Assembly (NCBI GenBank): GCA_963924565.1
Contig: OZ004611.1
Location: 21,886,001 to 21,950,000, forward strand
Length of the DNA stretch: 64,000 bases
From: Ascidiella aspersa
Lineage: Eukaryota
Reading direction: 5' to 3'
The notes beneath the pieces were generated by a model, which was given only the letters and a program-made list of their open reading frames with translations, ran no database searches and was not told the DNA's origin. How positions within the stretch are numbered: position 1 is the stretch's first letter; each line of letters begins with the position of its first letter. Below are positions 1 through 64,000 of the stretch, piece by piece. A program made the translations under genes and the position numbers.

Positions 1-3000
1 GGCAATCCTATACATATAACACAAACCCGCATCAACTGATATGCAGAAACGTGTAGACATGTGCCACCGGTTTCAAAACAAGGTTAGAGGTGTACCAGAT
101 TTCCTTAACTGTATATGATTGAGCGGCGAGATTTACCCGATGCTTTCATGGCACACTATAGAAGCAAGAATACTGTGTTCTAGGGCACGCAAGCACCGCA
201 TAAGGTGCTCTAGAGGCCACGACACCCAATTCTTTGGCCATTACAACCATTACGGCCATTACGCACAATATTTGTGCAGTAAAAATAGGATGTGCCAGAG
301 TGATTGATAACTTTGTTCACCGGTTTTTAAAATGTCCGAGATTAAGTATTTTTCTAAATCTAGCTAAAGGCCACGAATTCGCAGTACTCAATTGCTATTA
401 TTTCAACTCACTGCAAATATTAACAGGTCCAAACCTTTTTTTAAGTAACAAATCGTGATGCGGAATCAATGGGTTTCACTTGTTTTTGGACACCCTGTAT
501 TTAGTTATAGGAAACCGCAGCCAGAACTAAAAGGATCCCTGGAACCACAAAGCGAGCTAATGGAACTGTTACTGCTTTCCTGACAACTGAGAATTCAATC
601 ACGGTGGATTGTATCTATAGTTTAATGCTTAAATTGAAATCGCGGATTTTCACAACGCTTTTTAAAAACAAACTAAACCTAAGAGTGTTTTTTCAAGCAA
701 AGATACACCCGCTTATTTAGAAAGTACAAAGCAAAATACGTCTACGATAAGCTGATATAGATGAGTAGCTAAACTTATTTCTTTCAAGCAGTCAAGTTTT
801 CACGTTTGATCACACGAAAAAAAAACATACGAAAGCTCATGGCAAAAAGGAAAAGGCGTAAAAAAATCGCGTTTATTTATTTTTTTGGATTTGTGTGACT
901 TAAGTTAGCAACATTATTTCATTGTAACCTCTGTAATATTTCGTTTTTCGCTTTCGCATATGCACCTCTGTAAACAAAAATCACCGTAATAGAAACTACA
1001 ATGATTGTTGTAAAATATAATGATTTTACTGGACAAAGAAGCAACTAGAATATGCTCATTTGCACTCTAAAATACTTTATTAAGCCTAGCTTAACCAAAA
1101 AAAAAAATTACAAACTGAAACGAAGCTAAACTTGGCAACGACAGAATTTCAAAGCTCGTACCGATTTGGCTGCATATGCCGGTTGATTCTTCGTCGTTTT
1201 AAACTAGGACCTTTTATCCACATCCTGCCTTTATAACAGATCTCGGTGGCCTTGAACTTATTTGCAGGAATACTGACAATGTAACTAGTCATTGCACTTT
1301 ACTTCAACCGTCGTAAAAAAGGGTTATACGGTTGTCCTTGTTAGGAGTTGCTGTGTCACAGCGGCGCACGGCGCACACCCATCTCCCTTGTTGGCATACA
1401 AACTTCTCGAATCCATTAGTGTCGACAAGCCTCGGAAAGTTTCGGGCCCTATGCCACATTGACGTCTAAGGCCAAGCCTGGCGGCAAAGTTAAAACGCAT
1501 TTCGTTGCAGCTTTGCAGAGCACATTGCCAAGATTGTGACACACCCGTATGACATGCTGAGTTGTCTAAAGGCCAATTACATTTTTAAACGCGGTAAGGT
1601 AGAGCAGGAAACATTCGTGGCTCATTTATATTTGCTAATGGTCCGTGGTTAAAAAAATCGAGTCATTCGTTTAACACAAACCAGATCTCCAGTGCTATTT
1701 TCTTGAGGAACGTTTTTATCCCAATTATAAAGCATCTGGTTAGGTCAGTGGCTGATTCTTTTTTGGGTATACGGAAGACGAAGGAACATACAAATCATTC
1801 GCGACACACTTTCTATAAAACATTACTGCAATAACTTGATAATTGCTTCTGATACGGGGCAATGCAGTATAGGTAAATACCAGTGTATAACTAGGTGTTT
1901 TTTTAATAGTAAGTGTGTAGCCAGTCTCGGGTGTTTGCTTATAGGCTTATAGGGAACACGAAAATGAGTATTTTACAAAAAAAAAACAGAATCTCCAGTT
2001 CCTGTTTGCCGAGGAACACAATTTGAGAATTACTGAAGTTTAAAGCTATTTCGGGCTGCGGAAAGAAATAATTCAAGGCGAAAACATTTGAAGTAATACC
2101 AATTTTGAAAGCAGCATGAAACATTACCGAATATGTAATATGGGATGGGAGAAATTGAAAGGTCGCCGTGCTGTTTTCTATTCTGGCACACACCGTGGTA
2201 TGCCTAAGGTTATGTGTCCGTACTGAAATGTGCGGAAAACGAATTTTTCATCAACAGGGACTGATGTCTGTTTGCCAAGAGCCGCATCGCTCATGGCACT
2301 TTGGCATCGAGGCGAATACAAGCATTAAGTCTGTATGTTATCGATTTCCTATTGTTTTGCGGTTGTTTAAATTAGCGGAAATTTATACCGTTTCGTTAAT
2401 GTACACGTTTGACATGCACATGTCAATATGGGGTTTTAAGTGTCTGAGATAACTGTGATGTTTTCTATTTTATTAATGAAACAAACGTAACATAAATTGA
2501 CTGTAATTGCGGTTGGCTGACATCTGGTAGAGCCAGGGTTTTTTTAAGGTTTGGTTTGGGTGACCGCTAAGTAGTTTTAAGCGACCGCAAGTGTTTCATT
2601 TAAATACCTAAAAGTATAAGTCCGAAATTTGGGACCGTTTCGGTCTCCCTAAACACCTTAAAGATCACTGGGTAGGGCTACTTCAAATTCCGGAATAAAT
2701 ATATACACATAATTTAACTTCAGTACCTATTTTATAAATATATGTAGGCTTACAAACGATTTTATATTATCCGTAGACCCGTTGTCTAACTATCCTCTAT
2801 TCGCCCGCTTCTGAACACCAAACGGCAATATCTTTCATTTAAGTCTGACTTCACCTGTAAACATTAAGTTAATCGGAAATAGCGCAAATTGCGACAAATA
2901 ACCATTGAATACTTTATTTGAACTCGCTGCGTGTTGGTTATGGATGTCAAAGAAAAAATATTGCATGATCGCCAAGAGTAAAGTGATTTAATTAAGCCCT

Positions 3001-4066
3001 AAAGCTCAGTATTCAGCACTTAAGCGCATCCCTTTGATTTTAGTAACTGATACGTTAACAAAAAAGGCCGATGAGATTTGTATTGATTCTTTAACATCAA
3101 ATTTAAACGTGTCATCTGCGTAAATGCAGGAGGGGTAAACCACACTGCCCTTGTCAGCACTTGTTTTTGCTATATTGACACATGAGTATATTCCGTAATC
3201 TATAGCCCTTCTAAATATCAGCATATGAACGTACAAAAATATTTTTGCCAGGTCACCGTTTAAACAATTCCGCTTGATATATTCAAATGTCTCTTTATAT
3301 TTGTGGTTTCTGTGTCTTTTAAAAAGTATCTGTTTTCGTTGAACTGACTTATGGTAATGTGGTGTACTTCTCTCGCCGAAATACTGTTTTTATATAATTA
3401 TTATAATTCAATGGACGATGGAATAGCATCCATCCTCATACCGAATAAGCAAAAAAAATGAAAACATGTAAAAACGTTCCTAAAAGTCTCTGGAAAGATC
3501 TTGGAGGCAATGTTCGGCAAGCAGTTATGATGGTGAAAAATTATGTTTGTCATACATATTAAAAAAATGATAAAAATCCTGCCAGCTGGTTCACAAGGTA
3601 TTTCTTCTCTTTGCAATATCAATAGGTAAATTTGTTTGAATGACTGACGTTAGGAGTCGCGTTCGACCAAAAGTCATTTTAAACTTTGCCAAAATTAGTT
3701 ATTAATTGCGAAAAAGGACGCGACCCTCGCGTTTGGCGATATGCAAAAACGCGCGCGTCGATTATGTACAGCGAATGTCACGCTGATGGCAGTAAGCTAG
3801 TTGAACCGGGTCAATTGTAAGCCGTGCGTTACCTTGCTCACGTATAGCAAGTTATTCAGTAAAAACTGTCACCACCGAAGGCCACAGTAGTCATATCGTG
3901 GTCTGAACAGGTGCTTATAGAGTTGCATACAAAAATTTCTGACGTTGGTTAACTGGCAGATTTTGACTCAGCTCGCGTCTTATCTTTTTACACAACCCTT
4001 GACGTTTAACGTGGATCAACAGCGTGAAACAGAGAGGACTATACACTCCGGTGTTGAGCCGCCATC

Positions 4067-4996
4067 ATGTACAACCTCAGCACTCACACATCGGAAAACG
4101 CAACTATCTTGCGATTTCTCCACGCGGAGTGGCTGATTGCCGAGCTGTTCAACTTCGGCGCCCTGTTTCTCGTAACCTGGATCGAGCTGTCTTTTCTGCT
4201 GTACGGAAAGCGAAACGGAAAGTTGCGCGGCAAAGCGGACCGTCTTCAAATCAGCGCCGGCGCTGTGTACAAGTGGGCAATGCTGGCTTTCGTGTTTAGC
4301 TACGTGCGCCTCCTCACAGACCAGGTAATTTTCAACATTGGGTATATCGGCGATCAGGAGCGGCTATGCGAGATCCTTATGGACTTATCAACCGCAGGGC
4401 TCTACCTGACCGGCATCAGCTGCTATTTCTTCCTCTGGTATCGCCAGCGCGCCCTCTACCAGCACCCAGGCCTGCGCAAGCTGAAAACAGCCTGGCTGAG
4501 CTGCGCGGACTTCGGCAGCATATCGATCATCCTTCTCGGACTGGTCTTTTCGGCGCTCGCGACCATTTACCCGCGAAACTACAGCGCTTCATCGCGCGGA
4601 TGCGTTGGCAAGCCGTCCAACGATTTTGTCCTGTGGCCTTCCTACTTAAGCACGGCTGTAACCTCGCTCGGACAAAGCCTTATGCTCTTTCTCTTCATTT
4701 ATCCTCTGAGGAGGAACGAAATTGCGTCCGGACGCGTTTCGCGGATCATGAAGCGCTCCGCCTACCTCGCGTGCCTCTTTGTCGTCACTGACGTCACGGC
4801 TCTGGTGATGTACGTCTTCGTGGTGCCCAGCCACGCGACCCGCCACGTCACGCTCACGGTGTATGACGTCAATCTGATGACGAACCTTCTCAGCGTTCTC
4901 TTCTCGTTCGATTCGTGGCGACAAATCGTTCTTTCGCCAATCAAAAAGAGCGCCGGCTACAGCGTGAACTATTCCATACGCAGCATTGTGACGTAG
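4067..4996 (+). CDS. 7TM orphan receptor family member, locus 1 (309 aa, intronless CDS)
   Basis: ATG-to-TAG ORF with seven hydrophobic segments. N-terminal sequons NLS and NAT. Family motifs RFLHAEWL, LCE (TM3 Cys), LWYRQ, SSRGC, LFIYPLR, RIMKRS, DVNLMTNLLSVLFSFDSWR. Confidence 0.9.
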   Translation: MYNLSTHTSENATILRFLHAEWLIAELFNFGALFLVTWIELSFLLYGKRNGKLRGKADRLQISAGAVYKWAMLAFVFSYVRLLTDQVIFNIGYIGDQERLCEILMDLSTAGLYLTGISCYFFLWYRQRALYQHPGLRKLKTAWLSCADFGSISIILLGLVFSALATIYPRNYSASSRGCVGKPSNDFVLWPSYLSTAVTSLGQSLMLFLFIYPLRRNEIASGRVSRIMKRSAYLACLFVVTDVTALVMYVFVVPSHATRHVTLTVYDVNLMTNLLSVLFSFDSWRQIVLSPIKKSAGYSVNYSIRSIVT

Positions 4997-6514
4997 GCAT
5001 TTGGTGACGTCAAGCGTTTGGTGGCGTCTTGGTGTTGCGTTCATCTAGTTTAGGCCAGTTATTGGATTATTTGTAGTTCACGTAATTGTGGATTCAATAA
5101 GTAGCATCCTCGATTTAAAAAACCTTGCCTTTAGTGTTTCTTCATTGAAAACTGACACAATACTTTACGTTTGTTCAAAACGTTAGCTGTATTTCTTACG
5201 AGTTTTTATCAGTGTTGTAATGACTTTGGTCATTAACTTTACTTAATTACACGTAAGTCACTGTTGTCAAATGCTCGACTTTAGTCTTTCAAACAAATGA
5301 CTTGACTTGGCCTTAAGTCATTATTTCAATCACTATAATTTTAAATTAATTGTTTTCATATCTATTTTATTATAAAATCGCGTTATTTATCTTAGTTTTT
5401 GAACGTTTAACAATTCGCTCGTTATATGTTGCTCTTTTTTTATTCTTTAGTTTAGTTATTGGTTATATTTGGATGTCGACGTCTTATTTTTATGCTAATC
5501 ACTTGACCTGGAATTTTCTATAGCTCTATTATTAACTTGACTTGTACTTGAATTGGGCAAATGGAGACTTTGGAATGAGAATTTTTTTTGCAAAAGACAT
5601 GACTTAATAAAAAAATAACGTAGCACTTTCTTATTTTATGGTCGCACTTCTTCTATTCATTTTATGTGCTAGGCCTATATGTTTTACTTATTCCGCTCGT
5701 GGTAGTAAATTTTGTGCAATAAAATATTTTGAGGCATGGCATCATTTATTAAAAGACTAACATACATAGAACTTATTACAATATTCTGACTCAAACAGAC
5801 ATTACGTATACGTAAAGGAGGAATGTGAAATTATTTAAAAGTTATAGGTTGCACATGTCAATAAAACTATTACAAAATGAAATAACCAAAATAATAATTT
5901 TATTTTAAAACATTTAGACAATAGCTGCAAAATACAATGATATTTAACATAGCGAGTCCTCTGTAAACCCTAACCCGCAAAACAAAACACCTTTTGCCAA
6001 ACATTATATTGGTATATTTGAAAAAAAAACACAACAAAAAAATTGTATGTCTTCCGTGCTTTTAACTTGTCATGTCTTGCTAACTTTCATGACATGGGAG
6101 TCTTTTTTTTAGAAGGGTGAAAAGTCCTAGTAACTTTTTGCTGATTTTATTGTACTTTAACATTACACCTAGAGTTCAGTTAAAATAATTTCTTAAAAAG
6201 GGTTTCTTCTCGTACTGTTTCTTTCAATCCAGGCTGTTATCGTGCTCATTTTATTTATTTGGGCATAGTTGGCAAGCTCGCGTGTTTGAACAAAAAAAAT
6301 AACTGTTTCTATTTAGGGGTGAAAATTATAAAAATATTTATTCTTGACTCATTGCTTTAAAAGTTGAAGCTGGGTTTCATAACTGTGAATTACTTACGGA
6401 AGAAATATGTATAAGGCTTCAGCTAAAATATATTAACTACTGGAAATACCTTGGCGAAGCTAAAAGAAGAAACAAAAGTAAACGCCAACAAAAACTGCAA
6501 TTATAATTACTTTA

Positions 6515-7408
6515 TCAGTTCCGGCCGATAGTAAAGGGCGACTTTAAGATTTCCGGCCAAGTTTCAAAGGAAAACAGAACCGCTAGCAGGTTCGTCATTA
6601 AGTTGACGTCATAGACAGTGACGGTGATGTGGCGCGTGGCCTGCGCCGGCACCAGAACGGCCAGCAGCACCATGGCGCCCAGATCGGATGATATGCAGAC
6701 CGCCGCCATGCAACAACACCTTTTGGTAAGGGCCTTTACGCGATGCATGAACATTCCTGTTGAAGACGCTCTCAGGGGTTGAACAAAAAGCAGCAGCATC
6801 GATATTTGACCGGTCAGCAGGACCACTGAGCTTAAGTAAAGCGGCCAAATAACAAAGTCGCCTCTCGGCCTGCTGATACAGCCCTTCGGTGAATGCATGT
6901 AGTTGTTTGGCACGGTAAACGAGAAGAGAAACACAGTGAACCCAGCTGTAATGAAAGCCAAGCTGCCGACGCTTAGGTAACGCTGCCAACCTGTTTTAAC
7001 AGCGTCGCAAATAGCAGGGTGCTGGTACAGCGTACGGTGCCGCAGCCACAGCAGATAGTACGTGCAGTACATGCTCGCAGTCATACCCACGATTGAAATG
7101 TCCATTAAAAGCTCGCAGGCTGTGGGAGTGCTGTCCTTGTAACCCACGTTGAAGGTAACCTGGTCAGCCAAAAGTCGTATGTAGGAGGTTGAGTAGGCCA
7201 AAACGGCGGCCGTGTAAAACTGCCCGCTGCTCAGCCTTCCATGCTCCTGTCACTTCCATTTATGGTGCTTCTTTCCGTAGGAAACAAAACCGATCAGAAT
7301 CCAAGTGACAGTCGCCAACGCTGCGACGTTGAAAAGCTCGGCGACGATCCAATACACCTGACAAAACCTGTCGACTTCCTGGCTTGTGTTAGAGGTGTTT
7401 CCCTCCAT
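6515..7408 (-). pseudogene. 7TM family locus 2: full-length 297-codon frame interrupted by one in-frame TGA at codon 53 (7250-7252); young pseudogene, null allele or readthrough gene
   Basis: Manual translation from ATG 7408 gives MEGNTSNTSQEVDRFCQVYWIVAELFNVAALATVTWILIGFVSYGKKHHKWK*QEHGRLSSGQFYTAAVLAYST..., in frame with the 6515..7201 ORF. All other family motifs are intact. Confidence 0.85.
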
Positions 7409-9445
7409 AGTACTTCAATGTTGTCTTGCTATGCGCGGGTATAACTGTCAAATATATGTCGGGTGGCGGCTTGAAGAAATAATTGACCCAAGGTTGTCCC
7501 ATTTTACATAGAACTCTGGATACGCGATAGACTGCTTACTTATGCAAAACAATCGAACATGCAAATTAGGATTACATTGTAAAATCTAAATTTAGAAGTT
7601 CACCTGTTCGCCTTGCGTAATGAACTGTGTTGCACAATTAATTTGCAAGTGAAAAATCATATTTATTCAGATCATTGGTGAGGTCAAATATTCAATACCT
7701 TGTGATGACTCGTTGAGTGTTCAGTTATTTTTAATGACGTAGTTGTTAACTTGTATGATCCAAAAACAAACGCTTTATTTGTTTCTTTCTTATGGCTTTT
7801 TAGTATGATAATATAGATCACTTTGGGGAAATCTTTATTAGTCCTTTGCGCAAATTTCTGAGTATTAACACACCATCGTAATTATTCTTCCATTCAAATT
7901 ATAATTTTTGCCAACCTGAACTAGGTAATTTTACGACAAATAGGTAATTTTACGACAAAATTTACGCTTACGTAGAGCAGGCGACTTCTAGAACTTCCAT
8001 TGCACATTTGCGCACGAGGTTGACCGGGAACAGGTTGTTACTTGAGATTTTTCGTATCCCGACGTAGCGCTATGACGTAACTTTGTGACGTCATCTTTGA
8101 AAAAAGAAATATTAAACATGGCCGTTTGGTTTCATTAATTTGAAGCAATATATTCCACAGTACATTGATTGGTGCCGCCACATGCGGCTATCCAACCTGT
8201 CATGATTATTCCCGTTAAAAATTTACAATCATACACGCTAACCAATCTTTAGCGTAATTGATTTTATTGATACTACTAAACCAGTGTAAAGAACAGGGTT
8301 GCTCGGCTTGTTGTGATTGGAGCAAAACAGGGTCACCCACGCATCTTACAGGATCTCTCGTTGTACGCATTTAGAATTGGACAAAACGACTGAACGATCT
8401 GTGAGCAATAACGCTTTGTTTATACGCCAATAATATGTAGCCTACATAAAGTGTGACAACACGGTTGCTACATTTCAACACTTACTCAGTGGAAGTGTTG
8501 CGTTGTTTCGGCTTTGCGTTTTCACAGGACTTCGGCGTGCAGTTTGGGAATTTAAAAATATGTGATTCAGGTTTTGTGCATTTCAGATTTTAAGTTATCT
8601 GTCATTCGTGGCAATCAACGAAGTGATACCAAACTAGTGTGTTTGTGTCAGGTATAAATGCCTCCACATGCTGTAATAGTAACAAGGTAGTATTTATCTG
8701 CTGAAAAAACTTTTAAAATCGTTCGAATAGTAGACGGGTGACCAAAGACTTGTTTTAATGCGTTATTTTACTTAAGATGCGCCGCAAAAAACAATTTGTT
8801 GTTTAAAGAGGTGGTTAATAGATGCCAAGAAACAAATAATGAAGAACTATCAAAGCTGTATTTAAGTTACTAAAACGTACTCCATTGTCCTTTTTCTATT
8901 TAAATCGGTTAACATAATTTTTGCAAGCAGGCATGTTTTTTATGGGCCACTTGTTATCTTCGTGAAATGCGTCACTGTTTGCGCATGCGAAATAGGTTGG
9001 CCAACCCTGATGTAGAAGGTTCATAAAGAGTATAACTTTTCTTAACTGCATTATATTTGGGCATTTTCGGATATGTTTCCTTGACAATAATTCCAAAGTG
9101 TGTACCGACAAGGAGTTAAGAGAAAATACTCCAACAATCTTGATAACCTATCTCAGGTTGTATAGGACTAACGTTACATTTTTGAAAAATAATTTAAAAA
9201 AGAAATTGACGCGCAAATCGCGTTTATTAGTTTGACGCGCAAATCGCGTTTATCCAGCCGGTCAGGCAAACCAGGATAGTCATCTTAACCGCATTTTTGC
9301 ATTCATACAGCATTCTTGATGGAGTTTTCAGTTATATAAACCGTGCTTTTGCAGTCATCTGACCCGCATTTCTTCGACACAAAACCCTTTGCATTAAGCT
9401 GAACATACGAGCGGACATTGAACATCGCAATCCAAAAGAAACAAC

Positions 9446-10393
9446 ATGGAGATTGGCGCCGGAGTCAGCAACATGCCAGCACCGAACGCCAGCGCGTCAC
9501 CATCGAACCACTTTACCCACCCGGAATGGATCGTGGCAGAGACTTTTGGCGTGTTCGCCATTTTCTGTTCGCTCTGGATCGGAATCAGCTTCGTGGTCTA
9601 CGGGATACAGAGCGGCAAGTGGACTGGTAACGGCTGCGGCGGCGGCAGCGAAAGCGGCGACGGTTGGGTGTGCGCGGCAGCAGTGGTCGCCATGTGCTTC
9701 ACCCTGCTGCGTTTTATCGCCTGCCAGGTAGCTTACAATGTCGGCTATAACGAGCTACGGGAACCTTGCGAGCAAAGCGTGGACGCAGCTGCCGCGCTTT
9801 ACGCCCTAGCAGTCCTCAGCCTCTTCGTAGTGCTCTGGCTCAAGCTGCATCACCTCTACTGTCGCATAGCCGCCGTACGGGCGCTGCAACGCCGCCTGAT
9901 CGTGGTCAAATGGGCTACGTTGTGCGTTGTGTTTTGCAGCGGCGTTGTAGCTCTGGTCGCTCACGCCTTACCAAAGAGCTTAACCGGGTCCGCGCGAGGC
10001 TGCGTCACGCTGGATACTTCGCAAGGAACCAACTGGGCGCTTTACTTCGGCTTCGCAACGCAGCTGGTCGGACACGTACTGCTGATTTGCCTTTTCGTCT
10101 ACCCGCTTCGATCGGAGATGCGCGGCAACGTTGCAAGCGCCGTTCTGCGCATTCTTAAGCGCTCGACGGCCGTAGCCGCCACCATAACGCTCTTTGACCT
10201 GGTCACTGCCGTAGCCCTGTCGGTGGTTATACCCAGGCAAGCTACTCAGCACCTGAGGCTGACCGTGGTCGACGCCAACCTGTGCGCAAACGTGCTTTGT
10301 GTGCTGCTGTCGTTTGAAAACTGGCGTCGGATTTGCGATAGCTGCCGCTGTTGTTTTGAAGCGAGGCGCCGCACTTCCACGATTGATGTGTAG
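9446..10393 (+). CDS. 7TM family locus 3 (315 aa, intronless CDS)
   Basis: Motifs NHFTHPEWI, PCE, LWLKL, SARGC, LFVYPLR, RILKRS, DANLCANVLCVLLSFENWR. Sequon NAS. Gly-rich first intracellular loop. Confidence 0.9.
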   Translation: MEIGAGVSNMPAPNASASPSNHFTHPEWIVAETFGVFAIFCSLWIGISFVVYGIQSGKWTGNGCGGGSESGDGWVCAAAVVAMCFTLLRFIACQVAYNVGYNELREPCEQSVDAAAALYALAVLSLFVVLWLKLHHLYCRIAAVRALQRRLIVVKWATLCVVFCSGVVALVAHALPKSLTGSARGCVTLDTSQGTNWALYFGFATQLVGHVLLICLFVYPLRSEMRGNVASAVLRILKRSTAVAATITLFDLVTAVALSVVIPRQATQHLRLTVVDANLCANVLCVLLSFENWRRICDSCRCCFEARRRTSTIDV

Positions 10394-11339
10394 TGATTGA
10401 GTCTGCGTTGTTTTAACTTCTCTCGACTTTTGAGTTGTCTGCGTGAACCGCGCAGTTGTACAACCGTGGATTTGACGTTCCGCATTTACTCCCTGACGCG
10501 TAACCCTAACGGTCATTTTTTGTTAGCGTGGACCGAGATCAGCCTTAAATTGTTAGAGATGACATCTAAAACAAGTAGACTCAAGAAGCGTGCTGCTTTC
10601 GGTCAACTAAATGTAAAAGTGAAATAATTTACACAAATATTTCGTACAGGCCTCAATGGACCCCTTAAACTAATCAAAGTACCCCCGAGAATTCTAGTGA
10701 CCCAGTTTAAGGGCCCCTGCAATCTTCTTCTGTTGAAGATTAATTCGTATTTAAATACGACCACGCACTTTTCTATTAAACTATGTTCTTTCAAAAAATA
10801 GTCCAATTTTTTAAATTATACACAAATATTTCGTCCAGGCCTGAATGGACTCCTTAATGCTTAAAACTAATTAACGTACCCCCAATGATACCAGTGACCT
10901 AGTTCAAGAGCTCATGTAACCTGCTTTAATACAGATTATGCTATATGAACACTGAACAAAACCTACAAAGCAACGATATCTAAAGCGGATTAGATATAAT
11001 ACCGGTTTTAGACCAATGCCATAATAAAACCAGATACGAAATAATATCAACCATAGGGAATAAAACCGAAATTTTGGCGAAAATATACCTAAACCTGCAC
11101 GAAAAGTTCTAAACCCATGACAATAAAATCTAACCATAGTCAGTTTTACTGAGGACTTAAGTCTTACTTAGAGTCCGCAGGAGATTACTTAAATACTTCA
11201 GCGGCTGCACCAACAACATAAAGAAGTTTATATAATGAAAAAACTTTACAGTGTAGATAAGAATACGGAGGTTTTAGCAGCATTTTTAAATACAAAGAAA
11301 TACAGTGAAAGGGCGACGGATCAGTTTTTTAAGAAGTCA

Positions 11340-11690
11340 CTTTGAAAAAACTTAAGTCGAGTCAAATCATTTGCAAAATAAGCAAGTCAAGTCCAAATAC
11401 AAGTCATCAATTGTCCGATTCAAGTGTCAAGTTATCAAATAGAGCAAGTCAAACCATGAACAAAACAGAACTATTAAATTGGCGAACTCGTCCGTTTATG
11501 AGAAACATTTCCACTAAAATATAAATGCTATACTGGAGACCATACAAAGTGGTTTGGCAATAGAACAAAATTTTAAGCACCAGCTAGCTTGTAGTTTGTA
11601 TTTTGCAAAAGGCTTGTCTTGGACTTAAGTTATTTTTCAAATTACTTTACTGAGACTTAAGTCATTTCAAAATGACTTGTTTACAACTAC
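11340..11690. repeat. Degenerate AAGTC/GACTT-rich dispersed repeat (relatives near 5210-5610 and 62395-62435)
   Basis: Clusters of aagtcaagtc / gacttgactt / cttaagtcatt motifs in three places. Ends and TSD not resolved. Confidence 0.45.
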
Positions 11691-12671
11691 GATTAAGAGT
11701 AGCTAATTCCAGTTTTGAATCACGTATGTTGATTACATATTAAACATAACGAATTCGTTACTTCTGAATTGTAACAATACGCGTATTTTTAAAAAGAACC
11801 TTTAAAGTTCAGTAAAATACTGCTTTGTTTCCCAACATTAAAAAAGCCTGTCAAAAATCTTATTTAATTTGTTTAGGTTTCAGTGATTTTGAACCTGCAT
11901 TTTGTCACTCTGTCGCGTGAAAGTTGAATGGTTGAAACAAGGGGCGGATCCAGTCACAAGGCCACATCCCTCCGCTGGAGACTGGTCAGAATATATAGTA
12001 AAATAACTACTTGTGCCCTGTTGTTGACGTTGATTTTCACCGGGGTTTCTAGCTACCTGACTCAGTTCACAATTTTAATTTAACTGCAGAAAAAAGTGCC
12101 CCCCCTTGCCCTTCCGTGCGGGCGCCCATGACGTTCGCATATAGTGAGTAATTAAATCGCTCTATAAAACTGCCGAATTAGCAATAAACACAGTCATGTT
12201 ATTCAACAACGTTAAATGAAGTCGTAAATGTTTTATGAGCTATCCAACGTAGACTACATTGTTCAGTGCACCTTGCCTGAGTCTTTTCCGATTTAATTAC
12301 AAGTACACATTTATGTAAAAGTCAGAAATTAGCCTAAATAGCTTTTATTGTGTTGGAATAGTAATTCATCATACGAGGTAGTTTTACTAACCTCTGTCTT
12401 TGCATTTCGCGCCCCTCAAATAATGAAAGACTCACAATTTTCCACGTTCACTATAGGGAGTGTCATAGCCCACGTTGGGAAACCCTGATCTAAAGTTGTC
12501 CAAAAAAATAAAGTTGCCAAAAATGTAATTTGAATAGGGCCAAAATTTCGAGAATTGTTTTCAACCTATAGGTCGCCACCAAAAAATTGGGTTACTTTTA
12601 GATTGGGTCGGGTGGGTCGCCGGAAGTAGTTCAAAGTTCAATAGAATAAGTTTATCGAAATTGTTCTAACC

Positions 12672-12836
12672 AATAAGAATATCAAAGCCCATACAGAAGT
12701 AGGTATCATTTCGGACGTTTCGAATAACTCTTTATTCATTTTCTCTTTATTCATAGCCTATGTTAAAAATGAATAAAGAGTTATTCGAAACGTTCAAAAT
12801 GATACCTACTTCTGTATGGGCTTTGATATTCTTATT
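12672..12836. repeat. Long inverted repeat: 71-bp arms (2 mismatches), 23-bp spacer; member of a dispersed palindromic MITE-like family
   Basis: 12672-12742 is the reverse complement of 12766-12836. Related fragments occur near 18447-18555, 37448-37505 and 49508-49570. Confidence 0.85.
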
Positions 12837-15802
12837 ACGTCTTACTACAACCTCCAACCATTATGCTCCATTGTTCTAACCAAGATTTCTCCAAAATTTA
12901 AGATTTTTAAGCAAGCAATAAGATTGACTCATCCTAATTAAATTAAAATTCATTAATGCTACGTAACTGTACGATAATTGGTTCACCGCAAAAAAAAGTT
13001 AAGAAACACTGGTGTACACAGAGATTTTGTGCTCCAAAATATCTTCAACACTGGATAAAACGAAACTTTTCGACGCTAACACTTAATGATTACAAATATT
13101 TTCATCCAATTAATATACCTGTGTACTTGTTTTTTTCTATTGGTAATAAAAAACACAAAAACTTGCAGTTTAGTTATGTGTGTATAACCCACAGAAACCA
13201 ATAAACTATAAGAAGTTTCATTTAACCCGTTATTGAAAGACTATACGTATAGGTTAAAAGTTGGGCGGATTATTGATAAAACTTTATTCAGTTAAAGTGA
13301 ACGCAATACAGCTGGGTAATTCCTGCCTCACCAAGAGTTTAGGCATTCGAGCATTGTTTAGTAAACTGGGGTCTTTGAGGAAGTTTCATAGGCCCGCAAT
13401 AGATATTTTTAATAAAAAATTTTAGACCCTGTGTAGAATAGTTTGTATCAGTAGTGATTTGAGTTATTAAGTAATTAATGTCCCGTGATTAGTTTCATTT
13501 TACTGTTTGTTTTAAAATCTATAGGGTCCGCCGTAAGTTCAACGTAGCAAAGGAGATTGACAGATAGAAACGTTTGAGAAACATATAGAGACAAGCTGAA
13601 TGATTTATTAGAAAAATGGTATTCACCCTGTTAGGGCGAAATTCGTTAAATACAATACGAGTCCGACATCGGCTTAAAATAAAATCGACTCTCAAATCTG
13701 GCTTCTAAAACACTTGTTTCCCAACCGTATTTGTAACTGAAATAGGCTTGATTTACACTAGCAAGCCTGATGTGCGTGTGATATAGGCCTACCTTAACTA
13801 GCGACAATACGTTGGCGGAAAAGTATTCATCCTGTATCTATATTTACACTACAGAGTGCGGCCTTGTTGATTCCCAAATGATACCGGAAAGTAGCAAAAT
13901 AAACCGACTCCGTCGAGTCCTGAATTCCAAATCGGGCACTGATTTCCTCACCTATCCATTTAGGTACTATGTACACTGGTTAAAAAAACGCGGATTGAGA
14001 AAAGGCAAGTAAATTAAAATTTGCTGAACGGCAAAGCTGTTTTAGCTGGTGCCTAATTCCGCAACATTGTCCAATTGTATAAACCCTTAACTGGTTTACA
14101 AGGAGTGAAGAACCGAAGTTGCACTACAAAGGAGTTATTTATCAAAAAAGCTTCGTATAAGAGTTTTAAGCCTACATCCAATCTGAAATTATTTGATAAA
14201 CGTATATTATGGCAATAAACATTTGTTGTGAATTCAGATTTTAACCAGTGATGTAACTGTAGCACTACACACAATAAACTTTCCGTGACGCCCTCCAATA
14301 TAATGCCCCCTTTCCGGTTTATAAAGCTACTATAGTTTTAGTTGATGTCGCCATTTACTTAGCATCTTAGCCACGCGTATTTTGTATTCGAGAAAGTATA
14401 ACGTATTCAAAATGTCGATATGTTCAGCGTAACATAGTTCGGGATAAGGTACGTTTGCCTTACAAGATGTTTATATTATTGAGTGTTTTATTACGTACAC
14501 GCTACGGATAAATATAACCCCATGTTGGTCTGCTCTAGAATTAAGTGTTACTAACCTTCATTTGTGAAATGAAAAAAGTAACACATTTGAAACACCTTTA
14601 AAAACCTTTATAAAAAGGTGATACAAGATTTATAAGATGTCGGACAACTTTTAAAAATAAAATTACAATGATTTTATTTTTCAAGCAATTTCTAGTGCGA
14701 GAATTGGTTGGTGATTTGATAGGGTGTGTATATTTCAACAGGGAGACATGACCACCGTGCTATAAACTCCACTAAATCAAAACTAAATAAACTGTCTATG
14801 CATTTCAAAGGACATACTGTCGGGTCGCTTATAAATTCATTGTACATTCGAAAAATTTAGCATAACTCCGCTTTCAATAAAACAGCTTACAGCGCAGTAA
14901 AAACACGTCTCGCCAGTTAAGCATGCATATAGATGAAATAAGCTATTGCTGCCAGGCATAATATATAACGGAGTGTTGTTCTTCCAGCAGAAGAGCAACA
15001 CTCCGTTATATGCATATAGATGTTTATCCGGGAGCCGCGTGACACTGTATAGCACAAGAGAGAAATGCGTTGGGATTAGCTAAGTCAAAATGCCAACTGA
15101 ATTTGCCAGACAGGCCAGAAAAGGAAAAGAATATCGAGGTAAAATATTTAACACTTCACCAGGCAAACACGCTATAGGTTACAAGCACAAACAGACATGC
15201 ATCGTTTCTCTACAGGTGCAGCAAGGAAAAAGGTTAAGAACCACCGGTTTAAAGTGTAGTAAAAACAATCTCAAGTTAAAGGTTTTTTTGTTACAAGGAA
15301 AGTGAGCAACAGCTTTCACATGAGTGACAATTAGCTGCCAAGAATACTAAAACATAAGCAAATTAAGTTAGCTTTACGGTGTACTTTTTCCAAATGTTTG
15401 GTAGCTAAGTGGTATTTTTGTTAGATTTTGAAGGTGTTGATTTACATCTTTGATGTATTACTACTAGGTAATCGACGTGAAAGTAGCAATACTGTACTTG
15501 TTACATCTATGCTAAATAATTTTCAAGGGTAAAATAAGTCAGTTTTGTGTACCGGTACGTGTTTAGCCAGCATATTGCCGCTTGTCTATGTTACATCAAT
15601 AGGTGCACTTATCAAGTCACACGAAACAAAAGTATCAGCCAAATGGATAAAAAAAGTTTTTTGTATAGGTCTACATTGTGTGTAACTTATTGCACCTTGT
15701 CTATTAGAGATAAATGTTACTACTGTTTTTGTCAATTACTAAACCTATTTGTTTGAGGCTATTGCTGGTCAGATATCAGACATCAAGAAGCAGGCTGCAG
15801 TT

Positions 15803-18800
15803 ATGACCACAACTGAGGTAATTGGCAGCAGCCTCACCACCACAACTCCAACCCAAGCTCTTACGCCATACAACAGCACTAAACCTGTCCAAGCCGCCGT
15901 GAACCGGTTCCATCAGCCGGAGTGGGTCATCGCTGAGATGATCAGCATAGTCACGGTACTCTCTGTAACCTGGGTCGTCTGGTGCATGGCAATTTACGGA
16001 AGGCGGACTAGCAAGTGGAGAACGGAAAATGTGCGCGACGCCACGAAAGTTAACGCCGGGGCTGTTTACACATCGGCAATCGTTTGTATGCTGATGAGCT
16101 ATGCGCCTTTGCTGACTTCGCAGGTAAAAACTCTTGTGATAAGTTGCCATTTTAATATTGTGATCCATATAAGATCACCTTTTTGCGTTGCACGTAGGCT
16201 ACAGTAGGTAAGAAACGTCCTCAATCCATAACAACTGTATAGTTGACTTTAAAATTTAGAAGTTAGGAATGGTTTACCCAAGTAAAGCTACCTAAGTCAT
16301 TCCCTGCAGTAAAACTCTACGTTAATCTAATGACAAGTATCCAATTAGTTTTACAACCTATGGTTTTGCTTCAACCTTCAAAAGACAAGACGACTCTTTA
16401 CATAACGTGCCTGAGGTTTACAACAAATTAGATAATACTTGACTGTACATCGGTTGACTTTTGTATGAGCTTTGACATTTCTGCTACGTCTAGAAGCCCT
16501 ATATCTAAAATCTACACCACTATGCTGCAAACTTCAATGTTCTTGATTGTGTTGCACGTTTCCATAAAGCGTTACACCCGAAAAGAAACTAGCATTACAG
16601 AACACACATTAGGTTGACTAACTTCTCAGTTATTGTTGTAGCCACTATCAGTCTGCAAACGTCGAAGTGGTCGCAGATTTTAACAACCATGTTATGGTGT
16701 AACTACTCCAAAAGAAAAGTATATAATTATGGAAGCATGTTAATTGATCACATAACGACATGTGTTTTCCTGTTTAACTTACACCTCTTCCGTCATCCGT
16801 AAAACTCGCCAACACACGTGTTTTATCCTGGAAACTTTTAAGGCCATTTTCAACCTCGGTTACATGGACGACGGCCCCGGTCCTTGCGACACCGCGCTTG
16901 ACGTCTACGTCATCGCCTACTCGTTCACGATTGTCAGCGTGTATACCTTCCTCTGGTTCAGACAACGCTCTCTCCACCTTCACCCGGTCATGGCGGCGGC
17001 CACAGGCGGCACGTGGTTGCGGCGGTTGAGTTGGATCAGTATTAGTGTGATAGCTGGTGGCATATTCGTTGCTTGCGTGGCCTTCGTGATGCCGGGTAAG
17101 TCAGACCAATAGATATTGGTTCGAGAATAAATACCCTTAAACCAGTATAGTTCCAAACCAGGATGCCTAAGGATACTGGGGGTTAGTTTTGATTCTTATT
17201 CTACTACAGGGCTTTGCAACTTGCTTACGTCACTGTAGCACAATTGCTCAGTTTGCACCCCCAGTACATTCGAGTATTAGGCATAATCCCAGAGCTACAT
17301 GCTTAATGGGGAAGGCAGTTTGTTTTTTGCGAGCAACGAAATTGATTTAGTCAATGTTTTAAAAGAGAATGTACTTTATCGCCCTTTAGCAACAAAATTA
17401 CCTTTTTGTAAGAAACGTTTGTGGACTTCTTCGATATATAGGTCACTACGAACCCTAAGGGTCCCATGTACCACATATAAAAAGTCCCACTCAATTGCTA
17501 TAGGCTTCGTGATAAATTTATTTTTGTGCGATTAGAGCAGGGGTGGGCAAACTTTTTAGCTCGAGAGCCGCATTCAGAATCTGAATTTGTTCGAGGGCCG
17601 CACCGTATTATAATTGAGAATCTAAAATAGTAAAACCACTGAAAATCAGTACTTGCCGTTGGTAGCTGTTTTGCTTCTATTTTCGATTCAACTTTAGAGG
17701 ACACACAACGCTGACAGCATCAACCATACAATCTTTAATACATTCCGCTTCTACAAATGGCTTGTTGTGTTTTGAATTTTTATTGGCTAATGTTGGCTAT
17801 TGTCTCAAACATTTTTTTAATTCAGTCGCTTCATTTTGACACTCATGATTTGATAAATTGTGCCAAAATTAGGATGCTTGGTTTCAAAGTGACGTTTCAA
17901 ATTTTAATCTTTAAATACAGCAACGCTTCAATGACAAATCAAACATATTGCTTTACCTCCGACATACTTTTCTGTATATTCTTTCCAAGAATAAGATAAC
18001 ACTAGTAATGCGACATGCCGTACTCATAAATTTCCATTGTGACGTAATAGGCTGTTTAGCAACCTAAAGCCTGGTGCACACATGTGTCGTACGGCAGCTA
18101 ACACACTGCGGGCGAGAAATTGAAAATTGTCGCTCAATGAATGCAATTAAATATTTAAGCGAGCAATTTTATTAATATTTTTTATTCAAATCTCTTCAGA
18201 CTTCCGCGGGCCGCACAAAAAATTGTCACGGGCCGCATGCGGCCCGCGGGCAGTAGTTTGCCCACCTCTGGATTAGAGTGTAAAAATTTGGCAAACATTT
18301 ACTAGTTAGTTGTGTTTACTAGTTAGTTGTTGTATTGTTATCAATGTAAACGACTAGACGAAAATACTAGTATGCTGCCGCTGTTTTTATTAGCTATTTT
18401 GTAGGGCGCCGCTAAAGCCAAAAACGTTGGAAACCACTGCCTTATTGGGGCATAATCGTTGGAGGTTATAGTTAGACAAAGAGGAATAAAGAGCTATTCA
18501 AAACGTACGAAAAATGTCGTGTATACCTAAATGAGCTTTGATATTCATACTACCGCTTATACCTTTCGATCGAAAGAAACTTTTATAAATTATATTAAAA
18601 CGTTGGAATAAACTGGTCAAGATTTTACACTGCCAATCGAAACGTTTAACACTATAGGTTCTTGTTACAATACTTTTTCTATGTACCGAAAGAAGCTCTT
18701 TTTTGTGTCGTTTTGCTTTGCGTGGTGTTGTTTATTCCCTGATGAAGATATCCTGAATAAGTTCTGGTATCAACAGCATATTTATACTTTCTCTATTTTA

Positions 18801-19785
18801 TTTGAACTTAGTTTTACTTAATTCCTCTTATTGGGTGAGCCAAGGGTTCAATAGAAGGATTGGAGTGTAATATTCGACAGCTTAATTACGGAGCACGGAA
18901 TGGGGACCTGGCCAGTCAAATTAGAAACTTAACACATAATGGAATAAATAATGTAATACGGTTAACTTGTTTTGTGAAACGTTTCAATCGGTACACAAAT
19001 TTGCAGATAAAGTAAATAGGACATGTTTTCACCTAAGTATTTCTACGTGCTTGTGCATAGTCATCACCCAACTCATGTTTCTTCAATCACACGAACTGCT
19101 GTCGAAAAGTTCATTTGGGACCCAACCTTAACGTAAAACTTTCTTAACGTATGGCCAAGTGAGGCATATTTTCTCCTAAAATGCGTATGTTACCAAGCAA
19201 AGCTTTGTTTCCACATTCGTCAGCCCACGTTTTAGCGCGATTGGGCATGTGATATTAGGGTTTAACTTTAACATAACCTTCCTGTGCTCAGAAAACTACG
19301 CAAACTCGAGTCGCGGCTGCGTGTCGAAACCTTCGGGCGAGTTCGTGATCTGGCCGATCTACGTTAGCACAGGGATCGTGTGTTTCGGACAGGCGATCAT
19401 GCTCCTCCTCTTCTTTCAGCCTCTTCGCACCCGGACCTGCCGCCAGAGGGCAGCACGACGCGTTCGCCGCATCCTGAAGCGTTCGGCTTTCTTCGCGCTG
19501 CTCTGCGCCGCCTCGGATCTCGTCGCTATGGCAACGCTCGCCTTTGCTGTTCCCGAGAGCTCGACGCGTCACGTGACCACAACCGTGTATAATGTCAGTA
19601 TTGCTTTCAACCTGGTCAGTGTTCTATTAGCCTTCCAGTCGTGGCGCAAGATCTTGCGAGCTCCCTTCATGCGGCCGGGCGACCAAATCTCGGCTTCTTC
19701 CGTTGGTGTTTCAGGCTCTGTTGATTCGCTCGGAAATTCCAACGACGCGCAGCTGCGTGTTGTACTTCCAACCGGGATTCCGTAA
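15803..19785 (+). CDS. 7TM family locus 4a, three coding exons (15803-16123, 16843-17095, 19292-19785; 355 aa)
   Basis: Three ORF-track fragments carry consecutive parts of the family. Intron 1 is CAG|gtaaaa...tttaag|GCC (phase 0) and intron 2 is CCG G|gtaagt...ctcag|AA (phase 1). Splicing gives an open 1068-nt frame. Thr-rich N-terminus with sequon NST. Confidence 0.85.
17538..18270. mobile_element. Non-autonomous hAT-type element (MITE) in intron 2 of locus 4a
   Basis: TIRs CAGGGGTGGGCAAACT / AGTTTGCCCACCTCTG, perfect 8-bp TSD GATTAGAG, subterminal GCGGGCCGC motifs. Confidence 0.9.
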
Positions 19786-21081
19786 AAACGAACGCATAGT
19801 TCCCCTTTGGTTCGGTCGTCGATTTATGGAAGTTTTAGCAGTCGTTTGCTCTCAATGATAAAATCTGATCGGAGCCAAAATCCGATATTAAGTATCAGTG
19901 TGATTTGTTTGCCCACACTGATATGGTTTCGACTTAATTAATTTTTGGCAAATGAGCTTTAGGATTAATTTATTGAATCAAATGAAATTAAGTTTATTTA
20001 TTAAAGAAGACTTGCCTGGGATTTGAGTCGTTTGAAAATGACTTATAAAAACAACACTGCAGATTATGCTCGGCATTTTAGCAATTAGTTTGCCATCGAA
20101 CTCGGTTATTTTCACCTTCAAAGGCACCTCTTAAAAATATAGCATATAAACAACCAACCGTAACTAAGATGATTTTTCATCTATCAAACAAATTTTGCCC
20201 CAACAATCTGTGTAGCCCTATGCTAATTATAATGTTATCAATAACGCCCATTCAACTAAAGTATAGTGACCTTATTTGGTATCACATCACAGGGCCACAC
20301 TTTTAGGCTAAAATACCAGAAATCGCTCTCGGCAGAAATACGAGGTATTGTGTTTTTGTTGGACTGTAGCGAACCGTTGTTAAATCTGAAGCAAGTTAAT
20401 CTCAAATGACAGCTGTCTAGATGACGACGTTTCAAGTACCACAATTAGTGACCTAGTTCCTCGATAAAATTTCATTCGTTGCCTTAAAAATAAAAAAACA
20501 GAAACCGTCATTGCTTGCTAAACGTATAGCTACGTTCTGAGTCAGACGTCGTAAGGTTGTAAAACAGGCTTGATATTACTAAATAACCTGACGTCAACTC
20601 TGCATGACTGCGCTGCGTCTTTCTAAATATATATTGTCCTATACACAAAACGGCTTATGGTAATCTTAGTTTAATAAACCAAAAAGAATACCGTACTAAT
20701 AGATGAGTTACTTGAATGGTCTCTTCATTTTAGACAACCTATAGTGAACACGTGGTAGAGATAGTTCAACCGCTGTCTGTTATATTTTTTACTTTGCTGT
20801 GAGACTCTAATACTTACAAGCTATATTACATGTGACGAAAATTGTAACAAATACCAATTAGTAAATCAGGTATATATTTCTCACCCAGTGCCACACAGAG
20901 TTGCAGCAGTTCATAGAAAACAATTTTACCTTTTTGTTACAGCTTCGACAAACATTTGTAAAATTTAACAACGGAAATATCTAAAATACACTTAAACGAT
21001 AAAAGGAGCCAAGTTAAACTTCATAGCGCAAATACTGTATCGTAGCTGTTTTTTTTTTGTTTGGCTTCTCGAACAGTGCTG

Positions 21082-21990
21082 TTATTTCCGCACTAGCATA
21101 CACGAGATGATTTTGCGCCACGAGTCAAACGATAAAACCACGCAGAACAGGTTGCAGCACACGTTCAAGTCGAACACAGTCAACTTCAGTTGCTGTGTGG
21201 CTCGTGCCGGGACCACAGTCGAGCTGACCACTGCCAGTAACAGGTCACTTATCGTCATGGCGGCAGCAACGGCTGCGGAACGTTTCAGAATCCTCATAGC
21301 TGAACCGGCGATGCTAGTTTGCATTTGAAAGCGAAGAGGGTAAACGAAAAGGCCGATCAACAGCAACTGGCCGATCATCTGGGTGCCGAACGCCACGTAT
21401 AGCGGCCAGTAGACTGTGTTTTTGTGGTAGAAGGTAATACAGCCTCTGGTTGACCCGGTTAAGTCGTCTGGGTAAACAAAAGCAACAAGGGCGACCAATC
21501 CGCTGCTGAATGTTAGCAGCAGGGTTCCCCACTTGACGTACGACAGCCACCGGTCAAGGACCTGTATAGCGGCGATATGGCGATATAGGTAGAACTGTTT
21601 GAGCCACAGAACCAGAAACGCGCAAAATGTCGTTAGAGCGTAGAATACCGCCGAAGCGCCAATGGTCGTTTCGCAAGGCTCGCCCAGCGTTCCGTAGCCA
21701 ACGTTGAACGCCGCCTGGTTTAATGCTAGTCGTACAAGGGCGCAAAAAACGGCAGTAACTGTAGCGGTGTAGACCGACCTCGCGTTGATTTCTGCAATGT
21801 TGGTGACGCCCTTGTGCCACTTGCCGTTCCGTATTCCGTAAACTACGAAGCTAAGGCCGATCCAAAGCATGCAGAAAATAGCCAAGACGTTGAAAGCCTC
21901 GGCGACAATCCAGTCCGGTTGGTGAAAACGATTGGCTGGACTTGAGACATTGTTCGCTTCTGCAACAACAGGCAAGCTTCGGTTCTCCAT
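21082..21990 (-). CDS. 7TM family locus 5a (302 aa, intronless CDS)
   Basis: Motifs NRFHQPDWI, PCE, LWLKQ, STRGC, LFVYPLR, RILKRS, DLNVCCNLFCVVLSFDSWR. Sequons NRS and NVS. Confidence 0.9.
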   Translation of the reverse strand: MENRSLPVVAEANNVSSPANRFHQPDWIVAEAFNVLAIFCMLWIGLSFVVYGIRNGKWHKGVTNIAEINARSVYTATVTAVFCALVRLALNQAAFNVGYGTLGEPCETTIGASAVFYALTTFCAFLVLWLKQFYLYRHIAAIQVLDRWLSYVKWGTLLLTFSSGLVALVAFVYPDDLTGSTRGCITFYHKNTVYWPLYVAFGTQMIGQLLLIGLFVYPLRFQMQTSIAGSAMRILKRSAAVAAAMTISDLLLAVVSSTVVPARATQQLKLTVFDLNVCCNLFCVVLSFDSWRKIISCMLVRK

Positions 21991-22588
21991 CCTGCTTTAT
22001 CTTACGTTTAATTTGAGCCTAGTTCAGAAGTTAAAAATTACGAACATGTGCTCCTAAAGATTAAACAAGTCTGCGCAAAAACGCGATTGGATATTACATC
22101 AACGTAAAAATACAACTTCGAAAGCTTGTTTGCGCCTTTTTGTCGAAGTCATTTTCGCAGGTGAGCTTAATCGACTTAAAGATTTTATAGAGACAACAAA
22201 TAATAGTTGATATCAAAACCTATAATTTTTCAATCACAGCCTTATCTTCCAAAATTTCATCAACCGTATCCAACCATGGCCTTTCTAAACCTTATTGCAA
22301 AGTCTACATCAATCCCACTTCAAAAAGCGACACCACATCTTGTGTTGACAAACACTATGTAACCTAGACGTTTTACACAAGCGGAACTGAGCGGTTTCGA
22401 TGTGGTTCGGCATCGTTTTAGTGGCAAGGGCTATTCTGCGATGACGTCATAACGCACTGTTTTCATTTCAAAGTGACGTCACGCCGTGGTGGTGACTGAA
22501 GTTGTGGCGTACTTTCGCATCGTGCCCTATCGAGGTTGTGTTTTAAGCGTCCTGCATTTTAACGCAAAATGCTTATCGCGGTGGTGAC

Positions 22589-22914
22589 CAGGGCTGTGAA
22601 GTCAGAGCCGGACTCGGGACTCGGAACTGGACGGAGTCATTTTATTTGGGTAAAGTCGAACTCGAGAATGACTACTCGAGACTACTGAAGTCTCGAGACC
22701 GACGTGCCCTTGTGCAGTAACAAGCTCGGAACCGTTAAGGCCGCATACTGTAACTCCTAAAGGTGAAATAAAATAGAGTAAAATATTTTTACCCATGGTA
22801 CATCGGTGGGTAAGTTGTACGACGTCCTTATGAGAGAATTGCTGTATATCATCTCTATTTTATAAAATGGCGTGATGATGATACAGGGCTATCTAGTCAG
22901 AGCCGACAGCTCTG
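22589..22914. mobile_element. hAT-type MITE (duplicate at 33140-33465)
   Basis: TIRs CAGGGCTGT / ACAGCTCTG, 8-bp TSD GTGGTGAC/GTTGTGAC, degenerate GGAGTC-like subterminal repeats. Confidence 0.7.
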
Positions 22915-23698
22915 GTTGTGACCGCATCGGCTTAATATAGAAAGTCTGGAGCAGCGGTTCTTTAACTTTTTTGGACGCGCCCCTTTGACTCAATTTAACG
23001 ACACTCGCGCCCCCTTTCTAAATATTTTGTTTCGAAGCCACGAAGCCCGTGTGCTCACACTGTGCCCTTTAATGTACTCTTTATTCATTTTCTCTTTATT
23101 CATAGCCTATGTTAAAAATGAATAAAGAGTTATTCGAAACGTTCAAAATGCTACCTACTTCTGTATGGGCTTTGATATTCTTATTACGTCTTACTACAAC
23201 CTCCAACCATTATGCTCCATTGTTCTAACCAAGATTTCTCCAAAATTTAAGATTTTTAAGCAAGCAATAAGATTGACTCATCCTAATTAAATTAAAATTC
23301 ATTAATGCTACGTAACTGTACGATAATTGGTTCACCGCAAAAAAAAGTTAAGAAACACTGGTGTACACAGAGATTTTGTGCTCCAAAATATCTTCAACAC
23401 TGGATAAAACGAAACTTTTCGACGCTAACACTTAATGATTACAAATATTTTCATCCAATTAATATACCTGTGTATACTTGTTTTTTTCTATTGGTAATAA
23501 AAAACACAAAAACTTGCAGTTTAGTTATGTGTGTATAACCCACAGAAACCAATAAACTAAAAGAAGTTCCATTTAACCCGTTATTGAAAGACTATACGTA
23601 TAGGTTAAAAGTTGGGCGGATTATTGATAAAACTTTATTCAGCTAAAGTGAACGCAATACAGCTGGGTAATTCCTGCCTCACCAAGAGTTTAGGCATT

Positions 23699-23932
23699 CG
23701 AGCATTGTTTAGTAAACTGGGGTCTTTGAGGAAGTTTCATAGGCCCGAGCATTGTTTAGTAAACTGGGGTCTTTAAGGAAGTTTCATAGGCCCGAGCATT
23801 GTTTAGTAAACTGGGGTCTTTAAGGAAGTGTCATAGGCCCGAGCATTGTTTAGTAAACTGGGTCTTTGAGGAAGTGTCATAGGCCCGAGCATTGTTTAGT
23901 AAACTGGGGTCTTTGAGGAAGTTTCATAGGCC
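23699..23932 (+). repeat. 47-bp minisatellite, 5 units (single unit at 13348-13394 in copy 1)
   Basis: cgagcattgtttagtaaactggggtctttgaggaagtttcataggcc repeated head-to-tail with variants (taag, gtg and a 1-bp deletion). Confidence 0.95.
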
Positions 23933-26343
23933 CGCAATAGATATTTTTAATAAAAAATTTTAGACCCTGTGTAGAATAGTTTGTATCAGTAGTGATTTGA
24001 GTTATTAAGTAATTAATGTCCCGTGATTAGTTTCATTTTACTGTTTGTTTTAAAATCTATAGGGTCCGCCGTAAGTTCAACGTAGCAAAGGAGATTGACA
24101 GATAGAAACATTTGAGAAACATATAGAGACAAGCTGAATGATTTATTAGAAAAATGGTATTCACCCTGTTGGGGCGAAATTCGTTAAATACAATACGAGT
24201 CCGACATCGGCTTAAAATAAAATCGACTCTCAAATCTGGCTTCTAAAACACTTGTTTCCCAACCGTATTTGTAACTGAAATAGGCTTGATTTACAGTAGC
24301 AAGTCTGATGTGCGTGTGATATAGGCCTACCTCAACTAGCGACAATACGTTGGCGGAAAAAATATTCATCTTGTATCTATATTTACACTACAGAGTGCGG
24401 CCTTATTGATTCCCAAATGATACCGGAAAGTAGCAAAATAAACCGACTCCGTCGAGTCCTGAATTCCAAATCGGGCACTGATTTCCTCACCTATCCATTT
24501 AGGTACTGTACAATGCACACTGGTTAAAAAAACACGGATTAAGAAAAGGCAAGTAAATTAAAATTTGCTGAACGGCAAAGCTGTTTTAGTTGGCGCTTAA
24601 TTCCGCAACATTGTCCAATTGTATAAACCCATAACTGGTTTACAAGGAGTGAAGAACCGAAGTTGCACTACAAAGGAGTTATTTATCAAAAAAGCTTCGT
24701 ATAAGAGTTTTAAGCCTACATCCAATCTGAAATTATTTGATAAACGTATATTATGGCAATAAACATTTGTTGTGAATTCAGATTTTAACCAGTGATGTAA
24801 CTGTAGCACTACACACAATAAACTTTCCGTGACGCCCTCCAATATAATGCCCCCTTTCCGGTTTATAAAGCTACTATGGTTTTAGTTGATGTCGCCATTT
24901 ACTTAGCATCTTAGCCACGCGTATTTTGTATTCGAGAAAGTATAACGTATTCAAAATGTCGATATGTTCAGCGTAACATAGTTCGGGATAAGGTACGTTT
25001 GCCTTACAAGATGTTTATATTATTGAGTGTTTTATTACGTACACGCTACGGATAAATATAACCCCATGTTGGTCTGCTCTAGAATTAAGTGTTACTAACC
25101 TTCATTTGTGAAATGAAAAAAGTAACACCTTTAAAAACCTTTATAAAAAGGTGATACAAGATTTATAAGATGTCGGACAACTTTTAAAAATAAAATTACA
25201 ATGATTTTATTTTTCAAGCAATTCTTGAAGGGGGTGCGAGAATTGGTTGGTGATTTGATAGGGTGTGTATATTTCAACAGGGAGACATGACCACCGTGCT
25301 ATCTAAACTCCACTAAATCAAAACTAAACAAACTGTCTATGCATTACAAAGGACATACTGTCGGGTCGCTTATAAATTCATTGTACATTCGAAAAATTCA
25401 GCATAACTCCGCTTTCAATAAAACAGCTTACAGCGCAGTAAAAACACGTCTCGCCAGTTAAGCATGCATATAGATGAAATAAGCTATTGCTGCCAGGCAT
25501 AATATATAACGGAGTGTTGTTCTTCCAGCAGAAGAGCAACACTCCGTTATATGCATATAGATGTTTATCCGGGAGCCGCGTGACGCTGTATAGCACAAGA
25601 GAGAAATGCGTTGGGATTAGCTAAGTCAAAATGCCAACTGAATTTGCCAGACAGGCCAGAAAAGGAAAAGAATATCGAGGTAAAATATTTAACACTTCAC
25701 CAGGCAAACACGCTATAGGTTACAAGCACAAACAGACATGCATCGTTTCTCTACAGGTGCAGCAAGGAAAAAGGTTAAGAACCACCGGTTTAAAGTGTAG
25801 TAAAAACAATGTCAAGTTAAAGGTTTTTTTGTTACAAGGAAAGTGAGCAACAGCTTTCACATGAGTGACAATTAGCTGCCAAGAATACTAAAACATAAGC
25901 AAATTAAGTTAGCTTTACGGTGTACTTTTTCCAAATGTTTGGTAGCTAAGTGGTATTTTTGTTAGATTTTGAAGGTGTTGATTTACATCTTTGATGTATT
26001 ACTACTAGGTAATCGACGTGAAAGTAGCAATACTGTACTTGTTACATCTATGCTAAATAATTTTCAAGGGTAAAATAAGTCAGTTTTGTGTACCGGTACG
26101 TGTTTAGCCAGCATATTGCCGCTTGTCTATGTTACATCAATAGGTGCACTTATCAAGTCACACGAAACAAAAGTATCAGCCAAATGGATAAAAAAAGTTT
26201 TTTGTATAGGTCTACATTGTGTGTAACTTATTGCACCTTGTCTATTAGAGATAAATGTTACTACTGTTTTTGTCAATTACTAAACCTATTTGTTTGAGGC
26301 TATTGCTGGTCAGATATCAGACATCAAGAAGCAGGCTGCAGTT

Positions 26344-29300
26344 ATGACCACAACTGAGGTAATTGGCAGCAGCCTCACCACCACAACTCCAACCCAAGCT
26401 CTTACGCCATACAACAGCACTAAACCGGTCCAAGCCGCCGTGAACCGGTTCCATCAGCCGGAGTGGGTCATCGCTGAGATGATCAGCATAGTCACGGTAC
26501 TCTCTGTAACCTGGGTCGTCTGGTGCATGGCAATTTACGGAAGGCGGACTAGCAAGTGGAGAACGGAAAATGTGCGCGACGCCACGAAAGTTAACGCCGG
26601 GGCTGTTTACACATCGGCAATCGTTTGTATGCTGATGAGCTATGCGCCTTTGCTGACTTCGCAGGTAAAAACTCTTGTGATAAGTTGCCATTTTAATATT
26701 GTGATCCATATAAGATCACCTTTTTGCGTTGCACGTAGGCTACAGTAGGTAAGAAACGTCCTCAATCCATAACAACTGTATAGTTGACTTTAAAATTTAG
26801 AAGTTAGGAATGGTTTACCCAAGTAAAGCTACCTAAGTCATTCCCTGCAGTAAAACTCTACGTTAATCTAATGACAAGTATCCAATTAGTTTTACAACCT
26901 ATGGTTTTGCTTCAACCTTCAAAAGACAAGACGACTCTTTAAATAACGTGCCTGAGGTTTACAACAAATTAGATAATACTTGACTGTACATCGGTTGACT
27001 TTTGTATGAGCTTTGACATTTCTGCTACGTCTAGAAGCCCTATATCTAAAATCTACACCACTATGCTGCAAACTTCATTCTTGCTTGATCGTGTTGAACG
27101 TTTCCATAAAGCGTTACACCCGAAAAGAAACTAGCATTACAGAACACACATTAGGTTGACTAACTTCTCAGTTATTGTTGTAGCCACTATCAGTCTGCAA
27201 ACGTCGAAGTGGTCGCAGATTTTAACAACCATGTTATGGTGTAACTACTCCAAAAGAAAAGTATATAATTATGGAAGCATGTTAATTGATCACATAACGA
27301 CATGTGTTTTCCTGTTTAACTTACACCTCTTCCGTCATCCGTAAAACTCGCCAACACACGTGTTTTATCCTGGAAACTTTTAAGGCCATTTTCAACCTCG
27401 GTTACATGGACGACGGCCCCGGTCCTTGCGACACCGCGCTTGACGTCTACGTCATCGCCTACTCGTTCACGATTGTCAGCGTGTATACCTTCCTCTGGTT
27501 CAGACAACGCTCTCTCCACCTTCACCCGGTCATGGCGGCGGCCACAGGCGGCACGTGGTTGCGGCGGTTGAGTTGGATCAGTATTAGTGTGATAGCTGGT
27601 GGCATATTCGTTGCTTGCGTGGCCTTCGTGATGCCGGGTAAGTCAGACCAATAGATATTGGTTCGAGAATAAATACCCTTAAACCAGTATAGTTCCAAAC
27701 CAGGATGCCTAAGGATACTGGGGGTTAGTTTTGATTCTTATTCTACTACAGGGCTTTGCAACTTGCTTACGTCACTGTAGCACAATTGCTCAGTTTGCAC
27801 CCCCAGTACATTCGAGTATTAGGCATAATCCCAGAGCTACATGCTTAATGGGGAAGGCAGTTTGTTTTTTGCGAGCAACGAAATTAATTTAGTCAATGTT
27901 TCAAAAGAGAATGTACTTTATCGCCCTTTAGCAACAAAATTACCTTTTTGTAAGAAACGTTTGTGGACTTCTTCGATATATAGATCACTACGAACCCTAA
28001 GGGTCCCATGTACCACATTTAAAAAGTCCCACTCAATTGCTATAGGATTCGTGATAAATTTATTTTTGTGCGATTAGAGCAGGGGTGGGCAAACTTTTTA
28101 GCTCGAGAGCCGCATTCAGAAGCTGAATTTGTTCGAGGGCCGCACCGTATTATAATTGAGAATCTAAAATAGTAAAACCACTGAAAATCAGTACTTGCCG
28201 TTGGTAGCTGTTTTGCTTCTATTTTCGATTCAACTTTAGAGGACATACAACGCTGACAGCATCAACCATACAATCTTTAATACATTCCGCTTCTACAAAT
28301 GGCTTGTTGTGTTTTGAATTTTTATTGGCTAATGTTGGCTATTGTCTCAAACATGTTTTTAATTCAGTCGCTTCATTTTGACACTCATGATTTGATAAAT
28401 TGTGCCAAAATTAGGATGCTTGGTTTCAAAGTGACGTTTCAAATTTTAATCTTTAAATACAGCAACGCTTCAATGACAAATCAAACATATTGCTTTACCT
28501 CCGACATACTTTTCTGTATATTCTTTCCAAGAATAAGATAACACTAGTAATGCGACATGCCGTACTCATAAATTTCCATTGTGACGTAATAGGCTGTTTA
28601 GCAACCTAAAGCAACCTGGTGCACACATGTGTCGTAAGGCAGCTAACACACTGCGGGCGAGAAATTGAAAATTGTCGCTCAATGAATGCAATTAAATATT
28701 TAAGCGAGCAATTTTATTAATATTTTTTATTCAGATCTCTTCAGACTTCCGCGGGCCGCACAAAAAATTGTCACGGGCCGCATGCGGCCCGCGGGCAGTA
28801 GTTTGCCCACCTCTGGATTAGAGTGTAAAAATTTGGCAAACATTTACTAGTTAGTTGTGTTTACTAGTTAGTTGTTGTATTGTTATCAATGTAAACGACT
28901 AGACGAAAATACTAGTATGCTGCCGCTGTTTTTATTAGCTATTTTGTAGGGCGCCGCTAAAGCCAAAAACGTTGGAAACCACTGCCTTATTGGGGCATAA
29001 TCGTTGGAGGTTATAGTTAGACAAAGAGGAATAAAGAGCTATTCAAAACGTACGAAAAATGTCGTGTATACCTAAATGAGCTTTGATATTCATACTACCG
29101 CTTATACCTTTCGATCGAAAGAAACTTTTATAAATTATATTAAAACGTTGGAATAAACTGGTCAAGATTTTACACTGCCAATCGAAACGTTTAACACTAT
29201 AGGTTCTTGTTACAATACTTATTCTATGTACCGAAAGAAGCTCTTTTTTGTGTCGTTTTGCTTTGCGTGGTGTTGTTTATTCCCTGATGAAGATATCCTG

Positions 29301-30335
29301 AATAAGTTCTGGTATCAACAGCATATTTATACTTTCTCTATTTTCTTTGAGCTTAGTTTTACTTAATTCCTCTTATTGGGTGAGCCAAGGGTTCAATAGA
29401 AGGATTGGAGTGTAATATTCGACAGCTTAATTACGGAGCACGGAATGGGGACCTGGCCAGTCAAATTAGAAACTTAACACATAATGGAATAAATAATGTA
29501 ATACGGTTAACTTGTTTTGTGAAACGTTTCAATGGGTACACAAATTTGGCGATAAAATAAAGTAAATAGGACATGTTTTCACCTAAGTCTTTCTATGTGC
29601 TTGTACATAGTCATCACCCAACTCATGTTTCTTCAATCACACGAACTGCTGTCGAAAAGTTCATTTGGGACCCAACCTTAACGTAAAACTTTCTTAACGT
29701 ATGGCCAAGTGAGGCATATTTTCTCCTAAAATGCGTATGTTACCAAGCAAAGCTTTGTTTCCACATTCGTCAGCCCACGTTTTAGCGCGATTGGGCGTGT
29801 GATATTAGGGTTTAACTTTAACATAACCTTCCTGTGCTCAGAAAACTACGCAAACTCGAGTCGCGGCTGCGTGTCGAAACCTTCGGGCGAGTTCGTGATC
29901 TGGCCGATCTACGTCAGCACAGGGATCGTGTGTTTCGGACAGGCGATCATGCTCCTCCTCTTCTTTCAGCCTCTTCGCACCCGCACCTGCCGCCAGAGGG
30001 CAGCACGACGCGTTCGCCGCATCCTGAAGCGTTCGGCTTTCTTCGCGCTGCTTTGCGCCGCCTCGGATCTCGTCGCTATGGCAACGCTCGCCTTTGCTGT
30101 TCCCGAGAGCTCGACGCGTCACGTGACCACAACCGTGTATAATGTCAGTATCGCTTTCAACCTGGTCAGTGTTCTATTAGCCTTCCAGTCGTGGCGCAAG
30201 ATCTTGCGAGCTCCCTTCATGCGGCCGGGCGACCAAATCTCGGCTTCTTCCGTTGGTGTTTCAGGCTCTGTTGATTCGCTCGGAAATTCCAACGACGCGC
30301 AGCTGCGTGTTGTACTTCCAACCGGGATTGCGTAA
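26344..30335 (+). CDS. 7TM family locus 4b (duplicate of 4a; exons 26344-26664, 27385-27637, 29842-30335)
   Basis: Same splice sites as 4a. The only protein difference I see is the last residue (P to A); several synonymous changes. Confidence 0.85.
28080..28815. mobile_element. Duplicate of the hAT MITE, in intron 2 of locus 4b
   Basis: Same TIRs and GATTAGAG TSD. Confidence 0.9.
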
Positions 30336-31631
30336 AAACGAACGCATAGTTCCCCTTTGGTTCGGTCGTCGATTTATGGAAGTTTTAGCAGTCGTTTACT
30401 CTCAATGATAAAATCTGATCGGAGCCAAAATCCGATATTAAGTATCAGTGTGATTTGTTTGCCCACACTGATATGGTTTCGACTTAATTAATTTTTGGCA
30501 AATGAGCTTTAAGATTAATTTATTGAATCAAATGAAATTAAGTTTATTTATTAAAGAAGACTTGACTGGGATTTGAGTCGTTTGAAAATGACTTATAAAA
30601 ACAACACTGCAGATTATGCTCGGCATTTTAGCAATTAGTTTGCCATCGAACTCGGTTATTTTCACCTTCAAAGGCACCTCTTAAAAATATAGCATATAAA
30701 CAACCAACCGTAACTAAGATGATTTTTCATCTATCAAACAAATTTTGCCCCAACAATCTGTGTAGCCCTATGCTAATTATAATGTTATCAATATCGCCCA
30801 TTCAACTAAAGTATAGTAACCTTATTTGGTATCACATCACAGGGCCACACTTTTAGGCTAAAATACCAGAAATCGCTCTCGGCAGAAATACGAGGTATTG
30901 TGTTTTTGTTGGACTGTAGCGAATCGTTGTTAAATCTGAAGCAAGTCAATCTCAAATGACAGCTGTCTAGATGACGACGTTTCAAGTCCCACAATTAGTG
31001 ACCTAGTTCCTCGATAAAATTTCATTCGTTGCCTTAAAAATAAAAAAACAGAAACCGTCATTGCTTGCTAAACGTATAGCGACGTTCTGAGTCAGACGTC
31101 GTAAGGTTGTAAAACACGCTTGATATTACTAAATAACCTGACGTCAACTCGGCATGACTGCGCTGCGTCTTTCTAAATATATATTGTCCTATACACAAAA
31201 CGGCTTATGGTAATCTTCGTTTAATAAACCAAAAAGAATACCGTACTAATAGATGAGTTACTTGAATGGTCTCTTCATTTTAGACAACCTATAGTGAACA
31301 CGTGGTAGAGATAGTTCAACCGCTGTCTGTTATATTTTTTACTTTGCTGTGAGACTCTAATACTTACAAGCTATATTACATGTGACAAAAATTGTAACAA
31401 ATACCAATCAGTAAATCAGGTATATATTTCTAACCCAGTGCCACACAGAGTTGCAGCAGTTCATAGAAAACAATTTTACCTTTTTGTTACAGCTTCGACA
31501 AACATTTGTAAAATTTAACAACGGAAATATCTAAAATACACTTAAACGATAAAAGGAGCCAAGTTAAACTTCATAGCGCAAATACTGTATCGTAGCTGTT
31601 TTTTTTTTGTTTGGCTTCTCGAACAGTGCTG

Positions 31632-32540
31632 TTATTTCCGCACTAGCATACACGAGATGATTTTGCGCCACGAGTCAAACGATAAAACCACGCAGAACAG
31701 GTTGCAGCACACGTTCAAGTCGAACACAGTCAACTTCAGTTGCTGTGTGGCTCGTGCCGGGACCGCAGTCGAGCTGACCACTGCCAGTAACAGGTCACTT
31801 ATCGTCATGGCGGCAGCAACGGCTGCGGAACGTTTCAGAATCCTCATAGCTGAACCGGCGATGCTAGTTTGCATTTGAAAGCGAAGAGGGTAAACGAAAA
31901 GGCCGATCAACAGCAACTGGCCGATCATCTGGGTGCCGAACGCCACGTATAGCGGCCAGTAGACTGTGTTTTTGTGGTAGAAGGTAATACAGCCTCTGGT
32001 TGACCCGGTTAAGTCGTCTGGGTAAACAAAAGCAACAAGGGCGACCAATCCGCTGCTGAATGTTAGCAGCAGGGTTCCCCACTTGACGTACGACAGCCAC
32101 CGGTCAAGGACCTGTATAGCGGCGATATGGCGATATAGGTAGAACTGTTTGAGCCACAGAACCAGAAACGCGCAAAATGTCGTTAGAGCGTAGAATACCG
32201 CCGAAGCGCCAATGGTCGTTTCGCAAGGCTCGCCCAGCGTTCCGTAGCCAATGTTGAATGCCGCCTGGTTTAACGCTAGTCGTACAAGGGCGCAAAAAAC
32301 GGCAGTAACTGTAGCGGTGTAGACGGACCTCGCGTTGATTTCTGCAATGTTGGTGACGCCCTTGTGCCACTTGCCGTTCCGTATTCCGTAAACTACGAAG
32401 CTAAGGCCGATCCAAAGCATGCAGAAAATAGCCAAGACGTTGAAAGCCTCGGCGACAATCCAGTCCGGTTGGTGAAAACGATTGGCTGGACTTGAGACAT
32501 TGTTCGGTTCTGCAACAACAGGCAAGCTTCGGTTCTCCAT
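31632..32540 (-). CDS. 7TM family locus 5b (duplicate of 5a; 302 aa)
   Basis: Differs from 5a at three residues (EAN/EPN, NVGY/NIGY, STVVP/STAVP). Confidence 0.9.
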   Translation of the reverse strand: MENRSLPVVAEPNNVSSPANRFHQPDWIVAEAFNVLAIFCMLWIGLSFVVYGIRNGKWHKGVTNIAEINARSVYTATVTAVFCALVRLALNQAAFNIGYGTLGEPCETTIGASAVFYALTTFCAFLVLWLKQFYLYRHIAAIQVLDRWLSYVKWGTLLLTFSSGLVALVAFVYPDDLTGSTRGCITFYHKNTVYWPLYVAFGTQMIGQLLLIGLFVYPLRFQMQTSIAGSAMRILKRSAAVAAAMTISDLLLAVVSSTAVPARATQQLKLTVFDLNVCCNLFCVVLSFDSWRKIISCMLVRK

Positions 32541-35500
32541 CCTGCTTTATATTACGTTTAATTTGAGCCTAGTTCAGAAGTTAAAAATTACGAACATGTG
32601 CTCCTAAAGATTAAACAAGTCTGCGCAAAAACGCGATTGGATATTACATCAACGTAAAAATACAACTTCGAAAGCTTGTTTGCGCCTTTTTGTCGAAGTC
32701 ATTTTCGCAGGTAAGCCTAATTGGCCATAAAGATTTTATAGAGACAACAAATAATACTTGATATCAAAACCTATAATTTTTCAATCACAGCCTTATCTTC
32801 CAAAATTTCATCAACCGTATCCAACCATGGCCTTTCTAAACCTTATTGCAAAGTCTACATCAATACCACTTCAAAAGGCGACACCACATCTTGTGTTGAC
32901 AAACACTATGTAACCTAGACGTTTTACACAAGCGGAACTGAGCGGTTTCGATGTGGTTCGGCATCGTTTTAGTGGCAAGGGCGATTCTGCGATGACGTCA
33001 TAACGCACTGTTTTCATTTCAAAGTGACGTCACGCCGTGGTGGTGACTGAAGTTGTGGCGTACTTTCGCATCGTGCCCTATCGAGGTTGTGTTTTAGGCG
33101 TCCTGCATTTTAACGCAAAATGTTTATCGCGGTGGTGACCAGGGCTGTGAAGTCACAGCCGGCATCGGGACTCGGAACTGGACGGAGTCATTTTATTTGG
33201 GTAAAGTCGAACTCGAGAATGACCACTCAAGACTACTGAAGTCTCGAGACCGACGTGCCCTTGTGCAGTAACAAGTTCGGAACCGTTAAGGCCGCATACT
33301 GTAACTCCTAAAGGTGAAATAAAATAGAGTAAAATATTTTTACCCATGGTACATCGGTGGGTGAGTTGTACGACTCCCTTATGAGAGAATTGCTGTATAT
33401 CATCTCTATTTTATAAAATGGCGTGATGATGATACAGGGTTATCTAGTCAGAGCCGGCAGCTCTGGTTGTGACCGCATCGGCTTAATATAGAAAGTCTGG
33501 AGCAGCGGTTCTTTAACTTTTTTGGACGCGCCCCTTTGACTCAATTTAACGACACTCGCGCCCCCTTTCCAAATATCACTGTGCCCTTTAATGAATAACA
33601 CTGTGTCCTTTAATGTACAATTATCTGCATTACACAAGCAGTGTTTTCATATCAATATAAACATCGCTTAGTGAAATATAGAGGTTAACTATTAAAGTGT
33701 AAGATTATTCAAACTTTATTTGATATCTGTTGCATTCTTTAGCCAAAATTAGGCAATGTAATCGTGTAAATCAGCATCTATATATAGCACATTAAAGTTT
33801 GTCATGTGAAAATTATGAACTGTACTGCGATAAGTTGCAGACGAATAATTGTGCAGAATTGAAAACAAATATATTAAGTGAATTTTTTAGGTAAAACAAG
33901 TGGAATGTGTGGAGTTGGCTCTAATGTTTTGAGTCCCACGAGCAACATAGCAACACCCTCAGGGACGGGTCCAGGATTTCTATTTAGTGGGTGTTACAAA
34001 ATGTCATAGTGCGTGAAATCATAAAACAAGTAATCTTTGGAAATCTTTTTTTTTTAAATATATCTATATTTTTAATTGCAATTAAACAATATCAGTAAGT
34101 GTAAAAAAATGTATTTTTAAAAAATAAAATCCTGCTTTTAAAGCTTGATACTAAATATATATCAAAAGTTTTTTTTTCCTCGGTGAGTTCTCCGCATTTT
34201 TTCTATTAGCATTTTTACTATTGTTGGTTGTAATTAAATTTAGTCGTCCAATGTCAACCCTTAATGCACACACATATCTACATGATTTAAAATAAATAGC
34301 CGTTCATTTCGAAAGGAGAGCAAGGCTTTAGTCAGGGTCTGATTCGGGAGCAAGTTAAACCCTATTTATGCCTATTTTAAAAATGTAAATGCCAAAAAAA
34401 CTTTTCTAATATACTTTTATCTTTTTGTAGTGCATTTAATTGGTTGTGGGGTAATCTGCTATACTAAAGTCGCAGTTCATACATGATATGGTTTTCTTTT
34501 TTAAATATGCCCTTAACATCAAAAGTTTAATATCCTTATTCTATAAACATATTTAGGAGTTTCTTCTCGGTAAAACCCTATTTTATTTTTGCGAAGACTT
34601 CATCTTGATAACATTCTGTCAAAACTGATGACTACATTTTGTGATATGCGTGGCGTTTAAATGTACGCTTTTCTATAGTAAATAACTGAACACGACAATA
34701 ACCTGTATTAAACTTTAGAAAGCTTATTAAAAGTGCCCTAAGAGTTAAGTCTCTTGTGCTCAATTTACCGAGCATCGACGCTTTAACAAACTCGCTCCAA
34801 TTTCAGTATTACATAATATGACAAGAAGCTTAAAACAGTAGACGAAACGCAACATTTTCTTTAGCTTATAAAATATTTCTGATTCTATTGATAAGACACG
34901 AACGACACTCGGACGGGAAAAAAAATCAATAAACAACGACCACTTCCTGATGCCAAAGATATACTCAGTGCACTGAAGCCGCACAACATGTGTTTAGTCA
35001 TCTTGACCGTCCGTGAATCATTGGAAATCGGCGCAAGACAAAGAACAGTGAGGAAAACCAACGGTGCATCGGAGTTTACCACGCGATTACCTTTTCCGGA
35101 AAAAATATATGCTGTTTTGGAGAACTAACCTTTCTTGGCAGAACAGCGCTGTTGTTTTCTGACGGTTGCTCGTATTTTTTCTTTTTCTCATAAACAAATC
35201 TGCGAATCAGTTGCAGCAACAACCGCTAGCCATAACGATGTAATTAGCCAAAATTCTGAATGACGTATTTTTTACTTAAACAACTGGATTTATTTTAACT
35301 TTTTGAAATTAGATTAGAATTTAAATTGGAATTTTTTATTTTCTTAAATTAGATTAGAGTTATAATTAGTAAAATTATTCAAAACCAAAATTTAAACCAG
35401 ATTTAAGAAAGTGAATGTTAATTTTTGTGTGCTAATTTGTATTATGTTTTCGCATATCCTATGCTTTTCAGGTTGTAAAAAATCACCCACCAGTCTTCCG

Positions 35501-38500
35501 GTCAAAGGGTATTAATTTAAATTTTTTTGTTTCGAGTAACTAAATATGCCATTAAATAAAGTGGCATTCTTGGTAAAACCCGAATTTGATTAGAATTAGA
35601 ATTAGCCACATTTTGCTCTAATTCACTGAATTAGAAAACTATAGATAGTTGTCGAAGTCTGCTTAGTGCACCGTGGGCAAGACTGTGTCATATCTTTGTC
35701 ACACTTTGACGGATTGGAAACAGTGCTTTCCGCTTGCGGAGAAATGACTTTTCTAGAAATTTCTTTTTTTTCAAATCCGGCGTTGGCGTACCGCTAAACA
35801 ACAGGTGGGTATGATTTCTAAAATAAGTTCCCTGTTGTGCGCAAATGGCCATATATTTATTGATGCGTTCCGACTTATTAGTTGGGATACATGCAGTGGT
35901 AGGATTCAATTTTTGTTGTCAGCCGGTTCTATTACAAAAGTCATTGGATGCAACCCTAGTTTACAGCGAATGTTGCGAACTGCAAACCGGCTGAATCCCA
36001 TCACTGCTAATAGCCGCACTAAAAAGCAGCCGTCGTCGCACGACCTGTACCTTATGACGCAACAATTAAATTTTAAGACAAACAATCACAAAAGGAAAAT
36101 TACTACAATTATAGACATTAACACAATGTGCGACTGTTACGCGCGACCTTGACCATTGCACATTATGAAAAAACAAACACGCGAGCTACTTGGATCTCAA
36201 AAATTAATGTATGGAAGGAGAGGCAAAAATCCTTTGACAGTTACCAGTAATGCTAACTGGTTCGCTGATCTCGTAAAATTCCGCGAGACGGTTCTGTAGA
36301 ACCGATGCGAACTGGCTGAATCCCACCACAGGATACATGCTTGACGCTTGTTGACTTATTCTGCAATAAGTTAAGCATTTTCATGTTTATCTTCGTTGCT
36401 CGTGATGACGGTACAGTTAGGTTTGTCTGCGGGTAAGATCAATACATCTTCGTTTGACCTATAGACGTGTGTTTACTTGATGCCAAGTTTTATTTACCTA
36501 TAGTCTTCGGTGTTTTGATCCATTGTAACAGTACACTTCGATGTTGTTACACTGTGGTTCCAATGCTAGGGGATATTTTAATGTTCTGTGAAAATATCTA
36601 GTCAAAAATTGTTCCTGTTAACTTTGTATATTAATAATATGAAATAATAATGATGACCAACCATCAACCAAACACTATCTGACACACTAACCCAAATATT
36701 GTGCGTTGCTTTAATAATTGTTTTAACTTTGTGGTGGAATTTTAGACCAACGCGGATTTTTCTAACTTTGCATTATAAACAATGATTAGAGCAGTGTTTT
36801 TTATCCTTTTTCACTTGGGAGCATACCTAAAGGAGACATCTAAACCTTGGCGGCGCACCTGGCGAGCGAAGCGAGCACTATACATAGTCGTAATAATGAC
36901 GAGGTCTGAATAAGACCTATAGCCAAAATAGGGCGAACCTTTCATCTAACCCCAAACCCCAAATCCCACCAATGACTATCACTAACTCCCATAATATTTT
37001 TAACCCCAACCCAATTGCTAACCCACCGATTATACCCTATCAATAACAGGTCGAAAAATCCGTGGCCAAAACGGCGGTGCCGCTTAAACTGGGGCGCCCA
37101 AACGTCGACAGCAAAACGGCGATGCCAGACAGGTGTCCTCCAGTCGCTCCATGCCTTCTCCCCACAGTTTTAGGCGTTATTTTTTCCATCGGGGTTTTAT
37201 TCTGAAATATTTAGGACTTAACTTGATTCTAGACTATTTTGGATATTATTCTGTCGTGGTTACTACTGCGAATTCGGCGTTATTATTTCGGAGGTCTTAA
37301 TACTATGGTATTTTAAATTATTCTGATTTAAATATTGTTGCTTTGTAGGTCTTATTGTGTGTCCTACTTAAAAGTACTGTGGAATCAGTACGCTATAATA
37401 AAAAAAAAATATATGTTTTTGAATATTTTTTTTTTATATTTTCACCATTCTATGGGCTTTGATATTCTTACTATGTCTTACGACAACCTCCAACTAATAT
37501 GCTCGGAAATTTGTGAAACAGTAATACACCGTTTGAGGCATATGTGCGGTAAATAACGTATTTCCGTCTTTTGCTAACTTCATATACTAAGGGTGTGCAA
37601 ATCGCGGCTCTCCGATAAGTTTTTTGTTACTCCAAAATTTATATAGAGGAATAGTTCATTTAAAAAAAAAAAAAAAATGTGTTTTCATAACCCGTCGTAT
37701 TGTTTTTTTATAGAACTGCATTTTATAACTTTGTTGTGTGACTGTTGACATATCAAAACAAAAAACGAAACAAAAGTTATTAGAAAGCACCGGTTGTTAA
37801 AACTTCGTAGTATTGTTCATTTATGGATGTTTTTACTTTTTCGTGGCCCTCGCAACAGCATACTTCCGCATGCTCTGGTATGGTTGCACACAAATTCATC
37901 AACCGTTAATCCACTCTGTGCGACTATTATGATACTCTACTGAATTTGAAAGGCGGCTCACGAGAAGAAAACTGTGCCCACCCCTGGCCCACAGCGAGAA
38001 ACTTACAGAAAATCAGAAACGTAAGAGTTGAGCAAGCAGAACGACATAAATATTGTTTTTTCTTGTTGATTTAGTTATCATTCTTACACAAGTAACGCGT
38101 TTGAAGGTTTTAGTGACCATTAAGGTTTACTGTCGCAAAACGTTGCGAAATCCGTTATACTTGGATCACAGGGCGTATCTGGGATTTATGTTTGGGGCGC
38201 GATCAAGATTTTAGAGATGACGTCACAAAATTGCGTTATAACATGATTTAATGAAACAAGTAGAAGTTTTAACTTCCTGTTCCAGATCGGACTTTTAAAA
38301 TTCGGTCATGCGCTCATGAAGATTGTGGCAAAACGTTCGCGTAAAATCCTTGAAATGCGTTTATTAAGTTAAGATAGACAAATATTTTATTTTATAAGAA
38401 AACAGTAAAATTACTATAATTACAAGTCGATTTGCGCAAATAAGTTTGTCATTGGCCCACAGCTGTATGGCTAAGCAGACACCACATAAAATTTCACGCA

Positions 38501-38798
38501 AAATGCAAAAAGCTATGCGTTTCACCTGTTAAAGCTTCAAGCTGCTGGAGAGATGTTATTTACGTCACATTGTCGTATCGCGTTACAGTTTGCGCTATAG
38601 GCGCTATAATACTGTAGTGTGAAAACAATTTCCCCAAAAGAAGCAGAAAGACAAAGTAGACTCACACCAGCATTTGTGACTTACGTAAGCTTTAAGTAGG
38701 GTGATAGGTAAAATAGGCTTTTTTAAGTTTTGTGGGGCATGACCTCGTGTCCCTCTCAATCCACCCCTTAGTTGGATTCGCAAATCACCTTGCGGTGT

Positions 38799-39734
38799 TT
38801 ATTTCCACACCAACATGCACGTAATGATTTTGCGCCACGATTCAAACGATAAAACGAGACAAAACAGGTTTAAGAACATGTTCAAGTCGAACATTGTTAA
38901 CTTAACGTGTTGCGTCGCGTTCTTTGGAATCGCAAACGAAATGGCGAAGGCAAGTAGCAGATCGGTGAATATCATGGCGGCGGCAACGGCGGCCGAACGT
39001 TTCAGAATCCTCATTGCTGAACCAGCGATGCTGGTTTGTATTTGAAGGCGAAGAGGGTAAACGAAAAGACCAATCAAGAGCAACTGGCCGAACAACTGGC
39101 TGCAAAATGCCAAGTAAAGCGGCCAGTACACAGTGTTTTTGCTGAACAGGGTTACACAGCCCCTTGGCGAACCGCTTATGTCGCGAGGCAAAATGTAATT
39201 AATTAGAGCCACTATGGCAGTGCTATAAACGAACAGCAGAGTGCCCCATTTCACGTGGGAGAGCCATCGGTCGAGGACCTGTATGGCGGCTATATGGCGG
39301 TAGAGGTAAAACTGCTTCAGCCACAGAACCAGGAAAACGCACAAGTTCGTTAAGACGTAGAAGACAGCAGACGCGTCGATGACCGATTCGCAGGGCTCGC
39401 TCATCGAATTGTAGCCGATATTAAAAGACACCTGGTTCATAACGAGGCGTATTAAGGCGCCACACACGGAGGCAACCGTTGCCGTGTAGACGGACCTTGC
39501 GTTGATTTCCGCAATGTTGGTGACACCCTTGTGCCATTTGCCGTGCCTTATTCCGTAAACTACAAAGCTCACCCCAGTCCAAATCAGGCAGAACATGGCG
39601 ACGGCGTTGAATGCCACTGAAGTAATCCATTCCGCCTGGGTAAAAGGGTTAACTGGCTGCACTATGCCAACTGGAGCTTGACTTGTTCCATAGTCCTTAT
39701 TTGCCACTCCTGCTGATATAGTTACGTTAACCAT
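38799..39734 (-). CDS. 7TM family locus 6 (311 aa, intronless CDS; closest to 5a/5b)
   Basis: Motifs NPFTQAEWI, PCE, LWLKQ, SPRGC, LFVYPLR, RILKRS, DLNMFLNLFCLVLSFESWR. Sequon NVT. Confidence 0.9.
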   Translation of the reverse strand: MVNVTISAGVANKDYGTSQAPVGIVQPVNPFTQAEWITSVAFNAVAMFCLIWTGVSFVVYGIRHGKWHKGVTNIAEINARSVYTATVASVCGALIRLVMNQVSFNIGYNSMSEPCESVIDASAVFYVLTNLCVFLVLWLKQFYLYRHIAAIQVLDRWLSHVKWGTLLFVYSTAIVALINYILPRDISGSPRGCVTLFSKNTVYWPLYLAFCSQLFGQLLLIGLFVYPLRLQIQTSIAGSAMRILKRSAAVAAAMIFTDLLLAFAISFAIPKNATQHVKLTMFDLNMFLNLFCLVLSFESWRKIITCMLVWK

Positions 39735-40099
39735 TTTTTACATTAGGTATCAGTACTACAAAAGTTAAACGATATTCAACCCTAAATCGGATATTTAGTT
39801 TAATTGTTTTTTACACGTATTTTGCCCTTGAGATTATTGTACTGCCTATAAACAATGTAAAACATTGTCAAGAGTTGATATTTTCTCTGTGAAAATTTAG
39901 TTGGTGTAATACTGATTAATTATTAAACAATAAATATACATATACAACAATAGTGATCTAGCTCTTTAGAAGTCGTTATTAATTAACGCTAATAGTTAAC
40001 TTAACATACTACATAGTGAGCCTTCTAAAATGCCAACCGAACTAGTCGATCGTTTAACGGTTTTCATTTATTTATTTTATTTGTTTCGGCCAGACTAGA

Positions 40100-40205
40100 A
40101 AAATTAGCCTGCGGTAAGGTTCGAACTCACGACTTGGGTTCAAAGGGGTTGAAGTCGAAATTCGACACAAGAACCGTCTTTATGCTTACCTACACTATAC
40201 CCCAT
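40100..40205 (-). mobile_element. Possible tRNA-derived SINE head (degenerate)
   Basis: Minus-strand B-box-like GTGAGTTCGAACCTTAC with an A-box-like TATAGTGTAGGTAAGC upstream. No intact cloverleaf is apparent. Confidence 0.3.
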
Positions 40206-42145
40206 ACTGTTCACATATATATATATATACTTTGCAAATTTGTTAGGTAGGTTACATAGTTGAGTTAAAAGCTGTATAACAGGTTACACGAAAGAGGTTG
40301 TGAATCCAATTTTACCCCATAACTCACATAGGGTAATAGTTTAAGACATCATGCCAACCGCAATATTGTGCAAGGACTGCAACAAAAAAAATATTTTTCG
40401 CTGGCCTATCGTTGATATAAACATAGCGTATTTAATCGAATGAGATATCGCCGGTTTAGAAAGCGGCTTAAAAGATAGATTTAGAAGCAACATACTACTA
40501 TACCTCTCGCTAAAAACATGCCAAACGCAAGAAGGTTCCACTTAGTTAAAATCGAAGTAAAAAACATGCATTAAAAGTCTTTGTAGTCCTGGTTTCAACA
40601 TGTTATCCACAGAAAAATCTCCCAACTTAAACTTAAATAATAACCTAAAATATGGACATAATATGCGCTTAAAATCTGTAGGATTTATATTGTGGTTAAA
40701 AAGGTAAAACATGGAGATAAACGTTGTTGATAAACTCTAGTGTTACAATAACTACATGTCTCAAAACCTTTTCACTCATTTTTCACGTTAAACATTTTTA
40801 TACATAGGCTACGAAATGATTAATTATCTTATAGCTGGGATGCAATGCAAGCCGCCCTACAGCCAAGTGGGCTGCGCTGTAATATATTTGCTTCGTTTGC
40901 TGTCTTGTGATATAAGTGTGGCTTGCTAAACTAACGCTGAAGAACGGAATCGATAACACACCCACGGATTTCCGTTTTCGTTATGAGGCCCATTTCAGTA
41001 AGACTGCGAAATGCCATCTCCAGCACAAGACGTCATGTTTAAAAAAAACATAAAACCCCCTTACTTGTAGCCGAGTAACAGACAATGAACGTCAAAGCCA
41101 AAAAGGTCTAACAAATCGACGTTATTCTAATAAAGACGTTTCGATATTCACTTGTAACGTCATCAGTTGATAAGTCACAAAATGTAACATTTAACCGATG
41201 CTAAGTGGGTATTGAAACGCCTTAATTAGGGTAATGTTTTGGACTTTGACATTTATTTTCAGGCTACATTACATATCCTTCCATAGTGTACCTATATGTA
41301 ACAGACAAACTAATTGAAGGCCAAAATTTTTAATTGGGTCTAATATAGAAATTTTATGACTAAACCATTTCCAAAAAAGGTCAATAACGCTTTCCTTGAA
41401 TTGATGCGCATAGAAATAAAGAAAAATGCATTTTGTCAAACCAGCTATTGTTCCAGCAGTTTCTTTTATGACGAATATACCGTTTTCGGGGCTCTTCACG
41501 CGCCATATTGGTTCCGAAGGCGAATCTTATGGCAACGAATAGGCGACTGACCATTTACACGCGTAATGACAACATCGATAGACTACCAAAATTCAGTTTC
41601 GTATGATTTTTATAGCACAAGTAAGTAGCGACTGTACGTGACGAAACATCAACAAACAACTGTCCATTTTCTACCACTTTGAGTTCACCTGGTTTAACTT
41701 ATGGATAGCAACTTTCCAGGGCGGAACACAGAAATCCATCGAATATAGTTTATTAAATTTGGCTTAAATAAAACGAAATAAAAGCGTAAGGAAGTGTAGT
41801 TCACTTAGACAAGTGACTGCAAACCATTGTATATTAGACAAGTGACTGAAAACCACTGTACATTTTGTAATAATGAACGGTGCTGAGGTATATTTAGGAT
41901 TTAAATTAATCTCTATTGTTAAGTTTCTGGATACATTAGATTGTATATTAATAGAGGACAATAAATCAAGAAATTTAGACAGTGTGCGTTGTTCCAATTT
42001 CGGATATTGCTTAAATGCTTGAAGTAAACGACTTTAGGCGAAAATACTTAGGGTCAAAATGTAATTGTGTCACAATTGTTGTATCTTTTCTCTCGATGCT
42101 GTACATAAAAATACCGCTAACGTAAGCCTTGGAAACAACAAACAG

Positions 42146-45100
42146 TCAATCAGACGATGGCGGTATGCCTATATCTGCTCCAGGCCTCTTGCAAAGGCAG
42201 GTAGCGATTTCGCGCCAGTACTCGAACGACAGCAGGATACAGCCAAGCGCCACGCAGGTGGTGACGTCATAGATTGCGATGATGGCGTGTCGCGTGACGG
42301 TCCTCGGCAGAAGCAAGGTGGTCAGTACGGTGACCAGCAGGTGGTTGAGCGCACACGAGACAGCGAGCACCGTAGAACGCTTGAGAATGCGTAAAATGCG
42401 GCCGGAGTTGGTTCCACCAAGCTGAAAGCGTAGCGGGAAGATAAAAAGGAAGATTAGAAGGACCTCCATCAGGAGCATGGATCCGGATGCGAGGAATAGC
42501 GGCCAGTAGTCGCTGTACCGGCGTTCGGCGGCCACGCAACCCTTTGTAGAGCTTGAGAAGTTGGCAGGGATTATGTAGGCGGTACAGCAAACCAGTCCAC
42601 TGATGGCTAGTAGAACAAGGGTTGCCCATTTGACTGCCACCAACCACTTTGAGATGGCTCGCAGCTCGGCGATGTACTGGTACAGGTAGTGCTGCTTGAG
42701 CCACAGTAGCAGGTAGAAGCACACGAGGATCAGGGCAAGTGTCGCGGTTGATACGTCGATCGACACTTCGCAGCTTGTGGACGTTTTGTCGCCGTAACCA
42801 GCATTGAACGCCACCTGCATAGTTGTCATAGGTGATATTTGAGATTCCTTTTTTATCTTATAGTTTAATATTATTCGAAAACAGTAGAATCAAGCCCAAT
42901 ATATGGACTGCATTAAACAAATTAATTCTATTGTGTATTTTTCAAACAAATTTCGATCTCTTATCCATTTTCAGGGAAATTGCAGTTATCCTCAATTTTA
43001 AAATAATGTTTTTTGCGTATATTATGACAAATTTTTATTATGTAAGAAAGCTTCGTTCATTGTTTAGATTCGTTCATTGTTTAGATTTTTAGCAAAGTTT
43101 ATTATCTTTTACTTTAAATCTTTGGTTTTGTTGAAAATGTACCGGTATAACTTTTGTTCGATTCACAAAGATCTTCAAGTTGAAACACTACAAGATTCAT
43201 TTTTTATGCAAAAATATCAATATTTAAAAACAATGTTATGTTAATTTAAAACGGCGATGTAGTTTGTATGGTCTAAAGCAGGGGTGTCCAACTCAAACAT
43301 GCCGGCGTGCCAATTTTTATCTTATAACTTCTTCCCGTGCCAAAGTTTCGTAACCGAACCAATTCTTTTTAATCATAAAAGCGCTTTTTTACCAAAAATA
43401 AGAACGTTTATTTAAACTTGAAAAACAAACTGTCTATTTAGACCAGGGGTGGGCAATTATTTTTAGCCGCGGGCCGCATGAGAAACCTAAAATATTGAGG
43501 CGGGCCGGGTCAAATATAGGATCTAAAATACATACAATATAACGTCATACTCTGACGATGTAAAACAAATAATCAACCAATGTGTTATTACGTTTGGAGT
43601 TGTGCGAAAATGTACAATTTAAGTCGGATTTAAAGAAGATCACGAAACGTCGCGCGAAGCGCGAAAAATTTGCGACTATGTTTGTTTGAAAATGCAAACT
43701 TTAATTTAGATTTAGATGGTACGCGAAGCATTGAGCACCGTCTAAAAATGTATATTGCTTGATATATTAACGTTTATTAAGTTGTGGGGCGCGTTGACCC
43801 AAAACTTAAGATTAAAATACGTGAAAATGTCGTACGAAAAACTTACCTATATGTTTTTTCTTCCTTTTCAAAACTTTAAGTTACCGATGTGTTACAAAGT
43901 TTAACAAACTTAGCCTAATATTTATATATATTTTAAATATCAGGCTAAGTTTGTTAAACTTTCGTTGGAGAGAGTGCCACTGAGCAGAGGACGCTATTTT
44001 TTCGTAAAGATGCAAAAAAAATCGCGTGAAACGCACGAGAAAGACATAAGAGATTCGCGCGAAACGCGAAAAGAATTTCCGTTTTAGCATTTAGAACAGG
44101 CTAAAAATCGAATTTGGCGGGGTCTTGACAAGATCTGTCAACTTGCCCTGGTTTCCGCTTAGCCTATGTATTTTATTGAAAATAAGCCGCGGGCCGATTT
44201 AGACTCTAGTAGAAATGCGCATCACTACATCAAAGTGTCTCTCGGTGAGCTGACTTCTTGTTTCTTCACACCAAGCTATATAATATTATGTGAATGCTAG
44301 CCTCCACACAGTATAATGTTACTTTATCAAAAGTAACAATGACAATTGGCTTTATAACAAACTTTTAGTATTTTCTGACAATTGGCTGAATAACAAATTG
44401 AGCTTTTTTGGCAATTGGCTAAATAACAATTTTAGTATTTTTTGGGGAGGGCTTGCGTGCCATTTTTTATTAGGTCGCCGCTTGGTGGACACCCCTGGTC
44501 TAAGGCTAAGCTATGGTAATACAGCTAAAATATGTTCGGTTTGTAAAATATAACACAAATGGTCAGAAACAAACAATTGCCAAATCGTGCTTTTGCTCAT
44601 GTTTTCCTTTCATAGTTTTTCTTTGTTTTTGACATGCATTGTTTTAAAAGCGTTTGATGTCTTCCCCCTGAAGGAAGCGACCTGAATTGGTCGCACAAAC
44701 GTTGGTTGACAGCTATATCAGCATAATGTCTATTTATTATTAAGACAGCACCAATAGTTCAGGTTGTGCCACACAAACAAAAAACGCGACACACTCTTTA
44801 TACAACCAACATTATAACTTGATTATAACTTGAATTACTCATAATACACGACAAAGCAATATATAATCAATAATGATCCTAATAGTAATACATTCAGTTA
44901 CTGTAGTGGTTTGCAATTTTTTTCGCCTTTGGAAAAGTTTGTCGACTTGCGACGAGCCCAACAATTTTCTCTTATTTTTATTTTGTTAATTCATATGTTA
45001 TTTCAGAAAATCATAATCAACTTGTTCAGTTTGTTTCGCACAGATAAACTACAATGCAATCGTTATGGAATAGTACCTTTAGCATTTTATTACCACAATG

Positions 45101-46727
45101 AAAACAAATCATTGTGGGAAACACAATCATTGTGGGTCGCCCCTAAAAAATAAATCGACGCACCAGGGCGTCGTGGCGCACAGTTTAAGAACCACTTATA
45201 GTTAACTGGTGGATAGCCTCTAGTAAGTGATGGATAGCCTCTTAGGAATTGATATATAACCTTCTATAGCAGTGGTTACCAAACTTTTTCGAAATTTTGC
45301 CTGGTGGACTTTTTGCAATTGTTTTCCACGTTTCTTGTAGTATAGTAGTTCAATCACGATTCTTTCTAATGTAACAACTTTCTAACTAATGCGAATGATT
45401 CGCTAATAGCAGGTAGTATGGCATAATACAGGGGTCGGCAACCTTTTTCTAGTCGAGGGTCAAAAACAACCTCAGAAGGTCTTTGCGGGCCGCACATAAT
45501 CTTAACTAAGAATTGTGTTATTAAAGTGTTATAACAACTGTTGATCTAGCGAGCCTCGGATTGTTTTGCGCTTAAAAACATGTTTAATAATATTTGAGGA
45601 TGCATTAAAGTGTTAATGCAAAGCGTGAAAAAAGCGTTTGTTTGGTTTGAGTTCACACGTCGTCATACATACTACTAATGAAAAGTGTAATAAAACTACT
45701 TTGAGGAAACGCGATAACTTCAATGGGTAAACTTGTTTAGTGTTTGTTAAGTTCGGTCGCACCTGGCTAGCGAAGCGAGCGCGTTTTTTTGGTATACTGG
45801 CATTTTCTTCATTTCTTACATGTTTTTATTACATTGCTGATAAGAGTGAAATGTTAAAAAATATATGTGCAATATTTTTGAATACGTTTCCGTTTGTCCG
45901 CGCCGCCCTTATCTGTCAAGCTTTCACGGGGCAACGGTAAAGAAGCGTTAACCTATAGTTTAAAAGATAGCTTCAAAACTAAACAAAGGGGACGTAGTAT
46001 GACCATTTGCGCGAAGCGCTAAAATTTTTCGCACTAAGGTAGTTAAAATTGTCAAAAAGTATGTGAAATGGACTCGTATCTAGTTTTCCTAAGAGGCGGC
46101 GGGCCGTAGGTTGCCGACCCCTGGCATAATATATGCTTTATGATGTCACAAGAGACATAATAAAACACGCTATGTTATCGAATAATAAGGCATAACTAAA
46201 AACTAATAATGATGACAGATAATGTTTAAAACTTAGTCTAACCCTAATGTTTAGAAACATTAATCGCTAAAGCCTAATGTTTAGAAACATTAATCGCTAA
46301 AGCCTAATGTTACAAAACTAGACTAATTCTTATTGCAAACCCTCTGAAACTGCTGTACGGACCCCAGTTGGTACGCGGACCCAGTTGGTACGCGGATTTC
46401 CAGTTTGGGAACCACTGTTCTATAGCGTATTTTTCAAAATTACAAAGGGTGTACCTGGTTGTCGACAAAGTGTATCAGCGCGAAGAACACGGCCGCCATC
46501 GCAACACTGTAGATGGGCCCGCTGTTCAGGTCGGCAATGTTCTTTCCCGTTCGTCTTTTCCATTTGCGAGTTCGCACCCCGTACACCACAAGGCTGACCC
46601 CGAGCCAAATCACAAGCAGGGTGGCTGCTGTTGTGAAGGCCTCAGCAGCGATCCACTCGGCTTGCGTGAAGCGGTTAATGCTGATTTCCGACTGGTTAGG
46701 CGTTGCTGATTCGCTCTCGTTGATCAT
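42146..46727 (-). CDS. 7TM family locus 7, two coding exons (46727-46455 and 42814-42146; 313 aa)
   Basis: N-terminal part MINESESATPNQSEISINRFTQAEW...VDNQ joins VAFNAGY... across a 3640-bp phase-0 intron AAC CAG|gtacac...atgcag|GTG GCG. Confidence 0.85.
43279..44497. mobile_element. hAT MITE containing a nested hAT MITE (43444-44196)
   Basis: Outer TIR CAGGGGTGTCCA / TGGACACCCCTG with TSD GTCTAAAG/GTCTAAGG. Inner left TIR CAGGGGTGGGCAA is flanked by ATTTAGAC, which recurs at 44197-44204; the inner right TIR is missing. Confidence 0.8.
45270..46417. mobile_element. hAT MITE (outer element of a second nested pair)
   Basis: TIR CAGTGGTTACCAAACT / AGTTTGGGAACCACTG, perfect TSD TTCTATAG. Confidence 0.88.
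45429..46123. mobile_element. hAT MITE nested inside 45270-46417
   Basis: Perfect 16-bp TIR CAGGGGTCGGCAACCT and perfect TSD GCATAATA. Confidence 0.92.
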
Positions 46728-46935
46728 GTCTTTCGCTTCGCTCGGCTCGGTTCTGTGGCGAAAATAGACCAATACCCTTACGCAAGACGAACAGATGTTA
46801 TGAATTACAGTAAAATAATAATAAATAATTGGTCGAAAATTAAGTCGATGTTCATATGCATGAATTTAAAAATACAAAAAAAAACAAAGCTTAATAGACG
46901 ATTTTCAGAAGAAGTCTAGACGATTTTCTATAGTG

Positions 46936-47266
46936 CAGGCGTGTCCAACATGAGGCACGTGAGCCAAATGTGGCACGCAACCTAATAAAAAATGGCAAGC
47001 CAGCCTGCAAGAAATACAGCCGATTGTCAAAAAAGCTAAATTTGTTATACAGCTAAATGTCATTGTTTATTCACAATACAAAACAATCCCAACAATTACG
47101 ACAACAAACAATTACTTCTGATAATTATTAGAACACTATATACTGTTTTTATTTTTTGTATAAAAGCGCTTTAATTATTAGAAAAAAAATAGTTGCTGAA
47201 CTTTGTCATTTGAAGAAGTTATAAGATAAAATTGGCACGTCGGCATGTTTGAGTTGGACATCCCTG
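46936..47266. mobile_element. hAT MITE, same family as 43279-44497 in opposite orientation
   Basis: TIR CAGGCGTGTCCAAC / GTTGGACATCCCTG, TSD CTATAGTG/CTCTAGTG. Its right end is the reverse complement of the left end of the 43279 element. Confidence 0.82.
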
Positions 47267-47431
47267 CTCTAGTGGATATCGTCAATTTACTAACTTGATT
47301 TTAAGGATCGGCACCTCTTGGGGTCGTATAAGTAACACCAAGACTCTCATAAAATGTTACTGATCCACAGTCCCGGCTGGCCAACCCCAAAGAGTCCTTT
47401 TTAATCAGACTTAACAAAAAAATATACAAAA

Positions 47432-47650
47432 TATACTTTATCATCTTACCTGCTCTGGTTGGAACAGTGGTATAAACCTAATATCCATACAAGCTTGCTG
47501 TTTCTAACAGAGCAAACACAAAATATTCAGGTTAAAATAGTATAATGAGGAGGCCTTTCCACCTTTGTTTTACATGAGACGGTGTCTCCACGTAACTTCC
47601 GAAACGTAACGGCGATTCATGTTTGCCAATGAGAGATTCTCAGGAAATTC
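47432..47650 (-). promoter_or_regulatory. Candidate promoter plus non-coding first exon of locus 7 (donor at 47449)
   Basis: Alignable with 56881-57102 upstream of locus 9. Both end in a minus-strand CAG|GTAAGAT donor and share the identical 22-mer cacgtaacttccgaaacgtaac and tgtttgccaatgag. Confidence 0.6.
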
Positions 47651-49658
47651 GCGTGTATTCTCAGGAAATTCGCGTGTCTTATTTCAGCCTTGCAAAAAAA
47701 AAACACTGCGACATTTCTAGATAAATCACCAACAACACTCAGAAAATGTGCCACATTTTTTATCTATAAGCAATTAAGCATATTAACCTGTCTTCTGGGC
47801 TTTGTCGTTCTCAAATTTAAAAAATCGAATTTTGCAGAAAAAGTCAAAACGTTACTCCTGGCTGATTTCACGGACTTCAGTTTAGTCCTAAACACCTTTC
47901 ACTTTTTAAGTGTGCCACTATCTGTTATTCATGACATTTTTCGAATAATATTGCTTTTTTATTGATGAGATAAACATTTTTTTTATTACATTCCTTGATC
48001 CTCTGATTTTGCGGTTTTACAGACTTTCTAAAAATTTCCAGCCAAGTCCTGAAAAATGGAAATTGTAGTCCCTTGCAGTGGCTGATTAGAGGACAGAAGG
48101 TTTTTAATAGCTTTTGTAAAATGAAACCGGACATTTGTGTTTTGTATTTTTTAGCTTTAGTATTTTTTTTAATTATGCAATCACGAAAATGCCAATAATA
48201 TATTTACAAGTATATTAAATGGGTTTCGAGCGTATGGTTAATCTCCTTTTTCACTTTGGTGTATAAAGTTTGAACAGTATTGTTGTATGTTTAATTATAG
48301 TTGTGGCAGTTAAGCCAGTCAAAACACTGTTTTGATATTCGATTGATGACAATAGATGGTAACATAGGTTTAAAAAAGTTTTAAATATATAGGTTCATAA
48401 AATTGGGAGAGCCAACAAAGGACACGCGTAAATGATAAAATACCGCCTCGTTTCCGTTTGAGTAAATGGACGTTAATGGATGAGGTCATTAAGCATATCA
48501 CGCTATAGCCAAACCATAAACTCTAAACTCTAAAAAAACACGACGACCAGTTAGGCTTAGTCATACAAGGAAGTATAAGTAGTTTGCACAAAGCATTTAT
48601 AATGTTTGCTGTTTTAAAGTATCCATAATATACATAGGTGGACTTGACCCGTAGACTTTGTTGAGCCTTTATTTGTTTGTAACCCATATATTTTAATACA
48701 TTCAGACAAATTCGGACACAATTAACGCAACACGGCTATCGCCGTGTATAAGTTTAGTTTAGGTCGTTTACAACAGTTTTTTTTCGTTAATCAGCCTTGA
48801 TAAATCCAATTTTGTTTGACGGGTCGTTTGTAATTCAATTATGTTTCCACTAACATGCTTCCGTATCAACAACAGGGAAACTGAAGATTTGTAAACAGTG
48901 ACGTAGAGTATATCAACAGCGTTAATTAAACGTACATCGTGAAAAGCTTTATTTATTAAACGGCGGTCTTAAAATCGTTGGTATGTGTTGTTCTTATGTT
49001 ATTTTCAATCTTGTTGTTTCCCACTTCCGTATCACTTGTCAGCTCTTCACTTCTGCGCCTCACCTTTCACGTTTTATGTTTCATCTTTCTGGTGACGCCT
49101 TATCATATATGTTCATTCGGCACTGGTACCATTTCAAAATTATCGAAGTCATGTTTCAGGAATTAAGAATCACTTTAGATTTTTACAACTTTACGTTCGA
49201 ACACGCTTTAAACCCCTCTTTTTTACACATTTTGTGGATTTGCTTCTGTGTTTGTCTTATAGACGCCTCGTTTATCGATTGTCATCCGACTGGCCGTGAA
49301 GTAGAGGCCCAAGTTTTGGCATTATAAAGTAAGGTGTGATCGGACATAATATAGTGGTACGGCGACAAAGTTAACAAAAACAGCTACATTATATTTGGTA
49401 ATTTGATCTGAGTAATAAAATAAAGCATATCGTATTGTGTATACGGCTGCCTTTTTAGGCCGTATACAACGGATTTTTGTATTTTCATAAACATAATAAA
49501 AAAAACATAATAAGAACATCAAAGCCCATACAAAAGTAGGTATCATTTTAAACGTTTCGAATAACTATGAATTTGTTTTCAACATAGTCATGAATAAAAA
49601 CAAATACCACAAGCAAAGGAACCACCGTTCAAACTTGAACTGGTTGTATCGTAAATGT

Positions 49659-50645
49659 TTAAGTTGGCGTATTGCAATTAACGCTGTCGCTCGTTCCGAC
49701 AGACAGGGGCGTCGCCTTGCTGTTTTTCGCTCTGCTCGCGCAGAGGCACGTCGTGATCTTTCTCCAAGACTCGAAAGACAGCAAAATCAAAGCCGTGTTA
49801 ACGATCAGGTTCAAGTTAAACACGGTGAGGCTGATATGGCGTGTGTCTTGTTTGGGGATAGCGGCTGACACTACGATAACCGTTAGAAAGCCGCTAAGCG
49901 TAGTGGCGACCGTTATGGCAGTGGATCGCTTCAGTACGCGCATTATCTTGCCCGAGTTGGCGCCGTGTAGCTGAAAACGCAGCGGGTAGAGGAAGAGAAA
50001 TATGAGAAGCGCCTGTCCAAAGAACAACACGCCGAAGGCCAGGTATAGCGACCAGTAGGCACCCGTTCTCAGCCTGGCGGGATCGCCAACGCAGCCTCTT
50101 GTTGAACTGACATAATATGAGGGAAACGTGTACGTTACGCTACCCGCCATTCCGCCAAAAGCGACCAGCGCGAGCGTGAACCATTTAAGACACTTGGTCC
50201 AGGTCCGAAGCCTGTGTATGGCCGCAATCTGTACGTAAAGAAAGTGTAGCCTGAACCAGAGCAGCACGTACAAGAAGATGACCGCTGTCGTGCAAAAAAC
50301 CACCGACAGGTCTAACGCCAAGTCACAAGTGTTGTCTGGCTGGTTGTGGTAACCGTAATTGAACACCACCTGGTCGGCGACCAGAAAACCAAAAGCGAAC
50401 ACCAACGCGACCAGCATGCAGTTGTACTCCGCGCCCTTGTTGATTTTCCAAGGGCGTCTTTCACCTGCAGTTGTCTTCCACTTTCCTGTGCGAATCCCAT
50501 AAACTACAAACGAGGCTCCGATCCACAGCAACATAAGGACTGTGGTGATATTGACCAGTTCTGCTACGATCCACTGTGGCTGCGTGAAACGGTTTACTGG
50601 TTCTGTTGACTCAACGACAGAGACGTTTACGGAAGTATTTATCAT
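49659..50645 (-). CDS. 7TM family locus 8 (328 aa from ATG 50645, intronless CDS)
   Basis: The ORF-track start is TTG; the first ATG is 50645 (MINTSVNVS, two sequons). Motifs NRFTQPQWI, TCD, LWFRL, STRGC, LFLYPLR, RVLKRS, NLNLIVN...SFESWR. Confidence 0.9.
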   Translation of the reverse strand: MINTSVNVSVVESTEPVNRFTQPQWIVAELVNITTVLMLLWIGASFVVYGIRTGKWKTTAGERRPWKINKGAEYNCMLVALVFAFGFLVADQVVFNYGYHNQPDNTCDLALDLSVVFCTTAVIFLYVLLWFRLHFLYVQIAAIHRLRTWTKCLKWFTLALVAFGGMAGSVTYTFPSYYVSSTRGCVGDPARLRTGAYWSLYLAFGVLFFGQALLIFLFLYPLRFQLHGANSGKIMRVLKRSTAITVATTLSGFLTVIVVSAAIPKQDTRHISLTVFNLNLIVNTALILLSFESWRKITTCLCASRAKNSKATPLSVGTSDSVNCNTPT

Positions 50646-52713
50646 GTCGTACAATTATACCACTAAAAGTAAAAAAACTTCGATTTATATAATTTCGGAA
50701 ATAGGTACTTCTACATAGTTTGGTCATAAGTGTTTTGTATGATTATACCTTCGTTACTAAATTCTGTGCTTCTTGAATGAAGGTTCAAATTCCCTAAACG
50801 TTATTTTATCGTTTGGAGAGGTTGCGAAATATATTAAAATCCATAAATATTTCTATAAGCGCCACTTCATCGCCAAATCAATGATTTCAGTTGAAAACTG
50901 TTTGGAAAAATTGCCTGTACCTAAAACGTTTTAGTAATTTTTTAATGATTGGCTTTAATAAGCTGACTTTAACTTGTGTTTATCCATTCAAACCAAAGTT
51001 TCATAATAACATAATGTTACAATGTGCAGAAACACGAAATAGCGATATTGCATTAACATTTAGTTTAAATTTGCTTTTTTTACAGGGATTTTGTGAAAAG
51101 CCACTAGAAAAAAAAACGTTCAGGTAAAAGTGAATTAGGCACAAAATTTCCAAAAGTAATAAGCACTGTCTTTAAATTCTTTAACTTGCCTGTACACTGA
51201 GACACTTTATTTAATTTTGCACTAAACAAGATGGTTTTCGGTGCGTAATATTTTCAAAATGTACCTTTGTGTCTGACCCATAATATAACTAAAGCATTTT
51301 CCTAACTTTTGTTAAATCTGCAAGCTCTAAATAAAAGTTGGAAAGGTTTATATAGCTCAACATTCGGACCAAAATGAAAGCAACTCGAGTTTATTTTTAT
51401 TTACGTACGAACGCACTTGCGTCAAACTTCAGTTTCCTGAGCAAAACAACGCTTATTTGCGTGTGCTGACACCCCGAATACGTCTATAGCATTACGTTCA
51501 ATAGAAAATGAGTTATAGATGTCAGACGAGTTCTATATCCCGCGATAAAATATAAATATAATTAGCTTTTCAATTTAAACAAATAAATTGCACAACTTGC
51601 CGGCGCACAAAGAGATTAAATTTGACAATCATTTATGCTAAAAATAATAATGCAAAAAAAAATACAGAAAACTAACCAAAGACAACTTTAGGCATAACGC
51701 TCTACTGGCAATATAAACAAATACAACTGAAATTGGTAACATGAAAAAAAAAAACAGAAATCGAAGAACGGCAAGTGATGTGATTCGAGTTCTATTGCAC
51801 CACCTATTCATATTGAAGTGTCATATTAAAAAATCCCCTATAGCTAAAGTAGAAATATGATGAGGATAAAAACGTATTCGGTTAGGTGGAAATAAGGTCT
51901 GGTGAGGAAAGTCCCAATTGCGTATATGATGACAACGGGATTTAAGGTCATGAAGCAATTTCAACAAACTAAAAAGTTACGCGGTAATACACAATGTTAT
52001 CAAACCGTAGACTATATAGGCGGGGTTCTACGCAGCGACACATTTTACAACATAAGCTAAAGCGAAGAAACTTGTCCGAAAGTTGCACCTCATAATCGCG
52101 ATTTATAACACGTTCAGTGTGAATCAAACATAAAGATTTACGTTTTACTGCACTTTGCCCACCAAAAGCTACTTGTATTGTTTGGTTTCCTTGTGTAAAT
52201 GTCTTAGACGGTTCAGGAAAGTAGAAACGTGAAACACTAATCTTTTATACGAACCAACATCAGCGCTACACAAACAGTTGCCAAACTAAGAGCTCTAAGC
52301 TTGGAACATTTTAATCGATAAGAAACTACCTGATAAGTCGTACTGTAGGGTGAGAAACAATAATTTACCGTGCTGAAATTCGTTAGTAAATGCTCTAAGT
52401 TCGGAGTTCGAATATACATCAGAAATTGTAAAGAAAAGGGATTCTATGAGTGGATAAGTATGGCTCGCGTAGACCTTGTGAAGTTGGTTTAGTTGATAGC
52501 GAACCGTTTTGCCAAGTTTACCCTTTTTTATTTCGGTGACAGTTTTTTCACCTCGGCAAAATACCAAAGCAAAATTGTTTTCAAAGTTATAGCAAATGGC
52601 AAAAACCGTTCATGGGTTAGATAACAACTTGCAAAAAAGGTATGTTGCTTCGTTTATTTTCGATGAACAGTCAGCTTTACCGGGCCTTTTCGGATGAAGA
52701 ATGAAGTTCAAAC

Positions 52714-53113
52714 CAGAGTTGGACCAATTGTAATTTGTAATTGTAATTAATGTAATTAATTACAGTTTTAAATGTAATTGTAATTAAATGTAATTGTAAA
52801 TGTAATTGAGGCATTTCTATGTGTGTAATTCTAATTGTAATTGATATTTGCTAAAATTTTAGCTCAATACTTTGATATTGAGAAAATTAAAGTTTTAATA
52901 GTGTTCCACGTTGTTTATTTTCATTGGGAAGCGATGATACGTAAACTGTTTTCCATATTTCAGTAGCAATAGAAAACTTAGTAGATTGCAATTTTGTAAT
53001 TGTAGTTGATGTAATTAATTACAGTTTTTAATGTAATTGTAATGTAATTAAAACATTTAAGGGAGTAATTGTAATTGTAATTGAACTGAATTAATGCTAT
53101 TGATCCAACTTTG
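52714..53113. mobile_element. hAT-type MITE with internal (GTAATT)n arrays, inserted at the stop codon of locus 9
   Basis: TIR CAGAGTTGGACCAAT / ATTGATCCAACTTTG, perfect TSD GTTCAAAC (52706-52713 and 53114-53121). Confidence 0.85.
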
Positions 53114-53115
53114 GT

Positions 53116-55152
53116 TCAAACCGGGACGAACACAGGTCCGGGGTTTCCGCGACATTTTAAAAGGCAGGTGACGATCTTGCGCCACGGCCCGAAGGCTGTC
53201 AGCACGCAGACGTACGTCACAAACAGTATTGCGTCGAAGAGCGTGTAGCTGACGTGGCGCGTTGCGTGCTTAAGGTCGGCGGCGAGGTAAATCGCCACAA
53301 AGGAACTGACCACGACGACCGTGGCGGTGGCGGCCGAGCGCCCAAAGACCTTGAGGACGCGGCGCACATTCTTGCTCTCCTGGAGCTGGAAGCTGAGCGG
53401 TAAAAGTAATAGTAGAACGAGGAGCAACTGAGCAATGAATGTGGTGCAGAAGGCTAGCTTCAGACTCCACGAGTTAGCGTTAATATTCCCGTAACTTGGC
53501 ACGCAGCCTCGGTTGGAGCTAGCTGTTTCGATCGCTGCTGTGTAGGACACGACCGACCCCACGCCGCCCACAGTAACTACGAACAGGGTGGACCACTTGA
53601 GGGCCTGCATCCACTTGGGGACCGGTCGTAGCTCGGACACCAGCTGCAAGAGACGGTGCTGTCGGAGCCACAGCACCAGGTACATGCCCACGATCGCCAC
53701 CGTGTACAAAGCGGTGCTGAGCTTGGCCAGAGCGCTGCAAATGGGTGTGCCGTTAGTGCCGTAGCCCACGTTGAAGACCACCTGTTTTAGACAAAAAAAC
53801 ATAAAGGTAAAAAATAGATCTAAAACAATGGTTCCCAACCGAGGGTTCGCACGGCACGGGTTTGTCTGGGGGTCGCGTATGTATTATTGGATAAAGGAAA
53901 AACTTTATACGAAATAAGAATTTTGAACTAAAGGTTTACCAGTATAGAAGGAGCAAAAGCAACCTCCAGTCTAACATTTGTGTTTGTTTACGTCTTTACG
54001 ACGTCACCTTTACACTTTTTAATTAATTAATCAAGGATAGCTTCATTCAAACAAAAAAATAGAAACGAATTGACTCTTAAATCGTAACTTTAGCTTGTTG
54101 TGCACACTTAGATCCGGATATTTTAGCCAAATTTTGATACAATCACTCTTTTTTCCTAATTTAAAGTTTGCCAATTTTGAGATGTGTTTTTGTTGAGTTC
54201 ATTTTATGTATCATACACTATAATTAGGGCGTCGCGCGAGAACAAAATAGTTGGGAACACTTGAATTCGAAAACAACCTTAATTCAAAACATAGAATGTT
54301 GCAGTTTCGCCAAAAGCGGAATCCTCAGTTTTGCCAAAATCAGCAAACACAACGAAAACACTAAGCATGTTTTAAAAGTTTTTCAACGCTTAGGTTCCTT
54401 TCGGATCTTGCGATATGAATAAAAGATTAACATCTGGCAGTGGTAGAAGTATAGGCACCAAACGTGGGTGTGTAGAGCGTTTTTAGACGTCATGGAATTC
54501 TCGCAGGGCGTCGAAACTCCCGATGGAATTCGACCAAGTTATCAATGAATGTGCAAAATAATTTCTGCATAGCACTGTCATAGTTAACCAAAAGTGTTTA
54601 AAACTTTCCTTGGTTACCATATTTGTACGATGCTATATAATTCCAAAACTAACAACTTGTTTTTTCAAATTATTGTTAAGTTTAGGCCAAAAGTGCGAAA
54701 AAAGATTTTTAAAGGCGAAATGGTTTTCTTGGTGGTACCAGGCAAAAGCTGTTTTCTAAGAATACATTTTTATCTAATTAATAAGTAATTATAGAAAATA
54801 ACGCCCTTGAATTTTGAAAGATCGGCGCCTATGGTTTGAACAGGTCTGGATCCAAATAGAACAACAACCAAAATATTAATAACAGTAATAATTTATCAGC
54901 AACCTGGTTTACGACGTAGTGCAGCAGTAAGGGGAGGGCGCAAAGGAGGTAGCAAGTGTACATGCGCACGCACATCAGACCGTCGTTGGCGCGCGGCGTA
55001 TCCTGCCACATTCCGGTCCGCTTTCCGTACACCAGAAAGCTGACGCCCACCCAGGTAATGCAGAGCAGCGCAAAGCAGTTAAAGACCTCGGCCGCTATCC
55101 ATTCTGCCTGCATGAAGCGGTCGAACGGTATTGGGTTGCTCAGGTTGCTCAT
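53116..55152 (-). CDS. 7TM family locus 9, two coding exons (55152-54904 and 53781-53116; 304 aa)
   Basis: MSNLSNPIPFDRFMQAEW...VVNQ joins VVFNVGY... across a 1122-bp phase-0 intron AAC CAG|gttgct...aaacag|GTG GTC. The donor is weaker than consensus. Confidence 0.8.
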
Positions 55153-55267
55153 TGTTAAGGCAGTTGTTCTCAACCTTTTATGGCTTACTGCACCCCTGAA
55201 AAATCATAAATCGTTTTTCGGCAACCCGACTGGAATTTTCGTTGAGTGCTTCACTAAAACGTCACTA

Positions 55268-55478
55268 TAAATGGAACTGGAACAACGCAATCAACTTGAA
55301 ACATGTTGGAAAATGTCATTTGATATAATGGTTTTTAATTGTACCCAAATAGTTGAATCAAGAAGCTTACCAATTGAGAAAAAATCAGGTTCTTAATAAA
55401 TCTGAAATACCTATCGGTACCCTTAAGCACTATAAATAGCACACCAGGGCGTCGCGGCACCCCGGTTAAGAACCACTG
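55268..55478. mobile_element. Right-end fragment of a hAT-like repeat (second copy ~57333-57532, short piece ~45161-45197)
   Basis: Alignable ~200-bp segments ending in ggttaagaaccactg / ggttgaggaccactg. Confidence 0.6.
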
Positions 55479-56139
55479 TTTAAAGAACAACCCTGGCCGA
55501 CCGAGTAGTACTTAATCGAACCGCAATGACTTACTTTAAAAATGCACCTGGAGCAGTCTTATGCGTAATCTAAATCCCTACTAAGGGACTTTCACGACCC
55601 AGCTGTATTTTATCGGTTGTTATCACTGAAAATAAAAACGGACAGGATTAGACAATTATTACAATCCGTTATTAACGAAAACACTTGGAGAAATATTATA
55701 TTTTGTATAGGCGCTGGAGAATATTATCTTTTGTAGTTGCAGTTTCAGTAAGTTTTCGCCTGAATCACTTGTGATTTTTCTTTAATTTTGCGTATACTCA
55801 AAAGGGTTCAAAAGTGGTTAGGCTGCCATATATTTTTAAGGTTCGTGTGAAAATCAGTTTAAGAACCCTTGCACTAAAACTACGTAACCCCATTGGTCCG
55901 CGAACACAACCTAAGTACCACTTATCAAGTTTTAACAATATTCGACTTAAACAAAAACCCTTAGGGTACCGTAAGCGTCTGCACTCAATGGTACTGGTTC
56001 AATGAGGTAATAAAGGAAAATACGTAACAAGGAATATTAGAACCAGCGGACAATGGCACAAAGACAATAACAACAATAGCTGCTTTTAAAGCATTGATAG
56101 TAGTGGCTCCTGTTTGGACTCCAGCTATAAAACCAAAAT

Positions 56140-56340
56140 CAGGGTTGCCAGTTAGGTATTTTTTAAAGCCAAATTTAACACAAAAAGAGAAAAAATGCCC
56201 AAAAAACTACAAAAAGAGAAAAATTTGAGATAAATTGCCACAAAAAGAGAAATTCATTGTACAATTTACCATTTATTGCAATTTTTATTTATTTTTTTGG
56301 CTTAGTTTGGCTTTTTTTTCTTTGCAATCTGGAAACCCTG
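56140..56340. mobile_element. 201-bp hAT-type MITE
   Basis: TIR CAGGGTTGCCAG / CTGGAAACCCTG, perfect TSD ACCAAAAT. Confidence 0.85.
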
Positions 56341-56880
56341 ACCAAAATAGGACTAATATACCTAATAGTCGTAATATCCTCTTAATCGGAATAAGTCCAA
56401 AATCCGTGGGAACAAGACCTAAATAGCCAGAATCAGGCCTATATCGTGTGTGGCGAAACCAGATATTTTGTTTTACGTTGGGCGCTATAGGATGTTGCAA
56501 TTCGTTATTTTTAACTATAGCGGTCTTCATAAGTCATGTCAAACACTTTTTGTAGGCCGTGAGGTTATTTTTACTAAAATTAAGTACCGAAAAGAGAACA
56601 GTTTTTCAGGTACATGTAAGATTATATGAAGGTCCTGCTTTTTGAACAGAAAATACATCTATAGGTTTCAACAAACTTTTAATGATTAGTAAAATAAAAT
56701 ATTGTAAATTTTATAGACTTTCTTGTGTAATACATCTCACACCGGCTGAAGGTATTATCAATAGGCCCAGGCTTTGAACAGACTGAACCAAAACACCTTT
56801 TCACAGCTATAGCTTTTTATAATTTCGAACTGAGATTCCTCTTGAATAAAGAATTCAAAACGCAACAATTTACATAGAGT

Positions 56881-57102
56881 ATACTTTAGAATCTTACCTG
56901 CTCTGGTTAGAACTGTGGTTTAAACTTAAGTACCCTACAAAGTTTTTTTTCTAACAGAGCTGGCACAAGTACAGGTTAATATAGTAAAATAGAATAACGA
57001 GGAGGCCTTCCTATACTTAAGTTTGGTGCGAGACGGTGCCTACACGTAACTTCCGAAACGTAACATGATTTATGTTTGCCAATGAGCGATTCTCGGGAAG
57101 TC
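56881..57102 (-). promoter_or_regulatory. Candidate promoter plus non-coding first exon of locus 9 (donor at 56897)
   Basis: Paralogous to 47432-47650. A matching acceptor ttttcag lies at 55196, 43 nt before the ATG. Confidence 0.6.
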
Positions 57103-57950
57103 CGAGTGTAACGTAAACTACATTTATGGACAACTTGCGAAACAAAATGCTTCCATATTTGTAATGGATAATCACCAACAGGGGGGAATTCAGAGAGGGC
57201 ACCAGGCCATGGACTCTTCAAACTATTTTTTTGCCAACTTTTGCTATATACAACATTTTGTGTCTTACGGCACCCCTCAAAAAGAATAAATAGATTTCGA
57301 CTGGGAATATTGTTTTTTTAACGGGAAATACAATAAATGGAACTGAAACAACCTAATCAACGTGAAACGTGTAACAAAAGGTCATTTAATACAATACACA
57401 AATCGTTGTATCAAGAAGCTTACCAAATGAGCAAAAATTAGAATGGTTAAAAGTTCTTAAATACCCGGCGGTACCCTTGAGCATTAGAAATGGCACACTA
57501 GGGGGCCGCGGCACTCTGGTTGAGGACCACTGGTCTTCACAGTGCAATTTTTGCAACTTTAGGCTTTAAATACCGTTGATTTGCGCAATACTGAAATATA
57601 TTTTTGCCTAAAAACGACACGTTCGTATTTAACAACTGAAACTTTTATATACATATATGTGTGCCGTTAAAGTTGGCCAGAACGACTCCAGAAGGGCTTG
57701 ATCACAGTCAGTGGTGTATAAAAGTGTTTTGTTTAAACGTTGAAATACATGTAATCCCATGCATATAAGCACGGATTTCTGCGTATTTTAAAACACTAAT
57801 GAAAAATTCTTGTTTCAAACGTCTTGAGATTGTTGTTATTTTTTGGCTGTCTCTTGCCTCTCAGGTTTATAAGTGGTTAATTTCAAACACCTTTTAGCTG
57901 TATGTTACTGTTCTAATTTTGCCCCTGCTGTCCAAGTGAAACCTTGACGC

Positions 57951-58767
57951 GTGAACCGTTTTAATCAGTCGGAATGGATTTCAGTTCAAGTTTATAGCTC
58001 ACTGGATATACTGTCAGCATAGCCTGGGTAATTTTAAGCTTCGCTGTTTACGGAAAAAGTATAAAAAATTGGCGTGGGACGTAGCCAATAGAGCCACGAG
58101 GTATTTGTGCTCAGCAATGCTGGCTACAAGCGCTGTTGCCTTACTGTCTGCAAACAGGTGGCCTTTACGGTGGGCTACACAAGCTTCAAAGTTCCGTGCG
58201 AAACGAGCATTGACTAATCGGGGATCTTCTACTCTCAGGCCATGGTAGGACTTAATTTGTCGTGCTTTGAGACGGGCTTTCCTATTTGCACCGCCAAGGT
58301 TTCCCAATCCGTTAGCTGGACCCGAATCAGGCCATCTCCAATGTGCTCACCCTCATGCATTCGCTTACCGATTCGCTGGCGGCTTTGACCAGCTACGTCA
58401 CGGCATCCGATTCAGGCGGCTCTTCGCGGGGCTGTATTACGGTGTAGTCGGCAAAAGCAGTCGTCTGGCCGCTCTAGGTGGCCTTCGGACAAGTGTTCGG
58501 TCAATTCGCGCTGCTCTGCCTTTTCGTATACCCTCTGCGCCTACGGTTACGAGGACAGGCAGTCGGCAAGACCCGACGCTTGCTGCGTCGCTTCGCCGCT
58601 GTAGCCGTCTGCCTGAGCCACTTGGTTTTGTCCGTCGTTGGGTAGCTTATTCCGAAAGGAGCCACGCAGCAGCATGTTAGGCTCACTGTCGTTGGCCTGA
58701 ACTTGTGCTGATGCCGTTCGGCGCTTGGCGGCGCACGGTCGTCACTTGCTCACTCAAAGCCTGCTGA
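57951..58767 (+). pseudogene. Decayed 7TM family pseudogene, locus 10 (intronless, multiple stops and frameshifts)
   Basis: Manual translation across frames gives VNRFNQSEWI, AWVILSFAVYGKSIKNWR, QVAFTVGYTSFKVPCETSID*, GSSRGCITV*SAKAVVWPL*VAFG, LLCLFVYPLRLRL, IPKGATQQHVRLTVVGLNLC* and PFGAWRR in the expected order. Boundaries are approximate. Confidence 0.88.
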
Positions 58768-60216
58768 GGCGGACGACGCGCGCCTTTCTTAACGCTAACT
58801 AGCGCGAAAGTACCCGAACGAACGCAAATGAGTGCATGAACTTTTGCATCAGTTGGTGTTACCGACGCTCGTCATCAGGGCTGCTGAACCCTCTATTGGT
58901 CCCAATAATTGTCATATATGATATAACGAACTGAATTTTTAAAAGTTTATATTTGTTTTAATCTGTGAACAACACTTTTTGTGTAGAGTGTAGAACTTTA
59001 TACTTTGTTTTAATTTTTTCGTGTTTTGAAATTTAGCATCATTTTATTTGGTTAATAATTTACATGCAAGATGCGATATTGGTTATGACTTTAGTTACAA
59101 AGCAGCGCGACTTCAATTACAAAATAAAAGTTCAGGAATATTCTTATCATTTCACTCCGTCGTACTCCTATCTAAAATCGCACTCGTTTTGCATTAGACA
59201 GTTTTATTTATAAAAATTGAAAATACAAATCAACGCCGAACGAGAAAGAACAAAACATATCACGGAATGTGCGAGTTTGCCACATTATCACACAGTGGTA
59301 AATGTTATTTATAAAAAGCAGTGCAATAAGTTGCCCTTCACAGGGTATTTCGACTTGACACGATATAACTTTTAAAATAAATCTTGAACTAATACGTCAT
59401 TCCTCGTTGTGTCCCCATTTCAAAAAAGAAAGCTTGTGAGAAATTTAGATTTTCGATAAATTTTGAAAGGCGGTCTAGTCAAAACTAATAATATAGGTTT
59501 AAATAAAATACCAAAATTTCTACCTATATAGGAATAGTTTCAGTGAGTGAACTAAAAGTTTAGCATGTTTGCAATTTTGTTGCGTCGTCTATTGCAACGA
59601 TTTTTTTTAAATTAGATCCCATGACGTATAAAAAGAAATCTCTTTACCATAAAGTTCAATGTTTGGCAGCCATGCCAAAAGGGCTGCCTAATGCTTTTAC
59701 CAAATTTTGTGCATAAAAATTGGAACTTTATTAGGGGGTTTGCATAAACAATGAAACCCGTGGAACTTTTGAACGTAAAAAACGAGTAAAAATCAGAACA
59801 CATTTAGCAAATGAAATATGGAACAAAATGCCGTGCGAACAGCGCAAAACAAAGTACGGTGGGTGGGCGACTGATAAAAAAAGCTATTCAGAAATGTTTT
59901 TAATTTTATATACATTAAAGAAGAGAAACGTACTAAGAGTCACTGAAAAACAAGCTTTCCTTTTAAGGTTAAATTTCGCGCTTTTTTACGTTGCGGCCAT
60001 CTTCGTTTGGTGAGACAAGAAATTGAAATTGTTGAAGTCTTATGAAAAAATTTCACTCAAACCATAGCCGCCATTTTGTGTCCGAAAGTAAGACTTATAT
60101 GTGCCTTTCTAAAATTTGCTTTTACTCTCGTCGCAAAGACTTCCGTAAGCGCGCCTGCTACAAGCCAAACCAAACCAAACCACACCGTACTGAATCCGTC
60201 TCCATATAAAACGAGC

Positions 60217-61117
60217 TCAAGTGGCCACGGCGCTCACAGAAGTGCCACGGCTTCGGGCGCTCGATCGGCGGCCTGAGTTGCTTTCCCCCTGACTGCCTCG
60301 CCTGTATCGACCAGCAGCTATGTAGGCTGCACAGCAGGGGAATGGCAGCAGCTTCTCGCGGTAGTCGGCGAACGAGCAGAGCACGCAAGCTACGTTAACC
60401 AGCAGGTTGCAGCTAAGCACGACGTGGTTCATATAGACGGCCGGGTACTTGTAGACGGCGGCGAAAATCGACGTGAAGATGTCTGACGCGATGCACACAG
60501 CCGTCATGAGCGCCGAGCGCCGAATCATCGGGATCACTTTGCGGGAGTTGAACCCGCGACCTAGCATCTTGCGGCGATGCAGATGAAGCGGGTAGACGAG
60601 CGAGGCTAGCATCAGCAGCTGGCAGACGATGGTGGTGCCGCCCAGTATAATCCACCTGTACTGCGTCGATTTGGTGATGACGGCCGGCGCGCACCCGTAG
60701 CTGGTCGTCACATAGGTGGGGCTGGACAGGAAGACGGCGTAGTTGGCCACGGTCAGGATGACCAGCGCCACCATGGCGGCCACGTTGATAACCTGCGCGC
60801 ACTTGCTCGTGCTTCGCTTAGTGATGGAGTGCCAGTAAAAGGCGGTGAACACGCGAAACCAGAGGGTGAGGTAGACCGACACCACGCAGAGCCCATACGA
60901 AATGATCTTGGCGCGGTGGTAATGCGTGCAGATGCCAGGAGGCGGGGGTAGGGAGACAAGGGCAGCCTCCACGGAGACGTACAGCAGAGCCGCGAACGCG
61001 CTGACCACCAGGAGTGAGTTGACGATGCCGGCTCCACGCGTCTCGTTCCGTCCGGCTCGCGGGCGTTCTGCAAAGACACGCGTATGTTGAGATTGCTGCT
61101 GTTGTTGCTGTTGCTGT

Positions 61118-61152
<35 letters not shown>

Positions 61153-64000
61153 TAGCGTCTGGGAACGGAGGCGTTGGCGACGCGGACCGGCGCCTATACA
61201 CAACAGAGGCGAAAATACTCGGAAGGGGGTTACGCTTTTTGTTGGTCGCCGGGCGCAGTTGTGTTAGCCTATGAATTTTTAGGGTTTTCGACTGAGTATA
61301 GTCTGGGGCAAAATGACCTGACCCGAATACAACGACCTTGGTATATTTTGTACGGTAAAAAAATACAAAAACATTTCCCGCCCATTGTAAAAAATAAGAT
61401 AATTTTGAGTAATTCTTGCACTTTCTTTAAAATTATTGGCAAAATACGTGTTACTTATTTTTATCTAAATGTTAGCCAAAATATATATGTTCTTATAAAC
61501 CTGACACAGCTATTTGAAAATTAAAAATCTGTAAAAGGTGCTTTATTGAAATCAATTATATATAAAAGGCATATCTAAAGATAAAGGGTAATAACAACAC
61601 AGTGGTATTTTGGTCGGAATTTATAATCACTTTCCTTTGCCTATGAAAACCCTATTAATGTCAACTTTTCAGTACTTTATTTTTAAAAACTGTGTTAATT
61701 ACAGTTTAGTATAACTACCATAGTAAGCAATATATAATTTTTATTGCCACATAAATATCTCAACCAAACCTTGCGGCATGATTAAAAATTAATATCATGA
61801 GCGTTTTCCGTAACTTTTCATAGAAAATAAAAATTTATGTTGATTTTCAGGAATTGTTATATTTTTATTGCAATGGATATCAATATTTAATTAATTAATG
61901 GTCCGTCGTGTTAGTAGGTTAATTGCTTTATTTAGATCAATTAGACCTTATCACAATAGAACGTTATGGTCAAATAATTTACAGTGATATGTGTTTAATT
62001 CTTTCCAGTTGTAAGTAAATACTAACAATGCTAAACTGGAAATTGATCTTTTTCACCTTTAACAGTGGCAGATTTTGTGTGTCCAAGACCGAGTGGAAGA
62101 GTGGAGTTTATTGAAAACACATGGTTGACAAACTTGACACCTTTAGCGTGGCAGAGAGTACGAACCCTCGTCACTTTTTGAACCAAATTGTGTTCCAAGG
62201 TCATGACTGATGTAAATTATTCAAACGGCCTAACAACGACATAACTTATTTGCATAAACTTTCTGTATTTGTAATGTCAAATATTTTTCTTTATTTCGAA
62301 CGCGTGTAATAGTTCACTTAATATTTTGGCGTGTTTGGGCCCTAAATGCAAAATATTACCCTTAGCCAATTTTAACAGGAAACGTTTTGTTTGACAGTGA
62401 CTTGACTTAAACTTGTCTTGCTTTTGTAGTGACTATATGTGTTAAATTTAATTTGGTATTTGTTTTAAATGAAAACTTCTTAATTAAAAAACTTTGAGAG
62501 ATCACACGCAGTTATTTCGCGAATAATTATACTTAAATCAATATTTTTCATTAATGACTACTTTACCAGAGATATGCGTAGCGTTATTGGAGAACGCTAT
62601 GGGAAAAGTTTGACGTCATTTTAATAAAAGCGTTATAATAGGGCAGTGGTCTCCAAACTGTGGGTCGCAACCCCATGTGGGGTGTCCTAAACCTTTTTTG
62701 GGATGGCCATCACTCACCAATTCCTGCAGTTTTAGTGATTTCATTTCGCTTGCCGCTTAAGCGAGCGCAACAAATATGAAAAACGTTAAAAGAAATCAAA
62801 ACATTGTTGTATTCATTTGTAACTTTTAATCAAAGCGGTAATTTAAACTTCTCATTTTGGTACACATGTTCATTGTTCAGCCACAGTTCTCTATAGACCT
62901 GTGTATAAGTTAATCATAATCAAACGTTCGTGTTATTTAGTTCAAGTATTACTTATCTGAAAGCAGATGTAAATGTCGATATTAGTTTGTTTAAATTGGA
63001 GTCGGTTAGTAAAAAGGTTGGATACCACTGTAATAGGGAGTATGCTTGCCCCCACGTTGTTCAGGTAGCACCTAATACGTACAGTACCAAAATCTCACAC
63101 TCACATTTACGTTTTCCTGTGTCTTATACATAGCGTTAAAGTTACTCATTGGTGATGTCGAACACACTTTCATGACGCGTTACCCTCATTAATGCGATTG
63201 GCAACAACCGCTGCGTGCCGCGCTTATTCTATTTAAATCATGTCCTATTCCGCAATTAGTCGTGTCCTTTTCCCCTATGACGCTCGACACCGGAATGACA
63301 TTCTTTGAAAACGTTTTTTATCCGAAAAGAGAGTAATGTTTTTCCACTGTTTAAAGTAGCAGGGTTTAATAAAAACCTTTCACAAACCTATGATTTGCAA
63401 AATCGTCATCAAAAACGTATGTGGGTACAGTTTTTATAGTTTTCCATTTTTAATGAAAGTGGTTTTGCTCTCCATTTGGGTTTAATCTAATTTGCTAATT
63501 TGCATTTAAATACCGGTATTTCGCTGTAAAACAAGGTCTGTTTAAAAGTGCGTCCGTATCGATATTATTTTCTTGCGTACATATTACAATTGTTTTAAGA
63601 ACTCGAGGAGCTAAATCCTATACGTAAATCTTGACCTATTAAATATATAACTGTAAAGCTGTATATGAATAGTATTTACAATATATTGTGGCTACAATCT
63701 CTTCTTTCAAGCAAAGTTGTAAATGTTGCAAGATGGATAGAAATTGGAAACGGTTTTAAATTGGCACATAAATCAATAGCAACGAGTATTGAAAAAACCC
63801 ATGCACGCCTCATACTAAAGCAAAGACCAAATTGGGAAAATGCGGTGTTGTTTTTTACAGCAATATCGCAGTTTAGCTCTTTCAAAAGCTGCCACGAAAC
63901 TTTTAAAGTGCGCCAATGCAAATTCGCGGCAAAGTCACTTACCCGAGTTGCAGCAATAGAGGTGCTTTTTACAGCTATAGTAGATCAGGGCTGCGATAGC
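60217..64000 (-). CDS. Divergent 7TM family member, locus 11, 5'-partial (exon >=64000-63943, intron 63942-61194, exon 61193-60217), with Q20 in the first intracellular loop
   Basis: The large exon encodes TM2-TM7 (ICT, LWFRV, TSYGC, LVYPL, MIRRS, SDI, NLLVN...SFADYR) but no TM1. The last 58 nt of the window read AIAALIYYSCKKHLYCCNS-G (end of TM1), followed by a consensus donor G|gtaagt. Its phase 1 matches the acceptor ...tgtgtatag|GC at 61194. Confidence 0.8.
61093..61152 (-). repeat. Mixed CAG/CAA trinucleotide repeat encoding 20 Gln
   Basis: 60 bp of ctg/ttg triplets on the + strand, in frame with locus 11. Confidence 0.95.

What the first reader, a model, noticed from the sequence alone, without database searches (positions are those of the whole stretch)
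4067..64000. Tandem array of 13 loci of an unnamed 7TM receptor family: candidate lineage-specific chemoreceptor repertoire
Seen: 13 related loci in 60 kb on both strands, ~300-355 aa, seven hydrophobic helices, short N-termini with N-x-S/T sequons, a Cys at the top of TM3 plus a Cys in ECL2 (SxRGC), basic intracellular loops, many intronless CDSs, a fresh duplication, a single-stop copy and a decayed pseudogene. Established: an extracellular glycosylated N-terminus with a TM3-ECL2 disulfide is GPCR topology, unlike the inverted insect OR/GR topology. Clustered short 7TM genes under birth-and-death evolution typify OR, TAS2R, V1R and nematode chemoreceptor families. These proteins lack the signatures of those classes and of class A generally (no DRY/MAYDRY, no CWxP, no NPxxY). 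Inference: an independently expanded sensory receptor family. The sequence style suggests an ascidian to me. Tunicates are reported to lack vertebrate-type olfactory receptor genes, so this could be their missing chemoreceptor system. Immune or hormonal roles are not excluded.
Basis: partly seen in the sequence, partly recalled or inferred. Interest (0 to 1): 0.9.

Follow-up and report, generated by a model that had tools for sequence, protein, structure and literature searches.

The report
Large orphan ascidian 7TM receptor family
This window holds 13 copies of a large seven-helix membrane receptor family, found so far only in sea squirts, that no database names and no paper I could find describes; it evolves the way smell and taste receptor families do, but nobody has shown what it senses.

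Summary
The window has 13 related loci. Nine have open frames (six single-exon, three spliced), one has a single TGA, one is decayed, one lacks helix 1, and two belong to a 10.3-kb tandem duplication.

The array is part of a roughly 185-kb supercluster. The genome has at least 115 matches to the family. Public data hold 1,211 cluster representatives. Every named one is an "uncharacterized protein" of Ciona, Clavelina, Phallusia or Styela.

No Pfam, PDB-sequence or profile-profile link to class A GPCRs was found. A confident AlphaFold2 model (pLDDT 91) is a seven-helix bundle plus helix 8. It resembles all GPCR classes and microbial rhodopsins only generically.

GPCR hallmarks are present:
- N-out topology with N-terminal sequons;
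- an invariant TM3-ECL2 cysteine pair;
- an invariant Arg/Lys exactly 25 residues after the TM3 Cys, which is the class A 3.25-3.50 spacing.

Paralogues are under purifying selection (omega about 0.2). Their cytoplasmic faces are nearly frozen and their outer halves diverge. A clade of 28 genes is specific to this genome.

The chemoreceptor role is plausible but untested. One RNA run showed almost no reads, and a receptor-G-alpha fold gave no verdict. First-stage readers noted two other clusters of this family elsewhere in the genome.

The parts
4067..4996 (+). Locus 1: intact single-exon gene, 309 aa; subfamily closest to Ciona P0001/P0151 (44-45% identity)
   Evidence: HMM E 1.2e-92
6515..7408 (-). 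Locus 2: full-length copy with one in-frame TGA at 7250-7252 (codon 53, ICL1); otherwise open
9446..10393 (+). Locus 3: intact single-exon gene, 315 aa
15803..19785 (+). Locus 4: three-exon gene (15803-16123, 16843-17095, 19292-19785), 355 aa, GT-AG introns
21082..21990 (-). Locus 5: intact single-exon gene, 302 aa; the protein that was modelled
26344..30335 (+). Locus 6: duplicate of locus 4 (exons 26344-26664, 27385-27637, 29842-30335); 6 nt and 1 aa differences
31632..32540 (-). Locus 7: duplicate of locus 5 (3 synonymous and 3 non-synonymous differences)
38799..39734 (-). Locus 8: intact single-exon gene, 311 aa; 69% identical to locus 5, dS 1.05, dN 0.21
42146..46727 (-). Locus 9: two-exon gene (exon 1 46455-46727, exon 2 42146-42814), about 313 aa
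49659..50645 (-). Locus 10: intact single-exon gene, 328 aa from the first ATG
53116..55152 (-). Locus 11: two-exon gene (exon 1 54904-55152, exon 2 53116-53781), about 304 aa
58010..58708 (+). Locus 12: decayed pseudogene; family pieces lie in three frames with many stops
   Evidence: (7 stops)
60217..61203 (-). Locus 13: divergent member (HMM positions 60-330 at 60331-61059). The ORF runs through a polyQ tract instead of TM1 and no TM1 exon was found, so it is either truncated or has a distant first exon
12727..33576 (.). Tandem segmental duplication: unit 12727-23025 repeated at 23076-33576, 98.6-99.1% identity, carrying loci 4+5 and 6+7

Best explanation
The window is part of a supercluster of a large gene family known so far only from ascidians. 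The family encodes about 300-aa cell-surface seven-helix receptors.

Shown:
- The genes are real and under purifying selection.
- The proteins have an extracellular, glycosylatable N-terminus, a TM3-ECL2 cysteine pair, an ECL2 beta-hairpin, a short helix 8 and basic cytoplasmic loops.
- The inner halves of the helices and the cytoplasmic motifs are conserved. These are F-L-W-L-R-Q-R-x-F-Y at the end of TM3, L-F-x-Y-P-L at the end of TM5, and K/R-R-S/T at the start of TM6.
- The N-terminus, the extracellular loops and the outer helix halves diverge between paralogues.
- The family turns over by tandem duplication, pseudogenisation and intron loss, and this genome has its own clades.

Inferred:
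- The variable outer half binds diverse ligands.
- The frozen inner face engages one common transducer, most likely a heterotrimeric G protein through the R3.50-like arginine.
- The repertoire reads external or self/non-self chemical cues. That would make it the ascidian counterpart of OR, TAS2R, V1R or nematode serpentine families.

My odds: real functional 7TM receptor family about 0.85; G-protein-coupled about 0.55; chemosensory in the strict sense about 0.35.
For: Scale:
- 13 loci in the window and at least 115 matches genome-wide in several tandem clusters.
- 1,211 public cluster representatives at E<=1e-3. Named ones come only from four ascidian genera covering all three orders.

Structure and topology:
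- AlphaFold2 model with pLDDT 91.4 and pTM 0.89: seven helices, an ECL2 hairpin and helix 8.
- Positive-inside rule: K/R per protein are 4.3 in ICL1, 7.7 in ICL3 and 4.3 in the C-terminus, against 0.5 in ECL1 and 0.4 in ECL3. The N-terminus carries 1.7 sequons on average.
- C106 and C184 are invariant. W129 is 99% conserved, R/K131 100%, Q132 91% and Y136 93%.
- The Cys-to-Arg spacing is 25 in 141 of 141 sequences.

Selection:
- Locus 5 against locus 8: dS 1.05, dN 0.21, omega 0.20.
- In the cytoplasmic stretches pN is 0.02-0.05 while pS is 0.4-0.66. That is selection, not gene conversion.
- In the N-terminus and outer halves pN is 0.26-0.52.
- Across the family, inner helix halves are 0.33-0.36 identical against 0.22-0.27 for outer halves.

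Turnover:
- An own-genome-only clade of 28 genes with support 100.
- A recent 10.3-kb duplication and two broken copies.

Background: tunicates lack vertebrate-type ORs (PMC2817399; PMC10963430).
Against: - No expression or ligand data. The one RNA-seq run, of which 6% was read, gave depth of about 1 or less on loci 10 and 11, and most laid reads were repeat-derived.
- No sequence link to any GPCR family: Pfam, PDB profiles, and hhalign against seven class A ORFs of the same genome at probability 0.3%.
- Fold searches are generic. Foldseek TM-scores are 0.56 or lower to every GPCR class. VIA-align ranks microbial rhodopsins (Z 16-18, rmsd about 3.3 A over about 230 residues) above GPR156/GABAB (Z 15-16) and class A (Z about 14).
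- DRY, NPxxY and CWxP are absent.
- Several outer-half residues are conserved family-wide (D111, Y117, Q208). That argues against unlimited ligand diversity.
- The own-genome clade could shrink once closer species are sampled.
Confidence: 0.5

Rival explanations
1. The family is a real GPCR-like receptor family, but its job is internal rather than sensory. Possible roles are receptors for ascidian-specific peptides or hormones, or immune or allorecognition receptors on blood cells.
For: - The Ciona GPCR survey found lineage-specific GPCR expansions whose ESTs come mostly from blood cells (PMC2396169, read).
- Rapid turnover and diverging extracellular halves fit immune receptors as well as chemoreceptors.
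- Some family-wide conserved outer residues (D111, Y117, Q208) would suit a shared ligand class.
Against: - A hundred or more short genes with tiny N-termini, in tandem arrays and with pseudogenes, is the classic chemoreceptor pattern.
- Peptide-hormone receptors are usually few and orthologous across species, but most genes here fall in species-specific clades.
- Near-absence from one bulk RNA run fits expression in rare cells, though only weakly.
Confidence: 0.25
2. The family is not a G-protein-coupled receptor at all. It would be a seven-helix membrane protein with another mechanism, such as a channel, transporter, enzyme or chaperone-like protein, whose bundle packs more like a microbial rhodopsin.
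For: - The best structural matches are microbial rhodopsins (Z 16.9-18.2, rmsd 3.2-3.4 A over 227-231 residues), ahead of any GPCR.
- There is no sequence link to GPCR families.
- The protein-language-model neighbours with a Pfam name are fungal DUF7703 membrane proteins, at a weak score of 0.85-0.86.
- The receptor-G-alpha fold gave no verdict, so coupling has no support.
Against: - No conserved Lys in TM7 for retinal.
- The beta-hairpin lies in ECL2 and is tied to TM3 by an invariant Cys pair, as in GPCR classes A, B, C and F (established knowledge). In microbial rhodopsins the hairpin lies in the B-C loop.
- Helix 8 is present, ICL3 varies from about 0 to about 100 residues, and Arg/Lys is invariant at the class A 3.50-equivalent position.
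- Z values of 14-18 are in the range the tool warns is common for helical bundles.
Confidence: 0.15
3. The family is not an independent 7TM class. It would be an extremely diverged offshoot of rhodopsin-like (class A) GPCRs, possibly even descended from the OR-like genes that tunicates are said to have lost.
For: - The C3.25-R3.50-like spacing of exactly 25 residues holds in 141 of 141 sequences.
- There is a TM3-ECL2 disulfide pair, an ECL2 hairpin and helix 8.
- UniProt auto-names some Ciona and Clavelina members 'G-protein coupled receptors family 1 profile domain-containing protein'.
- The top Foldseek hits are class A receptors (GPR55, ETB), though only at E of about 5e-4.
Against: - No PF00001 hit for any of 23 paralogues, even at E<=10.
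- hhalign against own-genome class A ORFs gives probability 0.3%.
- None of N1.50, D2.50, CWxP or NPxxY is present.
- The conserved Pro of TM5 sits at the cytoplasmic end of the helix, not at a mid-helix 5.50-like position.
- TM-scores of 0.56 or lower are far below what class A members give one another.
Confidence: 0.3

Closest known systems
Rhodopsin-like (class A) GPCRs, Pfam PF00001
   Same: N-out seven-helix topology, a short glycosylated N-terminus, a TM3-ECL2 cysteine pair, an ECL2 beta-hairpin, helix 8, and a basic residue exactly 25 residues after the TM3 Cys (the equivalent of R3.50). ICL3 is variable.
   Different: No Pfam or profile-profile match. D/E-R-Y is replaced by W-L-R-Q. 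There is no N1.50, D2.50, CWxP or NPxxY. The conserved TM5 Pro is at the cytoplasmic end. Foldseek TM-scores to solved class A receptors are only 0.42-0.55.
Nematode serpentine chemoreceptor superfamilies (Srg, Str, Sra and others)
   Same: Hundreds of short 7TM genes in tandem arrays, species-specific clades, pseudogenes, and no canonical class A motifs. One automatic cluster name in the ESM Atlas even reads 'Serpentine receptor class gamma'.
   Different: No hit to any nematode 7TM_GPCR_Sr* Pfam model. Named members are ascidian only. Many copies are intronless, unlike most nematode genes. Nothing suggests homology.
Vertebrate TAS2R and V1R chemoreceptors
   Same: About 300 aa, mostly intronless coding regions, short N-termini, clustered birth-and-death evolution, weak or absent class A motifs.
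   Different: No sequence match. The motif set is its own (CE..D, FLWLRQR.FY, LF.YPL, N...SF..WK). No solved TAS2R appears among the best structural matches listed.
Microbial (type 1) rhodopsins
   Same: Best global superposition of the model (Z 16-18, rmsd about 3.3 A). A compact bundle with short loops and N-out topology.
   Different: No TM7 lysine and no Pfam bacteriorhodopsin match. The hairpin and disulfide are in ECL2, not the B-C loop. The family is animal and multigene. The similarity is probably generic helix packing.
Class C 7TM domains without a Venus-flytrap domain (GPR156, GABAB)
   Same: Best GPCR superpositions (Z 15.2-16.0 over 231-251 residues; Foldseek TM-score up to 0.56).
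   Different: No PF00003 match. None of the solved class C structures matched closely enough (Foldseek TM-score 0.56 or lower, rmsd 4.2-4.4 A) to suggest kinship rather than a shared bundle.

Membership tests
Class A (rhodopsin-like) GPCR | Significant match to Pfam 7tm_1 (PF00001) or to a profile of class A sequences | tested here: not met
   No PF00001 hit for 23 paralogues at E<=10. hhalign of the 141-sequence family alignment against seven class A ORFs of the same genome gave probability 0.3%. None of the PF00001 matches reported in the genome at E<=1e-10 lies on a family locus.
Class A (rhodopsin-like) GPCR | E/DRY at the end of TM3, CWxP in TM6, NPxxY in TM7 | tested here: not met
   The patterns occur in 7, 1 and 1 of 141 sequences, at non-homologous places, and in none of the window proteins. 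The Arg of DRY does have an equivalent: R/K131 is 100% conserved, 25 residues after the TM3 Cys.
Class A (rhodopsin-like) GPCR | Conserved Cys3.25-Cys(ECL2) pair and N-out/C-in topology | tested here: met
   C106 and C184 are invariant in 141 sequences. C184 lies in the second strand of the ECL2 hairpin. K/R distribution and N-terminal sequons agree. The disulfide bond itself is inferred.
Class A (rhodopsin-like) GPCR | Close structural match to solved class A receptors | tested here: inconclusive
   Foldseek E of 3e-4 to 7e-3 and TM-scores of 0.42-0.55. VIA Z of about 14. This is generic 7TM similarity, no better than to other classes.
Microbial rhodopsin | Retinal-binding Lys in TM7 and a Pfam Bac_rhodopsin match | tested here: not met
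   No conserved Lys in TM7. The conserved TM7 residues are D274, N280, S287 and F288. No Pfam hit. The fold similarity of Z 16-18 is the only link.
Nematode serpentine receptors (Srg and others) | Match to a 7TM_GPCR_Sr* Pfam model | tested here: not met
   No such hit. The only link is an automatic cluster name.
Chemoreceptor multigene family (functional category) | Large copy number, tandem arrays, pseudogenes, lineage-specific clades | tested here: met
   At least 115 genomic matches in clusters. 13 loci here, with 2 broken copies and a 98.6-99.1% duplicate. An own-genome clade of 28.
Chemoreceptor multigene family (functional category) | Expression in sensory cells, ideally one or a few receptors per cell | tested here: inconclusive
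   One bulk RNA-seq run, 6% read, gave depth of about 1 or less over loci 10 and 11. No tissue information and no literature on the Ciona members.
Chemoreceptor multigene family (functional category) | Activation by external chemical ligands | not testable with these tools
   Needs heterologous expression and ligand screens.
G-protein-coupled receptor (functional) | Physical and functional coupling to a G-alpha subunit | tested here: inconclusive
   A fold of locus 5 with an intronless Gi-like G-alpha of the same genome scored ipSAE 0.21 and 0.14, below the 0.34 mark. The tool gave no verdict either way.

The most novel reading that the evidence does not exclude
This is a previously undescribed class of metazoan seven-helix receptors. 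It would have been invented or remodelled beyond recognition in the tunicate stem, and would serve as the missing ascidian chemosensory repertoire after the loss of vertebrate-type ORs. Signalling would run through a W-L-R-Q switch in place of DRY.
Probability: 0.3. Interest if true: 0.85.

Novelty: new variant of a known kind. Interest (0 to 1): 0.62.

Why it matters
Tunicates are the sister group of vertebrates, yet they have no OR, TAAR, V1R, V2R, TAS1R or TAS2R-type genes (PMC2817399; PMC2396169). Their larvae nevertheless choose settlement sites by chemical cues. What receptors they use has been an open question since 2009.

This family gives a concrete candidate set. It has 100 or more genes per genome, is present in all three ascidian orders including the model Ciona, and was invisible to the HMM-based GPCR surveys because no model exists for it. 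It can be tested directly in Ciona single-cell atlases, by reporter constructs, and by CRISPR.

Independently of function, the family is a confidently modelled 7TM fold with no close solved relative. It keeps only the TM3 Cys/Arg geometry of class A. That makes it useful for asking which GPCR features are truly indispensable.

Tried and rejected
- The search for homologous proteins gave nothing for a window protein, for the 141-sequence alignment, or beyond self for Ciona P0001. This is a word-index limitation, because the exhaustive representative search found 1,211 relatives.
- Sequence links to solved structures: none.
- hhalign against class A receptors of the same genome: none. The best local alignment paired non-equivalent helices.
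- Complex prediction of locus 5 with an intronless Gi-like G-alpha scored 0.21 and 0.14. The tool gave no verdict, so this is evidence neither way. Canonical multi-exon G-alpha genes could not be submitted because a joined model has no reference.
- Expression: one RNA run gave practically no specific reads.
- A shared upstream motif among 50 family genes: only weak AT-rich, TATA-like and GATAAAA k-mers, nothing convincing.
- Gene conversion as the cause of the identical cytoplasmic stretches of loci 5 and 8: rejected, because synonymous sites there differ (pS 0.4-0.66).
- The ESM Atlas lead to fungal DUF7703 (score 0.85-0.86): no Pfam hit supports it.
- Spliced models were never sent to a search tool as joined proteins. 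Exons were handled by reference. They were joined only inside a local script to check frame, length and copy differences.

Full report
**The observation**

The window (G000:C5:21,886,001-21,950,000; no N runs) contains ten ORFs of at least 220 aa that are plainly paralogous.

- Six are single-exon open genes: loci 1, 3, 5, 7, 8 and 10, of 302-328 aa.
- Three are spliced with canonical GT-AG introns. Loci 4 and 6 have three exons and 355 aa. Locus 9 has two exons and about 313 aa. Locus 11 has two exons and about 304 aa.
- The first intron of loci 4/6, 9 and 11 is at the same phase-0 position, after the conserved Gln at the end of TM2. Intronless genes sit beside them in the same clade. The intron is therefore probably ancestral and was lost repeatedly.
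- Locus 2 is full length with one TGA at 7250-7252.
- Locus 12 is scattered over three frames with many stops.
- Locus 13 is a divergent member whose ORF reads through a polyQ tract where TM1 should be. I found no TM1 exon up to position 64,000.
- A 10.3-kb unit (12727-23025) is repeated in tandem at 23076-33576 with 98.6-99.1% identity. This gives loci 6 and 7. Locus 4 differs from locus 6 at 6 nucleotides and 1 residue. Locus 5 differs from locus 7 at 3 synonymous and 3 non-synonymous sites.
- In a highly heterozygous ascidian this duplicate could be an assembly artefact. I could not check it.

**Scale and range**

- A single window protein finds 77 places in the genome. The family profile finds 115, with only 113 of 265 candidates scored, so this is a lower bound.
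- The window lies inside a run of about 26 loci between C5:21.85 and 22.04 Mb. Other arrays lie on C1, C2, C3, C4, C6, C8 and C9.
- First-stage readers had flagged two of those other clusters (s1-801615, s1-805294) without follow-up.
- An exhaustive profile search of 1.84 billion cluster representatives gives 1,211 hits at E<=1e-3 and 384 at E<=1e-30.
- Among 30 representatives looked up, every named one is an "uncharacterized" or "unnamed" protein of Ciona intestinalis, Clavelina lepadiformis, Phallusia mammillata or Styela clava. That covers all three ascidian orders.
- The rest come from unnamed ENA, JGI and Logan contigs.
- I found no paper that mentions these genes. The 2008 Ciona GPCR survey was homology-based and does not contain such a family (PMC2396169).

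**What the proteins are**

No Pfam family matches any of 23 paralogues, even at E<=10. Family profiles match no PDB sequence meaningfully. hhalign against seven class A receptor ORFs from the same genome gives probability 0.3%.

AlphaFold2 is confident: pLDDT 86 with 23 sequences and 91.4 (pTM 0.89) with 141. The model has these elements:
- seven helices at 25-54, 65-95, 104-145, 147-172, 195-221, 228-259 and 266-286;
- a beta-hairpin in the TM4-TM5 loop;
- a short helix 8.

Topology is N-out by the positive-inside rule, and the N-terminus carries 1.7 N-x-S/T sequons on average.

Family-wide conserved positions, from 141 sequences:
- C106 and C184 are invariant.
- D111 and Y117 are conserved (78% and 74%).
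- F127-L128-W129-x-R/K131-Q132-R133-x-x-Y136 lies at the cytoplasmic end of TM3.
- Q208 lies in TM5, and L214-F215-x-Y217-P218-L219 lies at its cytoplasmic end.
- K/R-R237-S/T lies at the start of TM6.
- D249, D274, N280 and S287-F288 are conserved.

However, the invariant basic residue 131 lies exactly 25 residues after the TM3 cysteine in all 141 sequences. This is the class A C3.25-R3.50 geometry. UniProt's automatic PROSITE family-1 label on a few members points the same way. "No class A signature at all" is therefore too strong.

**Fold searches do not settle the class**

- Foldseek finds all GPCR classes and bacteriorhodopsin at E of about 5e-4 to 7e-3, with TM-scores of 0.42-0.56.
- VIA-align ranks microbial rhodopsins first (Z 16-18, rmsd about 3.3 A over about 230 residues). 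GPR156/GABAB follow at Z 15-16, TMEM87A at 15 and class A at about 14.
- The tool warns that such values are common for helical bundles.
- Against a rhodopsin-type protein: there is no TM7 lysine; the hairpin and disulfide are in ECL2 rather than the B-C loop; there is a helix 8; and ICL3 ranges from almost nothing to about 100 residues.
- I read the family as GPCR-like in architecture but without a close solved relative.

**Evolutionary behaviour**

In a tree of 11 window rows, 45 other own-genome genes and 134 public representatives (FastTree), the window splits into three subfamilies.

- Loci 3, 5, 7, 8, 9, 10 and 11 belong to a clade of 28 genes with support 100. It contains only genes of this genome.
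- Loci 1, 2 and 4 form a small own-genome clade. Their best public BLASTP hits are the Ciona P0001 group (44-45% identity for locus 1).
- Locus 13 belongs to a divergent own-genome clade of eight.
- No own protein is more than 47% identical to a public relative, whereas paralogues reach 67-99%.

The genes are constrained. Omega is 0.18-0.22 for four pairs with dS of 1 or more, and 0.32 for the young pair.

They are held by selection, not homogenised by conversion. The N-terminus and outer helix halves have pN 0.26-0.52.

Family-wide, inner helix halves are the most conserved part: 0.33-0.36 pairwise identity against 0.22-0.27 for outer halves and 0.19-0.23 for extracellular loops.

A frozen transducer-facing side with a drifting ligand-facing side is what a receptor repertoire using one signalling partner should look like.

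**Function**

This is where the evidence stops.

- The one RNA-seq run of the species (6% sampled) puts depth of about 1 or less on loci 10 and 11, and 20 of 22 laid reads only partly fit. That is compatible with rare-cell expression and equally with silence in that sample.
- A fold of locus 5 with an intact intronless Gi-like G-alpha of the same genome scored below the mark. The tool says this counts for nothing either way.
- The genome does have an unusual tandem array of intronless Gi-like genes, already examined by another agent (s1-801697). I see no evidence that links it to this family.
- The literature confirms the premise. No vertebrate-type OR genes exist in ascidians or larvaceans, and "other gene families" were expected to serve chemoreception (PMC2817399; PMC10963430).

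**Verdict**

This is a real, large, undescribed 7TM receptor family whose named members are all ascidian. It has GPCR hallmarks, chemoreceptor-like genomics and a receptor-like selection pattern.

G-protein coupling is inferred at about 0.55. A chemosensory role is a reasonable but untested hypothesis at about 0.35. Immune or endocrine roles, or a non-GPCR mechanism, remain open.

Spliced models were not searched as joined proteins.

Noticed in passing
G000:C1:4766040-4782372 (L091, L093) and G000:C8:11045917-11046831 (L092): Six tandem intronless Gi-like G-alpha ORFs (352-378 aa) plus one dispersed copy. Their C-terminal tails diverge, and several copies have altered P-loop or switch motifs. 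Another agent has already reported this (s1-801697).
   Followed up: partly
window 52620-53190, 53950-54700, 55080-55250: High-copy repeats between and inside the intron of loci 10 and 11. DNA word depth is 400-10,000x against a baseline of about 46x, and the few RNA reads there carry unrelated flanks.
   Followed up: no
window 61060-61203 (minus strand, 5' part of the locus 13 ORF): A long CAG/polyQ tract of about 25 Gln is read in frame upstream of TM2 of locus 13, where TM1 is expected. It could be an intron read-through or a truncated gene.
   Followed up: partly
window 16123/16843, 46455/42814, 54904/53781: Loci 4/6, 9 and 11 share one phase-0 intron position, after the conserved Gln at the end of TM2, while close relatives are intronless. 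This implies repeated intron loss within the family.
   Followed up: partly
window 7250-7252: The only defect of locus 2 is a TGA followed by C (TGA-CAG) in ICL1. A first-stage note (s1-802302) suggests read-through. It could equally be a young pseudogene or a segregating null allele.
   Followed up: no
window 49600-55250: A run labelled as a different organism (X3, 'organism B') holds about 20% of the words of this stretch at 95-100% identity in short contigs. A closely related species or population therefore shares parts of the array.
   Followed up: no
G000:C5:21766303-21766857: A conventional class A GPCR ORF (PF00001, 456-aa frame) lies about 120 kb upstream of the window. It is unrelated to the family.
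   Followed up: no
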